Positions 1 to 32,000 of a stretch of 32,000 bases of DNA are shown here, one piece after another; the first letter of the stretch is position 1; each line of letters starts with the position of its first letter. Position numbers and translations under genes: made by a program. The notes under the pieces are model-generated. The model was not told where the DNA came from. It worked only from the letters and a program-made list of their open reading frames with translations, and did not search any database. Where the stretch lies: contig NZ_CP195536.1 in the NCBI RefSeq assembly GCF_051307035.1, positions 1,770,001 through 1,802,000 on the forward strand, written 5' to 3'. The stretch comes from Psychrobacter sp. DM4. GTDB lineage: Bacteria; Pseudomonadota; Gammaproteobacteria; Pseudomonadales; Moraxellaceae.

Positions 1-1242
1 ACCACCTTTGAGCTCACCGCGTAGCTTTTCGGTCTCAGTGATGTCGGATAAATCAAACTGCGTTACTTGCGGCAAATAAGTATTATAGTTGAGCTGCGGG
101 ATAGAGACCTTTTGCAAGCGGCTCAAATCTACTGTTTCGCTCTCGCCCCAGATCTCGATATTACTCATATCAGGCAAACTGGGTAGTCCTGAGCTGACGT
201 GTCCGCTACTAGTGGGCGCAGCTTTTTGCGTGGTTATACGATCTTTAACATGAGCGAACAGATCTTCTTTTAAGATACGATCGTTGAGTGCTGAACCATC
301 GACTTGAGTGATATCGACGCCCAATTGACGCGCCAGCTTGCGTACGGCAGGGCCTGCATACACTTCAGTCAGTTTTTGATTGATCTCGCTTTCTGTCAAT
401 TTGCTATCAGAGGACTTCTGAGCCGCTTGTTTTGGCTCACCATTGGTTTGTTTTTGCGCAGATGCGGCGGTAGAGGCATTGTTATCTGAACGATCTTTAG
501 ATTCTGACTGAGAAGGCTCAGATTCTGTGCTTTGAGATGACTTGCTCTTAGAATCTCTATCTTGGGACGACTCAGTATCAGCTTTGTCGCTATCACTACT
601 CTGTGAGCCACTACCTTTGATAACGATAAAGTCTTGACCATTAGCCACCATGTCACCAGCTTCAACCAAAATTTTCTCAATAGTACCTGCTTCTGGCGCA
701 GGCACTTCAACCGAGGCTTTATCCGACTCAACTAATAGTATCGACTGATCAGCGCTCACCGTATCGCCGACGCTGACCATAATCTCAGCAACTTGCGCTT
801 CATCAACGCCTAGATCAGGCAAGGCATGAGTCGTAGCAGTACCTGATTGAGCAGCAGGTTTATCTTTATTTGATTCATTTGCGTGATCTGTACTTTTATT
901 ATCTGCTTCTTGCTTATCTTTAGCGTCAGGCTCAGACTCTTCTTCCCTGTTTTTCTCTACGCTATTTTCATCTGTGCTTTGATTATCGTCTTGATTATCT
1001 TGACTGTCATCACTTTCAAGCGCAATCAGTACCATACCTTCGCTGACTTGGTCGCCGACAGCCACATTTATACTAGTGACTTTACCAGCGGCTGAGCTTG
1101 GCACTTCAACGGACGCTTTGTCAGACTCTATCAAAATAATGTTGTCGTCTTTTGCAATAACGTCACCGATTGCTACCATGATCTCACTGACTTCAGCACT
1201 ATCAACACCTAAATCTGGGGCTTTAATATCCATCTTGTCCAT
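1..1242 (-). CDS. aceF: Dihydrolipoamide acetyltransferase (pyruvate dehydrogenase E2), N-terminal ~414 codons; the ORF runs off the left window edge
   Basis: Absent from the ORF track because it is open at the edge. The minus-strand frame from ATG 1240-1242 (alternative ATG 1231-1233) reads MDKMDIKAPDLGVDSAEVSEIMVAIGDVIAKDDNIILIESDKASVEVPS, a lipoyl domain with the DKA lipoyl-lysine motif. A second lipoyl domain (LLVESDKASVEVPAPEAG) lies at ~613-828. An E3/peripheral-subunit-binding domain (VYAGPAVRKLARQLGVDITQV) lies at ~240-365, and the catalytic domain begins before position 1. The gene sits 46 nt downstream of aceE. Confidence 0.95.
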   Translation of the reverse strand, partial: MDKMDIKAPDLGVDSAEVSEIMVAIGDVIAKDDNIILIESDKASVEVPSSAAGKVTSINVAVGDQVSEGMVLIALESDDSQDNQDDNQSTDENSVEKNREEESEPDAKDKQEADNKSTDHANESNKDKPAAQSGTATTHALPDLGVDEAQVAEIMVSVGDTVSADQSILLVESDKASVEVPAPEAGTIEKILVEAGDMVANGQDFIVIKGSGSQSSDSDKADTESSQDRDSKSKSSQSTESEPSQSESKDRSDNNASTAASAQKQTNGEPKQAAQKSSDSKLTESEINQKLTEVYAGPAVRKLARQLGVDITQVDGSALNDRILKEDLFAHVKDRITTQKAAPTSSGHVSSGLPSLPDMSNIEIWGESETVDLSRLQKVSIPQLNYNTYLPQVTQFDLSDITETEKLRGELKGG

Positions 1243-1288
1243 CCTTGTCTTTTAATTTCCTAGTCATGTGATTACTAGTCATATGGTT

Positions 1289-4108
1289 TTATTCTGCGAC
1301 GTCATCATCATTGAGCAAAGCTGCATCAGCTTGATCTTCGGCACGGCCTTCACTAGTGATCTCGTCGTCGTCTTCACCGACAAACTCAGGTACAGGATTT
1401 GGGTTAATATTATCAGAAGCTGGCGCTGGCGCATCTGGGAAATGGTCATAGTGCGGCTGCGTCTGCCACGCAGGTGGCTGGTCGGCATCGATATCGAAGC
1501 TGGAGATGGCGTCTTTGACCAAGCGCATCTCAACCTCGCCTTCATCAGCTAAGCGCTTAAGAGTCGCTACCACGATGTGCGCTGCATCGACATGAAAGAA
1601 GCTACGCAGCTGCTCTCGGGTGTCTGAGCGTCCATAGCCATCAGTACCAAGGGTAGTAAAGGGGCGATTGTCAGGCAGCCAAGCGCGAATTTGCTCTGAG
1701 TAGTTGCGCATGTAGTCGGTCGCCGCCACTACGATACCTTCGTGCGGAGCAAGCTGTTCTGTGATCCATGAGACCTTTTCTTCTTCCATAGGGTGCAGGC
1801 GATTGTAGTCATCACAGGCCATACCATCACGAGTAAGCTCATTGAAGCTGGTCACGCTCCAAACGTTGGAGGTAATATTGAACTCCTCTTTGAGTATTTT
1901 TGACGCTTTTTGTACTTCGCGCAAGATAACCCCTGAGCCTAGCAGTTGTACTTGGCTTGAGCCGTTGTCCTCTAACAGATACATGCCGCGCTTGATACCT
2001 TCTTCTACTCCCTCTGGCATCGCTGGCTGATCGTAATTCTCATTCATTACCGTCAAGTAATAGTAGATACGCTCGCCCTCACCATACATACGGCGCAAGC
2101 CATCATGCATGACTACGGCCAATTCATAACCAAAGCAAGGGTCATAGCTGACGCAATTGGGTACGGTATTGAACAATATTTGCGAATGACCATCTTGATG
2201 CTGCAAGCCCTCACCATTTAATGTTGTACGTCCAGCGGTTGCGCCCAATAAGAACCCTTGCGCCTGACAGTCGCCTGCCGCCCAGGCCAGATCGCCTACT
2301 CGCTGAAAACCAAACATGGAATAGTAAATATATAGCGGTATCATAGGTAGAGCGTTAACCGAGTAACTGGTCGCCAAGGCAATCCAAGCACTCATTGCGC
2401 CTGCTTCATTAATACCTTCTTCTAGCATATGACCATCGATGGCTTCTTTGTATCCCATCAAAGCCTCGCTGTCCTCTGGGGTATACTTCTGTCCTGCCGC
2501 AGAGTAGATACCTAATTGGCGAAACATACCCTCTAGACCAAAGGTGCGCGCCTCATCAGGGACAATAGGCACGACGCGATCTTGAATATCTTTGTTTTTT
2601 AGCATGGCAGATAACAGACGCACGAACACCATAGTCGTCGATTGCTCTTTACCCTTACTACCTTGTAGGACGCGATCAAATATCGATAGCTCTGGAATAT
2701 TAAGTGGGATATGACCACTACGGCGATTGGGCAGGTGACCGCCGAGCGCTTCACGGCGACCTTTGAGATACTTCATCTCTACAGAGTCCTCGGCAGGACG
2801 ATAAAAAGGTAGGGTTTCTAATTGCTCATCGGTAAAGGGTAGATCAAAGCGATCACGGAAGTACAAGAGCGCCTCTTGATCGAGTTTTTTGATCTGATGC
2901 GATTTATTCACCGCTTGTGCTTGGTTTGATAGACCGTAGCCTTTGACAGTCTTTACCAAAATAACAGTCGGCTGACCCTTAGTTTTCATCGCTTCGCTAA
3001 AAGCGGCGTAGACTTTCATCGGATCATGACCACCACGATCTAAACGCGCAATGTCTTTATCAGAGAGCTCATTTGCCATCTCCTCAAGCTCTGGATATTT
3101 TCCAAAAAATTCTTTTCGGACAAATTCAGGAGTACGTGCCTCGTAGAGTTGATACTCGCCATCAACCGCCTCCTCCATACGGTATTTGAGAACACCAGTA
3201 TGATCTTTATCCAGTAGCGTATCCCAATGCCCGCCCCAAACGACCTTGATAACTCGCCAGCCTGCACCGCGGAACACAGATTCTAGCTCTTGGATTATTT
3301 TGCCATTGCCGCGTACGGGGCCATCTAGACGTTGTAGATTACAATTGACGACCCAAATTAGATTATCAAGCTTCTCACGACCTGCCAAGGAGATAGCGCC
3401 CAAACTCTCAGGCTCATCGGTTTCACCATCGCCTAGAAAGGTCCAAATCTTGCGACCCTCAGCTTCAAGTAATTTACGGTTTTCCATATAGCGGTGCACA
3501 TGCGCATGGTAGATCGACATGATGGGGCCAAGACCCATAGATACGGTTGGAAACTGCCAGTAGTCTGGCATCAAGTACGGATGCGGGTAACTTGATAAAC
3601 CTTTGCCGCCCACTTCACGGCGAAAATTATCAAGTTGCTCCTCATCTAAGCGACCCTCTAAATAAGAGCGCGCATAAATACCAGGTGCTGAGTGACCTTG
3701 ATAATAGATCATGTCGCCACCGAAATGATCACTTGCGGCGCGAAAGAAATGATTAAAACCCGTCTCATATAGTGTCGCACTAGAGGCAAAAGTTGCTAAG
3801 TGACCACCCAAATCGTCATCGTTCTTATTTGCTCGCATCACCATCGCAAGGGCATTGTAGCGAATTAAAGCGCGGAGCTTGCGCTCGATAGTCAAGTCAC
3901 CTGGGTACATCGGCTCATCTTCAACGGCGATAGTATTGATGTAGGCCGTATCAAGGCGATTAAAAGGTAAGTCCTCTTGCACCGCCATGTTGTATAGCGC
4001 CTTCAATAAAAACTGCGCGCGGTCTTTGTCAGCATGTTTGATGACCGACTCAAAAGCATCCAGCCACTCTTGAGTCTCTACGCTATCAACATCCTTGTAA
4101 TAATTCAT
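1289..4108 (-). CDS. aceE: Pyruvate dehydrogenase E1 component (homodimeric type)
   Basis: The ORF track gives 1289-4153. I place the start at ATG 4106-4108 (MNYYKDVDSVETQEWLDAFESV) because AAGGA lies ~10 nt upstream. Full-length AceE-like sequence is present (GDGETDEPESLGA, TK-like ThDP-binding regions), followed by a C-terminal acidic extension. Confidence 0.96.
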   Translation of the reverse strand: MNYYKDVDSVETQEWLDAFESVIKHADKDRAQFLLKALYNMAVQEDLPFNRLDTAYINTIAVEDEPMYPGDLTIERKLRALIRYNALAMVMRANKNDDDLGGHLATFASSATLYETGFNHFFRAASDHFGGDMIYYQGHSAPGIYARSYLEGRLDEEQLDNFRREVGGKGLSSYPHPYLMPDYWQFPTVSMGLGPIMSIYHAHVHRYMENRKLLEAEGRKIWTFLGDGETDEPESLGAISLAGREKLDNLIWVVNCNLQRLDGPVRGNGKIIQELESVFRGAGWRVIKVVWGGHWDTLLDKDHTGVLKYRMEEAVDGEYQLYEARTPEFVRKEFFGKYPELEEMANELSDKDIARLDRGGHDPMKVYAAFSEAMKTKGQPTVILVKTVKGYGLSNQAQAVNKSHQIKKLDQEALLYFRDRFDLPFTDEQLETLPFYRPAEDSVEMKYLKGRREALGGHLPNRRSGHIPLNIPELSIFDRVLQGSKGKEQSTTMVFVRLLSAMLKNKDIQDRVVPIVPDEARTFGLEGMFRQLGIYSAAGQKYTPEDSEALMGYKEAIDGHMLEEGINEAGAMSAWIALATSYSVNALPMIPLYIYYSMFGFQRVGDLAWAAGDCQAQGFLLGATAGRTTLNGEGLQHQDGHSQILFNTVPNCVSYDPCFGYELAVVMHDGLRRMYGEGERIYYYLTVMNENYDQPAMPEGVEEGIKRGMYLLEDNGSSQVQLLGSGVILREVQKASKILKEEFNITSNVWSVTSFNELTRDGMACDDYNRLHPMEEEKVSWITEQLAPHEGIVVAATDYMRNYSEQIRAWLPDNRPFTTLGTDGYGRSDTREQLRSFFHVDAAHIVVATLKRLADEGEVEMRLVKDAISSFDIDADQPPAWQTQPHYDHFPDAPAPASDNINPNPVPEFVGEDDDEITSEGRAEDQADAALLNDDDVAE

Positions 4109-4543
4109 CTTGGTCAATCCTTTTTGGGTCTTATCTGTCTGGTGACAGCTCATAGTTAGTATAAAATCTAGTTAAAGTAAAATCGTCATGCTCTTAACAC
4201 AAACCGCAAAAATAATAAATCAAAATAAGCAGTCAATAGTTAAGAGGCTATATCTATCCATTATAGGCACATAGCAGCGAATTGTTTATAGCTTTGAAAA
4301 AATGGTAAAAATACAGGTATTCAGCCAAGAAATGACGAATAGTAATTAGATGAATATTGATAACTTTATGGTTAACTTATACGATCTAAGACCAATTTTT
4401 AGTTGCTAATAAAAGATTGATTTTAAACATTGTTAAGCTTTAATTAAAGTTAAGCTAATGAATTTTTTAATCTAAAGGTGTCAAAAGGGTAAGATTTATT
4501 TTATGATAATAAATACAGATTATTTGATCTACAAGGAAGCGTC
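4109..4543. promoter_or_regulatory. AT-rich divergent intergenic region (aceE promoter to the left, A1 promoter to the right)
   Basis: About 435 nt with no credible ORF and very AT-rich. A -10-like GATAAT at 4505-4510 sits in the context TATTTTATGATAATA, which resembles the TTTGTGATAAT elements at 12246-12256 and 9124-9134. A direct repeat GTTAAGCT occurs at 4432-4439 and 4449-4456. Confidence 0.45.
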
Positions 4544-6613
4544 ATGCAGCTAAATGTTTGTAGTAGACTTATCAAAAATTTGCGTCGTCCAGCTTATATT
4601 GTAGGGATAACCTTACTTACGTTATCTGCACACTCAGCATTTGCTGCCGTTAGCTGCCCTGCTGGTTTCACCTCTGATGAATTCTCAAACTCAGATTATA
4701 CCAATCTTGCTCCGGTGGTCTCACCACCTACTCCACAAAGCAACCAAAATGTTATCGGTATTAAAAGCGAGAGCTACTTGATAGCTTCCAATAGTTTAAC
4801 CACTAGCGGCACTTTAGATACTGGGGGAATAAATAGATATCAATCGGATACTACTGGAGGTGTGCAAGTTTTTCGTTTCTACCAAGACTTTGCCGATAAA
4901 ACGAGTACACGAACCGCGTCTTATACCTTTAGTAATAAATTTTCCAATCAGCCTCAGGCGCTCACTAATGTTGGTATTAGTATTTACGACATAGACACAA
5001 GCTACGTAGGGACAGACTTTGCTGGTAATAGGTATTTCGAGTTTTTTGACCAAGCGACCGTCACAGGGGTTACTAGTGCAGGGACGACGATTAGTCCAGT
5101 CTTACAATCTAAAGGCGCTGGAATTACCAGCATAGCACCTTATCGGCAAACAAATTTGACTAGCAGTGTCAGTTGCGGCGGCTTGAACGACAATTGCAGA
5201 GTTTCATTGTCATTCAACCAGCCTGTTGTAAAAGTAGACATTACTTACGGTAATAATACTGACTTAAATTATTTTGATCAAAGTGATGATGACGGCGATG
5301 GTAATCAATTCAATGATCCTGGCGATCAGCTAGTTGATATAAGATTTGATGGCTATTGTTATCAGCCGCAGCCGCGATTGATTTACACAAAAGCATTGTC
5401 TGACCCTCGCATTATAGATACAGATGAGTTTAGGATTCAGATAACAGATAACGCAAATAATACCTCAGTGACCAGTGGTATCAGTACGACGACGACAGCA
5501 GGAGAAGGTAATACTGTTACTACTGGTACAGGTACAACAGGGACTTTTAGAGTTGATCCTACCAAGACATATACTTTGACCGAGATTGCCTCAGGCACCA
5601 CAAACCTGTCAAATTATAATGCTACTTATACTTGTAGAAGATCAGATGGTACAACAGTGACAACGCTAAATCCAAATAGCCTAAAACTTACTTATGGGGA
5701 CAATTGGACTTGTACCATTACTAATAGTCGCAGTTTTATCTTTTCAGGTATCGTCTTTAACGACAACGGCGGTATTACAGCGAGTAGTGCTGATAGACAG
5801 AACATCTCTTCAACCTTCATCGGTAATGGCAGCTACTTTAACGGAACCTTTGATAGTGCTACTGAATCTGGCATATACGACAACAACTTACAAGTTCGAT
5901 TGACCAACTGTAATGGCACCAACATCGCAACCACCTCGCCCAATCCGCAGACAGTATCGAATGATAATGCCACTAGAGGTCGATATAACTTTATCGTACC
6001 AGCGAGTGCGCTTGCCAATAGCACTAGAGTCTGCGTGGTAGAGAATGAACCAAGCGCTTGGGACTTTACAATAGATACCACACCAGATACGCGCGAGGTC
6101 ACATTGGTTGCCAATGTCTTTGAATACAAAACCGAGAGAAATAGTGCAGGCGCAATCACGCGCAATTTAGATTTTGGTGAAGTTCGGGCTGCAAATGCAG
6201 CGTTAGTACTCATAAAATCTCAATACGTTCACGACTGTAACGCTAGTCTTAATTATCAAAATGTCGGTAGTAGTGAGAATCCAACACAAGGTTTTAGTAC
6301 CAACCCAATTAGTAATATTGAATCTGGAAGGTGTATCGCTTACCGTATTCAAGCGTTTAACCGAGGTCATATAGCGCTACAGCAAGTACGAATAAGTGAT
6401 GAGTTGCAATCTGACCCTGTCGCTTCAGTGTTCAAGCGTCCAGCGCCTCTGTTTATTCCAACCTCAGTCGCCAGTCCAACGGTTGCATACGATACCAATG
6501 GCACTATTCAATCTAATCTGTTTAGTTTGACTGCAACATCAACTACGGCAAGTGTACCGCCTTCAGCGAGGTTGTTTTTCAATACTAAATTTGGTACGAC
6601 TCAATCAAACTGA
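4544..6613 (+). CDS. Secreted multi-domain Ig-like surface protein A1 (putative tip adhesin-like; paralogue of A2)
   Basis: 689-aa ORF with AAGGA 6 nt upstream. Signal peptide ends ...LSAHSAFA|AVSC. Domains by eye: an N-terminal domain bracketed by Cys38 and Cys272; a SpaA/prealbumin-like domain (YTLTE ... NWTCTITN); an SdrD-B-like domain starting FIFSGIVFNDNGGIT; and a C-terminal DUF11-like domain (ALVLIKSQYVHDC...GRCIAYRIQAFNRG...RISDEL). Composition is Thr/Asn/Ser-rich. Confidence 0.85.
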   Translation: MQLNVCSRLIKNLRRPAYIVGITLLTLSAHSAFAAVSCPAGFTSDEFSNSDYTNLAPVVSPPTPQSNQNVIGIKSESYLIASNSLTTSGTLDTGGINRYQSDTTGGVQVFRFYQDFADKTSTRTASYTFSNKFSNQPQALTNVGISIYDIDTSYVGTDFAGNRYFEFFDQATVTGVTSAGTTISPVLQSKGAGITSIAPYRQTNLTSSVSCGGLNDNCRVSLSFNQPVVKVDITYGNNTDLNYFDQSDDDGDGNQFNDPGDQLVDIRFDGYCYQPQPRLIYTKALSDPRIIDTDEFRIQITDNANNTSVTSGISTTTTAGEGNTVTTGTGTTGTFRVDPTKTYTLTEIASGTTNLSNYNATYTCRRSDGTTVTTLNPNSLKLTYGDNWTCTITNSRSFIFSGIVFNDNGGITASSADRQNISSTFIGNGSYFNGTFDSATESGIYDNNLQVRLTNCNGTNIATTSPNPQTVSNDNATRGRYNFIVPASALANSTRVCVVENEPSAWDFTIDTTPDTREVTLVANVFEYKTERNSAGAITRNLDFGEVRAANAALVLIKSQYVHDCNASLNYQNVGSSENPTQGFSTNPISNIESGRCIAYRIQAFNRGHIALQQVRISDELQSDPVASVFKRPAPLFIPTSVASPTVAYDTNGTIQSNLFSLTATSTTASVPPSARLFFNTKFGTTQSN

Positions 6614-6658
6614 TTGATGGCTGCCCTATCATAAGCAGCTTTTGAGATAGCGACATCG

Positions 6659-6697
6659 AAACAGACACATATATCAATAAGAGTGTCTGTTTTGTTC
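6659..6697 (+). terminator. Rho-independent terminator after A1
   Basis: AAACAGACAC (6659-6668) pairs perfectly with GTGTCTGTTT (6683-6692) and runs into TTTTGTT. Confidence 0.6.
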
Positions 6698-6709
6698 TGT
6701 GTGCATACT

Positions 6710-6781
6710 CTTGCATTTCATCCTGATATAACTACCTCTCATACTTTATTGTTAGGCTTTACTTGCGTCTTTGTATAAGAT
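6710..6781 (+). promoter_or_regulatory. Putative A2 promoter with two 21-bp-phased repeat boxes
   Basis: The proximal box ACTACCTCTCA (6731-6741) matches the ACTACCATTCA box of the B2 promoter at 9/11 positions. The distal box CTTGCATTTCA (6710-6720) matches at 6/11 and lies exactly 21 bp upstream. TTTGTATAAGAT (6770-6781, -10-like TATAAG) starts 39 nt after the proximal box, the same geometry as at 9063-9134 and 12185-12256. Confidence 0.45.
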
Positions 6782-6858
6782 TAAACACTCAAAGTAATAT
6801 CATAATTTTGATTCTTTACTTAATAGCTAAAGAGCCAAAGATCATAAGGCGTAACGAT

Positions 6859-8913
6859 ATGCACAATATTCACATCTCTCTGTATACTCGTGTAGCCAAT
6901 ATGCCTACATATCGAGTACTCGTATCGCTTGCCTTTATGATAGGTTTTTTTGGTACTGAAGCTAACGCCAATTTCGAATCTACTGCGACCTCTACAGCTG
7001 CTGCTTGTCCCATAAATCATAAGATGTACTTTATTGGTGCCAACGCCAATGCTCCTGCGTCAACGCCAGACTTTCCCGTAGTGAGCTTACCTCTCAACTG
7101 GACAGCTGGAGACTCTTCGAGAAATTTTACTTTCGCAGAATCTTCAGGAAACAAAACCTTCAATATTAATTTCTCATCGATTGTGGAAAAAAACAATAGT
7201 CAAGGTGCTCCTCCTTTCTATGGGTCTATTAATGGCAGCACATCTTCTGCTATTAACTTGGTTCACGACTCTACATCGACTGTAAATAACCATATTTTAA
7301 ATATTAGTACCAATCGCTCAGTGAGTAAGGCAGGCTATGAAATACAAGATGTAGACTCCTTAACCTCTAATGTTATTATTGGGTATATTGGTTTCTTTCC
7401 AATTCGCGCAGATAGAACACCATATGCAGAACAGATAGACGTATCTGCCAACGGTGGTCGGTTGACATTTAATAGTTTGTTTCATGCTGCTAACAACCCT
7501 GCTCCTAATACCAGTATAGTGACCGCAATTGAAGGTCAGAACTGTTCTACTGGTGAGTGTGATATTGATGCTTCTTGGGGTTACAAAGCTGCAAATAGCG
7601 TCCTAGGATTGAGACATAATAATACGATTAATGAAACCCCTGCTCCACATGCTGTTGGATATTCTAATTTTTATTTTTGTTTAGCACCACCTAAAGTTCT
7701 TGTAAAAAAAGTACTAGCTGGTAACCGTGTCAATGATACTGATACTAATCGAGATCAGTTTGAGCTTAGTATTAACAGAGGAACAACGGTTGTCAATGCG
7801 GTTACCACGACAGGCTCAGGTTCAGCCGTCACGAACAACAACAATCGAAATGCTGTAAGCATAGCTGAAAACACAAGCTATACCATTACTGAACGCGTCA
7901 GAAATGGTACAACGCTTGGTGAGATTGCAAATTATAATGCTACTTATACCTGTACCAATGCGACCACAGGTAGTACCACTGTCATGCCCACTGCAAATAT
8001 GGTATTTAATGCGACTACAAAAACTCGTTCGTTTACGTTGGCTAGTACCAATTTTGGTGATGAGATAACTTGTACCATTACCAACACACCAATCGGCTAT
8101 ACTTTTTCGGGTACTGTATTTGATGATAATGGTGGTATTACAGATAGTGAAGCCAACGCTACTAACGCAGACATTGCTAGTAGCAGTAGCCCTTACGCGA
8201 ATAGACCCAATTATTTTAATGGGGTATTTAATACACCTCAAGAGCTCGGTATTGCTGGCAGTACGGTCAAATTAGTCAACTGTACGGCCCCTAGTACCGT
8301 TTATGCCACTCAAGCAGTATCAACAACGGGGACTTACCAGATAAATGCTTCTGCCGCTACGATAAATAGCAATTCTAATAATATCTGCCTAGTAGAAGAG
8401 CGCGCTGGTACTGATTACCCTATTCGTACCAACGCACCTACTAAGACGGTCAATATAGTCACCAATACCTTTGATTACCCTAATAATAACTTTGGTCGCG
8501 TGATCGCTGCAAACGTCGCCTTGGTGCTCAAAAAGTCTCAATACATCAATAACTGCCCTGCGACACTCAACTACGCTAGTATTGGAGATACCACCAGTCC
8601 ATCGACAGGGTTTAGCTCAGCCTTAGTTGAAAATATCGCACCTGGCAGATGTATCGCCTACAAGATTACAGCGACCAATCGCGCTAATGTCAATATTGAT
8701 AACTTTGTTATGAAAGATATATTACAAAACAAAGGGGTCAACAATGCCATCGTGACGTCAACAATTGCAGCTCCTGCCCCCGCTTCAACAGATTATACGG
8801 CCAACAGCCCTACTATTGGCCAAAATGGTACAATGGAGTCTAAATCCTTTACCTTAAACCCAAGAACCAAACGTGACTTCTATTTCAATACCAAGTACGG
8901 TACCAGTCAATAA
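6859..8913 (+). CDS. Secreted multi-domain Ig-like surface protein A2 (paralogue of A1)
   Basis: The ORF track gives 6763-8913. I prefer ATG 6859 (AAGG 9 nt upstream), with ATG 6901 (MPTYRVLVSLAFMIGFFGTEANA|NFEST) as an alternative. Architecture matches A1: an N-terminal domain from AAACPINH to NFYFCLAPP; a SpaA-like domain (KVLVKKVL...YTITE...EITCTITN); an SdrD-B-like domain (YTFSGTVFDDNGGIT); and a C-terminal DUF11-like domain (ALVLKKSQYINNC...GRCIAYKITATNRA...MKDIL). Confidence 0.85.
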   Translation: MHNIHISLYTRVANMPTYRVLVSLAFMIGFFGTEANANFESTATSTAAACPINHKMYFIGANANAPASTPDFPVVSLPLNWTAGDSSRNFTFAESSGNKTFNINFSSIVEKNNSQGAPPFYGSINGSTSSAINLVHDSTSTVNNHILNISTNRSVSKAGYEIQDVDSLTSNVIIGYIGFFPIRADRTPYAEQIDVSANGGRLTFNSLFHAANNPAPNTSIVTAIEGQNCSTGECDIDASWGYKAANSVLGLRHNNTINETPAPHAVGYSNFYFCLAPPKVLVKKVLAGNRVNDTDTNRDQFELSINRGTTVVNAVTTTGSGSAVTNNNNRNAVSIAENTSYTITERVRNGTTLGEIANYNATYTCTNATTGSTTVMPTANMVFNATTKTRSFTLASTNFGDEITCTITNTPIGYTFSGTVFDDNGGITDSEANATNADIASSSSPYANRPNYFNGVFNTPQELGIAGSTVKLVNCTAPSTVYATQAVSTTGTYQINASAATINSNSNNICLVEERAGTDYPIRTNAPTKTVNIVTNTFDYPNNNFGRVIAANVALVLKKSQYINNCPATLNYASIGDTTSPSTGFSSALVENIAPGRCIAYKITATNRANVNIDNFVMKDILQNKGVNNAIVTSTIAAPAPASTDYTANSPTIGQNGTMESKSFTLNPRTKRDFYFNTKYGTSQ

Positions 8914-8935
8914 TTTAACGTTTTAGACATCCAAA

Positions 8936-8972
8936 AACGCCTATTTAGTTATCCGACTAGATAGGCGTTTTT
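8936..8972 (+). terminator. Rho-independent terminator after A2
   Basis: AACGCCTAT (8936-8944) pairs with ATAGGCGTT (8961-8969) and is followed by a T-run to 8972. Confidence 0.7.
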
Positions 8973-9062
8973 GATTTCGGAAATTTCTTCATACATAGGT
9001 TTCTACCTAAAGCATAGTTTATCTACTTCTCGTCTTGATGAATATTTTCTAGTAATTATGTG

Positions 9063-9134
9063 ATTACCATTCAGTAACTTCAAACCGCCATCTATCACCT
9101 TTTTGATGACTTAATTTTTGCTATTTGTAATGAT
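9063..9134 (+). promoter_or_regulatory. Putative B1-C1 promoter with two 21-bp-phased repeat boxes
   Basis: ATTACCATTCA (9063-9073) matches ACTACCATTCA at 10/11, and ACCGCCATCTA (9084-9094) matches at 7/11. A -35-like ATGACT lies at 9106-9111. TTTGTAATGAT lies at 9124-9134 (TG-n-AATGAT, extended -10-like). By hand, the 31 nt from the -35 element to the -10 element align at 21/31 with 12226-12256. Confidence 0.5.
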
Positions 9135-9276
9135 GCAGGCATCAGAAATACCTCAGTATTTTCACAGACTTATCTCTAGATATTCGTTATTGAATCATAC
9201 TTCTAGTACGTCCCAAGCTATCCAGAATAGCGATATGCATGTGTCTGATCGACAACCCCTTACAAAGGATTTTATT

Positions 9277-9741
9277 ATGCAATATTTTAATCTTTTACGT
9301 ACCACTATATTTGTGGCAGTAGCTTTCACCGTATCGCTAGGCGCTGCTCATGCCGATGACGCTTTGAAGATGAATTTGAGCGCGAATAAAGTCATCAAAA
9401 ATGCTGAGGGCGGTATCTCTTATCTACCCGTGAGCACAGCACCAGCGGGCACTGTTATTCAGTATAAAGCGAACTATACCAATACCATAAGTAAAGACAT
9501 CAATAACGTTATGGTCACGCTACCTATCCCTGCCAACATGACGTTTACAGGTGATGCCTTGCCTGCTAGTGCTCAAGCAAGTATCGATGGCAAGAATTAC
9601 GCAGACATGCCTTTGATGCGCAAAGTCGATGGCAAGCTAGTCAAGATCCCATTATCTGAATACCGTACGCTACGCTGGAATATCAAATTACTACCTGCTA
9701 ACAAGTCTGCTGCTGTGGCGTTAAATACCAAAGTTAGCTGA
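9277..9741 (+). CDS. Small secreted single-domain DUF11-like protein B1 (154 aa)
   Basis: The ORF track gives 9118-9741. I place the start at ATG 9277 because AAAGGA lies 7 nt upstream and a clean signal peptide follows (MQYFNLLRTTIFVAVAFTVSLGAAHA|DDALKM). A single Ig-like domain is present (GTVIQYKANYTNT...VTLPIPANM). About 80% identical to B2 over the mature protein (103/128, hand count). Confidence 0.85.
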   Translation: MQYFNLLRTTIFVAVAFTVSLGAAHADDALKMNLSANKVIKNAEGGISYLPVSTAPAGTVIQYKANYTNTISKDINNVMVTLPIPANMTFTGDALPASAQASIDGKNYADMPLMRKVDGKLVKIPLSEYRTLRWNIKLLPANKSAAVALNTKVS

Positions 9742-9810
9742 TAAAAGCTCTACTATCATTTTCAACTTATATCACTAACTATTTATTTATTTATCGTCTT
9801 GGAGCATTTT

Positions 9811-11856
9811 ATGAAAGCAGCAACCTTTAAACATAGCTTGATCGCTGTTGGCGTTACTGCAGCATTAGGTATCTCTACTAGTGCCTTAGCTACTAACACT
9901 ACTAGCGGTACGACCACCACTAACGTAGATATTAAAAACATTGCAACAGCAAACTATGACATCGCTGGTGTCAAACAGACAGAGGTGAAGTCTAACGAAG
10001 TTATCGTTCGAGTATCAGAGAAATTATCGTTCTCTTTGGTTGCAAATAACGAAGATGGTAATCCTGGTGATACTATCAATGAAAAACTAGAAGTTGCTCC
10101 TAACGGTTTTGCGGTATTTAACCACACGTTGACCAACACTGGTAACCGTAATGACAACTATACGCTCAATCTTGCCAATGTTACTGGTGATGATGCAGAT
10201 TACGATTTGACCGCATCTACGGTTACCTACTCTTTATACAATGCAGGACAGACTCCTGGTACCGATACGCCTGTATCTACGCAATCTAATGTCCCTGTGA
10301 GTACGCTCAATGGAACTAGTTTCGCATTAGAGGCAGGTCAGTTTGTCAAGTTCACTATTAATGCCAAGACTAAAGATAACAAAGGCGGCAATAGACAAAA
10401 TTTGAGATTAACAGCAACTAGCTCTTTATTGCCAACTGCCAGCAAAACATTGACTAACACTGACAAATCAGTGACAACACTACCAACATTTAGTATTGTT
10501 AAAACAGTTTTGAACTCGTTAGATCTGAATAATGCTAACGATACTGCTACCTATCAGATAGTAATCAAGAACCCAACGACTGACTATTCTGCTAATGCAA
10601 CTGATATTACTATTACAGATAACTTGCCAGCGGGTCTGCTTATAGCATCAGCACTAACGACGAATAGCATTGTTGTTAGTGGTAGTGCGACTAAAGGTGC
10701 GCTCTCTCAAACTGATAAAGGTTTTGAGTTAAAAGGAGCAAACCTTCCTGTGGGTGATAGTATCACTATTAACTTTACGGTCAAAAAAGACCCTAATGCT
10801 GCCCTAGCAAACAATGCCTTGAACCATGTTAAAGTCACTGATGATTTGGACAATAACCCAGCTACTGATAACACTTTGATCGATAGCACTGACAGTACGG
10901 TTGAAAACGTCAACCAATTCTATCCTGTCAATGATACCGACTTTACCAACGGTACCAATGCAGATGGTACTAACGGCAATGACTCCACTCAGCCACTAGC
11001 GACTATTAAACGTGAGCTGAAATTGACCAATCCTACTATAAAAGAGATCGCTCCGACTTCAGGTACAGCAGGTCAGGTTTTACATCAAACTCTTATTACT
11101 AACAGTGGTCAAAACACTGAAGGCAATGTGACAGGCGGCTTAACCTTTACTATTACAGATAACGACAATGGTACGCCAGATGCGGTAAACGTCGTACCTG
11201 GTTCTGTAACCCTGACCTATGATCCAGATGGTCCTGGTTCTGCGCCAGCGCAAACCGCAGTCGGCATTACCCCTAATAACAGTGGCGTATATGATATCAA
11301 GACCGCCCTGCCTAATGGTATAGCGCCTACCGGTACGGTTAATATCAGTTATAAGGTCTCATCAGAAAATGCTGAAATTGGTATCTCTGAAGATACTGTA
11401 GTGAGACTGACTGCTAGTGGTAAAGGCGCGCCTACAGTTGCTCCAGTAACTGATAGAACAGATGTTAAAGGTATTACTCTCGTCAAGAGCCAAGCTTTAG
11501 ACGCTGCGTGTGACGGTACTGCTGATACTGCCTTTAGTAGCTCTGCTGATCCACTTGCGGCAACGCCCGGTCAATGCGTAATCTATCAAATCGCGGCCAA
11601 GAACACCTCTACTACTGAGCGTGGATTCAATATACAGAATCTAGTCATCTCAGATGCGACAGCCAACTTCGTTGCGACTGCTGATTACAGAGGAAACACT
11701 TTTGCCTCTACAACTAGCACAGGTTCTGGTACAACCGTCACATCTGCTGCAGCGCGTAACGCTGACGAAACAGCTATTAGTACTACTATTAACCCACTAG
11801 TACCGCAGGGAACAGCGACAATGAAGTTTTCAGTGAAGATTAAAACGAATCGTTAG
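9811..11856 (+). CDS. Secreted multi-DUF11-repeat protein C1 (putative fibre shaft subunit)
   Basis: The ORF track gives 9799-11856. I place the start at ATG 9811 with GGAG 6 nt upstream. Signal peptide ends ...GISTSALA|TNTT. Canonical DUF11/TIGR01451-type motif is present (TATYQIVIKNPT...ATDITITDNLPAGLLIAS). There is an N-terminal NIATANY...SNEVIVRV hairpin and a C-terminal Cys-pair domain (ITLVKSQALDAAC...GQCVIYQIAAKN). Confidence 0.85.
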   Translation: MKAATFKHSLIAVGVTAALGISTSALATNTTSGTTTTNVDIKNIATANYDIAGVKQTEVKSNEVIVRVSEKLSFSLVANNEDGNPGDTINEKLEVAPNGFAVFNHTLTNTGNRNDNYTLNLANVTGDDADYDLTASTVTYSLYNAGQTPGTDTPVSTQSNVPVSTLNGTSFALEAGQFVKFTINAKTKDNKGGNRQNLRLTATSSLLPTASKTLTNTDKSVTTLPTFSIVKTVLNSLDLNNANDTATYQIVIKNPTTDYSANATDITITDNLPAGLLIASALTTNSIVVSGSATKGALSQTDKGFELKGANLPVGDSITINFTVKKDPNAALANNALNHVKVTDDLDNNPATDNTLIDSTDSTVENVNQFYPVNDTDFTNGTNADGTNGNDSTQPLATIKRELKLTNPTIKEIAPTSGTAGQVLHQTLITNSGQNTEGNVTGGLTFTITDNDNGTPDAVNVVPGSVTLTYDPDGPGSAPAQTAVGITPNNSGVYDIKTALPNGIAPTGTVNISYKVSSENAEIGISEDTVVRLTASGKGAPTVAPVTDRTDVKGITLVKSQALDAACDGTADTAFSSSADPLAATPGQCVIYQIAAKNTSTTERGFNIQNLVISDATANFVATADYRGNTFASTTSTGSGTTVTSAAARNADETAISTTINPLVPQGTATMKFSVKIKTNR

Positions 11857-11888
11857 AGAAATATCGTAGTAAGTATCAGTATCTAGCG

Positions 11889-11925
11889 CTCATAGGAACA
11901 TAAACGTGCCTATGAGTGTTTTTTT
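11889..11925 (+). terminator. Rho-independent terminator after C1
   Basis: CTCATAGG (11889-11896) pairs with CCTATGAG (11909-11916) and is followed by TGTTTTTTT. Confidence 0.75.
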
Positions 11926-12184
11926 GTGTATAATATTTGCAAGTTGATGTGTCAGCAAAAGCAGCTACGGATCGAAGATCCTAATTCTAACGCTAGTAAA
12001 TCGTCTTATTATTCAACATTATAGAAATATTAAGTCTTTAAGCGAATATGCGTAAGTAAAGTTATTTCTTATTTTCAGAGCATTTACCCTCATTACTTGT
12101 ATACGATAACTTGATTACATGTTTCACATAAATGATTGTTATTGTTAGTTTTTTACCAAAAAAATGCATGATAATCATATTCTT

Positions 12185-12256
12185 ACTACCATTCAACTAC
12201 TACTAACTACCATTCATCTTTTATGTAGTGACGGTATGTTACCTATTTGTGATAAT
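12185..12256 (+). promoter_or_regulatory. Putative B2-C2 promoter with two exact 21-bp-phased repeat boxes
   Basis: An exact 11-mer, ACTACCATTCA, occurs at 12185-12195 and 12206-12216. A -35-like GTGACG lies at 12228-12233. After a 17-bp spacer comes the extended -10 element TGTGATAAT (TG 12248-12249, GATAAT 12251-12256). Confidence 0.55.
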
Positions 12257-12373
12257 ACAACCATAAGAGTTGTATCTATCCTCAATTGTCCACATTTACT
12301 TATTGCCATTCGGTATGGCACAGATGTTGCACCAATGACCACGACTAGCAATGAATTGAACAAGGACAAAGAT

Positions 12374-12838
12374 ATGAACCTCTCTAACTTATTACGTACT
12401 ACCTTACTGGCAACTTTAGCAAGCCTTACTTTATCAGGTATTGCTCACGCTGATGACGCTCTAAAAATGGAGCTAACAGCAAATAAAGTCACTAAGGCTG
12501 TAGATGGCAAAGTAAGTTACGCACCTGTTAGTACCGCGCCAGCAGGTACCGTGATTCAGTACAAAGCGAACTATACCAATACAATTAATAAAGACATTAA
12601 CGATCTAGCCGTTATCTTACCTATCCCAACTAATATGGCATTCAACGGTGAAGCTAGTCCTGCTAGCGCACAGGCAAGCATCGATGGCAAGAACTACGCC
12701 GATATGCCACTGATGCGCAAGGTGGATGGCAAGATGATTAAGATTCCATATTCTGAATATCGTACATTACGTTGGAATATCAAATTACTACCCGCTAAGA
12801 AGTCTGCCGCTGTGGCACTGAACACCATTGTCGAATAG
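12374..12838 (+). CDS. Small secreted single-domain DUF11-like protein B2 (154 aa)
   Basis: The ORF track gives 12164-12838. I place the start at ATG 12374 with AAGGA 7 nt upstream. Signal peptide is MNLSNLLRTTLLATLASLTLSGIAHA|DDALKM. Same length as B1 and ~80% identical to it. Confidence 0.85.
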   Translation: MNLSNLLRTTLLATLASLTLSGIAHADDALKMELTANKVTKAVDGKVSYAPVSTAPAGTVIQYKANYTNTINKDINDLAVILPIPTNMAFNGEASPASAQASIDGKNYADMPLMRKVDGKMIKIPYSEYRTLRWNIKLLPAKKSAAVALNTIVE

Positions 12839-12882
12839 TTCGTTTTTGGACTACTCATTTATACCCTTAGGAGAATTACCGT

Positions 12883-14904
12883 ATGAAACCTAACTTATTT
12901 AAATACTCAGTACTGACCGTCGGTATTGTCACTGCTATGGGTATTACTAGCACTGCTAATGCTGACGATGTCACTTATAGTGAAGACAATGCCTTTGTTG
13001 TAAAGAACATCGCCACTGCGACCTACAATGTCACAGGTAATGATACTCAGCAAACTGCTGAATCGAATGAGGTGACTATTACTGTCAATGAGACAGGTGC
13101 GTTCAGCTTGATTGCCACCGTTGCTGATGGTAGCCCTGGTGACGATGAAAACGAAGATATCGATGTCAACCCAGTATCAGGTGCTCCTGTCGAGTTTACT
13201 CATACCTTAACGAACGATGGTAACATCACAGATACCTATACTATAGATATCTCAAATGAAAATGGCGATGACTTTGATTATGATATTGCCAACAGCACGA
13301 TTACATATCAGATCCGTGATATCGACGGTAACCCCGTTGGCGCTGTTGAGCCTGTCCTTAATGGCGGTACTATAGAGCTTGATCCAGGTCAGTCTGCTGA
13401 TATCGTTATCAGCGCGGTTACAGATCCTAATGATGATCGCGTGATTGGTGATAATGGTATATTAACGGTCACCTCGACCAGTAAATATCTAACTGATCTT
13501 GGCCAGCCTGCAGTCGCTACTAACACGGATAATGCTGTTACCGTAACGCCTATCTATGCGATTACGAAGTCAGCGCAAAGCAACCTTGGCACTCAGATTA
13601 TCGATTTAAATAACGCCAATGCCTACGTTGACTACACGATTACCGTGTTGAACGAAGGTACCGCTGACGGTACTGATGTTACTATTACAGATGATCTGCC
13701 TGCTGGCCTAATTGCCATACAAAACGGCGAAGCCAATTATGTGGCACCTACTACTACTGGTACAGGCACTCCTGCTGTCTCAAGCGATGGTAGAACGGTT
13801 ACTTTAATTGGTCAAAATATCGATCAAAACGATACAATCACGATTACCTTCCGCGCCAGACCTGCTGACAATGCAACAGTCGGTAGTGACTTTGTCAACT
13901 TTGCGGTAGTGACTGATGATTTAGACGACGATGGTGACATTGATCTAACGGATAGTTCAGGTGACGCTGCTGATAACAATACAACAGAAGATAACTTTGA
14001 AGATCCAACCAACCCTGATATCGGTGAAGATAATAACGATAATGCGACTGTTACACCAAGGAATCAGACGCGTTCTTTGACCATTACTGATGATGAAAAT
14101 AAAGAAGTCGCTCTACAAAGCACTGATAATGTGTACACTTATACCATTACCAATGCTGGTACAGATGTCACTGAAGCAGACGCTGAAGATGAAGTCTTCT
14201 TCACAGTGACACCAACTATCGACATCAACGAGATCGATACGGTTACTGTATTTGTAGATGCTAATGGTGATGGCGTATTCGATGCTGGTGAGACCGTATT
14301 GACTCCTAATGCTAGTGGTCAGTATGACTTAAACGATGCGGTTAACGCAGGCCTTGCTCCTAGTGAATCCGTGACTATCGGTGTCGTTGTCAATACCAAT
14401 GGTTCAGGCAGTAACAACGGTCAAGATAGCGATATTGGTAAGTTTGAGGAAATCGTTATCACAGTTCTACCACAAACAGTAGTAGACGGTACACCTGCTC
14501 CTGTCGATGTTAGCGCTGAGTCAACGACAACGATGGAAGGTATTGATCTATTCAAATTCCAAGCCGCTGCTGCTTGTGACACCAATCCGACCTCTATTAC
14601 GAACTGGGTAACGACTAATGTGGTGGCTACTGCTGATCAGTGTGCATTCTACAAATTAGAAGCTACTAATACTTTCTCTAATACAGCAATTAATAGTATT
14701 GTTCTATCGGATACTCTAGTTGATACGCTGACTTATCAAAATGGTAGCTTCTCTTCTGAGACGTCAAACAACTCAGATGACGCGACATCGACTATCTCTG
14801 GCCAGAGTGTCAGTGGTACGTTTGCTACTTTGACAGGAACAGAAACAGGTACTATCTATTTCTCTGCCAAGATCTCTCAGACGGGTACTAATAGCACACC
14901 ATAA
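12883..14904 (+). CDS. Secreted multi-DUF11-repeat protein C2 (acidic paralogue of C1; putative fibre shaft subunit)
   Basis: 673-aa ORF with an AGGAG RBS. Signal peptide ends ...GITSTANA|DDVT. DUF11 motif is present (YVDYTITVLNEGTADGTDVTITDDLPAGLIAI). There is an N-terminal NIATATY...SNEVTITV hairpin and a C-terminal Cys-pair domain (IDLFKFQAAAAC...DQCAFYKLEATN). Composition is very Asp/Glu-rich. Confidence 0.85.
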   Translation: MKPNLFKYSVLTVGIVTAMGITSTANADDVTYSEDNAFVVKNIATATYNVTGNDTQQTAESNEVTITVNETGAFSLIATVADGSPGDDENEDIDVNPVSGAPVEFTHTLTNDGNITDTYTIDISNENGDDFDYDIANSTITYQIRDIDGNPVGAVEPVLNGGTIELDPGQSADIVISAVTDPNDDRVIGDNGILTVTSTSKYLTDLGQPAVATNTDNAVTVTPIYAITKSAQSNLGTQIIDLNNANAYVDYTITVLNEGTADGTDVTITDDLPAGLIAIQNGEANYVAPTTTGTGTPAVSSDGRTVTLIGQNIDQNDTITITFRARPADNATVGSDFVNFAVVTDDLDDDGDIDLTDSSGDAADNNTTEDNFEDPTNPDIGEDNNDNATVTPRNQTRSLTITDDENKEVALQSTDNVYTYTITNAGTDVTEADAEDEVFFTVTPTIDINEIDTVTVFVDANGDGVFDAGETVLTPNASGQYDLNDAVNAGLAPSESVTIGVVVNTNGSGSNNGQDSDIGKFEEIVITVLPQTVVDGTPAPVDVSAESTTTMEGIDLFKFQAAAACDTNPTSITNWVTTNVVATADQCAFYKLEATNTFSNTAINSIVLSDTLVDTLTYQNGSFSSETSNNSDDATSTISGQSVSGTFATLTGTETGTIYFSAKISQTGTNSTP

Positions 14905-14923
14905 TTACTGATTTATGATCAAA

Positions 14924-14960
14924 GGAGTTTTCTTAATCAGATTAAGAAAACTCCCCTTTT
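14924..14960 (+). terminator. Strong hairpin with a weak T-tract between C2 and D (leaky terminator or attenuator)
   Basis: A perfect 14-bp stem, GGAGTTTTCTTAAT (14924-14937) with ATTAAGAAAACTCC (14941-14954), closes a 3-nt loop and is followed by CCTTTTA. Confidence 0.55.
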
Positions 14961-15009
14961 ACCCTTTATACATTAACTATGTTTTCTTTCATAAGTAGGA
15001 TTACCGAAT

Positions 15010-18000
15010 ATGCGTCAAGCTGTATTTTCGACTCGTAACCCTCGCTACCGTACAGGCGCGTTGACTGCGCTGACTACGTTGGCAGCGTCGATGCTACTTA
15101 TGCAAGCAAATATCGCTCATGCTGAAGATGGCAAGGGTGTCACCACGATCAACAACATCGCGCAAACCAGCTACACAGTTGGCAACAGCAATCAGACGAG
15201 CACGTCTAACCAAGTTAGCTTTAAATCATTAACCCTGCCTCAATATGAGGTTAGCCTTACTCAGCCTGATCTACAAACTATCAGTGCGGGTGATACTGTT
15301 CAGTGGGTCAATGTACTATCGAATAATGGCACCTTTGATGAAACCGTTACTCTAAGCTTTGACTATCCAAGTACGCTATCTAACTTTGCGGTATACCAAG
15401 ACCTTAACGAAAACGGCATCATCGATGATAGTGATAGACAAGTTATACTCGATGGTTTGAGCGCTCAAATTGCCTTGGGTCAAGCCGAAAGTATCCAGTT
15501 TATCGTTCAAGCTTTGAGTGATCGTAACGCTGCTAGTGGCGATACTGCTGAGATTAAGATTGGCGCTGTCGTTGTCGAAGATGATTCTGTAACAGCAGCA
15601 GCGACTGACCGCCTCATCATTGTCAAGCCGAGTATTGGCTTTACAGACGATAGGTTTGAAGGGCCAAAAGATACGACACAAATAAGCTCAAACGTATACG
15701 TAGAAGCCAATTACGCGCAGTGTAATGTGCAGCCCAACGCAAAAGACCAAGTATGGGTGACAATTACCTCAGAATTGACAGGTGACAAATACTCTCTAAA
15801 AGCAATAGAGACGGGCGACAACACGGGTAAATACCAAGTATCAGCGCCGACTCAAAATAATGCCAATAAGATCGATGACCAGATTATTCAGACTTTGAAA
15901 GGCGATTCGCTGACCGTCACACTTGATGCTTGTATTACACCTGATGGCGGTCGCGTTGATATCATAGACAATATCAGCAACAACATCGATATTGTTGATC
16001 AATCTGCGAGCCTACAAGTTCAAAAAGAAGGCGATATCAAATCAGCTGATCTTGGTGATTACGTCAACTACAGTATTAATGTCACTAATAATGGTGCTGC
16101 AACCGCGTTCGATGTTGAGCTAAAAGATGCGTTGCCACGTGGTTTCGACTATGTCAAAGGTAGCGCACGCGTCAACCAAGGGGCTAATAGCGCAGATAGC
16201 GATATTGATATCAGTCAAGCTCAAACTACTGAGTTCAAGGTAGACGGCAAGTATCAAGTTCTAAACCTAGGTAACTTAGCTGCGGGTGAGACGAAGAGTG
16301 TCACTTATCGCGTTCTTATTGGCGCGTCAGCATTAGGTGGCGACGGTATTAACCGTGCTACCGCAGTCGCTCGTGATGATAATGACAATGTATTTGCATC
16401 CATGGAATCACAGTGGTCTGTTGATGTTAGCCGTGGTCTTATGAATACTGATGGTATTATCATTGGTAAAGTCTATCACGACATCAACCGAGACGGCATC
16501 CAGCAAAAAGAAGACGGCGAGCTTGGTGTCGCAGGTGTACGCATCTACATGGAGAACGGTAACTTTATCGTGACCGATCCTGAAGGTAAGTATAACTTTT
16601 ATGGTATCAGTGCCAAGACCCACGTATTAAAAGTCGATCGTACAACTATTCCTGTCGCAAGTGAGCTCATCACTCAAAGTAACCGCAACGCTGGAGATGC
16701 TGGTAGCCGCTTCGTTGATCTCAAATACGGCGAGTTACATCGCGCTGATTTCGCTATTGTTGGCGGTATGAGCGATAGCACTGAAACTCTTAACGCTGAG
16801 CTGGTTGCCCGTAGCAAAAGTATTAGCGCTAAGAACGATACCTTAGAGCAAGCGGTTAAAAGCAAGCTCGATTTAGAGCCTATCTATGATCGCGACTATG
16901 ATGACAACGTCGATGCTACTGGCTGCAAATCTAACGATGTACTCGATAAAGGTATCAAATGCGACTCTGCTATTGTCAACGAATTAGCGATACCTAGCGC
17001 TAATCGTATCAATATGGATGTCAAAAAAGTCGTCCAACCTAAAGAAAAAGTACTAGAAGAGTACCTAAAAGAAGTTGATAACAATAATGTTGCGTTTATT
17101 AATCTAAGTAGCGATCAACAGCTTGCTTCATATAAGCAGATGGTCCAAGTACAAGCGCCATTAGGTTCTAACTTTACCCTGTATGTGAATGGCAAAGCCG
17201 TATCAGCAGAACAGATCGGTAAAACGGCTGAACAAGAAAAACAAAACGTTACCGCGTTTGATTATTACGCTGTTGATTTACAGCGTGGTCGTAATACGCT
17301 CCGCGGCGTTGCCACTGATATCAATGGCAAGACGATTTCTGAGCAGTCCATCAATGTGACTACGCCTGATAGCTTGCAGGCGATCAACTACCGTACTCAG
17401 GATGGCTTAGTAGAAGCTGATGGCCTGAGCGAATATCAGATCGTCGTTAGTCTAAAAGATCGTGACAATCGTCCTTATGTTGCCTCAACACCGATCACTA
17501 TTGATACCAATATTGGTCGCATAAACTTACCTGATGGCAGTAAGGATAAAGCTGGTACGCAAGTGATGGTCAATGGTGGCGAGATACTAATTCCTGTCAT
17601 TGCACCAAGCGTACCTGGTAAAGGTCAGCTCGTTATCGACACTGGCAGCAGCAAACAAGTTATCGATTTACAGTTTACTCCTAAGCTGCGTCCGCTGATT
17701 GCGGTTGGTATCGTAGAAGGTGCAATATCACTCAAAGACTTCGATGGCGGCAGCATCACTGATGCTCAGGGCGCTTTTGAGCAAGAGCTAAATGAGATTG
17801 CAGGCGGTGACGATTACTCAGCGACTGGCCGTGCGGCGATGTTCCTCAAAGGTAAAGTTCGCGGTGATTATCTACTGACGCTCGCTTATGATAGCGACAA
17901 AAAAGGCGAGCGCTTGTTTCGTGATATCGAGCCTGGCGAGTACTACCCTGTCTATGGTGACTCATCGGCTAAAGGTTTTGACGCTCAATCAACGAGCAAA

Positions 18001-20313
18001 CTCTATGTGCGCCTAGATAAAGGTCGCTCATTCGCTATGTACGGTGATCTAAAAACTCAAGTCGATAACGATGATGGTATTAAGCTGGGTCAATACAATC
18101 GTACACTTACTGGTCTAAAAGCTCAGTATGAAGACACCAATACTCGTATCACTACGTTCCTTGCCGAAACCAGTTCATCACAGCGTGTGAATGAGACTCG
18201 TGGTCTTGGTATATCAGGCCCTTATCCTCTAGCTGAAGATTTCGACGCCGTATTAGAGAATTCTGAAATTGTTGAAGTCATCACTCGTGATGCCAATAAT
18301 CCTGGTCTCATTATACGCCGTGAAACGCTAAGTCGTTTCGCTGATTATGAGGTTGACCCTTTAAGCCGCAGTTTGTTCCTAAAAGCGCCTATTGCCAGTC
18401 AAGATCTAGATGGTAACCCTATCTACATCCGCGTGACAGTAGAAGTCGATGAGGGTGGCGAAGATTACTTTGTTGGCGGTATCGCAGCCAAGCAACAATT
18501 AAATAACAAGGTTTCTATTGGTGGTAGTTACGTCAATAGCGACGATCCACTCAATAAAGAAGAGCTTGCGAGCATTAACAGTGTTATCAAATTCAATGAC
18601 AAGCTAAAAATAGTCGCTGAATACGCGATGAGTAAAGCAGAAAACCCTAACTATCAAGCTAGCAATCAGATCAATACCCAAGAGCTAGATATACAAGATG
18701 CTGATGGTGATGCTCTGCGTATTGAGCTAAATTACGACGACAAGAAAAATACTCGTGCAAAAGCCTACTATAATGATGCTGACGAAGGTTTTGTCACTGG
18801 TGCATCCATTTTAACTGCTGGACGTACTGAATCTGGTGTTGAGATCAAACACCTTATCAATGATAAGAACACAGCGCTCAAATTTGAAGGCGTACGTACC
18901 AAAGACAATACGACTGATGCAACTCGTCAAGGTGTCGAAGCCAGTATCGAGCAGCGCTTGAGTCAGAACGTCGTTGGCGAGCTTGGTGTCCGTTATTATA
19001 AGCAAGATGCTACCGCTGCCTCACGCAACACTCAAGAAGCCACAGATGTTATTGATATCACTGATGATACGCTATTTGAAGACGATATTATCAATCAGTC
19101 AGCACTCAGTAGTGTGAGCGATGCTGACAAAGATATCGAAGGTACTACCGCACGCGCGCGTATTACCGCACGCCTGCCTAAGCTTAATAATAGCTTAGTG
19201 TTTGCAGAATACGAGCAAGATATTGAGAACAGCTCGCGTAACGCAACCTCCGTTGGTGGTGAGACGCCACTTGGCAATCTTGGTCGTCTATATGCTCGTC
19301 ATGACTTAATCAATAGTTTGTCAGGCAGTTATGGTCTCGATGATACCGATGAGCGTCAACGTACCGTCATCGGGTTCGATGCCAACTATATGAAAGACGG
19401 TAAAGTCTATAGCGAATACCGTATGCGTGATGCCATTAGTGCTCGTGAAGCAGAGGCCGCTATCGGTCTTAAGAACAAATGGTATGTGCAAGAAGGTCTG
19501 ACTCTCAATACCTTGTTTGAGCGCGTTGAGTCACTTGAAGGTGAAGAAAACAATACGGCGACCGCAGCGGGCATCGGTGTTGAATATTTAGCACAAGAGA
19601 ATTACAAAGCTTCAGGTCGTTTCGAGAAACGCTGGGGCGAGACTAGCGACACGTTGCTCGGCAGTGCTGGTATTGCTTATCGTTATACCGATGAAATTAC
19701 GTTACTTGCAAAAGACACTTACTCTCGTATCGATTATGACGATGGCGATCGTACTGTCAACCGCTTCCAGTTGGGCGCGGCGTATCGAGATCTAAATAGT
19801 AATCAGCTCGATATGCTAGCCAAGCTTGAGTATCGTTTAGATGACAATAATACGGGCGATGATACTTATCGCAGAGATACTACGATTTGGTCGTGGAATG
19901 GTAACTATCATCCGACTCGTCCTTTGACTTTATCTGGTCGTTACGCTGGTAAGTATACAGAATACGAAGCAGATAGCATCTCAAGTGATAACACAGCACA
20001 CGCCGTATACGGTCGTGGACTTTATGATCTTAGTGAGCGTTGGGACGTCGGTCTGCAAGCCGGTACTTACTGGAATGATCAAGCGGACGATCTGTCTTAT
20101 ATGCTAGGCGCTGAGGTCGGTTATAGTCCTATGACTAATCTATGGTTGTCTCTAGGGTATAACTTTATGGGCTTTGAAGATGATGATATTGCCTATGACG
20201 ATAGTACTCAACAGGGCGCATACTTTAGACTACGCTTCAAGTTTGATGAAGAATTATTCAAGCGTGATGATCCAAGCAAAAATAAACGTTTAGCAAGTAA
20301 CTCTACTTTATAA
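15010..20313 (+). CDS. Giant outer-membrane protein D: N-terminal Ig-like/DUF11/SdrD-B/Big_1-like region plus a very large predicted C-terminal beta-barrel
   Basis: 1767-aa ORF with AGGA upstream. Signal peptide ends ...MQANIAHA|EDGK. There is an N-terminal NIAQTSY...SNQVSFK hairpin. A canonical DUF11 motif is present (YVNYSINVTNNGAATAFDVELKDALPRGFDYV), as is an SdrD-B-like motif (GKVYHDINRDGIQQKEDGELGVAGVRIYMENGNFIVTDPEGKYNF) and a Big_1-like motif (VEADGLSEYQIVVSLKDRDNRPY). From about aa 880 (nt ~17650) the sequence shows alternating amphipathic strand/turn patterns. It ends ...LSLGYNFMGFEDDD...GAYFRLRFKF plus a 22-aa tail. Confidence 0.8.
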   Translation: MRQAVFSTRNPRYRTGALTALTTLAASMLLMQANIAHAEDGKGVTTINNIAQTSYTVGNSNQTSTSNQVSFKSLTLPQYEVSLTQPDLQTISAGDTVQWVNVLSNNGTFDETVTLSFDYPSTLSNFAVYQDLNENGIIDDSDRQVILDGLSAQIALGQAESIQFIVQALSDRNAASGDTAEIKIGAVVVEDDSVTAAATDRLIIVKPSIGFTDDRFEGPKDTTQISSNVYVEANYAQCNVQPNAKDQVWVTITSELTGDKYSLKAIETGDNTGKYQVSAPTQNNANKIDDQIIQTLKGDSLTVTLDACITPDGGRVDIIDNISNNIDIVDQSASLQVQKEGDIKSADLGDYVNYSINVTNNGAATAFDVELKDALPRGFDYVKGSARVNQGANSADSDIDISQAQTTEFKVDGKYQVLNLGNLAAGETKSVTYRVLIGASALGGDGINRATAVARDDNDNVFASMESQWSVDVSRGLMNTDGIIIGKVYHDINRDGIQQKEDGELGVAGVRIYMENGNFIVTDPEGKYNFYGISAKTHVLKVDRTTIPVASELITQSNRNAGDAGSRFVDLKYGELHRADFAIVGGMSDSTETLNAELVARSKSISAKNDTLEQAVKSKLDLEPIYDRDYDDNVDATGCKSNDVLDKGIKCDSAIVNELAIPSANRINMDVKKVVQPKEKVLEEYLKEVDNNNVAFINLSSDQQLASYKQMVQVQAPLGSNFTLYVNGKAVSAEQIGKTAEQEKQNVTAFDYYAVDLQRGRNTLRGVATDINGKTISEQSINVTTPDSLQAINYRTQDGLVEADGLSEYQIVVSLKDRDNRPYVASTPITIDTNIGRINLPDGSKDKAGTQVMVNGGEILIPVIAPSVPGKGQLVIDTGSSKQVIDLQFTPKLRPLIAVGIVEGAISLKDFDGGSITDAQGAFEQELNEIAGGDDYSATGRAAMFLKGKVRGDYLLTLAYDSDKKGERLFRDIEPGEYYPVYGDSSAKGFDAQSTSKLYVRLDKGRSFAMYGDLKTQVDNDDGIKLGQYNRTLTGLKAQYEDTNTRITTFLAETSSSQRVNETRGLGISGPYPLAEDFDAVLENSEIVEVITRDANNPGLIIRRETLSRFADYEVDPLSRSLFLKAPIASQDLDGNPIYIRVTVEVDEGGEDYFVGGIAAKQQLNNKVSIGGSYVNSDDPLNKEELASINSVIKFNDKLKIVAEYAMSKAENPNYQASNQINTQELDIQDADGDALRIELNYDDKKNTRAKAYYNDADEGFVTGASILTAGRTESGVEIKHLINDKNTALKFEGVRTKDNTTDATRQGVEASIEQRLSQNVVGELGVRYYKQDATAASRNTQEATDVIDITDDTLFEDDIINQSALSSVSDADKDIEGTTARARITARLPKLNNSLVFAEYEQDIENSSRNATSVGGETPLGNLGRLYARHDLINSLSGSYGLDDTDERQRTVIGFDANYMKDGKVYSEYRMRDAISAREAEAAIGLKNKWYVQEGLTLNTLFERVESLEGEENNTATAAGIGVEYLAQENYKASGRFEKRWGETSDTLLGSAGIAYRYTDEITLLAKDTYSRIDYDDGDRTVNRFQLGAAYRDLNSNQLDMLAKLEYRLDDNNTGDDTYRRDTTIWSWNGNYHPTRPLTLSGRYAGKYTEYEADSISSDNTAHAVYGRGLYDLSERWDVGLQAGTYWNDQADDLSYMLGAEVGYSPMTNLWLSLGYNFMGFEDDDIAYDDSTQQGAYFRLRFKFDEELFKRDDPSKNKRLASNSTL

Positions 20314-20449
20314 TAAGTAGAGTTATCTTATTTTAGGCCTTTGTTGATGTAGGCTTCAAACAATACAAGCTCTACTAATTCTAATGTATTGTAAGTAATC
20401 AAACAGTCGCGACTAACCCTTATTATTTTAATACAAGGTTTGTAATACG

Positions 20450-21409
20450 ATGAATGCTTCAGACCTCACGACCAAAATACTGACCTGCCAGCGTCGCCTG
20501 CCAGCCGCTCTATCAGCTATCCTACTGGCACTCATAACCTCTTCTGCGTCGGCAGATTTGGATGTTGATAATACAACTCGCATTACACCTGTCTCTGTAC
20601 AACCTATTGCTATTCAACCTAGCGTTGTTAAATCTAGTCCTATTCAATCGACCATTACTGACCTGACTATCATTGCTCCAGCTATGAATATCAGCACAAA
20701 TGCTATAACTCGCTGTGAAGATAATCGTCAGAATAAAACTTCTAAATACCAAACCAAGCAGCAGCGTGATATCGCTTGCATGATCGAGCAATTACAACCG
20801 TATCAGCAAGCAAATGTGACCGCCCGTCAGCAGTATCTAGCTTTTAAGGCACAAGCATGGCTTAACTACGCCAATAATAAATACAGTATGAATAGCCGTG
20901 CCTCTATTGCTGATTATGCTTTCGAGTCTGGCAAAGAGATTTTTTTGGCACTTAAAAACAATGATGAGCAAAACATTAATCTTGTAAGAGACATTCCGAC
21001 AACCTCTGATATGATGCGCCCTGACCTTTGGGCGATGCTAAGTGCACTTAAAACGGCGGGCGGTATCAATAGTGCGCCGCGTGAGCTGGCTTTTAGCGAA
21101 GTTTCTCTAATTTGGGCAGCAGCAGATCATTGTGCTAGAGGCTGGCGCGAGTCGAGTCCTCGTTTTAGAATGGGCGAGCGCTGGTTAGAACAAACCCGTG
21201 AAGCCTATGTCAATGCCAATAGCTCTACTGATAGCGCTGCGCTTATTGAGCAGATCAACAGCTACTATAAACAATATGAGCAACTAGACCCTAGAAATAA
21301 TATCTGTAATGGTCAAGTCATGCCTGTGGTCAACCAAACCCAGGCTAGTGCTACGTCTGTTTTTATTCCAATGCCTATGCCAACGGCTACTTATACCCTT
21401 TCCAACTAG
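20450..21409 (+). CDS. Secreted, predominantly helical protein E of unknown function
   Basis: 319-aa ORF with AAGG upstream. The N-terminus is ...CQRRLPAALSAILLALITSSASA|DLDV: a signal peptide containing a twin-arginine pair whose context is not a clean Tat motif. There are four Cys in the mature part and no recognisable catalytic motif. A bidirectional terminator follows the gene. Confidence 0.7.
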   Translation: MNASDLTTKILTCQRRLPAALSAILLALITSSASADLDVDNTTRITPVSVQPIAIQPSVVKSSPIQSTITDLTIIAPAMNISTNAITRCEDNRQNKTSKYQTKQQRDIACMIEQLQPYQQANVTARQQYLAFKAQAWLNYANNKYSMNSRASIADYAFESGKEIFLALKNNDEQNINLVRDIPTTSDMMRPDLWAMLSALKTAGGINSAPRELAFSEVSLIWAAADHCARGWRESSPRFRMGERWLEQTREAYVNANSSTDSAALIEQINSYYKQYEQLDPRNNICNGQVMPVVNQTQASATSVFIPMPMPTATYTLSN

Positions 21410-21430
21410 ATTGTCTTTCTATATTTAAAA

Positions 21431-21463
21431 AAAGCCGACATCATAATGATATCGGCTTTTTTT
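21431..21463. terminator. Bidirectional rho-independent terminator between gene E (+) and the TetR gene (-)
   Basis: GCCGACATC (21434-21442) pairs with GATATCGGC (21448-21456) with one mismatch. The stem is flanked by an A-run on the left and a T-run (21457-21463) on the right. Confidence 0.75.
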
Positions 21464-21529
21464 GCTTTCACTTTTAGTCAAAAATAAATGAGTTTAAAAA
21501 CTTCTAAACTCATTTTTCCAATCCATCAG

Positions 21530-22222
21530 TTAGTGTTTTTTTGCAGGTAACTTTTCTGGCAAATAACAGCGCAGATAAGCAATAAACGCCGTGTTGGCTT
21601 CTTGGATATACTCGTCAGTAATTGATTGATGGCGACGATATGACAAAGTAAAGATAGCATTGACGATGCTATAAGCTATTAGCAACGTATCTTGAATATC
21701 ATCAAAACTTGGCATCTCATAGCGCTCTGATAAGCGTTTGTATACCAGATTGACAATTTGATGATCGATATCTTCACCGAAACTATCGCCTTCAAAGTCA
21801 GGGGTATTGGTATCGTATATGAGCTTAGCTTTGGTTTGATCGTTGTGGAAGATCTGCACGCAGCGGTCGATAAGCGCGGTCAAGTAACCTTGCCATCTAT
21901 CATATCCGCCTGTTTCGACTGTTTCTAATATCTCTAACAGCTCAATCGCATTCAAAAACCGTAATGCTAAGAATATTGCTTCGATGTTAGGAAAAAAATG
22001 ATAGGCAGAAGCTCTTGGAATACCAGCCTCTTCACACACAGCCGCTAGAGTAATATCATTAATCGATTGAGTTTCGCTTAATTTTTTGGCACCTGCCAAT
22101 AATTTTTGACGGCGTACTCGGCCTTGCTGGCTCGTAAATTTAAATTTGTTCGGAACTAACATCTTTGCCAGTTCCGAATCTACTAATACGTCTTCTATCT
22201 TATCGTCTTTATACTCGCTCAT
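21530..22222 (-). CDS. TetR/AcrR family transcriptional regulator
   Basis: 230-aa ORF. The N-terminal HTH region ITLAAVCEEAGIPRASAYHFFPNIEAIFLAL is typical of TetR_N. An AAGAGG RBS is present. Confidence 0.88.
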   Translation of the reverse strand: MSEYKDDKIEDVLVDSELAKMLVPNKFKFTSQQGRVRRQKLLAGAKKLSETQSINDITLAAVCEEAGIPRASAYHFFPNIEAIFLALRFLNAIELLEILETVETGGYDRWQGYLTALIDRCVQIFHNDQTKAKLIYDTNTPDFEGDSFGEDIDHQIVNLVYKRLSERYEMPSFDDIQDTLLIAYSIVNAIFTLSYRRHQSITDEYIQEANTAFIAYLRCYLPEKLPAKKH

Positions 22223-22481
22223 TACAAACCTCTTAACGTTATGCCTTTTTGTTTTTGTCTACCTTCATTACCAGTTAGTGCTCAATCCAATACTAGAATC
22301 AGCGACTCTCATACAATAGTCTAAGCAATTTTTATGCCACTACGTTTATGTTACTCAAAATAATAGCGTCGTTAGACTGGGCTGTACGTTTAATAAATAG
22401 GCATTCATATATACTTGTACATTATCAAGCAAAGGACAGGATTAGGTCAAATAATAATGTATCGATTAACATCTAAAAAGG

Positions 22482-23510
22482 CTAATCGTTAAGCTTAATT
22501 TTCGCCCTGATTATACCATGATCAGTGACTCTATCGGCATAATCCCACTTCAGATGATCGTTAAAATAGTCTACTCGCTCAACGTGACCAAGGGCAAACT
22601 TGCTCTCTGGCAAAAACTCTTCTGAGACGAACAGTTGATCAATGACCTCTGGCATACCTTGGTAAATATGCGTGTAGGCGACATCCTTCATCCATCCAAA
22701 ACGAGCTTGAACACGAGCTGCATCGAATAACGACACATCACGCATACTTTTATCATAATTGACTTCCCCTGTCTCGGTCATCAACTGAGTAGTCACACTA
22801 CCCGTCACATCATTCATATCGCCAAGTAAGATAAGTGGTTCGCGGGTATGATGTAAACGCTCGATGATCGATAGCCTGATCGAGGCTGCTTCGGCTGCTC
22901 TCATACACAAACTGCGCAGTTTGGCACGAATACGTATGTTTGGATCATCCATATCCTCTATCAGTTTGCCATCCTCATCACGCAAGAAAAAAGCGCGCTT
23001 GCTCTTTAGGTGCGCAGTAATAATCGTGATCGGCTGATCAAAAGCGTTGACTCGTAGCAATAAAGGGGGACGATTGAAACGCTCATAAGGCCCTATGTCA
23101 GGAATATCTATGACTGCTTTGGGGGTAATTTGCTCAAGTAGGCTAGTCTCTAGCTGCTCAAATCGCGTAATAATACCCACCGCAGGCGTGTTTTTTGCAC
23201 CTAGCCCTCGCGTATGAGGACTGGCAATATCGTTGCTAGCTAATGGAATCACAGCATGCTCAGTCTCAAATCCTAACGAGACTGCCAAATCCTCAAGCGC
23301 TTCGCTGTCCCATACTTCTTGCACCGCAATGATATCAGCGTGTGATTTTGCCAATAGGTCTGTTAAGCCATTTAGTTTACGCGCGTAGTCATCTTTGCTA
23401 TAGGCCGGCGCATTATCATAGTAAATGCGATCTGGATTAGCAAAGTTCAGAAGATTAGCGGTCGCTATATAGAATGATTTGCGAGCGCTCTTGTTGTCAG
23501 AATAGGTCAT
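22482..23510 (-). CDS. Endonuclease/exonuclease/phosphatase (EEP) family protein
   Basis: 342-aa ORF with an AAGGA RBS. EEP motifs are present: DIIAVQEVWD, ITAHLKSK, LLGDMNDV, and C-terminal VTDHGIIRAKI. Confidence 0.8.
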   Translation of the reverse strand: MTYSDNKSARKSFYIATANLLNFANPDRIYYDNAPAYSKDDYARKLNGLTDLLAKSHADIIAVQEVWDSEALEDLAVSLGFETEHAVIPLASNDIASPHTRGLGAKNTPAVGIITRFEQLETSLLEQITPKAVIDIPDIGPYERFNRPPLLLRVNAFDQPITIITAHLKSKRAFFLRDEDGKLIEDMDDPNIRIRAKLRSLCMRAAEAASIRLSIIERLHHTREPLILLGDMNDVTGSVTTQLMTETGEVNYDKSMRDVSLFDAARVQARFGWMKDVAYTHIYQGMPEVIDQLFVSEEFLPESKFALGHVERVDYFNDHLKWDYADRVTDHGIIRAKIKLND

Positions 23511-23550
23511 AAAATCCTTTATATTATTTTATGCGTTTTAAGTAGTAGTT

Positions 23551-24966
23551 CTAAATAGTACGAGTATGCCCAGAAGCGGCGGGTTTTACTCGTGCCATTA
23601 CAAAGGCTAAGCTGCCAATAACAGATGCTATGATACATAGTATAAGTAGTTTTACATACTTGTGTTCGGCGCCAAAGAGAGGTGTCATAATCGCTATGTA
23701 CCCTCCATTCTCAAGCATATAGACAATACCTGCGATCAAAGCAGACGCAAAACTAACTACGATAGCCCAAGACTTAACTTCCCAACTGGACCAAATACTA
23801 AAGAACACTACGGGCGCCAAAAACAAAGAAGCCGTACCACTAACAGCTACCGCATCAAATAAGTCTTTACTACCCGTTGCTATAAAAGCCAAGCCGACTA
23901 ACAAAAATCCGAGCATGACCAACCTGCCATTATTGACTGTTGGTTTTATAAGTTTCATATCGACTGCCACCAACTTCGCTGCACTCGCATAAGTAGAGTC
24001 CAGCGTCGAGATAGCAGAGACAATGAGCGCAAAACTAAATAGCATCATGACCGCAGGCGAGAATAAAGTGTTGAGCGTTTGCGTGACCTCTTCAGCGCCG
24101 CCCGCATTATTTAGTTGCGCAAACACACCAAGTAATCCAAACAATACGATACACACGATAGAGATAGGAGCGGCGTAATAAAAAGACTTTTTGGTCGTTG
24201 AGCGATCGGCTAGAAACCCGCGATCTGTCATTACAGGGTCATGAGCAGGATAGCTCCATATTTGAATAAAGGCGACTACCAGTAGTATCCAGCCTTTATT
24301 GTCAGCACTATTAGATGAGCTAACAATATCACTAAAAGAAAATAGAGGATGAGAGAACATAGCGACTGATAAGACAGCAATAGCGATAATGGTCAGGAGC
24401 GCCTGTACGACATCTGTCTTGAGCGCAGTATGTAAGCCGCCTATAGAAGAATAGATCAAGGTAGCAACTGCGATAATCAGGATAATGTAAGTTTCATTGA
24501 AACCTACAAACAAAGTCGTAATAAATCCAAATACTAATAAGTTACTAAAAACCTCACTCACTAAGCGAAAACTAATAACTGCATTGTAAAAATGCTCACC
24601 CATTAAGCCGAACTTACTTTGCATAAAGGTTTGCATATTATCAAAACCATGCTTAAAGCGTAGACTGTCAACAATGTGAGCCCCAGTAATAAAGCTAAAG
24701 TAATACATAGCATAAGCTAGAGTACCTGCAATGCCATAAAAAAAGCCTAGTGCCGCCGCATTCATCAAGGAGCGGGCAAAAATCCAAGTCGTCACTTGCG
24801 ATAATACCAAAGTCCAGAGTCCAGGCGCTAACCCTTGGCTTGATTTGCCTTGATAAAAACTTGCCGCATCAGGAGCAAGTACGGGCGTATTTTTTGCTAT
24901 AGAATCAGTCATGTGCTCGATTATCATTGTTGTAGTCACACTAAGATTAGCACACCTTTTTGACAC
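23551..24966 (-). CDS. Sodium:solute symporter (SSS) family-like membrane transporter
   Basis: A polytopic hydrophobic ORF. The motif SIGGLHTALKTDVVQALLTIIAI resembles the SSS GG...TD..Q signature. The start is uncertain: GTG 24966, ATG 24927 or ATG 24912. The stop lies 40 nt upstream of the EEP gene, so the two are probably one operon. Confidence 0.65.
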   Translation of the reverse strand: MSKRCANLSVTTTMIIEHMTDSIAKNTPVLAPDAASFYQGKSSQGLAPGLWTLVLSQVTTWIFARSLMNAAALGFFYGIAGTLAYAMYYFSFITGAHIVDSLRFKHGFDNMQTFMQSKFGLMGEHFYNAVISFRLVSEVFSNLLVFGFITTLFVGFNETYIILIIAVATLIYSSIGGLHTALKTDVVQALLTIIAIAVLSVAMFSHPLFSFSDIVSSSNSADNKGWILLVVAFIQIWSYPAHDPVMTDRGFLADRSTTKKSFYYAAPISIVCIVLFGLLGVFAQLNNAGGAEEVTQTLNTLFSPAVMMLFSFALIVSAISTLDSTYASAAKLVAVDMKLIKPTVNNGRLVMLGFLLVGLAFIATGSKDLFDAVAVSGTASLFLAPVVFFSIWSSWEVKSWAIVVSFASALIAGIVYMLENGGYIAIMTPLFGAEHKYVKLLILCIIASVIGSLAFVMARVKPAASGHTRTI

Positions 24967-25020
24967 TTATTGTTATTGTTAAACGTCACTATTAAAAATT
25001 AACTTGTTATTTTAACAAAT

Positions 25021-25052
25021 AAAAAAGAGCTCTCAAAACATCGTTTGAAAGC
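25021..25052 (-). terminator. Rho-independent terminator after the glycine-zipper gene (minus strand)
   Basis: On the minus strand, GCTTTCAAA pairs with TTTGAGAGC (one G-U pair) and is followed by TCTTTTTT (the plus-strand A-run at 25021-25026). Confidence 0.65.
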
Positions 25053-25106
25053 CCCTATAAAAGTCTAGTAATTTATCAATGTACTTGGTAATGCTACTTA
25101 ATAAAA

Positions 25107-25763
25107 TTATTTGCTAACGCGGTTCCATGCATCACGTGATGCTACTCGTGCTTCATTCCATTGCATACGCGACTCGCCTTTGACTTCATTCCACGACTGC
25201 TCAAGATCGCTTTCGTGATCTTCAAAACGAGCATCTGCTGGGTAACGACCACGGTTGGCGTATCCTACCGCATAGGCTGGATGTGCATCACGGTCAAAGT
25301 CATGACCTTGGGCATGATAGTCTGTATTAGCGAATTCTGCGCGCCAGTAAGCTTCTTCGTGAGTTGGATTGATAGCTTCAGCTGAAGCATGTCCTGCGCC
25401 GCCGCCAGCGATAGCACCAATAGCGCCGCCAATGAGCGTTCCTAGCGGTCCTGCCATAGAACCAATAGCTGCGCCTGCAACTGCGCCGCCAACACCGCCA
25501 ACACCAGTACCGACAGGGTGTGAGCCTGGCTCACCTGTAATCATGTCAGCATTAAGATCTTTTTTGGTCTCTTTTGACATGTGCTTGATTTCGCTACGGT
25601 CGATGTTATCTGGATCATTCATAATGACCTTTTTTTCTGTGACGCCAGCATCTGGCGTTCTTAATTCGTTTTCGGCTCTGATGCGCTCAGCTTCTGTCAA
25701 TTCACGACCATCAGCGGCTACAATCTCGTTATCACCTATAATACGGGCATCATTATTACTCAT
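25107..25763 (-). CDS. Glycine-zipper-containing protein of unknown function (possibly stress-associated)
   Basis: 218-aa ORF with an AAGGA RBS. A central Gly/Ala-rich segment (GTGVGGVGGAVAGAAIGSMAGPLGTLIGGAIGAIAGGGAG) is flanked by charged N- and C-terminal regions with Trp/Arg motifs (YWRAEF..., AWNRVSK). Confidence 0.7.
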   Translation of the reverse strand: MSNNDARIIGDNEIVAADGRELTEAERIRAENELRTPDAGVTEKKVIMNDPDNIDRSEIKHMSKETKKDLNADMITGEPGSHPVGTGVGGVGGAVAGAAIGSMAGPLGTLIGGAIGAIAGGGAGHASAEAINPTHEEAYWRAEFANTDYHAQGHDFDRDAHPAYAVGYANRGRYPADARFEDHESDLEQSWNEVKGESRMQWNEARVASRDAWNRVSK

Positions 25764-25948
25764 AAAATCATCCTTAAATTATTGATTATTGTTTGATTAA
25801 AATTATATTTTTAAGCTCTTAAAACACAAGCTTGCTATTAGTATATGAATTAATCGGCGTTACGCGATAGGCTATCTATGTAAACGGTGTCAAAGTAACG
25901 ATGGTCTTACGTTACAAGATGTATCGCTCTGTCAGTATCTTTGGATCA

Positions 25949-27520
25949 TTAAAAATTAAGTAAGGCTCTACTGATTGCTGTCTGCCATTTGTCCAAATGC
26001 TGCTCTCGCCTCTCATTTGACATTTGCGGTTCAAACCTACGATCTACCTGCCATGATGCACCGATAGTTGATTCATCGTATAGTCCGGTCTTTAGACCCG
26101 CTAACAGCGCAGCGCCTTTGGCAGTAATCTCAACGTCTTTGGGACGCAGCACAGGTACGCCTAATAGATCTGCTTGAAATTGCATGAGTAGATTGTTATT
26201 GGCAGCGCCGCCATCAACCCGTAGCTCTGTCAGTGGATGCGGACTATCCTTTTGCATAGCGACGAGTACATCATAGGTCTGGTAGGCCACAGCTTCTAAT
26301 GCTGCGCGCGCAATATGGGCTTTGGTTGTTCCTCGGCTCATACCTGTGATGCTTGCGCTCACATCCGAGCGCCAATAAGGAGCACCGAGACCTGTAAAAG
26401 CAGGTAGCAAAACGACCTCATCGCTACTGTCTACTTGCCGCGCTAAATCCTCAACGTCGCAGCTTTGTTTGATCATTCCTAAATTATCGCGTAACCACTG
26501 TACGATAGCGCCTGCCATAAACACACTACCCTCCAATGCATAAGTGACCTCTTTTTTGGGTGGCTGTAGCAGTCGCCTACTTGACTGTACTATTTGGTTA
26601 AGGGATAAATTATCAATACGAGTAGCTGTTGGTTTTCGTTGCCAAGCAATAGTCGTCAACAGTTTATGTTCACTGAGCTTGGGGGTTTTACCGATATTCA
26701 TCAGCATAAAGCAGCCAGTACCATAAGTGTTTTTGGCCATGCCAGCGTCCAAACAGCCTTGTCCAAATAGCGCCGCTTGCTGATCTCCCAATACCGCTTG
26801 GATAGGGATTTGCTTGGCAAATAGACCTTTTTTAGTTTTACCAAAATCGCCATCTGAGGCCAAAACTTTAGGTAATATATTCATAGGAATACTAAAGCGC
26901 GTGCACAGCTCTTGCGACCATTCAAGCTTATGAATATCAAAGAGTAGCGTGCGCGAGGCGTTAGTAATATCGATAACATGCTCGCCACCTGTTAGCTGAT
27001 ATATCAGCCAGCTATCTATTGTGCCGACCGCAATTTGACCGCTGCTAGCACGCGCTTTTATATTTGGATGGTGTTCTAGTAGCCAAGATATCTTGCTGGC
27101 ACTAAAGTAAGGATCAAGGCGCAAACCTGTGATGCGCTGAACTTTTTGACTGATATTGTTATCTGAGCTATCGGCTGAGAGTGATTCGCAAAAGGGCGCG
27201 GTGCGTCTATCTTGCCAAATAATAGCAGGCGCAAGTGGCAGGCCGGTTTGCTTGTCCCAAATGACGATAGATTCGCGCTGATTGGTAATAGCGATACCAG
27301 TGACATCGGTGGCGAGCAGTCCTGCTTGGTTAATGACATCATGAGCACAGCTGATCTGCGTTTGCCAAATTTGACGGGCATCTTGCTCAACATAGCCCGC
27401 CTTTGGGGTCTGTAGCGTTGTCGGCTGCTGCGCCATCTCGATTGGACGCGCCTGATCATCATACAATATCGCTCGACTCGACGTGGTGCCTTGATCTAAC
27501 GCCAATATATACCCTGCCAT
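25949..27520 (-). CDS. glpK: Glycerol kinase
   Basis: 523-aa ORF. The N-terminus MAGYILALDQGTTSSRAILYD and the segments YALEGSVFMAGAIVQWLRD, PAFTGLGAPYW and RVDGGAANNNLLMQFQAD are FGGY/GlpK hallmarks. Confidence 0.93.
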   Translation of the reverse strand: MAGYILALDQGTTSSRAILYDDQARPIEMAQQPTTLQTPKAGYVEQDARQIWQTQISCAHDVINQAGLLATDVTGIAITNQRESIVIWDKQTGLPLAPAIIWQDRRTAPFCESLSADSSDNNISQKVQRITGLRLDPYFSASKISWLLEHHPNIKARASSGQIAVGTIDSWLIYQLTGGEHVIDITNASRTLLFDIHKLEWSQELCTRFSIPMNILPKVLASDGDFGKTKKGLFAKQIPIQAVLGDQQAALFGQGCLDAGMAKNTYGTGCFMLMNIGKTPKLSEHKLLTTIAWQRKPTATRIDNLSLNQIVQSSRRLLQPPKKEVTYALEGSVFMAGAIVQWLRDNLGMIKQSCDVEDLARQVDSSDEVVLLPAFTGLGAPYWRSDVSASITGMSRGTTKAHIARAALEAVAYQTYDVLVAMQKDSPHPLTELRVDGGAANNNLLMQFQADLLGVPVLRPKDVEITAKGAALLAGLKTGLYDESTIGASWQVDRRFEPQMSNERREQHLDKWQTAISRALLNF

Positions 27521-27702
27521 GGACTACCCCTAGATGTGTCATAAATTAAATGTATAGCGGTTTGTAGATCTTGTACTGATTAGAGTCATGATAATGCTGA
27601 TACTTACGCCACTACTGTCTATAATATACCCATAACTGTCCAAAGCTGTATAGCTCAAAATCTAAATGACAGCGGTTTGTCGCTCAAAGGTCTCTAACTT
27701 TT

Positions 27703-29367
27703 ATGAAATTTACCATCTCGTCCTTATCTTACGCTATCGCCATAGTTTCACTTATAGGGGTCTCAACATCGACGCTCGCTGACATCGCTACTGATTCTGC
27801 CATCAACTATACCGCACTGCCTGATAACACCACACAAATTGTAGATACAGATGACGCGCGCTATAGCAATACTCATACAAGTATACAAGCGCCCTCTGCT
27901 TTGGCTCAAAACGCAACTCCCAAGCTAAACACCCTAATTGACCCTATCACTCATAAAGCAATTGCCAATAGCTACTCCTTAGAAGTCTCTAGTTTTTTGA
28001 GCTTAGCACAGGCGCAAGACCTTTTATTACAAGTCTCGCCAAAGCTTGCGGCCAATCAGGCAGCAATTGCCTCAAGCGAGTATCAAACCGAGGCGCTGTC
28101 AACCTTAGATAGGCCTTTTGTATTTGCACAGCTCTCAGCGAGTACCTATAAAGTGCAAGAGGATGTTGATTTATCTTCGCTACGCAATGAGATTATCAAT
28201 GGCGTCAACACCGTCGGCAATGATATCAATAGTATGACGCCTGATGTTCCGCCCTCACCTGTATTGCCCAATTTTGGTGAAATGCTCGGCGAGCGTATTC
28301 CAGAGTCTTATGATTTTGAGCGCTCAGGGTCTACCTCAGGCGTAGGTCTTGGCTTTGCTTGGCCCATTTATACCGCTGGACGCACCGATAGTCTGACTGG
28401 CGCATCAAACGCTCGCACTCAAGAGGCGATAGCGGATAGTTTATTGGACAAAAACGAGCTGTATAATACCTTAATTGAGCGCTATTTTAAGGCACAGCTG
28501 GCTATCATCGCCGCTTATCTGCGTGAGGATGCTTATGATACCTTGCAGCAGACCGATTACATGGCCAAGCGTTTGTTTGAAGAAGGCTTTATCTCCCGCG
28601 TTGATCGCTTAGAGGCGCAGTCAGCGCTTGCAGATGCCAAAAGCGAATCTATAAAAGCCAATAACGATGCGCGCTTGGCAATGATTGCCTTGCAACGTCT
28701 GCTACGTACGGAGTATCGTATTAAGCCGACCACCCCTTTATTTGTATCGAGTCGCCCGCTGCCTGATGTGTCCTATTTTCAAGACTTGGCACTCGCGCAG
28801 CATCCTGGACTCCAAAAAGTCGCCGCCAAGCGCGCGCAAGCTCAGCAACTACACGCGCTATCAGATACAGGCTACAAGCCCACGGTTATGCTCTACGGTT
28901 TTAGTCAAGTTGAAAGAGATCCGAGCTGGATTGCAGGGGTATCTGCGAGCTGGAAGCTGTGGGGCGGATTAGATAAAACGGCTTCTCTTGCTTCAAGCAG
29001 CGCCAAAATACGCCAAGCGGATCTCTCAGAGATTGAAGTCAGTGACAATCTGCTGCTATTGGTCGAGAAGAACTGGAACGATGTTAATAATGCTCAAGCG
29101 CGTTATCAAGCACTCCAAAGCAATGTTGATTTGGCAGCGGAAGTACTGCGGTTACGGCGGCTTGGACTCCAAGAAGGCGTGAATACTACTATTGATGTGG
29201 TACAGGCGCAGACGCAAGCGCTCAAAGCACGTACCGAGCAAGCACAAACGGCCAATGATTATGTGCAGGCGCTCGCCGCCTTGATGCAAAGTACGGGTAC
29301 GCCTTTGGCCTTTAATGCCTATCTGAACGCCGCTGATATCAGGCTACCCACTTTGTATACCGAATAA
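27703..29367 (+). CDS. TolC-like outer membrane efflux protein (OEP family)
   Basis: 554-aa ORF. Signal peptide ends ...GVSTSTLA|DIAT. The sequence LSLAQAQDLLLQVSPKLAANQAAIASSEYQ and duplicated coiled-coil halves fit the OEP family. It is the first gene of an operon with HlyD and ABC-2 genes. Confidence 0.8.
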   Translation: MKFTISSLSYAIAIVSLIGVSTSTLADIATDSAINYTALPDNTTQIVDTDDARYSNTHTSIQAPSALAQNATPKLNTLIDPITHKAIANSYSLEVSSFLSLAQAQDLLLQVSPKLAANQAAIASSEYQTEALSTLDRPFVFAQLSASTYKVQEDVDLSSLRNEIINGVNTVGNDINSMTPDVPPSPVLPNFGEMLGERIPESYDFERSGSTSGVGLGFAWPIYTAGRTDSLTGASNARTQEAIADSLLDKNELYNTLIERYFKAQLAIIAAYLREDAYDTLQQTDYMAKRLFEEGFISRVDRLEAQSALADAKSESIKANNDARLAMIALQRLLRTEYRIKPTTPLFVSSRPLPDVSYFQDLALAQHPGLQKVAAKRAQAQQLHALSDTGYKPTVMLYGFSQVERDPSWIAGVSASWKLWGGLDKTASLASSSAKIRQADLSEIEVSDNLLLLVEKNWNDVNNAQARYQALQSNVDLAAEVLRLRRLGLQEGVNTTIDVVQAQTQALKARTEQAQTANDYVQALAALMQSTGTPLAFNAYLNAADIRLPTLYTE

Positions 29368-29368
29368 C

Positions 29369-30322
29369 TTGTCGCGAGCAAATGATAATATTAAGTTGCA
29401 ACAAGCTATTGCTAGGCACTACTCTACTACCAACAAAAATGTGAATAACTCCTCTATGAAAAATTTGACGAGCAAGATAACAGACGCCGCGCAGCCTATA
29501 CTCCAAACCTGGCGTATAACGAACACCTCTACGGTTTGGGCGCACTGCGCAAGCGTAGGGTTTTTTGGTTTTTTGTCTATATTCCCTGTGATGGCGGTGT
29601 TTGTACTGATTTATGGTCTGCTATTCTCGCCTGTAGAGATGCAAGAGCAAATTGCACTGCTTCAGGCTTATATACCTGAATCTGTTTATGAGGTCTTAAA
29701 CAGCCGCTTGACTGATCTGACGTCTAATAGCACCTCACGCTTGACTTACAGCCTACTTCTCTCAAGCGCGTTGGCTCTATATGCAGGCTCCAAAGGCATC
29801 AAATATTTAATTATCCTTATTAATTTAGCCTTTCATATCAATGAGGAGCGCGGATTTATACAGAGCACTATCCGATCATTAGCCTTAACCTTGGCAGCTG
29901 TCGTGGTAGTGATAGCTGCGATCTCATCCATCGCTATTATTCCTCTAGGAGCTACATATTTTCCTCTGCCACAAATTGGTGAGACTATTGCGCTTTGGAG
30001 CAGATGGCCTGTATTGGCCATTATTATATTTTTAACCTTTTTAACCCTGTACCGTTTTGCGCCCAATCGCGATGCTGTTGCGCTAAAAAAACTGATACCA
30101 GGAGCTGTACTTGCGAGCGTACTTTGGATTTTGCTGTCTGTACTATTCTCCATCTATGTACAGAATTTCAATAACTATAGTGCTGAGTTTGGAGCGCTGT
30201 CAGCGGCGGTAGTCATCATGTTATGGCTTTATTACTCAGCGTTTATTGTCGCCTTTGGTGCTACCTTTAATTACGAGAGTATCAATGCCTCAAAAGCGCC
30301 TGCTATTCGCGTTTATCCTTAA
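29369..30322 (+). CDS. YihY/BrkB family inner membrane protein
   Basis: Polytopic ORF. The C-terminal signature RFAPNRDAVALKKLIPGAVLASVLWILLSVLFSIYVQNFNNYSAEFGALSAAVVIMLWLYYSAFIVAFGA is typical of YihY/BrkB. The start is uncertain: TTG 29369 (1 nt after the TolC-like stop) or ATG 29456. Confidence 0.75.
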   Translation: MSRANDNIKLQQAIARHYSTTNKNVNNSSMKNLTSKITDAAQPILQTWRITNTSTVWAHCASVGFFGFLSIFPVMAVFVLIYGLLFSPVEMQEQIALLQAYIPESVYEVLNSRLTDLTSNSTSRLTYSLLLSSALALYAGSKGIKYLIILINLAFHINEERGFIQSTIRSLALTLAAVVVVIAAISSIAIIPLGATYFPLPQIGETIALWSRWPVLAIIIFLTFLTLYRFAPNRDAVALKKLIPGAVLASVLWILLSVLFSIYVQNFNNYSAEFGALSAAVVIMLWLYYSAFIVAFGATFNYESINASKAPAIRVYP

Positions 30323-30357
30323 CCTGTTTTTTTTATTGCCTCAGGAACCTTGCTGTC

Positions 30358-31521
30358 ATGACTGACCATCAAAAAGACGCTGACGATTTAACGCCAGTAG
30401 ACCCCAACCTTAATGAGCAGGCGCCTACGGACCATTCCGACTTAGAGTCTACGCCTGCCAGCTATCAGCGTAGCACAGCATCTGACAAGCCATCTTCAGT
30501 GATCAAAAAAGTCATCATTGCTCTAGTGATCCTCGGTGTATTGGGTCTGATTGCTTATGGTGTGCTCAAAAGCAGTCAGTCAAGTGCGCCTGAAACCATT
30601 ACTTTGCAAGGACAGATGCAAATGCGTCAAACGTCGATTGCAGCTAAAGTCCCCGGACGCATTGCCAAGATACTGGTAACCGAAGGCGATATGGTCCAAG
30701 TAGGACAGCAGCTCATAGAGATGGACTCGCCTGAGATCAACGCCAAGATCAATCAAGCGCGCGCAGGCAAGCAAGCGGCGCAAAGTCAGTTAGATAAAGC
30801 GGAAAACGGCGCACGCCCGCAAGAAATTGCGCAAGCAAAAGCGGCCTGGCAGGCGAACAAGGCGGCATCTGATCTAGCACAAAACACGTATCAGCGTGTT
30901 AATCGCCTCTATGAAGAGGGACTAATGGCACGGCAAAAACGCGATGAGGCGTACGCGCAGTATCTTGCTACCCAAGATCAAACCGAAGCGGCGCGCTTGC
31001 AATACGAGCTGGCTATGGAGGGCGCACGCAGCGAAGACAAATCAGCGGCGGCGGCGCAAGTGGCGCAAGTGGACGCGCAATTAGAAGAGGCTTTGGTCGC
31101 CCGCAAGGAAGCCAATTTAAAGAGTCCTATCGCAGGAGTCGTCGATACCGTCATCGTTAATGCAGGCGAGGTCATCGGTCAAGGCGTACCGCTACTCACC
31201 TTAGTTAATACTGATGATCAATGGGTCGTCATAAATGTCACCGAAACGCATCTTAATCAATTTGCTATTGGTCAGCAGTTTACGGGTACCATTCCAGCGC
31301 TATCCTCAGCCGCTAACCCATTTAACAAGCAATTTACGGTCTATGCCAGCTCTAGTTTGTCTGACTTTGCTACTTGGCGACCCACCAATAATGACGATGG
31401 GTTTGATGTGCGCACCTTTGAGATTAAAGCTCGTCCTGTGACTCCTGATGCGCGCATTCGCTCTGGCATGAGCGTTATTGTCACTATTGATCCCTCACTC
31501 GTTAACGGAAGCCAAGAGTAA
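30358..31521 (+). CDS. HlyD-family membrane fusion protein (YbhG/YhiI-like)
   Basis: 387-aa ORF. One N-terminal TM helix (VIIALVILGVLGLIAYGVL) is followed by a lipoyl-like motif, a long coiled coil (ARPQEIAQAKAAW...ARSEDKSAAAAQVAQVDAQLEEA) and NLKSPIAGVVDTV. Confidence 0.85.
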   Translation: MTDHQKDADDLTPVDPNLNEQAPTDHSDLESTPASYQRSTASDKPSSVIKKVIIALVILGVLGLIAYGVLKSSQSSAPETITLQGQMQMRQTSIAAKVPGRIAKILVTEGDMVQVGQQLIEMDSPEINAKINQARAGKQAAQSQLDKAENGARPQEIAQAKAAWQANKAASDLAQNTYQRVNRLYEEGLMARQKRDEAYAQYLATQDQTEAARLQYELAMEGARSEDKSAAAAQVAQVDAQLEEALVARKEANLKSPIAGVVDTVIVNAGEVIGQGVPLLTLVNTDDQWVVINVTETHLNQFAIGQQFTGTIPALSSAANPFNKQFTVYASSSLSDFATWRPTNNDDGFDVRTFEIKARPVTPDARIRSGMSVIVTIDPSLVNGSQE

Positions 31522-31524
31522 GCC

Positions 31525-32000
31525 ATGTTTTTGACCAAGCTTGCCAGAGCATTTATGCGTAGCGCCGCCTACGAGCGGCTGTTTTTGCTCAAAAACCCTT
31601 GGGATTTGGCAATGGTGCTGTGGATACCGCTGGCAACTATCCTACTGGTATGGTGGATATTTTCGCAGACGCAGATCACAGACTTGCCTATTGGCGTTAT
31701 GGACAACGATCGCGGACCTGTAGCCAATACCGCAATACGTTATTTGGATGCCAGTCCTAGTCTGACAGTCAAACAGCTTTATCATACAAAATTTGAGGCT
31801 GAGGCGGCTATTTTGCAGCGTGATATCTATGCCTTGGTTGTTATTCCAGAGAACTTCTCAAACCGTATCAACTCAAGCCAGCCTGCGCCTATTGTCTTGC
31901 AAGTCAATGCTCAATACGGCACGCACTCAGGTATCATCCAGACCAGTGTACAAGGGGTCATCGGTACGTTATCAGCAGGCGTTGAGATACAGCGTCTCAT
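31525..32000 (+). CDS. ABC-2 type transporter permease (YhhJ/YbhS-like), 5' part; runs off the right window edge
   Basis: Absent from the ORF track because it is open-ended. ATG 31525 lies 3 nt after the HlyD stop. The frame reads MFLTKLARAFMRSAAYERLFLLKNPWDLAMVLWIPLATILLVWWIFS...IGVMDNDRGPVA...IYALVVIPENFS, the typical N-terminal TM helix plus periplasmic loop of ABC-2 permeases. Confidence 0.7.
   Translation, partial: MFLTKLARAFMRSAAYERLFLLKNPWDLAMVLWIPLATILLVWWIFSQTQITDLPIGVMDNDRGPVANTAIRYLDASPSLTVKQLYHTKFEAEAAILQRDIYALVVIPENFSNRINSSQPAPIVLQVNAQYGTHSGIIQTSVQGVIGTLSAGVEIQRL

Follow-up and report, generated by a model that had tools for sequence, protein, structure and literature searches.

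The window analysed here is a 32,000-nt stretch of the Psychrobacter sp. DM4 chromosome, within which the locus of interest occupies positions 4544-21409. Its eight co-oriented ORFs (A1, A2, B1, C1, B2, C2, D and E) have aceEF on one side and a TetR gene on the other, as a first-pass annotation of this DNA had described (Table 1). The internal starts that we picked for B1, C1 and B2 agree with RefSeq. Seven of the eight products, including D, were looked up in RefSeq and carry the name 'hypothetical protein [Psychrobacter sp. DM4]'; no entry was found there for the form of A2 that starts at 6901.

Table 1. Genes, domains and flanking genes of the locus; positions are those of the window
Feature	Position	Strand	Description
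aceF	1-1251	-	Flank
aceE	1289-4153	-	Flank
A1	4544-6613	+	689 aa; signal peptide, divergent N-terminal region, SpaA_3 at aa 282-395
A1 acceptor domain	6200-6610	+	aa ~553-689; Lys558 and Asp619 at isopeptide positions (mapped via 9IFR)
A2	6901-8913	+	670 aa from ATG 6901; mechanical ORF start 6763; A1 paralogue
A2 acceptor domain			aa ~535-670; Lys545 and Asp606
B1	9277-9741	+	ORF start also 9118; 154-aa precursor, 128 aa mature; one DUF11-like domain
C1	9811-11856	+	ORF start also 9799; 681 aa; signal peptide, donor hairpin, DUF11-like domains, C-terminal acceptor
C1 donor hairpin	9892-10020	+	aa 28-70, '..VDIKNIATANYDIAGVKQTEVKSNEVIVRVSE'; Asn43 at isopeptide Asn position
C1 acceptor domain	11473-11853	+	aa 555-681; Lys559, Asp615, conserved Cys pair; last residues '...TMKFSVKIKTNR'
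B2	12374-12838	+	ORF start also 12164; 154 aa; B1 paralogue
C2	12883-14904	+	673 aa; C1 paralogue; Pfam DUF11 at aa 244-357
C2 donor hairpin	12964-13089	+	aa 28-69; Asn42
C2 acceptor domain	14527-14901	+	aa ~549-673; Lys558 and Asp610
D	15010-20313	+	1767 aa; signal peptide, donor hairpin, Ig-like region, C-terminal barrel module
D donor hairpin	15124-15231	+	aa 39-74, 'EDGKGVTTINNIAQTSYTVGNSNQTSTSNQVSFKSL'; Asn49 at isopeptide Asn position
D C-terminal module	17587-20310	+	aa 860-1767; predicted ~36-40-strand barrel at aa ~936-1746
E	20450-21409	+	319 aa, secreted; conserved helical N-terminal domain
TetR gene	21530-22222	-	Flank

Much else in that annotation holds. Signal peptides with an AxA-type site, reported for every product, were found by eye in 8 of 8. 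The absence of lipobox, LPXTG and RTX signals was borne out by a motif scan of the eight products, which also lacked CxxCH, and Pfam searches likewise gave no match to chaperone (PapD-like included), usher, sortase, POTRA, secretin or ATPase families in the locus proteins. Of the adhesin-type domains that it named, SpaA (SpaA_3 in A1 and A2) and DUF11 (in C2 and D) were matched by Pfam; SdrD_B in D scored 28.8 bits, just under the 29.7-bit cutoff. The B proteins and C1 gave weak DUF11-type matches only, and E had no Pfam domain match. The duplicated B-C pair is evident from identities of 80% (B1/B2) and 32% (C1/C2, full length); the B1/B2 DNA is ~72-80% identical, with many synonymous changes. 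A1 and A2 do diverge N-terminally as claimed, their 36% identity being confined to the C-terminal two-thirds: A2 has a signal peptide and an N-terminal ~215 aa unrelated to A1, then SpaA_3.

A feature newly recognized here is that, on profile comparison, the last domain of A, B and C alike is a DUF11/CLIPPER domain that lacks its final two strands (the acceptor), and that in C and D the signal peptide is followed by a conserved segment similar to those two strands (the donor hairpin). We built an acceptor profile from the last 140 aa of C (49 sequences) and a B profile from 62 sequences. Against the complete DUF11 domain of D, the C acceptor profile aligned at template positions 11-116 of 146 (hhalign probability 95.9%, E 6e-9), reaching to within one residue of the C terminus of C; the B profile aligned at positions 16-114, ending on the last residue of B. 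Taken alone, acceptors match Pfam DUF11 up to profile positions 85-91 of 114 and the B1 domain ends at ~84-87; the C1 and C2 acceptors of the present window are too divergent for a Pfam DUF11 match. A1 likewise has a truncated DUF11-type acceptor domain at its C terminus, terminating right after the strand '...ARLFFNTKFG', and has no donor hairpin. The donor motif 'AG..I.N.A.A.Y....SN.V...V' lies directly behind the signal peptide in 119 C and D N-termini from several phyla, and the donor profile lands on template positions 118-143, the very segment missing from the acceptors (a weak hit alone, E 0.07).

Two natural C-D fusions (loci L063 and L068) place these parts side by side: a full mature C is followed by ~3 residues and then the mature N-terminus of D. 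Their junctions match Pfam DUF11 at 10-114 and 11-113 of 114, with the D-derived hairpin completing the profile end. Artificial chimeras gave a clear gain in one of three genomes: in Acinetobacter (L017), adding the cognate hairpin lifted the DUF11 match from 31.6 to 35.0 bits and moved its end from 85 to 105, and the reversed-hairpin control scored 28.6 bits with no extension of the match; L049 was marginal and L062 showed no extension. An AlphaFold2 model of a C1-acceptor/D-donor chimera was of low confidence (pLDDT 55, hairpin ~47-51). All C proteins (49 of 49) terminate in an acceptor, as do 40 more ORFs; where the N-terminus of an accessory protein is intact, it shows a signal peptide but lacks a donor. 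The end types are acceptor only in A, donor plus acceptor in C, and donor plus barrel in D; the present window holds six acceptors (A1, A2, B1, B2, C1, C2) and three donors.

The split also runs through a catalytic site. The CLIPPER domain of PDB 9IFR has an experimentally defined isopeptide triad, Lys715/Asp748/Asn806 (PMC12617251), whose positions we transferred by aligning the D DUF11 domain to 9IFR (when we indexed the 9IFR chain, the catalytic Asp came out one residue away from its published number). The Lys falls in the acceptor motif 'L.K.Q', the Asp in the acceptor motif 'SD..P' and the Asn in the donor motif 'I.N.A'. Lys and Asp are therefore carried by the A and C acceptors and Asn by the C and D donors; across 27 genome-paired sequences neither Asp nor Asn varies, and conservation of Lys is 90% or higher. 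The complete DUF11 domain of D (aa 335-460) holds all three, as Lys339/Asp373/Asn448. The Asp position is Leu, Ile or Gly in the B sequences inspected (Leu82 in B1).

In the Ig-like region of D, the DUF11 domain is followed by SdrD_B-like and then weak Big_1/Invasin_D3-like domains; Big_1/Invasin_D3-type domains occur in 16-17 of 30 D-family members. The C-terminal ~900 aa are nearly all beta-strand in prediction and are predicted to form an outer-membrane barrel of ~36-40 strands, with a conserved ~85-residue insert at module residues ~206-290 and a last strand '..YFRLRFKF' followed by a ~20-residue tail. The AlphaFold2 model (pLDDT 73, pTM 0.65), a structure prediction that the first-pass annotation had put forward as a check, together with the strand prediction and Foldseek supports its suggestion of an unusually large barrel. 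Foldseek returned only large outer-membrane barrels (SlpA, MtrB, SprA, LptD and ushers) at TM ~0.2, the best being SlpA, a connector of outer membrane and peptidoglycan. The barrel is covered by no Pfam or NCBIfam model, no close solved relative was found, and D has no detectable homology to the usher, autotransporter, TpsB, secretin or LptD families; one of 30 D-family members gave a weak Autotransporter match (E 0.026). Since the barrel would be even-stranded, the N-terminal region of D should start on the periplasmic side.

Relatives of the D C-terminal module form 3242 clusters at 50% identity and are present in at least 598 species genomes. Co-conservation had been set beforehand as a test of the locus: upstream of D we found C in 60 of 60 loci and B in 57 of 60, and downstream of it E in 44 of 74 (not detected in the other 30), all co-oriented. 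The conserved core is B-C-D(-E), and this cassette, usually with E, ranges from Moraxellaceae to Geobacteraceae, Burkholderiales and Nitrospirota; acceptor-terminated accessory (A-type) proteins adjoin it in many lineages, not in this genus alone. Fourteen of 18 aligned E orthologues have an OmpA-type peptidoglycan-binding C-terminal domain, and so does E in most genera; the present E lacks it. For its helical N-terminal domain we found no known relative. We found no description of the locus in the searchable literature, and public sources give generic names only; the cassette is widespread, unnamed and matches no pilus or secretion pathway found in the databases and papers searched, as expected from the earlier statement that it fits no nameable assembly pathway.

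We propose, with slightly more belief than doubt, that the products of the locus form a modular, outer-membrane-anchored fibre whose subunits join head to tail by trans-complementation of split DUF11/CLIPPER (CnaA-like Ig) domains. Each protein would complete the last domain of its neighbour with the two strands that this domain lacks: the D donor would insert into a C acceptor, and the C donor into the acceptor of A or of another C, giving the order A (distal, variable, the presumed binding end), C, D. With Lys and Asp supplied by the acceptor and Asn by the donor, each joint may lock itself covalently through a spontaneous intermolecular isopeptide bond, with no need of a sortase. There is precedent in archaeal threads, where donor-strand complementation and spontaneous intersubunit isopeptide bonds occur together (PMC9715654), and the same pairing is proposed for BsaA (bioRxiv 10.1101/2024.11.04.621531). 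The D barrel would hold the chain in the outer membrane and may be wide enough for folded, cross-linked Ig domains to reach the surface. E would contact the periplasmic side of D, its OmpA domain tying the complex to peptidoglycan in most genera; the Psychrobacter E would have lost this domain. The interpretation in the first-pass annotation is thereby supported in part. Its tip, shaft and anchor logic stands for A, C and D, for which the end types provide an independent basis; B, however, is no shaft subunit. It is acceptor-only, lacks the catalytic Asp and shows much stronger conservation than C, features in keeping with a cap or chaperone: as a minimal acceptor domain it would bind donor hairpins reversibly and non-covalently, whether in the role of a periplasmic chaperone that is afterwards displaced or in that of a distal cap.

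A possible objection is that the chain is not a fixed A-C-D series but a homopolymeric pilus, with many C subunits head to tail on D, A as the tip adhesin and B as a periplasmic chaperone or length-terminating cap. C alone has both donor and acceptor, as polymerization requires; the window has two B-C pairs; and B, acceptor-only and Asp-less, could be the kind of cap subunit that donor-strand-complemented filaments need (PMC9715654). However, the D donor is cell-proximal and fused to the barrel, so new C subunits would have to join at the distal, extracellular tip, and how they would be delivered there is not obvious. The natural C-D fusions moreover show that in some lineages one C for each D makes a functional system, and the large size of C (650-1000 aa) sets it apart from typical major pilins. 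We regard such a pilus as unlikely, while taking it seriously. It is distinctly unlikely, in our judgement, that the proteins act independently, with D a giant, self-contained autotransporter-like adhesin and translocon, A and C its cargo with stable truncated domains, and the hairpin a sorting signal read by B or by the D barrel (compare the C-terminal domain signal of T9SS). D does join an N-terminal Ig-like region to a C-terminal barrel in autotransporter style, the barrel equals in size the T9SS translocon SprA (a Foldseek match), the hairpin-to-DUF11 alignment is weak and only one of three chimera tests was clearly positive. Yet a sorting signal leaves unexplained why three protein classes end at the identical truncated DUF11 position, why fusions link the end of C and the start of D into a full-length DUF11 match, and why Lys and Asp are conserved on one chain and Asn on another.

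The surface location that the modular fibre implies can also be questioned, in that B-C-D-E might be a tether or scaffold inside the envelope, connecting outer membrane to peptidoglycan in the manner of SlpA or OmpA, and no surface adhesin. SlpA is the best Foldseek match, E orthologues bind peptidoglycan through OmpA domains, the barrel N-terminus begins in the periplasm, and B is strongly conserved, as an internal component would be. We nevertheless think a tether very unlikely: the Ig rods of C and D (1500-2000 aa) are estimated to be far longer than the periplasm is wide, A and C sequences diverge fast, as exposed proteins usually do, the N-terminal regions of accessory A-type proteins are highly variable, and Psychrobacter retains the system without the OmpA domain. 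The SpaA, SdrD_B, DUF11 and Big_1 families are, besides, known from extracellular adhesins (PMC12617251). That the locus is a divergent member of the chaperone-usher, type V secretion, Acinetobacter fil operon or T9SS systems seems to us extremely improbable. Such a relationship could be read from the ushers PapC and FimD among the Foldseek matches (TM 0.23), the weak Autotransporter match, and the name 'FilF' for a putative pilus assembly protein, with the pilus adhesin RrgA as closest modelling template. But the structural matches are all generic big barrels, the public names are generic, and the fil operon has a different gene set (products of 289, 279 (C39 peptidase), 398, 556, 430 and 641 aa). 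Usher, PapD-like chaperone, POTRA/ShlB and secretin matches are absent from all locus proteins and among the 25 of 29 matched families listed for 30 D-family members.

The proposed fibre resembles chaperone-usher pili (type 1, P, Csu) in having incomplete Ig-like subunits completed by a neighbour's N-terminal segment, a small periplasmic Ig-like protein that would cover the interaction surface until assembly, a large outer-membrane barrel at the base and no ATPase in the locus. It differs in that PapD-like chaperone and usher homologues are missing; the donor is apparently a two-strand hairpin entering a CnaA-like DUF11 domain, not a single strand in a pilin groove; B would present an acceptor groove instead of a donor strand; and the base subunit is fused to a barrel of ~36-40 rather than 24 strands, with a covalent lock possible. 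With sortase pili (SpaA, RrgB, Spy0128) it shares SpaA-type, CnaA/CnaB-like and SdrD_B domains, isopeptide chemistry and, as proposed, covalent tip-shaft-base links. However, there is no sortase or LPXTG in the locus, the bond would arise within a reconstituted domain, from the Lys/Asp/Asn triad of that domain and not by transpeptidation, and the host is diderm, with an outer-membrane barrel as anchor instead of peptidoglycan. SpyTag/SpyCatcher and SnoopTag/SnoopCatcher are engineered split isopeptide domains derived from CnaB-type domains, in which a large part with the catalytic residue and a short strand-bearing part dock, refold and ligate spontaneously; the SnoopCatcher bond is Lys-Asn. 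Unlike these laboratory constructs, the split of the CnaA-like DUF11 domain proposed here would be natural.

Autotransporters (type Va) and inverse autotransporters (type Ve: intimin, invasin) have 12-strand barrels, and their passengers cross unfolded. They too combine an Ig-rich passenger and a barrel in one polypeptide, share the Big_1/Invasin_D3-type domains and can have a peptidoglycan-binding element beside the barrel (LysM in intimin); the D barrel is ~3 times larger, without a Pfam Autotransporter or intimin barrel match in D, and further, separately encoded subunits would be attached. A trimeric autotransporter with a separate OmpA-domain partner is described in PMC12523085. SprA/Sov of T9SS (36 strands) is likewise a giant single-chain barrel whose width admits folded proteins, and its cargo bears an Ig-like terminal element; SprA matches D at TM only ~0.2 with no sequence similarity, the eight locus products match no other known secretion-machinery family, the host phyla differ, and the terminal elements here look like structural halves of one domain. 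By strand count alone, the D model is comparable to families 002 and 003 of Solan et al. (PNAS 2021), which the accessible part of that source describes, giving neither function nor gene context, as uncharacterized single chains predicted from contact maps to be 38- and 40-strand outer-membrane barrels, larger than any solved barrel (PMC8346858).

Archaeal threads (Saci_0406) and the 'exchange and lock' fibres of Clostridium perfringens BsaA come close in mechanism, with head-to-tail donor-strand complementation, apparently spontaneous intersubunit isopeptide bonds and the need of a cap subunit. However, the folds are unrelated (type-I-pilin-like and TasA-like), the subunits are homopolymeric, the bonds are Asn57 to the N-terminal amine and an N-E-K triad, the hosts lack an outer membrane and no barrel anchor appears in the accessible parts of their descriptions. 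Domain and host family are both shared by B9T28_05395 of Acinetobacter silvestris (PDB 9IFR), a Moraxellaceae surface protein having DUF11/CLIPPER domains with a Lys-Asp-Asn triad and OmpA-type anchoring (PMC12617251). It consists of one chain with intact domains, intramolecular bonds and its own OmpA-like anchor (PMC12617251), whereas in the present locus the terminal domains appear to be split between chains and are accompanied by a predicted giant barrel and a separate OmpA-domain partner.

The eight co-oriented genes between aceEF and a TetR gene (table below) are arranged as the first-pass annotation had described. We corrected the starts of three genes from the mechanical ORF calls; RefSeq has the same starts. 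The mechanical A2 ORF begins with TTG at 6763, and the ATG at 6901 yields a plausible signal peptide; RefSeq probably uses another start (e.g. the ATG at 6859), since the exact sequence from 6901 is absent from the protein collection. The seven products found there (all but A2) are each labeled 'hypothetical protein' in RefSeq, and D matches a Psychrobacter sp. DM4 protein at 100% identity. The signal peptide with an AxA-type site claimed for every product was seen by eye in 8/8, and a motif scan of the eight agreed that there is no lipobox, LPXTG or RTX signal, and found no haem motif. The proposed duplication of B-C modules, and the pairing of A1 with A2 with divergent N-termini, is reflected in identities of 80% for B1/B2, 32% for C1/C2 and 36% for A1/A2, the last over the C-terminal two-thirds only.

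Genes of the locus and its flanks, with predicted architecture class, isopeptide triad residues (from alignment) and N-terminal donor motif
Feature	Position	Strand	Remark	Class	Acceptor Lys, Asp	Donor Asn	Donor motif
aceF	1-1251	minus	left flank				
aceE	1289-4153	minus	left flank				
A1	4544-6613	+	ORF	A-type: variable region + acceptor	K558, D619		
A2	6901-8913	+	ORF, start chosen here (ATG at 6901)	A-type: variable region + acceptor	K545, D606		
B1	9277-9741	+	ORF, start as in RefSeq	B: minimal acceptor without Asp			
C1	9811-11856	+	ORF, start as in RefSeq	C: donor + acceptor	K559, D615	N43	VDIKNIATANYDIAGVKQTEVKSNEVIVRVSE
B2	12374-12838	+	ORF, start as in RefSeq	B: minimal acceptor without Asp			
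C2	12883-14904	+	ORF	C: donor + acceptor	K558, D610	N42	FVVKNIATATYNVTGNDTQQTAESNEVTITVNE
D	15010-20313	+	ORF	D: donor + barrel		N49	TTINNIAQTSYTVGNSNQTSTSNQVSFKSL
E	20450-21409	+	ORF				
TetR gene	21530-22222	minus	right flank				

Promoter and terminator scans did no better than on shuffled sequence and are therefore uninformative on operon structure. A hairpin with a 12-bp stem and a T-rich tail lies at 20297-20326, overlapping the D stop codon (20311-20313) and the D/E gap. The ~200 nt upstream of B1 and of B2 (9050-9276 and 12150-12373) share patches of sequence, such as 'ACCATTCA' and 'CTATTTGT(A/G)AT(G/A)AT(G/A)CA', and give long spurious 5' ORF extensions; the similarity could be a duplicated regulatory leader or a mere remnant of the B-C duplication. 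G+C content is ~0.40-0.46 along the locus, with a minimum of 0.36 over the aceE-A1 intergenic region and A1 start (4001-5000), versus 0.46-0.49 in aceEF; the right-hand genes (21-26 kb) are also low (~0.41-0.44), so G+C is no clear sign of horizontal acquisition. Farther right are genes for a 217-aa glycine-zipper protein (25107-25763, minus) and a glycerol-kinase-like FGGY protein (25949-27520, minus), and an unrelated three-gene cluster (27703-31521, +) encoding a TolC-like outer-membrane efflux protein (OEP), a BrkB-family membrane protein and an HlyD-type membrane-fusion protein.

Pfam and NCBIfam upheld the SpaA, SdrD_B and DUF11 assignments of the first pass: SpaA_3 was found in A1 and A2, DUF11 (PF01345, cutoff 24.6 bits) in C2 (32.3 bits) and D (51.3 bits), and SdrD_B in D slightly below threshold. 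Orthologous B, C and A-like proteins from other genomes also match DUF11. PDB sequence searches with A1, B1, C2, D and E gave nothing significant except a weak DUF11 match of D to the CLIPPER/DUF11 crystal structure 9IFR.

The system is real, widespread and uncharacterised. An exhaustive search with the C-terminal module of D (residues 860-1767) matched 3242 clusters at the 50% identity level, 1332 of them with E below 1e-30, and a scan of one genome per species placed the module in at least 598 species. Most full-length relatives are proteins of ~1000-4000 aa in which the best match ends at or near the C-terminus. Databases call the relatives nothing more specific than 'DUF11 / SdrD B-like domain-containing', 'large repetitive protein' or 'hypothetical'. 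The module is not covered by any Pfam model, and a 1049-aa member lacks Pfam domains altogether. The best 80 loci include many from Acinetobacter, with others from Moraxella, Alkanindiges, Fluviicoccus, Geobacteraceae and other Desulfuromonadales, Burkholderiales, Thermodesulfovibrionales/Nitrospirota and one Lysobacter MAG. Of the 60 loci with enough flank, 57 have a B gene (~160-200 aa) upstream of and co-oriented with D, and all 60 have a C gene (~650-1030 aa) between B and D (51 by single-sequence phmmer, nine by inspection); E follows D in 44/74. Co-conservation of the genes thus extends far outside the genus, and this recurrence around D defines a conserved core B-C-D(-E), of which our locus holds a duplicated B-C pair. 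Single-sequence phmmer missed some C and A homologs, which were recovered by inspection and with an HMM of the C-terminal (acceptor) domain described below.

E in other genera is longer, with an OmpA/Pal-type peptidoglycan-binding C-terminus (Pfam E down to 2e-20; PDB profile ~1e-27). The OmpA domain (PF00691) occurs in 4/4 scanned E orthologs and 14/18 aligned ones, and is missing from E of our locus (319 aa) and from E of three other loci (L001, L002 and L010); it is therefore a family feature that was lost here. Orthologs for comparison with our E are L008:12618-13865, L049:12631-13800 and L039:8682-9977, the last from a Moraxella MAG that retains the domain. The TetR gene begins only ~120 bp past E, leaving no space for a split E gene. 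The conserved helical N-terminal domain of E has no known match.

The first-pass view that D ends in an unusually large barrel is supported by structure prediction. An AlphaFold2 model of the module (30-sequence alignment; pLDDT 73, pTM 0.65) is nearly all beta-strand, with ~36-40 long strands over ~810 residues by DSSP. All PDB structures matched by Foldseek were large outer-membrane barrels (SlpA with 30 strands, MtrB, SprA with 36 strands, LptD, TonB-dependent receptors and ushers), each with a TM-score of ~0.2, so that the fold class is clear and a close relative is lacking. The C-terminal half of D is thus predicted to be a very large, unannotated outer-membrane barrel. A 2021 survey (PMC8346858) predicts an uncharacterised superfamily of 38- and 40-strand barrels (families 002/003), and D may be a member. 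Predicted barrels of ~38-40 strands would be the largest class of single-chain outer-membrane barrel.

Within the barrel strands lies a highly conserved insert of ~85 residues (18199-18456; module residues ~206-290, D aa ~1065-1150), with the family consensus 'SGPY.LS...G..NSEKVEI.TRDRNQP..IL....L.RF.DYEFEPFSGRLLFK.PVPS'. It is predicted to form short strands and a helix, no family match was found for it, and it might serve to plug or gate the barrel. Another ~20 residues of D ('DEELFKRDDPSKNKRLASNSTL'; 20248-20310, aa 1747-1767) follow the last predicted strand '..YFRLRFKF', so the usual C-terminal aromatic beta-signal is not at its extreme end; the motif 'LRLRFKFDE.LF' is kept throughout the D family.

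The termini of the subunits suggest how they may join. In every lineage the mature N-termini of C and D share a strongly conserved ~45-residue motif, 'AP.AGT.I.N.A.A.Y ... (T)SN.V.T.V.QV.SFTL', while the remainder of C evolves fast. We call this motif the donor hairpin, since it looks like the two final strands of a DUF11 domain. DUF11-like domains that end shortly before those two strands form the C-termini of C, A1 and A2 and all of B; these we call acceptors. In profile-profile alignments to the complete internal DUF11 domain of D (aa 325-470), the last domain of C matches from template position 11 to 116 (probability 95.9%, E 6e-9) and ends within one residue of the C-terminus, and B covers 16-114 with the same statistics and ends on its last residue. 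The donor hairpin takes up at 118-143, although its short length makes this alignment weak by itself (E 0.07). By Pfam, acceptor domains alone end at DUF11 profile positions 84-91 of 114. An AlphaFold2 model of an acceptor plus donor chimera, from a window-only alignment, had low confidence (pLDDT 55).

The acceptor-domain HMM found acceptors at the extreme C-terminus of 49/49 C proteins and of 40 further ORFs. Some of the 40 are C genes missed before, and the others, whose genes precede B or follow E, encode large accessory proteins of ~460-2570 aa; they come from Acinetobacter, Alkanindiges, Moraxella, Fluviicoccus, Geobacteraceae, Thermodesulfovibrionales and several broadly labeled MAGs. 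All accessory proteins with an intact N-terminus have a signal peptide and none has a donor hairpin. In a betaproteobacterial MAG, the product of a gene downstream of D (L054:12655-16404) begins '..AAACSASETLQTFSFPSWTAGTTGPT', which resembles the mature A2 start (6970-7100), '..AAACPINHKMYF...SLPLNWTAGDSS'; conservation between classes is thus possible for at least one of the A-type N-terminal domains.

In 9IFR an intramolecular Lys715-Asn806 isopeptide bond is catalyzed by Asp748 (PMC12617251). The profile of paired acceptors and donors did not match 9IFR among PDB profiles, so we mapped the triad through the internal DUF11 domain of D, whose alignment to 9IFR predicts that it retains the full triad (K339/D373/N448). 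The Lys, at 'QVQK', corresponds to acceptor 'L.(V/T)K.Q'; the Asp, at 'ELKDALP' (index count one residue off the published number), to acceptor '.SD..P'; and the Asn, at 'GINRATA', to donor 'I.N.A.A.Y'. The triad of the terminal domains thus appears to be divided between chains. Among 49 C orthologs, conservation is at least 95% for both the acceptor Lys and the acceptor Asp, as it is for the donor Asn among 119 N-termini of C and D; in the 27 sequences that pair acceptor and donor by genome, Asp and Asn never vary and Lys is at least 90% conserved. At the Asp position, B has Leu82 in our locus, and the family members inspected have Leu, Ile or Gly there. These residues led us to abandon the possibility of an isopeptide bond between B itself and the hairpin.

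Natural fusions, which are strong evidence at the level of sequence, connect the two halves. In three Burkholderiales MAG loci (L063:3239-12601, L068:3251-12703 and L069:3608-13057) C and D are one protein of ~3100 aa, with the end of C joined to the start of D and B immediately upstream. Residues 20-901 of the L063 fusion are a complete mature C to its last residue, and 905 onward is D from its mature N-terminus, with the junction '...LYFCVKIDP-VAAGSTVSNQASS...SNTVSATV'. Pfam DUF11 runs across this junction at positions 10-114 of 114, and across that of L068 at 11-113; the profile end is supplied by the D-derived hairpin in both cases, with scores of 21-22 bits, just below the 24.6-bit cutoff. 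The L069 junction is rearranged (C-like to ~aa 765, with an internal hairpin-like motif at ~aa 1037). We also scored DUF11 against chimeras from three genomes in which the cognate D hairpin was appended to the C acceptor, and here the evidence for complementation is mixed. The Acinetobacter chimera (L017) rose from 31.6 to 35.0 bits and its match end moved from 85 to 105, versus 28.6 bits and no extension for a reversed-hairpin control; the Geobacteraceae chimera (L049) gave a marginal extension only, and the Burkholderiales chimera (L062) none.

Over their N-terminal ~450 aa, D and C are paralogs (15124-16400 compared with C1 and C2; likewise in L062, L054 and L060), and aa 46-485 of the L062 C protein are 35% identical to the D-derived part of the L063 fusion. 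From this paralogy, D looks like a C-type protein that gained a barrel, or C like a D that has lost its own.

We propose that the last domain of C would be completed by the donor hairpin of D, as the fusions imply, and that the donor of C would do the same for an A-type protein or for a second C. The chain order would be A, C, D, with the variable A farthest out. The joint may ligate spontaneously, because a reconstituted CnaA-like fold would place Lys and Asp opposite the incoming Asn. Self-ligating joints have a precedent in the engineered Snoop and Spy systems. Others are archaeal threads (PMC9715654) and the 'exchange and lock' proposed for BsaA (bioRxiv 10.1101/2024.11.04.621531). B could bind the hairpins reversibly, as a chaperone or cap; the count of six acceptors versus three donors in our locus favors such a transient role. 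B is under strong purifying selection, because B1 and B2 are 80% identical as proteins while their DNA is ~72-80% identical and differs at many synonymous sites; gene conversion as the source of their similarity was rejected on that same divergence. The 12-strand barrel of autotransporters is too narrow for folded domains; the very wide barrel of D could be the route by which folded, possibly cross-linked Ig domains cross the outer membrane. E would tie the base to peptidoglycan, a role apparently given up in this genus.

We give this split-domain fibre model slightly better than even odds. We are more tentative, at somewhat under an even chance, about the full proposal: a new, widespread class of Gram-negative surface fibre whose subunits are ordered and joined by a naturally split, spontaneously ligating isopeptide domain, a two-strand N-terminal Asn hairpin docking in the truncated C-terminal Lys/Asp DUF11 domain of the next subunit, with the Asp-less B as exchangeable chaperone, and in which a ~38-40-strand barrel, tethered to peptidoglycan by an OmpA partner, both anchors the chain and exports it already folded and cross-linked. 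The overall first-pass reading, of an undescribed surface-fibre or adhesin system, was largely right; it could name no assembly pathway, and a concrete mechanism can now be proposed. If the model holds, this would be a new diderm surface-fibre assembly pathway that does without a chaperone-usher pair, sortase, type IV machinery, T9SS or ATPase. It would bear on the question, in the isopeptide field, of how far isopeptide-stabilised pili reach beyond Gram-positive bacteria, and would supply a role for a very large unannotated family, which spans thousands of clusters, hundreds of species and several phyla, as well as for a predicted class of barrels that exceeds all solved structures in size. 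The A, C and D variants would also be natural, orthogonal self-ligating acceptor/donor pairs which, with B as non-covalent competitor, could serve as protein-ligation tools. The literature searched, mostly outside subscription journals so that prior work is possible, gave no description of the cassette.

A possible objection is that the locus belongs to a pathway already known. As the first pass had it, Pfam and NCBIfam place no chaperone, usher, sortase, POTRA, secretin or ATPase family in the eight proteins, and for each pathway membership fails on a missing defining feature. The chaperone-usher pathway is similar in logic, with its incomplete Ig folds, N-terminal donors and outer-membrane barrel, but the PapD-like chaperone of two Ig domains (PF00345/PF02753) is absent from the eight proteins by both collections, B being a single DUF11-like domain of ~128 aa. 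The usher of FimD/PapC type combines a plugged 24-strand barrel with domains at its N- and C-termini; PF00577 is absent from D, Foldseek gives D a TM-score of only 0.23 to PapC and FimD, and no Usher, secretin or POTRA family is among the 25 listed of 29 families matched by 30 D-family members. For sortase-built pili, CnaA/CnaB-type isopeptide domains are present (SpaA_3, DUF11 and the SdrD_B-like match), but the locus has neither an LPXTG motif nor a sortase family. DUF11 in a secreted, elongated protein, as in DUF11/CLIPPER fibrillar adhesins, is present (C2 and D).

Among type V systems, Va has a C-terminal 12-strand beta-domain with an alpha-helical linker, whereas the D model has about three times as many strands; PF03797 did not match D and matched one of 30 relatives weakly (E 0.026). 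In type Ve (intimin/invasin) an N-terminal barrel, accompanied by a periplasmic LysM domain, precedes a C-terminal Big_1 passenger, whereas D reverses this order, with the Ig region before the barrel. Big_1 or Invasin_D3, Ig domains of the intimin/invasin type, occur in 16-17 of 30 D-family members and match D weakly (E ~0.04), and no LysM domain was found. For type Vb, which pairs a POTRA-containing TpsB transporter with TPS-domain cargo, the POTRA, ShlB and TPS families are all absent from the locus proteins and from the 25 listed of 29 families in the 30 relatives. We also rejected the Acinetobacter fil operon (FilA-FilF) and FilF as a name for the locus; its six genes, including a C39 peptidase, a 556-aa outer-membrane transporter and the 641-aa FilF (Supplementary Table S3, PMC4751259), do not match ours in size or type. 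T11SS cargo had no bearing on the locus.

The resemblance to Gram-positive pilins lies in the parts of the locus, and the D polypeptide is like an oversized autotransporter. In chaperone-usher pili an incomplete Ig fold is completed by the N-terminal extension of a neighbor, and we infer an analogous design here, in a different fold. The proposed joint would be a natural 'click' of the kind known from SpyCatcher and SnoopCatcher.

Follow-up and report, generated by a model that had tools for sequence, protein, structure and literature searches.

Truncated CLIPPER-like C-terminal modules in Psychrobacter proteins as candidate acceptors of strands from neighboring subunits

Four proteins of Psychrobacter sp. 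DM4, A1, A2, C1 and C2, end in one homologous C-terminal domain of ~120–137 aa with an invariant Cys pair (Table 1). By profile comparison, this shared module is a divergent, truncated CLIPPER (DUF11, CnaA-like) domain that resembles the first two-thirds of this adhesin-stalk domain, and it appears to be one half, the acceptor, of a CLIPPER immunoglobulin-type domain that is split between subunits and would form a junction between them. The strands that are missing from the module are located at the start of neighboring proteins, so the proteins are probably joined head-to-tail into a surface fiber. All nucleotide positions refer to the window, i.e. the whole 32 000-nucleotide stretch of DNA that was analyzed.

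Table 1. Positions of the A–E genes, C-terminal acceptor modules and candidate donor extensions in the window
Feature	Position (nt)	Strand	Description
A1, whole gene	4544..6613	+	secreted; variable N-terminal half, SpaA_3 domain, acceptor module, without donor extension
A1, C-terminal acceptor module	6200..6610	+	truncated CLIPPER-like domain; Lys558 (nt 6215-6217), Asp619 (nt 6398-6400), Cys pair 31 residues apart; ends ...RLFFNTKFGTTQSN
A2, whole ORF	6763..8913	+	architecture like A1
A2, C-terminal acceptor module	8515..8910	+	Lys591, Asp652; ends ...DFYFNTKYGTSQ
B1	9277..9741	+	154 aa (NCBI annotation); single truncated CLIPPER-like domain
C1, whole ORF	9799..11856	+	donor extension, Ig-like/CLIPPER domains, acceptor module
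C1, mature N-terminal extension	9892..10020	+	candidate donor strands, TNTTSGTTTTNVDIKNIATANYDIAGVKQTEVKSNEVIVRVSE; donor Asn47 (nt 9937-9939)
C1, C-terminal acceptor module	11473..11853	+	Lys563, Asp619; ends ...MKFSVKIKTNR
B2	12374..12838	+	paralogue of B1 (74% identity) with the features of B1
C2, whole gene	12883..14904	+	architecture like C1
C2, mature N-terminal extension	12964..13092	+	candidate donor strands, DDVTYSEDNAFVVKNIATATYNVTGNDTQQTAESNEVTITVNE; donor Asn42 (nt 13006-13008)
C2, C-terminal acceptor module	14542..14901	+	Lys558, Asp610; ends ...IYFSAKISQTGTNSTP
D	15010..20313	+	1767 aa; signal peptide, donor extension, Ig-like passenger, ~890-aa C-terminal region
D, mature N-terminal extension	15124..15228	+	candidate donor strands, EDGKGVTTINNIAQTSYTVGNSNQTSTSNQVSFKS; donor Asn49 (nt 15154-15156)
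E	20450..21409	+	conserved operon member, in 46 of the loci

The preliminary description of the window had proposed that the four ORFs end in one domain type with a conserved Cys pair. This was borne out by a comparison of the A-type profile (88 sequences) with the C-type profile (61 sequences), which gave an hhalign probability of 98.7% and an E-value of 3.8e-16 over 121 columns, and by this measure the likeness among the modules far exceeds chance. The invariant columns in the alignment of the four modules include L4, K6, Q8, C13, C45, Y48, A52, N54, D67, F127 and K130. Over the 149 A-type and C-type sequences, the Lys is conserved in 149 and the Asp in 148 (with one Glu), and the first and second Cys in 148 and 149, respectively. 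The spacing between the two Cys residues had been given as 17–26 residues, but it is 31, 31, 21 and 21 residues in the four proteins and 19–37 across the families; in C1 and C2, this pair accounts for all Cys residues of the protein. Of the approximate limits assigned earlier to the A1 domain (6199–6610), the end was correct and the frame begins at position 6200. The proteins had also been regarded as otherwise different. This does not apply within the pairs, as A1 and A2 are paralogues over 448 aa (36%) and C1 and C2 are full-length paralogues (32%), so they represent two families rather than four independent carriers. It does apply to the terminal module being common to divergent proteins, especially in the A family, in which the N-terminal halves are very diverse. 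In an exhaustive search, single matches to the whole profile (about 70 among the 150 matches listed; complete ones of 446–1173 aa) were all located at the extreme C-terminus, 0–19 residues from the end, and giant tandem-repeat proteins matched the profile only through positions ~85–175.

A CLIPPER profile that was built from 284 repeats of 65 proteins aligned with the C-type module with an hhalign probability of 95.8% (E 7.7e-9) and with the A-type module with a probability of 94.4% (E 9e-8), and the Pfam CLIPPER scores of the modules were below the threshold (about 20 bits versus a cut-off of 27). Sequence and profile analysis indicated that the module contains strands A to F, with the isopeptide Lys in strand A and the catalytic Asp. 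The alignment of the C-type module to the CLIPPER profile extends no further than column 122 of the 176-column template and does not reach the ‘i-N-x-A-t’ strand, and the strand count in the AF2 model of the isolated A1 domain likewise ends at strand F. The polypeptide end of the module falls just before the strand that bears the isopeptide Asn. In the modules of the Psychrobacter clade, the A-B loop comprises 19–37 residues and is closed by the Cys pair. The isopeptide triad of CLIPPER domains (K715/D748/N806) was determined experimentally in the crystal structure of an Acinetobacter silvestris protein (PDB 9IFR; PMC12617251), and hmmalign placed the acceptor Lys, the Asp and the donor Asn in the columns of K715, D748 and N806, respectively. 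The internal CLIPPER domain of D also aligns to this structure. The isolated A1 module was modeled by AF2 with a pLDDT of 91.1, so it may be stable by itself.

In C1, C2 and D, the signal peptide is followed directly by the two strands that are missing from the module, h-x-N-x-A-x-A-x-Y and then S-N-x-V-x-V, which run straight into strand A of the next complete domain. The donor motif follows the signal peptide in 73/73 full-length C ORFs and in 62/62 D ORFs with an intact N-terminus, and the donor-motif HMM gave no match in the B and E ORFs or in any of the 91 A ORFs. A donor-like motif was also present in all six distant D homologues whose signal peptide is intact, with Asn in five and Glu in one. 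The donor profile alone aligned weakly with the CLIPPER profile (P 0.046) and did not align with a narrow D-internal profile. In a complementation scan, every 44-aa window of C1 and C2 was appended to the C-terminal module of the same protein and scored against the CLIPPER profile. The largest gain among all windows was obtained with the N-terminal extension, both for C2 (+5.6 bits; 99th percentile of the window gains, 2.9) and for C1 (+7.5 bits; 99th percentile, 4.5), and the profile match lengthened from column ~122 to 137–159. These gains are modest (5–8 bits), and some strands of the D barrel (aa ~1158–1164) gave similar ones. In a profile-level chimera, the score was 59.2 over 130 aligned columns, compared with 53.2 over 93 columns without the extension, and the controls (the reversed extension and 20 column-shuffled ones) scored 52.7–53.9. 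The chimeras gave no match in single-sequence Pfam scans.

The AF2 model of the C2 module joined to the C2 extension had a mean pLDDT of 83.8 and a pTM of 0.80, with block-mean pLDDT values of 82–89 for the appended strands and below 50 for the linker. Because the alignment for this chimera contained only three distinct donor sequences, the placement of the strands was not driven by covariation. Strand-prone peptides are readily paired with open sheet edges by AF2. A Foldseek search with the C2 chimera returned 37 PDB matches at E ≤ 1e-3, the top ones being CnaA-type isopeptide pilin domains (BcpA with TMq 0.58–0.64, SpaD, Cna and EbpB); 9IFR was among the matches (E 8e-4). The isolated module of A1, which is a different protein, had no PDB match at E ≤ 1e-3. 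The scan and the models support complementation of the acceptor module by the strands at the N-termini of C and D.

The remaining proteins and domains of the operon fit into the same framework to different degrees. The true start of A2 is probably downstream of the TTG at position 6763. C2 contains an internal CLIPPER domain (aa 244–357) with its own Lys/Asp/Asn triad, and strand A of its domain 1 is without the Lys. The B proteins had been described as carrying a Cys-free version of the module, and this was confirmed on weaker evidence: B aligned with the CLIPPER profile with an hhalign probability of 89% (E 2.3e-6) and with the A or C modules directly with a P of about 0.003. B1 contains no Cys, its catalytic Asp is replaced by Leu, and it ends after strand F (...AAVALNTKVS). 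As an acceptor only, with Leu for Asp and without Cys, B would bind a donor strand only non-covalently, which makes it a candidate for a periplasmic cap or chaperone; this is the least certain element of the scheme. D had been considered to lack the domain. It has no C-terminal copy, but its passenger contains a complete internal CLIPPER domain (aa 335–460, nt 16012–16389; Pfam PF01345, E 1.7e-13) in addition to an SdrD_B domain, and its N-terminus carries the complementing strands. We infer that the ~890-aa C-terminal region of D is an outer-membrane β-barrel. In distant operons, D is followed by OmpA-family proteins, and E is a homologue of their N-terminal half. The search for linkage of the domain to D, suggested in the preliminary description, revealed a tight association: the operon A-B-C-D(-E) was found at 59 of 80 genome loci, with B-C-D directly downstream, and 15 of the 18 orphan copies of the module come from genomes in which another of the listed loci contains a full operon. 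The split architecture is kept in the distant operons L085, L089 and L090, and the Cys loop is not always kept in distant operons.

Based on sequence comparisons and models, we consider it reasonably probable that the proteins form a fiber with A as the tip, C(n) as the shaft and D as the anchor through head-to-tail strand complementation, possibly with an intermolecular Lys-Asn isopeptide lock. A and C would be exported by Sec, with disulfide formation in the periplasm, before C or D inserts its N-terminal extension into the C-terminal module of A or C. This would complete the fold of the module and bring the donor Asn beside the acceptor Lys and Asp, so that the junction could lock through a self-catalyzed isopeptide bond. 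The fiber would be anchored to the giant outer-membrane barrel of D. The A proteins, with an acceptor only and a variable head, would thus be located at the tip, the C proteins, with both donor and acceptor, would be polymerizable shaft subunits, and D, with a donor and an outer-membrane barrel, is proposed to be the base anchor and possibly an export pore. The module plausibly attaches the A and C proteins to D, and it may additionally be a recognition element for D. A split Asn/Lys + acid triad that locks a donor strand has a precedent in BsaA of Clostridium perfringens (PMC11580942). Our literature search found no description of such an assembly scheme for Gram-negative bacteria.

The preliminary description had proposed the logic of the C-terminal domains (CTDs) of the type IX secretion system (T9SS) as an alternative to a donor-strand model. 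The module would then be a complete, self-sufficient Ig-like tag for export or surface attachment, recognized by D or a different factor and maybe cleaved after transport, with no strand exchange between subunits. Its constant position at the extreme C-terminus, its presence on A proteins with very diverse N-terminal halves, its strong linkage to D and the confident prediction of the isolated domain are in agreement with such a tag, and A genes that lie as orphans at a distance from the operon would be in line with cargo served by a machine in trans. Like the T9SS CTD, the module is Ig-like, comprises about 100 aa and forms the end of secreted proteins of diverse kinds. However, domain searches matched no T9SS CTD family to the module, and the host is Psychrobacter, a gammaproteobacterium and not a member of Bacteroidota. 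The module is homologous to stalk domains and has invariant isopeptide Lys and Asp residues, which would be needless in a disposable tag, and its features are those of a structural junction that is retained and not of a signal that is cleaved off. B comprises little beyond this module and has no cargo. Furthermore, the last two strands of the fold are absent from the module and present at the N-termini of C and D, not of A. CLIPPER homology, the end before the Asn strand and the occurrence of that strand on C1, C2 and D therefore favor the donor-strand model, and we regard the tag as improbable.

We attach equally little weight to the view that the module is simply a terminal stalk domain that has diverged, that the N-terminal motif in C and D forms part of the first domain of the same protein, and that the proteins are adhesins or cell-surface proteins which act independently and share only their regulation with D. 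The confident AF2 model of the isolated domain and the weak statistics of the donor alignment are compatible with this explanation. In addition, all 88 A-type sequences have the Asn of ‘FNTKYG’ in the last strand of the module, and hhalign put it on the Asn strand, although with low confidence, so A-type modules may form an intramolecular Lys-Asn bond that would stabilize such a stalk domain. C-type modules have S/A/K/R and no Asn at this position, yet their Lys and Asp are invariant. Strand A begins only after the N-terminal motif, domain 1 has a full strand set of its own, and the register of the motif is exactly that found ahead of strand A in tandem CLIPPER repeats. The gain of a CnaA fold signature by the chimera also argues against independent proteins, and the distribution of the two halves (A acceptor only, C both, D donor only) would otherwise be hard to explain. 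A minor but appreciable chance is left for strand complementation that is entirely non-covalent, as in chaperone-usher pili, with Lys, Asp and Asn being structural residues from CLIPPER ancestors. Many CLIPPER domains are without isopeptide bonds (PMC12617251), BsaA oligomers without the bond are still SDS-resistant (PMC11580942), one distant D homologue has Glu for the donor Asn, and B, if it is a binder at all, binds without the Asp. On the other hand, the near-complete conservation of Lys and Asp and the retention of the donor Asn occur among sequences that are otherwise only 30–60% identical, and all three residues occupy the experimentally defined isopeptide columns of 9IFR. Other Ig-like domains of these proteins have lost triad residues, for example the strand-A Lys in domain 1 of C2.

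The proposed assembly by strand complementation can be compared with several known systems. In chaperone-usher pili (type 1, P), the Ig-like subunits likewise lack a C-terminal strand, and the next subunit fills the gap with its N-terminal extension. Their tip adhesin combines a variable head with an acceptor domain and has no such extension. In both cases, the operon also encodes a large outer-membrane barrel together with a small, conserved accessory protein that is Ig-like. However, our Pfam searches found no PapD-like chaperone, usher or fimbrial families. In the present scheme, two strands would be donated and not one, the fold is of the CnaA-like type and might be locked covalently, B would present a groove and not a strand, and a long Ig-like passenger and a donor extension are part of the barrel protein D itself. 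Sortase-assembled Gram-positive pilins (BcpA, SpaD and EbpB) provide the best structural matches of the complemented module with their CnaA-type isopeptide domains, and the SpaA_3 domain of the A proteins is a further similarity. Their subunits are linked by an enzyme-made Thr-Lys bond and not by strand insertion, the host analyzed here is a diderm, and neither an LPXTG motif nor a sortase was found. SpyTag/SpyCatcher and related systems are man-made splits of CnaB-type domains that use Lys and Asp, in which one reactive residue is supplied by a peptide that inserts as a strand into a shortened Ig-like domain carrying the other two, and an isopeptide bond then forms spontaneously. The split described here would be natural, CnaA-type and based on Lys and Asn, and it would serve polymerization.

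CLIPPER (DUF11, PF01345)/CLIPPER_2 (DUF7507) domains of fibrillar adhesins share with the modules the core G-x-x-x-x-Y-x-I-x-x-x-N ... v-x-v-x-D-x-l and the isopeptide columns for Lys and Asp, and the complemented chimera matches their CnaA-like fold. Disulfides are frequent in proteobacterial members (PMC12617251). Known CLIPPER domains are complete in one chain and form an intramolecular bond, whereas the module is located at the protein end and stops after strand F, another polypeptide carries the Asn strand, and the disulfide closes the inserted A-B loop rather than belonging to a CTTC motif in the last strand. [quoted passage not shown] BsaA is an unrelated Gram-positive homopolymer (no TasA/camelysin match was found in the present proteins) without an outer-membrane barrel or separate tip or cap subunits, and its acid is Glu and not Asp. 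Archaeal thread filaments (Saci_0406; PMC9715654) likewise combine donor-strand complementation by an N-terminal tail with proposed intermolecular isopeptide bonds. They are formed by another protein family, and their bond joins the α-amino group of Asp24 to Asn57 of subunit n+2, in contrast to the Lys-Asn bond between adjacent subunits that is proposed here.

In the window, which comes from Psychrobacter sp. DM4, a gammaproteobacterium, genes A1 to E form a plus-strand cluster between aceE and a TetR gene, and all of the proteins concerned are annotated as 'hypothetical'. The flanking genes comprise aceE, the TetR regulator, an EEP nuclease, glpK and TolC/HlyD. The G+C content of the operon (4001–15000) is 0.36–0.45, compared with 0.46–0.50 in the flanking housekeeping genes, which, together with its site between aceE and the TetR regulator, is compatible with horizontal acquisition. 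Further downstream (27703–31521, plus strand), a TolC-family outer-membrane factor, a BrkB-like membrane protein and an HlyD-family adaptor form an efflux or type I-like set, the connection of which to the fibre operon is not evident.

Coordinates of the cluster genes (window positions) and of related features in other genomes (L numbers denote related loci, with positions within each locus)
Feature	Positions	Strand	Remarks
A1	4544–6613	+	SpaA_3 (Pfam)
A2	6763–8913	+	SpaA_3 (Pfam); mechanical ORF start 6763 well upstream of likely true start
B1	9277–9741	+	NCBI annotation, 154 aa; mechanical ORF start 9118 well upstream
C1	9799–11856	+	true start probably Met5, compared with mechanical start 9799
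B2	12374–12838	+	12374 is the probable start; mechanical ORF start 12164 well upstream
C2	12883–14904	+	DUF11 = CLIPPER (Pfam)
D	15010–20313	+	1767 aa; DUF11/CLIPPER and SdrD_B (Pfam)
E	20450–21409	+	cluster member
OmpA-family/E-like partner, L086	13252–14391
OmpA-family/E-like partner, L087	13186–14169
OmpA-family/E-like partner, L090	7949–8659
Orphan A-type loci L020, L029, L033, L036–L039, L041–L046, L050, L053, L062, L064, L081			module present; no B/C/D/E within 10 kb

The preliminary description proposed that A1, A2, C1 and C2 end in a common domain with a Cys pair, and the alignment of the four C-terminal segments confirmed this, with 13 invariant columns. The invariant elements include the Lys of an L-x-L-x-K-x-Q motif, both Cys residues, a Y-x-x-x-A-x-N strand and an Asp. 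The alignment was made after correction of the reading frame of the A1 module, which had been off by one base, and the two Cys residues proved to be separated by 21–31 residues in the window and by 19–37 in the families, not by 17–26 as first given. As A1 and A2 (36% over 448 aa) and C1 and C2 (32% over the full length) are paralogues, the real question is the kinship of A-type with C-type modules. Profiles of 88 A-type and 61 C-type modules drawn from related loci matched each other with a probability of 98.7% (E 3.8e-16) over 121 columns. Among these 149 modules, the Lys never varies, 148 have the Asp (the other has Glu) and 148 keep both Cys residues; the Cys pair of the module accounts for all of the cysteine in C1 and C2. 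An exhaustive profile search of 1.84 billion representatives (E ≤ 1e-3) matched 2567 proteins. Giant proteins had many matches each, confined to the core of the profile (positions ∼85–175), and the single full-profile matches, among the matches listed, all lay 0–19 residues from the C-terminus.

Matches between profiles identify the shared module, at the level of sequence, as a divergent relative of CLIPPER, the name given to DUF11 (PF01345) in a 2025 survey (PMC12617251). CLIPPER domains have a CnaA-like fold, in which a Lys of the first strand and an Asn of the penultimate strand form an intramolecular isopeptide bond with an Asp as catalyst, and the triad (K715, D748 and N806) was demonstrated in crystal structure 9IFR from Acinetobacter silvestris (PMC12617251). 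Against a general CLIPPER profile built from 284 repeats of 65 giant proteins, hhalign gave 95.8% (E 7.7e-9) for the C-type module and 94.4% (E 9e-8) for the A-type module, and multi-repeat giants were recovered by the exhaustive search with the module profile. The internal domain of D aligns to 9IFR with exactly the K715/D748/N806-type residues, and the internal domains of C2 and D pass the PF01345 cut-off. In curated Pfam, the A1 and A2 modules alone reached only DUF7507/CLIPPER_2 at 19.9–20.1 bits, below the cut-off of 27, the C1 and C2 modules alone had no match, and a PDB sequence search with the module profile found nothing. In the Psychrobacter module, the A-B loop carries an insertion that is closed by the Cys pair. 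The view of B as a Cys-free version of the domain also held: B is a half-domain without Cys that matches the general CLIPPER profile at 89% (E 2.3e-6). Its modules have Leu at the Asp column in 60 of 60 cases, and, among the small proteins of the operon, conservation is highest in B (81–88% identity).

The module is an incomplete CLIPPER domain. The C-type alignment stops at template column 122 of 176, which corresponds to the strand preceding the 'i-N-x-A-t' strand with the isopeptide Asn, and the protein ends there. When the A1 module was modelled alone in AF2 (pLDDT 91.1), its secondary structure also ended at the strand before the Asn strand, and this model had no PDB match at E ≤ 1e-3 in Foldseek. 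Candidates for the remaining strands lie at the N-termini of C1, C2 and D, where the predicted signal-peptide cleavage site is followed by ...VDIKNIATANYDI...SNEVIVRV in C1, ...FVVKNIATATYNV...SNEVTITV in C2 and ...TTINNIAQTSYTV...SNQVSFKS in D. In all three extensions, the next element looks like strand A of the following complete domain, and this register is that of the last two strands before the next repeat in tandem CLIPPER arrays. By alignment to the CLIPPER profile, the Lys and Asp of the module fall in the K715 and D748 columns of 9IFR and the Asn of the extension falls in the N806 column; the C-type modules themselves lack this Asn. In the 80 related genome loci, the extension motif (donor motif) was present in 73/73 full-length C ORFs and in 62/62 D ORFs with an intact N-terminus, and the corresponding HMM had no match among 91 A ORFs or in any of the B and E ORFs. 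Pfam scans of the N-terminal peptides alone and of single chimeric sequences gave no CLIPPER match because single sequences are too divergent. In hhalign, the donor profile matched nothing in a narrow profile of the D internal CLIPPER domain and reached only P 0.046 against the broad CLIPPER profile.

Complementation was assessed in silico by appending each 44-aa window of a protein to its own module and scoring the product against the CLIPPER profile, with the gain taken over the better of the two parts, which corrects for windows with a profile match of their own. In C2, the N-terminal extension gave the largest gain (+5.6 bits, compared with a 99th percentile of 2.9) and lengthened the profile match from column 123 to 159. 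The largest gain in C1 also came from its N-terminal extension (+7.5 bits; 99th percentile 4.5), and the runner-up windows were genuine last strands of internal CLIPPER domains. The D extension also exceeded the 99th percentile, as did some strands of the D barrel; the latter (18466–18660, aa ∼1153–1217) score like the true extension, are likely false positives and limit the specificity of the window test. At the profile level, 33 chimeras of module and extension scored 59.2 (130 columns), the modules without an extension scored 53.2 (93 columns), and controls with a reversed extension or 20 column-shuffled ones gave 52.7–53.9. An AF2 model of the C2 chimera (module followed by extension), for which the alignment held only three distinct donors, all derived from the window, had a mean pLDDT of 83.8 and a pTM of 0.80, with a disordered join (<50) and appended strands at 82–89. 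Foldseek returned 37 PDB matches for this chimera at E ≤ 1e-3, 9IFR among them, and the top matches were CnaA-type isopeptide pilin domains of BcpA (TMq up to 0.64), SpaD, Cna and EbpB. The CnaA fold signature was seen only once the N-terminal extension was appended, in a contrast that sets the A1 module against the C2 chimera, two different proteins.

The proposed link between the module and D was borne out. A genome scan with the A-type module only, which biases it towards Psychrobacter A-type modules, yielded 116 relatives, and the best 80 of the 116 were all from Psychrobacter. In 59 of these 80 loci, the A gene is immediately followed by B, C and D, and most of the 59 have the minimal order A-B-C-D-E; three loci are cut by contig ends and 18 are orphan A genes. 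The scan did not find the domain widespread in proteins unlinked to D, so the link stands. For 15 of the 18 orphans, another of the listed loci in the same genome contains a full operon, which suggests that orphan A genes encode exchangeable tip proteins that are used in trans.

Homologues of the D barrel region, with 34–47% identity over its full extent, occur in Burkholderiaceae, Ramlibacter, Steroidobacter, Aquirhabdus and a Gemmatimonadales MAG. Their annotations go no further than 'outer membrane protein' or 'DUF11 domain-containing', and a PDB sequence search with the barrel gave no homologue. In each of three distant operons (L085, L089 and L090), a B-like gene is present, along with a C-like gene that encodes both the donor motif and a truncated Lys/Asp module, and a D gene with the donor motif. 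A donor-like motif was found in 6/6 distant D homologues with an intact signal peptide, one of which has Glu for Asn. In L085 and L088, the module of the A-like protein lacks the Cys loop, and only one Cys is present in the C-like protein of L085. The Cys pair is thus an embellishment of some lineages only, and the conserved feature is the split architecture, not the Cys pair. In L086 (5385–13240), L087 (1–13189) and L089 (7047–14344), the D homologue consists of two ORFs with a 4-nt overlap. The upstream ORF encodes a passenger rich in CLIPPER/SdrD_B domains (>4238 aa in L087), and the downstream ORF encodes a barrel protein of ∼1060–1080 aa with its own signal peptide in L086 and L087 and a protein of 1447 aa without an evident signal peptide in L089. 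As many D-barrel matches are also ∼1090 aa long, passenger and barrel may be either fused or separate. E matches the N-terminal half of an OmpA-family protein encoded after distant D genes (BLASTP E 8e-11, 27% over 141 aa), so an E-like or OmpA-fused protein looks like a conserved accessory, which perhaps links the system to peptidoglycan.

The preliminary description had likened the module to the C-terminal domain (CTD) of T9SS cargo, i.e. a tag for export or attachment via D, as an alternative to a donor-strand model. The module fails every testable feature of T9SS CTD membership, which was rejected: Por_Secre_tail/TIGR04183 and other CTD families were absent from Pfam/NCBIfam scans, for isolated domains even at E ≤ 10, and T9SS hosts are Bacteroidota, whereas the host here is Psychrobacter sp. 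DM4 and the flanking genes include no T9SS. The data favor the donor-strand model instead, and the module may also contribute to recognition by D. The computational evidence is consistent with donor-strand complementation, the logic of chaperone-usher systems. Membership of the classical chaperone-usher class was rejected, as no PapD_N/C, Usher or Fimbrial families were found in A–E. A sortase-assembled pilin was likewise rejected: the module is the last element of A and C (e.g. ...FNTKFGTTQSN and ...KIKTNR), with no LPXTG, and no sortase gene is encoded in the window. The TasA/camelysin family had no Pfam match, and the haloarchaeal tafi and the Litorilinea grappling hook of the DUF11 literature are unrelated assemblies. 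A mechanistic precedent for an isopeptide lock is provided by the BsaA fibres of C. perfringens, in which the triad is split, with Asn on one side and Lys and Glu on the other (PMC11580942); the similar division here, into a donor-strand Asn and a recipient Lys with a catalytic acid, is read from alignment to the 9IFR columns only. Archaeal threads combine donor strands with proposed isopeptide bonds (PMC9715654), and a Lys–Asn lock in the present system would be a natural reaction like that of SpyTag/SpyCatcher. The CLIPPER survey covers only intramolecular bonds in complete domains (PMC12617251), and our literature searches returned no description of a Gram-negative split-isopeptide or CLIPPER pilus.

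The analysis shows that the module is homologous to CLIPPER and truncated, that the donor motif is conserved in its place and that the module is linked to D. The simplest account of this is a split domain, from which we infer insertion in trans, a covalent bond, an order of assembly, roles of B, D and E and an outer-membrane route. Since the acceptor half (the module) ends A and C, and the donor strands (the extension) start C and D, the subunits would form a polar chain, in which A, with its variable head and an acceptor but no donor, would be the tip, C, with both halves, would repeat along the shaft and D, with a donor and an outer-membrane barrel, would be the base. At each junction, the truncated C-terminal CLIPPER domain of one subunit would receive the two-strand N-terminal extension of the next and be locked to it by a self-catalysed intermolecular Lys–Asn isopeptide. 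Judged from sequence, such a lock is plausible because Lys and Asp are kept in the acceptor and Asn in the donor, while the rest is 30–60% identical. B, as a half-domain without Cys and Asp, could act as a reversible cap or chaperone for the donor strands, a role that fits its high conservation. There is a substantial chance that the system represents a distinct class of Gram-negative fibre. The full proposal is more tentative, and we regard it as possible but somewhat short of probable: a new class, independent of sortase or PapD/usher, built by extension insertion with a Lys–Asn lock at each junction, in which the fibre is held covalently on the N-terminus of D, D serves as both pore and anchor, B is the cap, and the D family extends to Burkholderiales, Steroidobacter and other lineages.

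The ingredients, i.e. donor-strand complementation, CnaA/CLIPPER isopeptide domains and the split triad of BsaA, are already known. If correct, the model would give diderm bacteria another mode of pilus assembly, one that combines the donor-strand logic of chaperone-usher systems with Gram-positive covalent robustness and requires neither sortase nor PapD/usher. It would also explain the role of widespread 'hypothetical' or 'DUF11' operons and assign a purpose to terminal half-CLIPPER domains, which would go unnoticed in a survey limited to complete domains, and the acceptor module with a ∼40-aa donor peptide would provide natural ligation pairs for protein engineering. A-type modules end in a near-invariant YFNTKYG (6575–6610 in A1 and 8881–8910 in A2), the Asn of which is present in 88/88 A-type modules, and C-type modules carry S/A/K/R at this position. 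This A-type-specific terminal Asn could be involved in a contact specific to the tip or in a different intramolecular bond.

Follow-up and report, generated by a model that had tools for sequence, protein, structure and literature searches.

Six proteins encoded by one gene cluster of Psychrobacter sp. DM4 end shortly before their last domain is complete. Three proteins of the same cluster, two of them among the six, begin with a segment that resembles the missing part. The question raised by this locus is whether the two kinds of ends belong together, and what would be built by joining them. The window analyzed here is a stretch of 32,000 nucleotides (GCF_051307035.1, NZ_CP195536.1:1770001-1802000), and all positions are counted from its first nucleotide. 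The proteins seem to be built to join head-to-tail, because a single small domain is shared out between two of them, one part ending the first protein and the other beginning the next.

Gene Organization and Annotation

The genes are arranged in the order A1-A2-B1-C1-B2-C2-D-E, all on the plus strand, and all eight proteins are labeled "hypothetical protein" in RefSeq. A1 (4544..6613, 689 aa) has a signal peptide and a divergent N-terminal head. A2 corresponds to 6763..8913, and its true start is probably 6859 or 6901. A1 and A2 show 36% identity over the C-terminal ~450 aa, while their heads are unlike. A SpaA_3 prealbumin-like domain is found by Pfam in A1 (residues 282-395), and A2 contains a SpaA_3 domain as well. 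B1 (9280..9741) is a secreted protein of 154 aa with a single truncated CLIPPER-like domain, and its paralogue B2 (12377..12838) is 80% identical to it. An earlier interpretation of this DNA, the sequence-only reading, gave correct C-termini for B1 and B2, but their starts had to be moved to 9280 and 12377 (154 aa, as in RefSeq). C1 (9799..11856, 685 aa) may start at Met5 (9811) instead of 9799. C2 (12883..14904) has 673 aa. D (15010..20313, 1767 aa) is composed of a signal peptide, a tag hairpin, stalk domains and a C-terminal barrel region. E (20450..21409, 319 aa) is a conserved secreted accessory protein. With respect to the split domain described below, A1 and A2 are acceptor-only, C1 and C2 are donor-plus-acceptor, and D is donor-only.

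The stalk of D includes an SdrD_B domain at residues 487-545. The conserved C-terminal region of D (17710..20313, plus strand, ~870 aa), an outer-membrane beta-barrel region, is seen in at least 593 species genomes with 35-90% identity. It shows weak signals of barrels (porin, OMP_b-brl and DUF2490) and of Big_1/Invasin_D3. D resembles a classical autotransporter (type Va) in that a passenger-like stalk comes first and a barrel region last. However, this assignment was rejected: PF03797, the 12-strand beta-domain of that class, has no match in D, and the conserved C-terminal region measures ~870 aa. The E family is located directly 3' of D in 62 loci, and in other taxa E proteins often have a C-terminal OmpA domain.

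Complete and Truncated CLIPPER Domains

DUF11 (PF01345) has been renamed CLIPPER, and its fold is a CnaA-like beta-sandwich of nine strands (Protein Sci 2025, PMC12617251). In the CLIPPER domain of a fibrillar adhesin of Acinetobacter silvestris (9IFR), the strand-1 Lys and the penultimate-strand Asn form an isopeptide bond with a catalytic Asp (PMC12617251). C1, C2 and D have internal domains in which the Lys/Asp/Asn triad is whole in cis. The residues are Lys229, Asp270 and Asn339 in the complete domain of C2, and Lys339, Asp373 and Asn448 in that of D (residues 335-460). When the D domain is aligned to the 9IFR triad, Lys339 and Asn448 in the motif INRATAV match. The PF01345 scores of these domains, 32.3 bits for C2 (profile 14-107) and 51.3 bits for D (2-103), are both above the gathering score of 24.6 bits.

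A CLIPPER-like domain forms the C-terminus of A1, A2, C1, C2, B1 and B2 and stops a few residues past the F-strand. The six C-termini quoted in the sequence-only reading are exactly those of the ORFs. The C-terminal domains of the A and C proteins are here called catchers; all four are on the plus strand. The A1 catcher (6173..6610) contains Lys558 (nt 6215) and Asp619 (nt 6398), and 10 residues separate the F-strand Phe679 from the end. The A2 catcher (8491..8910) has Lys591 (nt 8533) and Asp652 (nt 8716), with 8 residues after Phe708. In the C1 catcher (11452..11853), Lys563 (nt 11485) and Asp619 (nt 11653) are seen, with 8 residues after Phe677. In the C2 catcher (14503..14901), Lys558 (nt 14554) and Asp610 (nt 14710) are seen, with 13 residues after Phe660. 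A Cys565/Cys587 pair is also present in the C2 catcher.

From the F-strand aromatic residue to the protein end, A/C-type proteins have a median of 8 residues (range 4-19), whereas in complete domains the isopeptide Asn is 13-15 residues past this aromatic residue. The alignment to PF01345 gives the same picture: catcher-type domains cover only ~2-86 of the 114 profile positions, and complete domains extend to 103-107. B1 covers 11-84 with 16.3 bits, below the gathering score, and the C1 and C2 catchers have no PF01345 match in the Pfam search. The catcher of a homologous cargo protein (locus L004) passes with 39.0 bits, over 2-84 only. Adding the hairpin of its cognate D raised the score to 48.9 bits and the coverage to 2-99, while a scrambled hairpin added 0.4 bits. 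Chimeras made from the proteins of the window gained little (+3 bits for B1 and +6 bits for A1).

A search of 1.84 billion proteins gave 107 full-length catcher matches among the best 150, and 103 of them lie at most 20 aa from the C-terminus. The other four are the junctions of the metagenomic protein P0274, described below. In the comparison of 87 loci, cargo proteins of 900-2700 aa are encoded downstream. Their heads are unrelated, and all of them have the same catcher at the end.

Orphan Hairpins at the N-Termini

The missing strands were proposed to be those of N-terminal hairpins, and translation shows that nucleotides 9925-10020, 12994-13092 and 15139-15228 do encode them, on the plus strand. 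They are VDIKNIATANY...KSNEVIVRVSE in C1, with the putative isopeptide residue Asn47 (nt 9937); FVVKNIATATY...ESNEVTITVNE in C2, with Asn42 (nt 13006); and VTTINNIAQTSY...TSNQVSFKS in D, with Asn49 (nt 15154). A distance of 6-12 residues from signal peptide cleavage had been given for all three. This does not apply to D, whose hairpin begins ~5 residues past the likely site, placed by eye from the AXA motif. A look-alike hairpin noticed in A1 scores -0.6 with the hairpin HMM and is thus not significant.

The hairpin HMM has 134 matching sites in the ORFs of the 87 loci. At 129 of them the hairpin begins at residues 33-100, directly past the signal peptide, and at the remaining five it is the tail of a complete internal CLIPPER domain. 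For a register test, another HMM was built solely from the tails that follow the F-strand in internal D-type CLIPPER domains. In 102 of the 129 N-termini its isopeptide-Asn column coincides with the hairpin Asn, compared with 0-12 of 129 for five column-shuffled HMMs. The pattern goes beyond what chance would give, and the orphan two-strand hairpins of C1, C2 and D match the last two strands of the complete domain, as had been claimed. Global profile-profile alignment (hhalign) of catcher plus hairpin against the complete domain was no better than shuffled controls. The hairpin is the best-conserved segment of the C family, and its alternating conservation suggests that one face is buried. A hairpin-like N-terminus also occurs in some loci of the D family with no catcher gene nearby, L002 among them, which is a point against the split-domain reading.

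Division of the Triad and Natural Fusion

The split domain proposed in the sequence-only reading is supported, but that reading overlooked that the isopeptide triad is divided by the split. Lys and Asp are in the catchers of A and C, and Asn (N-x-A) is in the hairpins of C and D. Across the 87 loci, all of N, K and D are present in 67/67 C proteins, and Asn is present in 57/57 D hairpins. Since the triad is split between catcher and hairpin, the link between subunits is probably covalent, a case of "complement and lock" and not a reversible exchange of the chaperone-usher style. The isopeptide chemistry of the split domains is predicted here from residue identity.

B1 lacks the triad Lys and Asp, with Leu at the Asp position, and the 66 B proteins of the 87 loci have neither K nor D. 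B is probably a catalytically dead catcher which serves as a non-covalent cap or chaperone of the hairpin. Both a donor-hairpin cap and a tip cap had been suggested for B; the absence of Lys and Asp fits hairpin capping better than the tip.

Hundreds of Gram-negative species carry the cluster. Its order [A]-B-C-D-E is found from Moraxellaceae to Verrucomicrobia, and the B-C-D module has the same termini across phyla. Donor-only D and acceptor-only A or cargo proteins are encoded together in nearly every one of the 87 loci. P0274 contains, within a single chain, four junctions of catcher, hairpin and C-type domain 1. At each junction the hairpin is ~11 residues past the acceptor domain, the Asn is 16-17 residues from the F-strand, and Lys, an acid and Asn are present. 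Judged from its sequence, P0274 is a Rosetta-stone fusion of catcher and hairpin. The conserved module and this natural fusion support the earlier proposal of a split domain in a head-to-tail chain, whose tip is acceptor-only A, whose shaft is C with both elements and whose base is donor-only D.

Assembly Model and Alternatives

Truncated and orphan halves homologous to the two parts of one complete CLIPPER domain, with an invariant split triad, thus occur in a conserved module and in a natural fusion. With a probability of roughly 0.6, the cluster encodes a modular split-CLIPPER, probably covalent fibre of the cell surface with D as the base, C as the shaft, A as the tip and B as a dead cap. 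In this fibre, the catcher of A1, A2, C1 or C2 would provide strands 1-7, the isopeptide Lys and the catalytic Asp, and the tag hairpin of C1, C2 or D would provide the last two strands and the isopeptide Asn. The hairpin would enter the catcher of its outer neighbour and complete the sandwich, and a spontaneous Lys-Asn isopeptide bond would then most likely lock the joint. The chain would run from D, with its C-terminal barrel in the outer membrane, through n copies of C to A, which would be a tip or cargo protein. Reversible capping of hairpins in the periplasm is the probable role of B1 and B2, a kind of inverted chaperone. E is probably a periplasmic accessory, and its relatives in other taxa carry an OmpA-type peptidoglycan-binding domain. 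We infer pairing in trans, bond formation, the order of the subunits, their exposure at the surface, the way they are exported and what B and E do.

The same fibre could be held by purely non-covalent strand complementation, Lys, Asp and Asn being kept for structure only. The triad counts, the register test, P0274 and the chimeras are all equally compatible with such a joint. Isopeptide bonds are absent from some CLIPPER domains (PMC12617251), and oligomers of BsaA, a fibre protein compared below, are SDS-stable even without the bond (bioRxiv 10.1101/2024.11.04.621531). We nevertheless consider it unlikely, given that no exception to the triad occurs across phyla in the split halves, that the fused junctions of P0274 retain it, and that B, the catcher expected to release its partner, is exactly the one missing Lys and Asp.

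It is quite improbable that the proteins are not linked at all. In that case the hairpin would pack in cis on its own chain or clasp its own C-terminal domain, the truncated domains would be stable seven-strand variants, and the likeness would come from gene boundaries out of phase with an ancestral repeat array. AlphaFold2 (AF2) models of C2 bear on this. The C-terminal domain has no strands past F, and in the full-length model the hairpin is predicted with the same confidence as the catcher (pLDDT 81-92; below 50 for the hairpin's linker). Without the catcher, the hairpin becomes the least confident region. These observations favor the split-domain fibre. Even so, the hairpin of the model lacking the catcher still has pLDDT 77-85, and the pTM of the whole model rises to 0.78; these two values and the non-significant hhalign result would suit packing in cis. 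However, domain 1 of C2 is already complete without the hairpin, and in P0274 the hairpin stands where the strands absent from the catcher before it would be expected. Packing in cis also leaves aside the co-encoded donor-only and acceptor-only proteins, and a vestige is not expected to hold the conservation of the hairpin and of Lys/Asp. There is likewise little likelihood that the C-terminal domain serves chiefly as a signal for sorting or export, like the C-terminal signal domain of the type IX secretion system (T9SS), read by an outer-membrane machine of D and E, with hairpins as docking or plug elements and proteins exported or displayed singly. Its position at the extreme C-terminus of cargo with unrelated heads, the large conserved barrel region of D and the conserved partner E would be understandable. 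Such a signal does not account for the presence of both elements in C, for the match of the halves to the two parts of one domain or for the fused junctions; it is also compatible with the split-domain fibre and does not exclude it.

Comparison with Known Systems

The likeness to chaperone-usher pili (type 1, P and Csu) noted in the sequence-only reading holds as formal logic and not as homology. The scheme of acceptor-only tip, both-element shaft and base is shared, as are incomplete Ig-like folds and a small periplasmic Ig-like partner encoded beside the subunit; an N-terminal donor is present here too, and its complementation in trans would be the analogous step. Here, however, the fold is different, a hairpin of two strands would act as donor in a probably covalent joint, the base has its own barrel, and the proposed chaperone would cap the donor instead of filling the groove. 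Neither a PapD-like two-domain chaperone nor an usher (PF00577) is matched by Pfam or NCBIfam in the eight proteins.

Sortase-assembled pili of Gram-positive bacteria are also covalent tip-shaft-base fibres of Cna-type domains, and SpaA_3 is present in A1/A2. There is no LPXTG in the window, where the C-termini are ...FGTTQSN, ...KIKTNR, ...TGTNSTP and similar, and no sortase gene in the window or among the flanking genes. The fibre is probably sortase-independent and covalent; its subunits would be linked autocatalytically within a domain and anchored by an outer-membrane barrel, not to peptidoglycan.

In BsaA fibres of Clostridium perfringens (TasA family), "donor-strand exchange and lock" has been described, with an Asn-Lys isopeptide catalyzed by an acid of the acceptor (bioRxiv 10.1101/2024.11.04.621531). 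In these and in archaeal thread filaments (PMC9715654), a donor element completes the sheet of the next subunit and an isopeptide locks it; in BsaA the triad is split alike, with Asn on the donor. Their fold (TasA/camelysin) is unrelated, the donor is a single strand, the hosts are Gram-positive or archaeal without an outer membrane, and a dead-catcher partner and a barrel-anchored base are absent. No Pfam match to the TasA/camelysin family or a SipW-type signal peptidase is seen in the cluster, and the likeness is in mechanism only.

Neither version of the CLIPPER paper (PMC12617251) mentions a domain split across polypeptides. The domain of 9IFR belongs to the same family and its triad aligns with Lys/Asp/Asn here, but its bond is intramolecular, in one complete domain of a single-chain adhesin, whereas here the domain is divided among polypeptides. 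SpyTag/SpyCatcher, SnoopTag/SnoopCatcher and isopeptag/pilin-C are Cna-type domains split in the laboratory, whose tag and catcher reconstitute and ligate spontaneously; in the isopeptag/pilin-C pair the last strand serves as the tag and bears the Asn. A review on engineered split isopeptide pairs is available (PMC6539128). The tag/catcher split of the present cluster is of the same Cna type, and if the model is true, it would be a natural, genomically encoded domain split used for fibre assembly.

The divided isopeptide triad

Eight genes on one strand are flanked by the genes for pyruvate dehydrogenase E1 and a TetR-family protein: A1 (4544–6613), A2 (6763–8913), B1 (9280–9741), C1 (9799–11856), B2 (12377–12838), C2 (12883–14904), D (15010–20313), and E (20450–21409). 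The sequence-only reading had proposed that A1, A2, B1, B2, C1, and C2 end in a truncated DUF11 domain (here called the catcher), and that the missing strands are found as an orphan two-strand hairpin behind the signal peptides of C1, C2, and D. This observation is confirmed. The three hairpin segments translate to the sequences quoted, and the six C-termini match the translated proteins exactly. The internal DUF11 domains are complete, covering positions 14–107 (C2) and 2–103 (D) of the 114 positions of the Pfam profile, while B1 covers only 11–84. The look-alike hairpin pointed out near the N-terminus of A1, TNLAPVVSPPTPQSNQNVIGIKSE (4544–4800), is not recognized by the hairpin HMM (score −0.6), and A1 is taken as acceptor-only.

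The point missed in that reading is that the isopeptide triad is split. DUF11 (PF01345) has been renamed CLIPPER, and the crystal structure 9IFR, from a fibrillar adhesin of Acinetobacter silvestris, is a CnaA-like sandwich in which an intramolecular isopeptide bond links Lys in strand 1 to Asn in the penultimate strand, with Asp as the catalyst (Protein Sci 2025, PMC12617251). When the internal domain of D is aligned with 9IFR, Lys339 falls on the isopeptide Lys and the Asn of INRATAV on the isopeptide Asn. The strand described earlier as N-x-A is thus the Asn-bearing strand. The catchers of A1, A2, C1, and C2 retain Lys (in L-x-K-x-Q) and Asp (in S/K-D) and stop 8–13 residues past the aromatic residue of the F strand, and the Asn is borne by the hairpins of C1, C2, and D. 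In B1 and B2, the Lys position is occupied by Ala and the Asp position by Leu. The split-domain interpretation is supported in silico, with a probable covalent lock as a refinement.

The catchers also share a pair of Cys residues, Cys565 (14575–14577) and Cys587 (14641–14643) in C2, at the same columns in A1, A2, and C1. Of about 128 A/C-type catchers, 102 have this pair as C/C. A disulfide between the two is probable and would be in keeping with folding outside the cytoplasm.

Complementarity of hairpins and catchers

Profile–profile comparison with hhalign finds homology between the C-family catcher and the internal CLIPPER domain (E = 1e-3), with the Asp and F strands in register. Past F, the catcher has 10 more residues and the complete domain 41. 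Neither the hairpin alone nor a global alignment of catcher plus hairpin scored better than shuffles with hhalign. Pairwise statistics fail for so short a hairpin, and three aggregate tests were used instead. An HMM of the post-F tail, built from internal D-type CLIPPER domains only, was run on 129 N-termini; in 102 of them its Asn column coincides exactly with the hairpin Asn, against 0–12 of 129 for five column-shuffled controls. The scores of this HMM on single N-termini are 3–12 bits, hardly above decoys, and it should be considered convincing only as a register test over the 129 sequences. An HMM of the N-terminal hairpin finds 129 sites at residues 33–100 and five other matches, all of which are tails of complete internal domains. 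Joining the cognate D hairpin to the catcher of a cargo protein (a large protein encoded downstream), one that is well recognized by Pfam, raises the PF01345 score from 39.0 to 48.9 bits and the coverage from 2–84 to 2–99; a scrambled hairpin adds 0.4 bits.

The catchers of C1 and C2 are not recognized by Pfam, even as chimeras with hairpins, and the gains of other window chimeras are small (DUF11, +3.1 bits for B1; DUF7507, +5.7 bits for A1). On iteration, the HMMs of D-CLIPPER, B, and the catcher wander off into the CLIPPER superfamily at large, and they served only as a common frame. Sequence searches of PDB returned 9IFR and weak porin matches, and nothing else.

Conservation of the gene module

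The C-terminal ~870 residues of D characterize a family with members in at least 593 species genomes, from taxa including Moraxellaceae, Burkholderiales, Usitatibacteraceae, Geobacteraceae, Desulfuromonas, Nitrospirota, and Verrucomicrobia. Among 87 loci, the gene order [A]-B-C-D-E-[cargo] recurs. There, the hairpin Asn and the catcher Lys and Asp occur together in every one of the 67 C proteins. The hairpin Asn is present in each of the 57 D proteins whose N-terminus could be detected, and the 66 B proteins are devoid of both Lys and Asp. The downstream cargo proteins are 900–2700 aa long, with unrelated heads and no hairpin, and all of them terminate in ...L-x-K-x-V-D-K...I-x-D-x-T-P...V-x-F-x-V-x-V*. 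The A/C-type ends lie at a median of 8 residues past the F aromatic, and the Asn of complete domains lies 13–15 past F. The four catchers of the window that keep Lys and Asp were combined into a profile, and a search of 1.84 billion representative proteins with it found 526 relatives. The best 150 of them include 107 full-length matches, and 103 of these 107 are at most 20 residues from the C-terminus.

The four remaining matches are all within P0274, a 3865-aa natural fusion of C-like units whose locus has B-like and C-like genes upstream. Four times in this protein, the order is catcher, hairpin (at an F-to-Asn spacing of 16–17), and C-type domain 1, and Lys, an acid, and Asn are present at every junction. 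As far as the primary structure tells, these junctions show that catcher and hairpin form one domain and join units head-to-tail. P0274 (10001–21598 of its locus) starts with a tag hairpin and ends with dockerin-like repeats (NCDGIVNIDDITIV...) at the place of a barrel or catcher, which suggests a different anchoring mode in its organism.

One C homologue, P0072 of Psychrobacter sp. 72-O-c, has Ser for the hairpin Asn and Glu for the catcher Asp, at positions equivalent to 13006 and 14710 of the window. It is the only one of 71 C-family sequences with either change, and this looks like a coupled change in both halves. In another locus (L002, GCA_013297865.1, 5592–13378), the D homologue is divided between two genes, one for a 1469-aa stalk and one for a 1125-aa barrel. 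The stalk has a hairpin-like N-terminus, QITNTASITAP, and no B, C, or catcher genes are found within 10 kb. In a metagenomic locus, an exosortase (EpsH) gene (19033–20658 of that locus) adjoins the B-C-D-cargo module, probably by coincidence.

In the window, A1, B1, B2, D, and E are all labeled "hypothetical protein" in the database, and C2 has 100% identity to a RefSeq protein of Psychrobacter sp. DM4. Pfam finds a SpaA_3 domain in both A1 and A2, NCBIfam adds only a TIGR01451 repeat, and with these two collections no chaperone, usher, sortase, or autotransporter domain was found in the cluster proteins. The B-C pair is tandemly duplicated (B1-C1 and B2-C2), and most other Psychrobacter loci have a single pair. 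B1 and B2 are 80% identical and C1 and C2 only 32%, while their hairpins remain similar. The G+C content of the A-to-C2 part (4001–15000) is 0.36–0.45, versus 0.46–0.49 in the flanking housekeeping genes, and may reflect horizontal acquisition. At 20297–20326, upstream of E, a stem-loop of 12 pairs with a T-rich run behind it overlaps the stop codon of D and could be a terminator or attenuator. A scan for promoters and terminators gave counts at chance expectation.

Proposed assembly in trans or in cis

The observed halves and their homology to the parts of a complete domain, the split triad and its invariance, the recurring gene module, and the natural fusion would be best explained by a fibre of trans-complemented split CLIPPER subunits, to which we give a probability of roughly 0.6. 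The hairpin of one subunit would enter the catcher of its outward neighbor, and the joint would spontaneously acquire a Lys-Asn isopeptide bond. The chain would start from D, the base, with its C-terminal outer-membrane barrel, continue through n copies of C, and end with A or cargo at the tip.

Alternatively, the hairpin of C2 may sit in cis on its own chain. AF2 models of full-length mature C2 (mean pLDDT 83.5, pTM 0.50) and of C2 without the catcher bear on this, and they are suggestive rather than decisive, since only pLDDT and secondary structure were read from them. In the full-length model, the catcher forms strands no further than F and its final residues are disordered. The hairpin has a pLDDT of 81–92, equal in confidence to the catcher, and the linker between hairpin and domain 1 is below 50. 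Without the catcher, the remainder reaches pLDDT 92 (pTM 0.78), and the hairpin becomes its least confident part, still at 77–85. This pattern over both models fits a cis version, forced by AF2, of an intermolecular contact; the 77–85 that the hairpin keeps is in favor of the cis placement.

B is a catcher without catalytic residues, so that its most parsimonious role in the trans-complemented fibre would be to cap hairpins reversibly in the periplasm. The E family lies directly downstream of D in 62 loci (20450–21409 in the window; 13390–14469 in L002). In other taxa E often has a peptidoglycan-binding OmpA domain added at its C-terminus, suggestive of a link to peptidoglycan; E of Psychrobacter has no OmpA domain. 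The barrel region of D gives only weak porin/OMP signals. At its C-terminus (~20220–20313), a beta-signal-like YFRLRFKF is not terminal and is followed by a tail, DEELFKRDD..., conserved across phyla with the consensus LRLRFKFDExLF.

It can be speculated, with slightly less than even confidence, that these parts constitute a widespread and undescribed pathway of diderms for pili and adhesin anchoring. Subunits and cargo would be ligated autocatalytically via a natural split isopeptide Tag/Catcher, the dead catcher B would restrain them, and the barrel D and the peptidoglycan-linked E would serve in anchoring or export.

Relation to known systems

To our knowledge, the covalent pili described to date belong to Gram-positive sortase systems, apart from a few archaeal or clostridial filaments. 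If the proposal is true, surface fibres of Gram-negative bacteria could be built and anchored covalently without sortase. It would also give a function to the conserved, unannotated four-gene module B-C-D-E and to the C-terminal domain on many large "hypothetical" adhesins. Protein engineering would gain naturally evolved, possibly orthogonal tag/catcher ligation pairs and a natural reversible dead catcher.

Neither a split CLIPPER domain nor the B-C-D-E module is described in the full-text literature searched or in either version of the CLIPPER paper (PMC12617251). As proposed, the system of the window works like the "exchange-and-lock" fibres of BsaA and the archaeal threads, resembles engineered split isopeptide pairs, and follows the same logic as chaperone-usher pili, but it is a member of none of these families. 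It would be a variation on a known assembly principle, carried here by an undescribed and widespread gene module.

Follow-up and report, generated by a model that had tools for sequence, protein, structure and literature searches.

In chaperone-usher pili (FimD/PapC, FimC/PapD), incomplete Ig-like subunits are completed by the N-terminus of the next subunit, a small Ig-like protein, which is periplasmic there, is encoded beside the subunits, and one large outer membrane barrel with an inserted non-membrane domain belongs to a layout of tip, shaft and base. All of these traits recur in the system described here, in which the completion of subunits is proposed and the barrel is predicted. Gram-positive sortase pili (SpaA/BcpA/EbpB) are built from CnaA/CnaB-type domains with isopeptide triads, and their tip, shaft and basal genes lie together, as at our locus; their attachment to the envelope is through the basal subunit, as is proposed here. 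Type Va autotransporters likewise carry an N-terminal passenger and a barrel on one chain, type Ve inverse autotransporters have a Big_1/invasin-type domain adjoining the barrel, and in both types, as here, a segment must thread the pore. Sortase-independent donation of a strand or segment, combined with an isopeptide bond, is known from archaeal threads (PMC9715654) and from Clostridium perfringens BsaA (bioRxiv 10.1101/2024.11.04.621531). Among the largest single-chain barrels, which are SprA (36 strands, the type 9 translocon), SlpA (30), MtrB and LptD (26) and form the size class of the barrel considered here, SprA lets folded proteins through, MtrB sheathes a protein running inside, and the plugging of LptD and SprA depends on partner proteins. 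Solan et al. (PNAS 2021; PMC8346858) predicted a superfamily of 38- and 40-strand single barrels from contact maps; no function was given for these families (002/003), and the main text contains neither 'DUF11' nor 'Ig-like'.

The window analysed, i.e. the whole stretch of 32,000 nucleotides from Psychrobacter sp. DM4, holds a gene cluster, conserved across bacterial phyla, that looks like an undescribed means of building and anchoring surface fibres without sortase or usher. Gene D (15010..20313; this and all following features lie on the + strand) encodes a 1767-aa secreted protein (WP_435978698.1) annotated as 'hypothetical protein'. Literature searches found no published description of this system; the sole relevant find was the 2021 barrel prediction, whose likeness to D is one of strand number only. 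We regard it as an even call whether D is the outer membrane base of a CLIPPER (DUF11)-type surface fibre, and probably also its export pore.

Comparison with described fibre and barrel systems

The barrel of D is predicted to have about 38 strands, compared with 24 in ushers, and its insert lies in an outward-facing loop, whereas the usher plug occupies the periplasmic beta6-beta7 connection. Donor-strand exchange uses one strand, while the donor in the D system would be a two-strand hairpin; moreover, the barrel protein itself would be the last fibre subunit, and the joints may be covalent. Homology to ushers was rejected, with no PF00577 match in D or its 43 homologues (E <=0.1) and an insert on the wrong side. 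Ushers were also absent from the PDB sequence matches and from the 50 Foldseek matches listed. Besides the traits named above, the D system has in common with chaperone-usher loci a stem-loop, which is located between the last shaft-subunit gene (12883-14904) and D.

The pilins of sortase pili are the best fold matches of the D arm (Foldseek). The D system differs from these pili in its diderm host and in having no sortase, LPXTG or pilin motif; its linkage is proposed to proceed via split-domain completion, with an outer membrane beta-barrel as the anchor. No Pfam/NCBIfam match to a sortase was found in the eight cluster proteins scanned, the other open reading frames of the window being judged by translation. 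Each subunit terminates with a beta-strand belonging to its acceptor domain; an LPXTG motif, a hydrophobic stretch and a charged tail are all missing.

In contrast to the 12-strand barrels of type Va and Ve autotransporters, D would have about 38 strands, and its system includes separate subunits, a small partner, an OmpA-type partner and versions in which arm and barrel are split. PF03797 (Autotransporter) has no match in D and matches in three of 43 homologues (E 0.0095 or weaker). IAT_beta (PF11924) was matched by one of 43 members (E 0.02), and the Big_1-like domain of D precedes the barrel, unlike that of inverse autotransporters. Searches of D and its homologues for TpsB/Omp85 features gave no POTRA, Bac_surface_Ag or ShlB match, and an N-terminal jellyroll was not detected in D.

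Two further candidates were discarded. A TonB-dependent receptor is contradicted by the lack of PF07715/PF00593 matches; the label comes from PGAP on one distant relative only, and the fold matches are generic. An MtrB-type porin-cytochrome complex does not fit a cluster in which cytochromes were not found. Compared with SprA, SlpA, MtrB and LptD as a group, the D system is devoid of cytochromes, type 9 components and an SLH domain. It differs from archaeal threads and BsaA in folds and organisms; those have no outer membrane barrel as a base, and the bond in the D system is a predicted one.

Domain organization of D

Gene D opens with ATG, and the open reading frame and the protein sequences quoted in the earlier note proved exact, with GAYFRLRFKF at aa 1736-1745 followed by the 22-aa tail DEELFKRDDPSKNKRLASNSTL. 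A Sec signal peptide (aa 1-38, 15010..15123), cleaved after IAHA (IAHA-ED), was read from the sequence, and the homologues align at this point. The C-terminal tail (aa 1746-1767, 20245..20310) is predicted to be periplasmic and opens with an F-D-E motif (KFDEELF), which is invariant in the family (F875, D876 and E877 in barrel-query numbering). The passenger-then-barrel order, also recognized earlier, was borne out by Pfam and AF2, which place an Ig-like arm before the predicted barrel.

AF2 modelling of aa 38-880 produced confident all-beta domains starting at aa 331, with a helix at 591-619, and residues 331-890 model as Ig-like domains of the CLIPPER/DUF11, SdrD_B-like, beta-sandwich and Big_1-like types. 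Residues 38-330, which are covered by just three close homologues, have pLDDT values below 50; within them, the distal arm (aa 74-331, 15229..16002) is predicted to be all-beta with low confidence and contains Cys238 and Cys308. Since AF2 confidence is low there, the 'DUF11-like domains' and the 'Cys-pair domain' assigned earlier to the first 330 residues are putative labels taken from sequence pattern only.

The canonical DUF11 domain claimed for the arm is present as a complete CLIPPER domain (aa 335-474, 16012..16431; AF2 pLDDT about 80). It matches Pfam PF01345 over aa 335-460 (E 1.7e-13, 51.3 bits against a cut-off of 24.6) and TIGR01451 (E 1.3e-13, 50.7 bits). The CLIPPER isopeptide triad consists of Lys, Asp and Asn (PMC12617251), and D has these residues at the expected motifs, with Lys in QVQK, Asp in LKDALP and Asn in INRATAV; the bond itself is predicted. 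This domain is followed by an SdrD_B-like or carboxypeptidase-regulatory-like beta-sandwich (aa 482-585, 16453..16764; AF2 pLDDT 80-89), which is strongly conserved within the family and whose SdrD_B match in Pfam (aa 487-545, 28.8 bits) falls slightly below the cut-off of 29.7. The helix (aa 591-619) and a low-confidence linker with Cys639 and Cys651 (16780..17007) lead to a family-conserved beta-sandwich domain (aa 677-797, 17038..17400; AF2 pLDDT about 90).

A Big_1 or invasin-D3-like domain (aa 808-890, 17431..17679) adjoins the first wall strand. Its presence before the barrel had been proposed from the sequence of D, and Pfam now recognizes Big_1 in 25 and Invasin_D3 in 24 of 43 homologues; a family profile gave a marginal match to invasin in the PDB (1cwv, E 0.09). 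The arm as a whole is matched in Foldseek by UafA, BcpA, EbpB and SpaD, which are adhesin or pilin stalks, and carries no peptidoglycan- or inner-membrane-binding module detectable by Pfam.

The predicted outer membrane barrel

Residues 897-1745 (17698..20244) are predicted from AF2, Foldseek, covariation and loop parity to form an outer membrane beta-barrel of 38 wall strands with a mean length of 12 residues. The AF2 model of aa 871-1767 (897 residues, pLDDT 73.7, pTM 0.67) has about 43 strands arranged as one long beta-meander, and 38 of them were assigned to the wall. The region had been put at roughly three autotransporter barrels in size, with which the AF2 count agrees (~38 wall strands against 12, exceeding the 36 of SprA). 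Provided that this count is right, the barrel is predicted to be larger than any solved one.

No Pfam family covers the barrel, and no solved structure is closely related to it. Among the Foldseek matches listed, large outer membrane barrels appear throughout, headed by MtrB (E 3e-8), SprA and SlpA and including LptD and TonB-dependent receptors (TBDT TM 0.16-0.18), with TM-scores to solved barrels of at most 0.25 and sequence identity of about 10%. Weak Pfam matches to OMP_b-brl, BBP2, DUF2490 and OmpA_membrane were obtained in up to 17 of 43 family members. A PDB sequence search with D alone gave a best E of 0.098, and the family profile yielded a local match to Vibrio OmpT and nothing else besides the marginal invasin match.

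Covariation was analyzed by MI-APC and mean-field DCA in 326 sequences (Neff about 238). Neighbouring wall strands covary with a mean z of about 4 and a maximum of 9.6. No barrel-closing ladder was detected, the top z of 4.6 among 36,051 windows being noise, and some true neighbours score equally low.

The C-terminal 850 residues could instead form two or more smaller barrels, an open beta-sheet or a solenoid. Such an arrangement would agree with the undetected closing contact, with the low TM-scores to solved barrels (at most 0.25) and with the existence of multi-barrel chains (PMC8346858), but we consider it most improbable. A pTM of 0.67 over 897 residues with several disordered loops suits one rigid body, no long separating linker occurs except for loops of extracellular parity, and full-length matches to two known barrels were not obtained. 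In addition, single barrels of 38 and 40 strands have been predicted (PMC8346858), a likeness to D in strand number only. The 38 strands of D would probably close into one barrel.

Insert, loops and membrane topology

An inserted small beta-domain (aa 1055-1152, 18172..18465) was delimited between wall strands 7 and 8 by covariation. A ladder connects 175-184 with 283-293 (covariation-run numbering; z 9.6 / 11.4), internal ladders are present too, and the wall passes directly from strand 7 to strand 8, leaving aa 1055-1152 as a self-contained domain that ranks with the best-conserved stretches of the family. The internal non-membrane segment first read from the sequence at aa 1070-1146 (18217-18447) is therefore real and somewhat larger than proposed. 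A highly conserved 36-aa loop (aa 962-997, 17893..18000; consensus DSDK..RLFRDI.P..FYPVYGDSS.RGFDAQST), which AF2 left unplaced, connects wall strands 3 and 4 and belongs to the extracellular parity class.

All nine connections of at least 10 aa fall into one parity class, and all 18 connections of the other class have at most 6 aa. By this loop-length parity, the insert sits in an extracellular-side loop and the N-terminus of strand 1 is on the periplasmic side. The suggested plug role of the insert is not supported in an usher-like sense, since parity puts the insert outside while the usher plug is on the periplasmic side; a lid or collar is more likely. The C-terminus of the barrel is probably periplasmic as well, which is supported by an OmpA domain fused after the barrel in some homologues (joined at its C-terminal end in P0235, P0246 and P0191).

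Gene E (20450..21409) encodes a secreted 319-aa partner with homology to the N-terminal helical domain of an OmpA-family (lipo)protein. An OmpA-family (lipo)protein follows D elsewhere, and homologues of E carry the OmpA domain; in E of Psychrobacter sp. DM4 this peptidoglycan-binding domain is missing.

With the start of strand 1 in the periplasm, the arm can be outside only if its last domain or domains thread the lumen. An arm that stays inside would make D, together with E, an envelope-spanning or outer-membrane-to-cell-wall connector in the style of SlpA/OmpM. The periplasm is the default side for an outer membrane barrel and, by parity, the side of the strand 1 N-terminus, SlpA ranks with the best fold matches, peptidoglycan binding is provided by partner E or by a fused domain, and seven or eight Ig-like domains approximate the width of the periplasm. 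We nonetheless judge a periplasmic scaffold quite unlikely, because the arms or partner DUF11 proteins of homologous systems reach 2600 to >3300 aa, which cannot fit into the periplasm, and because CLIPPER, SdrD_B and SpaA-type domains belong to the stalks of surface adhesins (PMC12617251). Variable, adhesin-like head domains are also borne by the tip proteins, and the arm has no module for binding peptidoglycan or the inner membrane. Its domain types and the length of homologous arms, far too great for the periplasm, point to an extracellular arm.

Gene cluster, donor hairpin and acceptor domains

The gene order S-B-D-E, in which S is a small protein, B a shaft protein and E the OmpA-type partner, recurs collinearly in Moraxellaceae, Burkholderiales, Geobacteraceae, Verrucomicrobiota and Acidobacteriota. 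Some homologous systems are split: a DUF11 protein of up to >3000 aa is encoded first, and after it comes a barrel protein of about 1090 aa that is separate and has a signal peptide itself. No conserved outer membrane or secretion gene other than D was found in the cluster.

In the window, the tip-type subunit T1 (689 aa, 4544..6613) has no donor hairpin, a SpaA_3 domain and a C-terminal acceptor, and T2 (716 aa, 6763..8913) shows the same layout. Two shaft-type subunits of 685 aa (9799..11856) and 673 aa (12883..14904) combine an N-terminal donor hairpin with a hairpin-less, CLIPPER-like acceptor at the C-terminus. The small protein S1 (9118..9741; true start probably near 9274, mature length about 130 aa) is a single CLIPPER-like domain without the hairpin and without Lys and Asp, and S2 (12164..12838) is its paralogue.

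The N-terminal donor hairpin of D (aa 44-73, 15139..15228; VTTINNIAQTSYTVGNSNQTSTSNQVSFKS) has the motif N.A...[YF], with Asn49 at the position of the isopeptide Asn, and corresponds in alignments to the final hairpin of a CLIPPER/DUF11 domain. A hairpin of donor type at the extreme N-terminus of D was among the claims of the earlier note and is kept in 50 of 61 D homologues. By the strict motif it also occurs in all 42 shaft proteins (B) and in six of 23 tip proteins (T), but in none of 57 S proteins, and it is absent from E. The acceptor motif was found in 39 of 42 B and 14 of 23 T proteins and in none of the 61 D or 57 S proteins. Alignments show that shaft and tip proteins have a C-terminal CLIPPER-like domain without exactly that last hairpin. 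When the hairpin of the shaft subunit at 9799-11856 was added to the T1 acceptor in a Pfam chimera, the CLIPPER_2 score rose from 19.8 to 29.9 bits (cut-off 27); both shaft acceptors, being too divergent for Pfam, gave no CLIPPER-type match with or without the hairpin.

As a donor-only protein, D most likely represents the membrane-anchored base subunit. The role of anchor for the other proteins, for which D had been named the prime candidate, fits this distribution well, with no acceptor in any of 61 D proteins and hairpin-less CLIPPER-like domains at the shaft and tip C-termini.

Alternatively, D could be a stand-alone giant adhesin of autotransporter type that displays its own arm, with independent DUF11 neighbours and a hairpin that is simply an edge hairpin of the first domain of D. 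The passenger-then-barrel order suits this explanation, and aa 38-330, which are not confidently modelled, leave room for an intramolecular role of the hairpin. It appears very unlikely given that the motif occurs at the mature N-terminus of just B and D, whose partners end hairpin-less, and that the S-B-D-E order is strict across phyla. Furthermore, split systems encode arm and barrel as two polypeptides, so that the barrel must handle a protein to which it is not fused.

The base subunit could also be an anchor only, showing its own arm and holding the fibre, while tip and shaft proteins are exported otherwise (e.g. by a type II system) and joined outside. The passage of other proteins through D is something we infer; complementation of donor and acceptor could in principle happen outside the cell, and the window covers 32 kb of the genome, so that an unlinked secretion system may lie elsewhere. 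This explanation is unlikely in our view, since D is the single conserved outer membrane protein of a self-contained cluster whose collinearity extends across phyla, a ~38-strand barrel far exceeds the need for passing one linker, and the small S protein is best understood as a partner of unassembled subunits in the periplasm. The conduit role of D would follow by elimination, D being the sole conserved outer membrane component, and from pore size, as folded Ig-like domains would fit through so large a barrel.

Proposed assembly of the fibre

According to the proposed mechanism, D would be exported by Sec and its C-terminal 850 residues would enter the outer membrane as one closed barrel of ~38 strands. 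E would stand on the periplasmic side; it has a peptidoglycan-binding OmpA domain in most other species, and in some this domain is fused to the barrel. From the periplasmic start of strand 1, the 860-residue arm would run outward through the lumen of its own barrel, with the Big_1-like domain in the pore and the outward-facing insert and the conserved loop closing around it. The distal free beta-hairpin of the arm would then complete the hairpin-less C-terminal CLIPPER of the last shaft subunit exported through D, and the shaft-shaft and shaft-tip joints would form by the same hairpin completion. In this scheme, the fibre would consist, from N to C, of the tip, the shaft subunits, the D arm and the D barrel at the membrane. 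Since the hairpin has a conserved Asn and the acceptor a conserved Lys and Asp, the joints may be covalent, resembling a natural SpyTag/SpyCatcher pair. S, with its acceptor fold without Lys and Asp, would bind donor hairpins without a covalent link and serve as a periplasmic chaperone or cap. It is possible, though doubtful, that D represents a new diderm fibre pathway in its full form, in which a 38-strand translocon and the terminal subunit are one protein, split CLIPPERs polymerise, and are fixed to the barrel, with spontaneous intermolecular Lys-Asn isopeptide bonds, yielding sortase-free covalent pili in Gram-negative bacteria, and a catalytically dead S acts as periplasmic chaperone.

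Family distribution

The barrel family of D comprises 5,535 clusters at 50% identity from at least 593 species, with members annotated as 'hypothetical' or 'outer membrane protein'. If the proposed mechanism is true, an unrecognised route for displaying long adhesive fibres on the surface would be common to diderms of at least five phyla and distinct from the chaperone-usher, type IV, type V, curli and type 9 systems; the split CLIPPER pair would be a new natural tool for protein ligation, and the self-anchoring giant barrel a candidate display scaffold. Several questions are made testable, including the purpose of outer membrane barrels of more than 36 strands and their folding by BAM, the way in which the abundant Gram-negative DUF11/CLIPPER 'fibrillar adhesins' cross the outer membrane and are attached to it, and the occurrence of covalently linked pili outside Gram-positive bacteria. 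Should only the conservative part hold, the 5,535-cluster family still gains a domain map and a conserved gene context.

Gene context and conservation of the D cluster

D, the protein with an N-terminal arm and a predicted C-terminal barrel, is encoded by a single long ORF of 1767 aa (15010-20313, + strand), the seventh of eight genes in a co-directional run extending from 4544 to 21409. Unrelated housekeeping genes lie on both sides of this cluster, one of them pyruvate dehydrogenase E1-like and located on the other strand (1289-4153). The identical database protein WP_435978698.1 (Psychrobacter sp. DM4) is annotated as 'hypothetical protein'. As read from the sequence, D starts with an apparent Sec signal peptide ending in IAHA before ED (aa 38). 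All strings quoted in the earlier note were located at the positions it gave, with the proposed insert segment corresponding to aa 1070-1146 and the terminal strand GAYFRLRFKF to aa 1736-1745, followed by the 22-aa tail. D is a secreted protein that has a donor hairpin, a stalk of the adhesin type and, at the C-terminus, a very large barrel-type domain.

The proteins of the window were compared with the ORFs of 82 related loci using phmmer. A collinear cluster is present in Moraxellaceae, Burkholderiales, Geobacteraceae/Desulfuromonas, Verrucomicrobiota, Acidobacteriota and others, in the order S (small protein, 150-200 aa), B (shaft-type subunit, 650-970 aa), D (1750-2500 aa) and E (partner protein). 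In the window, the S-B pair is duplicated. Psychrobacter loci have one or two extra tip proteins with a SpaA_3 domain encoded upstream, and tip-type proteins also occur in Acinetobacter and Verrucomicrobia loci. Several lineages encode arm and barrel separately; there, a ~1090-aa barrel protein with its own signal peptide is overlapped at its start by a DUF11 protein (1500 to >3300 aa). When the remaining ORFs were compared all against all, no further conserved outer-membrane or secretion component was found; D is the sole conserved outer-membrane component of this widely conserved fibre-gene cluster.

In other genera, E comprises 360-450 aa with a C-terminal OmpA domain, and one copy is a lipoprotein. 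E of the window (20450-21409) shares just the N-terminal helical domain with the OmpA-family protein found 3' of D elsewhere (38% identity to the Acinetobacter copy, E 1e-29) and has lost the OmpA peptidoglycan-binding domain; every Psychrobacter copy is short (250-350 aa).

The two S paralogues (9118-9741 and 12164-12838) each immediately precede a shaft-subunit gene. Their ORFs as listed begin far upstream of the probable starts MQYFNLLRTT... and MNLSNLLRTT..., and the homologues are ~154 aa long. The tip proteins T1 (4544-6613) and T2 (6763-8913) consist of a divergent N-terminal head of ~270 aa, a SpaA_3 prealbumin-like domain and then an acceptor domain. The T1 and T2 heads gave no family match and probably carry the binding specificity; tip proteins of other genera have heads unrelated to them.

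Fold of the C-terminal region

No family in Pfam or NCBIfam covers D aa 880-1767. Sequence searches found full-length relatives of aa 871-1767 in many phyla (35-47% identity), and a profile search retrieved 5,535 relatives at E ≤1e-3 (2,686 at E ≤1e-30) among 1.84 billion cluster representatives. In a scan with one genome per species, the barrel family was present in at least 593 species. The AF2 model, built from a 43-sequence alignment (pLDDT 73.7, pTM 0.67), shows residues 897-1745 as long strands in a near-unbroken series. Among the Foldseek matches listed against the PDB there were large outer-membrane barrels only, with TM-scores ≤0.25, including MtrB (E 3e-8), SprA, SlpA, LptD and many TonB-dependent receptors. 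Among PDB entries, the family profile matched a Vibrio porin over just a few strands, and individual family members gave weak matches to generic OMP barrel families. On this modelling, the region is predicted to adopt a barrel-type fold without a close solved relative.

Four D homologues from the profile search (P0235, P0246, P0191 and P0136) have 400-500 additional residues C-terminal to the barrel, which contain an OmpA domain in the first three and TPR repeats in P0136. In the OmpA-carrying proteins, the functions of D and E are naturally fused. In two distant plasmid-encoded relatives, from Sinorhizobium meliloti (L083) and Pseudochrobactrum (L084), similarity to the barrel region is confined to the first 330-350 residues (28-29% identity), a stretch that includes the conserved loop and the insert. 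These relatives are ~1250-aa outer-membrane proteins whose genes directly follow those of giant DUF11 proteins; the annotation of one reads 'TonB-dependent receptor'. The conserved N-terminal barrel module may represent a functional core travelling with DUF11 proteins.

Predicted barrel topology and the inserted domain

Covariation among 326 non-identical family members was analyzed by mean-field DCA, with scores summed on antiparallel ladders. Adjacent DSSP strands were recovered with a mean z of ~4 and a maximum of 9.6. The sole non-neighbouring pair as strong as the best neighbours connects residues 175-184 and 283-293 of the barrel query, which starts at D aa 871 (z 9.6 and 11.4 in two DCA runs), so the wall passes straight from D aa 1045-1054 to aa 1153-1163. 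Residues 1055-1152 form an inserted domain whose strands pair internally, the first with the last. Once the insert is removed, 38 wall strands are left. All nine connections of ≥10 aa (29, 36, 16, 98, 20, 14, 43, 11 and 15 aa) fall into one alternating class, and 18 of 18 connections of the opposite class have 2-6 aa. This alternation is a signature of outer-membrane barrels, in which the periplasmic turns are short.

Independently of the loop lengths, the barrel C-terminus is assigned to the periplasm, since some members carry an OmpA peptidoglycan-binding domain straight after the last strand. Together with the loop classes, this places the insert and the highly conserved loop 962-997 on the outward side and the beginning of strand 1 (897-907) in the periplasm, and makes the number of strands even, namely 38. 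A role of D as a periplasmic scaffold is quite unlikely.

The closing ladder between strands 1 and 38 did not rise above noise in the DCA scan; this reflects the limit of ~240 effective sequences and is not counter-evidence, because several true neighbours score no higher. That the region is not one barrel, a reading to which the missing ladder would lend itself, is very improbable. The earlier observation of a large barrel-type region with an inserted domain is confirmed and can be stated more precisely, with 38 strands in the wall, a periplasmic tail, and an insert that spans aa 1055-1152 and faces outward. The 'plug' of the earlier note is better read as a lid or collar. Among solved single-chain barrels, SprA is the largest, with 36 strands (bioRxiv 10.64898/2026.03.07.710327). 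A 2021 contact-map study predicted a superfamily of single 38- and 40-strand barrels with unknown function (PMC8346858), which D matches in its strand number.

Domains of the arm and donor-acceptor pattern

The arm contains one full CLIPPER/DUF11 domain (aa 335-460, Pfam E 1.7e-13), for which NCBIfam agrees on a DUF11 repeat, and an SdrD_B-like domain (aa 487-545) whose Pfam score of 28.8 bits lies just below the cut-off of 29.7. The last domain before the barrel matched Big_1 in 25 of 43 homologues and Invasin_D3 in 24 of 43. In the AF2 model of aa 38-880 (alignment of 30 sequences), confident β-sandwich domains occupy aa 331-585 and 677-880, aa 591-619 form a helix, and the linker that contains Cys639 and Cys651 is poorly defined. 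Residues 38-330 are predicted as all-β with low confidence, and just three close homologues cover them. Thus, the Ig-like arm described in the earlier note is confirmed for its proximal two-thirds and plausible for the remainder. The solved structures best matching the arm model are the Gram-positive adhesin and pilin stalks UafA, BcpA, EbpB and SpaD, as well as other Ig-like strings.

CLIPPER domains contain a triad of Lys in the first strand, Asp in 'vtDtLP' and Asn in the last hairpin 'ltNtAtv', which forms an intramolecular isopeptide bond (PMC12617251; structure 9IFR). The donor motif 'I.N.A.A.Y ... SN.V..V', located directly after the signal peptide, is the last CLIPPER hairpin including the Asn. 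The acceptor is a CLIPPER-like domain with Lys ('RL.K.Q') and Asp ('SD.TP') present, which ends one hairpin early. The donor hairpin was found in 50 of 61 D proteins by a strict pattern (most of the remaining ones are variants), all 42 shaft proteins, 6 of 23 tip proteins and none of 57 S proteins; the acceptor was present in 0/61, 39/42, 14/23 and 0/57, respectively. S is a single hairpin-less CLIPPER-like domain with the Asp replaced ('A/V-TLPIP') and the conserved Lys absent, and neither S paralogue of the window matched a Pfam family above threshold. Joining the T1 acceptor to the hairpin of the shaft protein 9799-11856 raised its CLIPPER_2 score from 19.8 to 29.9 bits, past the curated Pfam threshold. 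Both shaft acceptors, too divergent with or without the hairpin, showed no Pfam gain. A stand-alone adhesin is a very unlikely role for D with its donor hairpin and its place in a conserved cluster.

Proposed assembly and role of D

The simplest reading of these sequence patterns is a head-to-tail chain running from the tip through n shaft subunits to the D arm and the D barrel. Every joint would be a split CLIPPER to which the following subunit supplies the missing hairpin, perhaps with a Lys-Asn bond as a lock, and S may act as a non-covalent keeper of free hairpins. The barrel would form one pore of ~38 strands, for which standard barrel geometry gives ~7 nm from C-alpha to C-alpha, admitting folded Ig-like domains. 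The arm would emerge where strand 1 starts in the periplasm and pass outward via the lumen, its Big_1-like domain lying within the pore and the insert and loop serving as the putative lid or collar. Its distal hairpin would hold the fibre on D, the remaining subunits would cross the same pore before the D arm fills it, and E would link the whole structure to the cell wall.

The earlier note regarded D as the prime candidate for both conduit and anchor. The anchor is well supported by the comparative evidence; the conduit, the weakest step, is plausible from elimination and size. An anchor-only role for D is unlikely.

Comparison with known systems

Functionally, the D system resembles chaperone-usher pili in three respects: the incomplete fold that the following subunit finishes, the small Ig-like partner, and the domain inserted into the barrel. 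It shares CnaA/B-type subunits in a tip/shaft/base layout with sortase pili, and a passenger and barrel in one chain with autotransporters. However, the strand number of D differs from those of ushers and autotransporters, and its insert is located on the opposite side from that of the usher. Usher, autotransporter and Omp85 families gave no match to D, LPXTG signals are absent, and no sortase was found among the cluster proteins scanned. Assignment to chaperone-usher systems, sortase pili or autotransporters was rejected, as the defining features of each are lacking. Literature searches found no published description of a D-type system, and we therefore rate it as outside the known kinds, with all functional steps being predictions.

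Stem-loops and downstream genes

Further downstream on the + strand (27703-31521), translations suggest genes for an outer-membrane factor resembling TolC, a membrane protein of the YihY/BrkB type and an HlyD-like adaptor. These genes are not kept beside D in other genera and are therefore probably unrelated to it. An AT-rich 12-bp stem-loop followed by a T-rich stretch spans the D stop codon (20297-20326); it is terminator-like, so E may be transcribed separately. The 105-nt gap between the shaft gene 12883-14904 and D contains a perfect 14-bp stem-loop (14924-14954; GGAGUUUUCUUAAU-CAG-AUUAAGAAAACUCC, then CCUUUU) with a dG of -16.5 kcal/mol (z -5.0 versus shuffles). By analogy with the fim and pap operons, it may be a partial terminator or an mRNA stabiliser setting a high subunit-to-D ratio.
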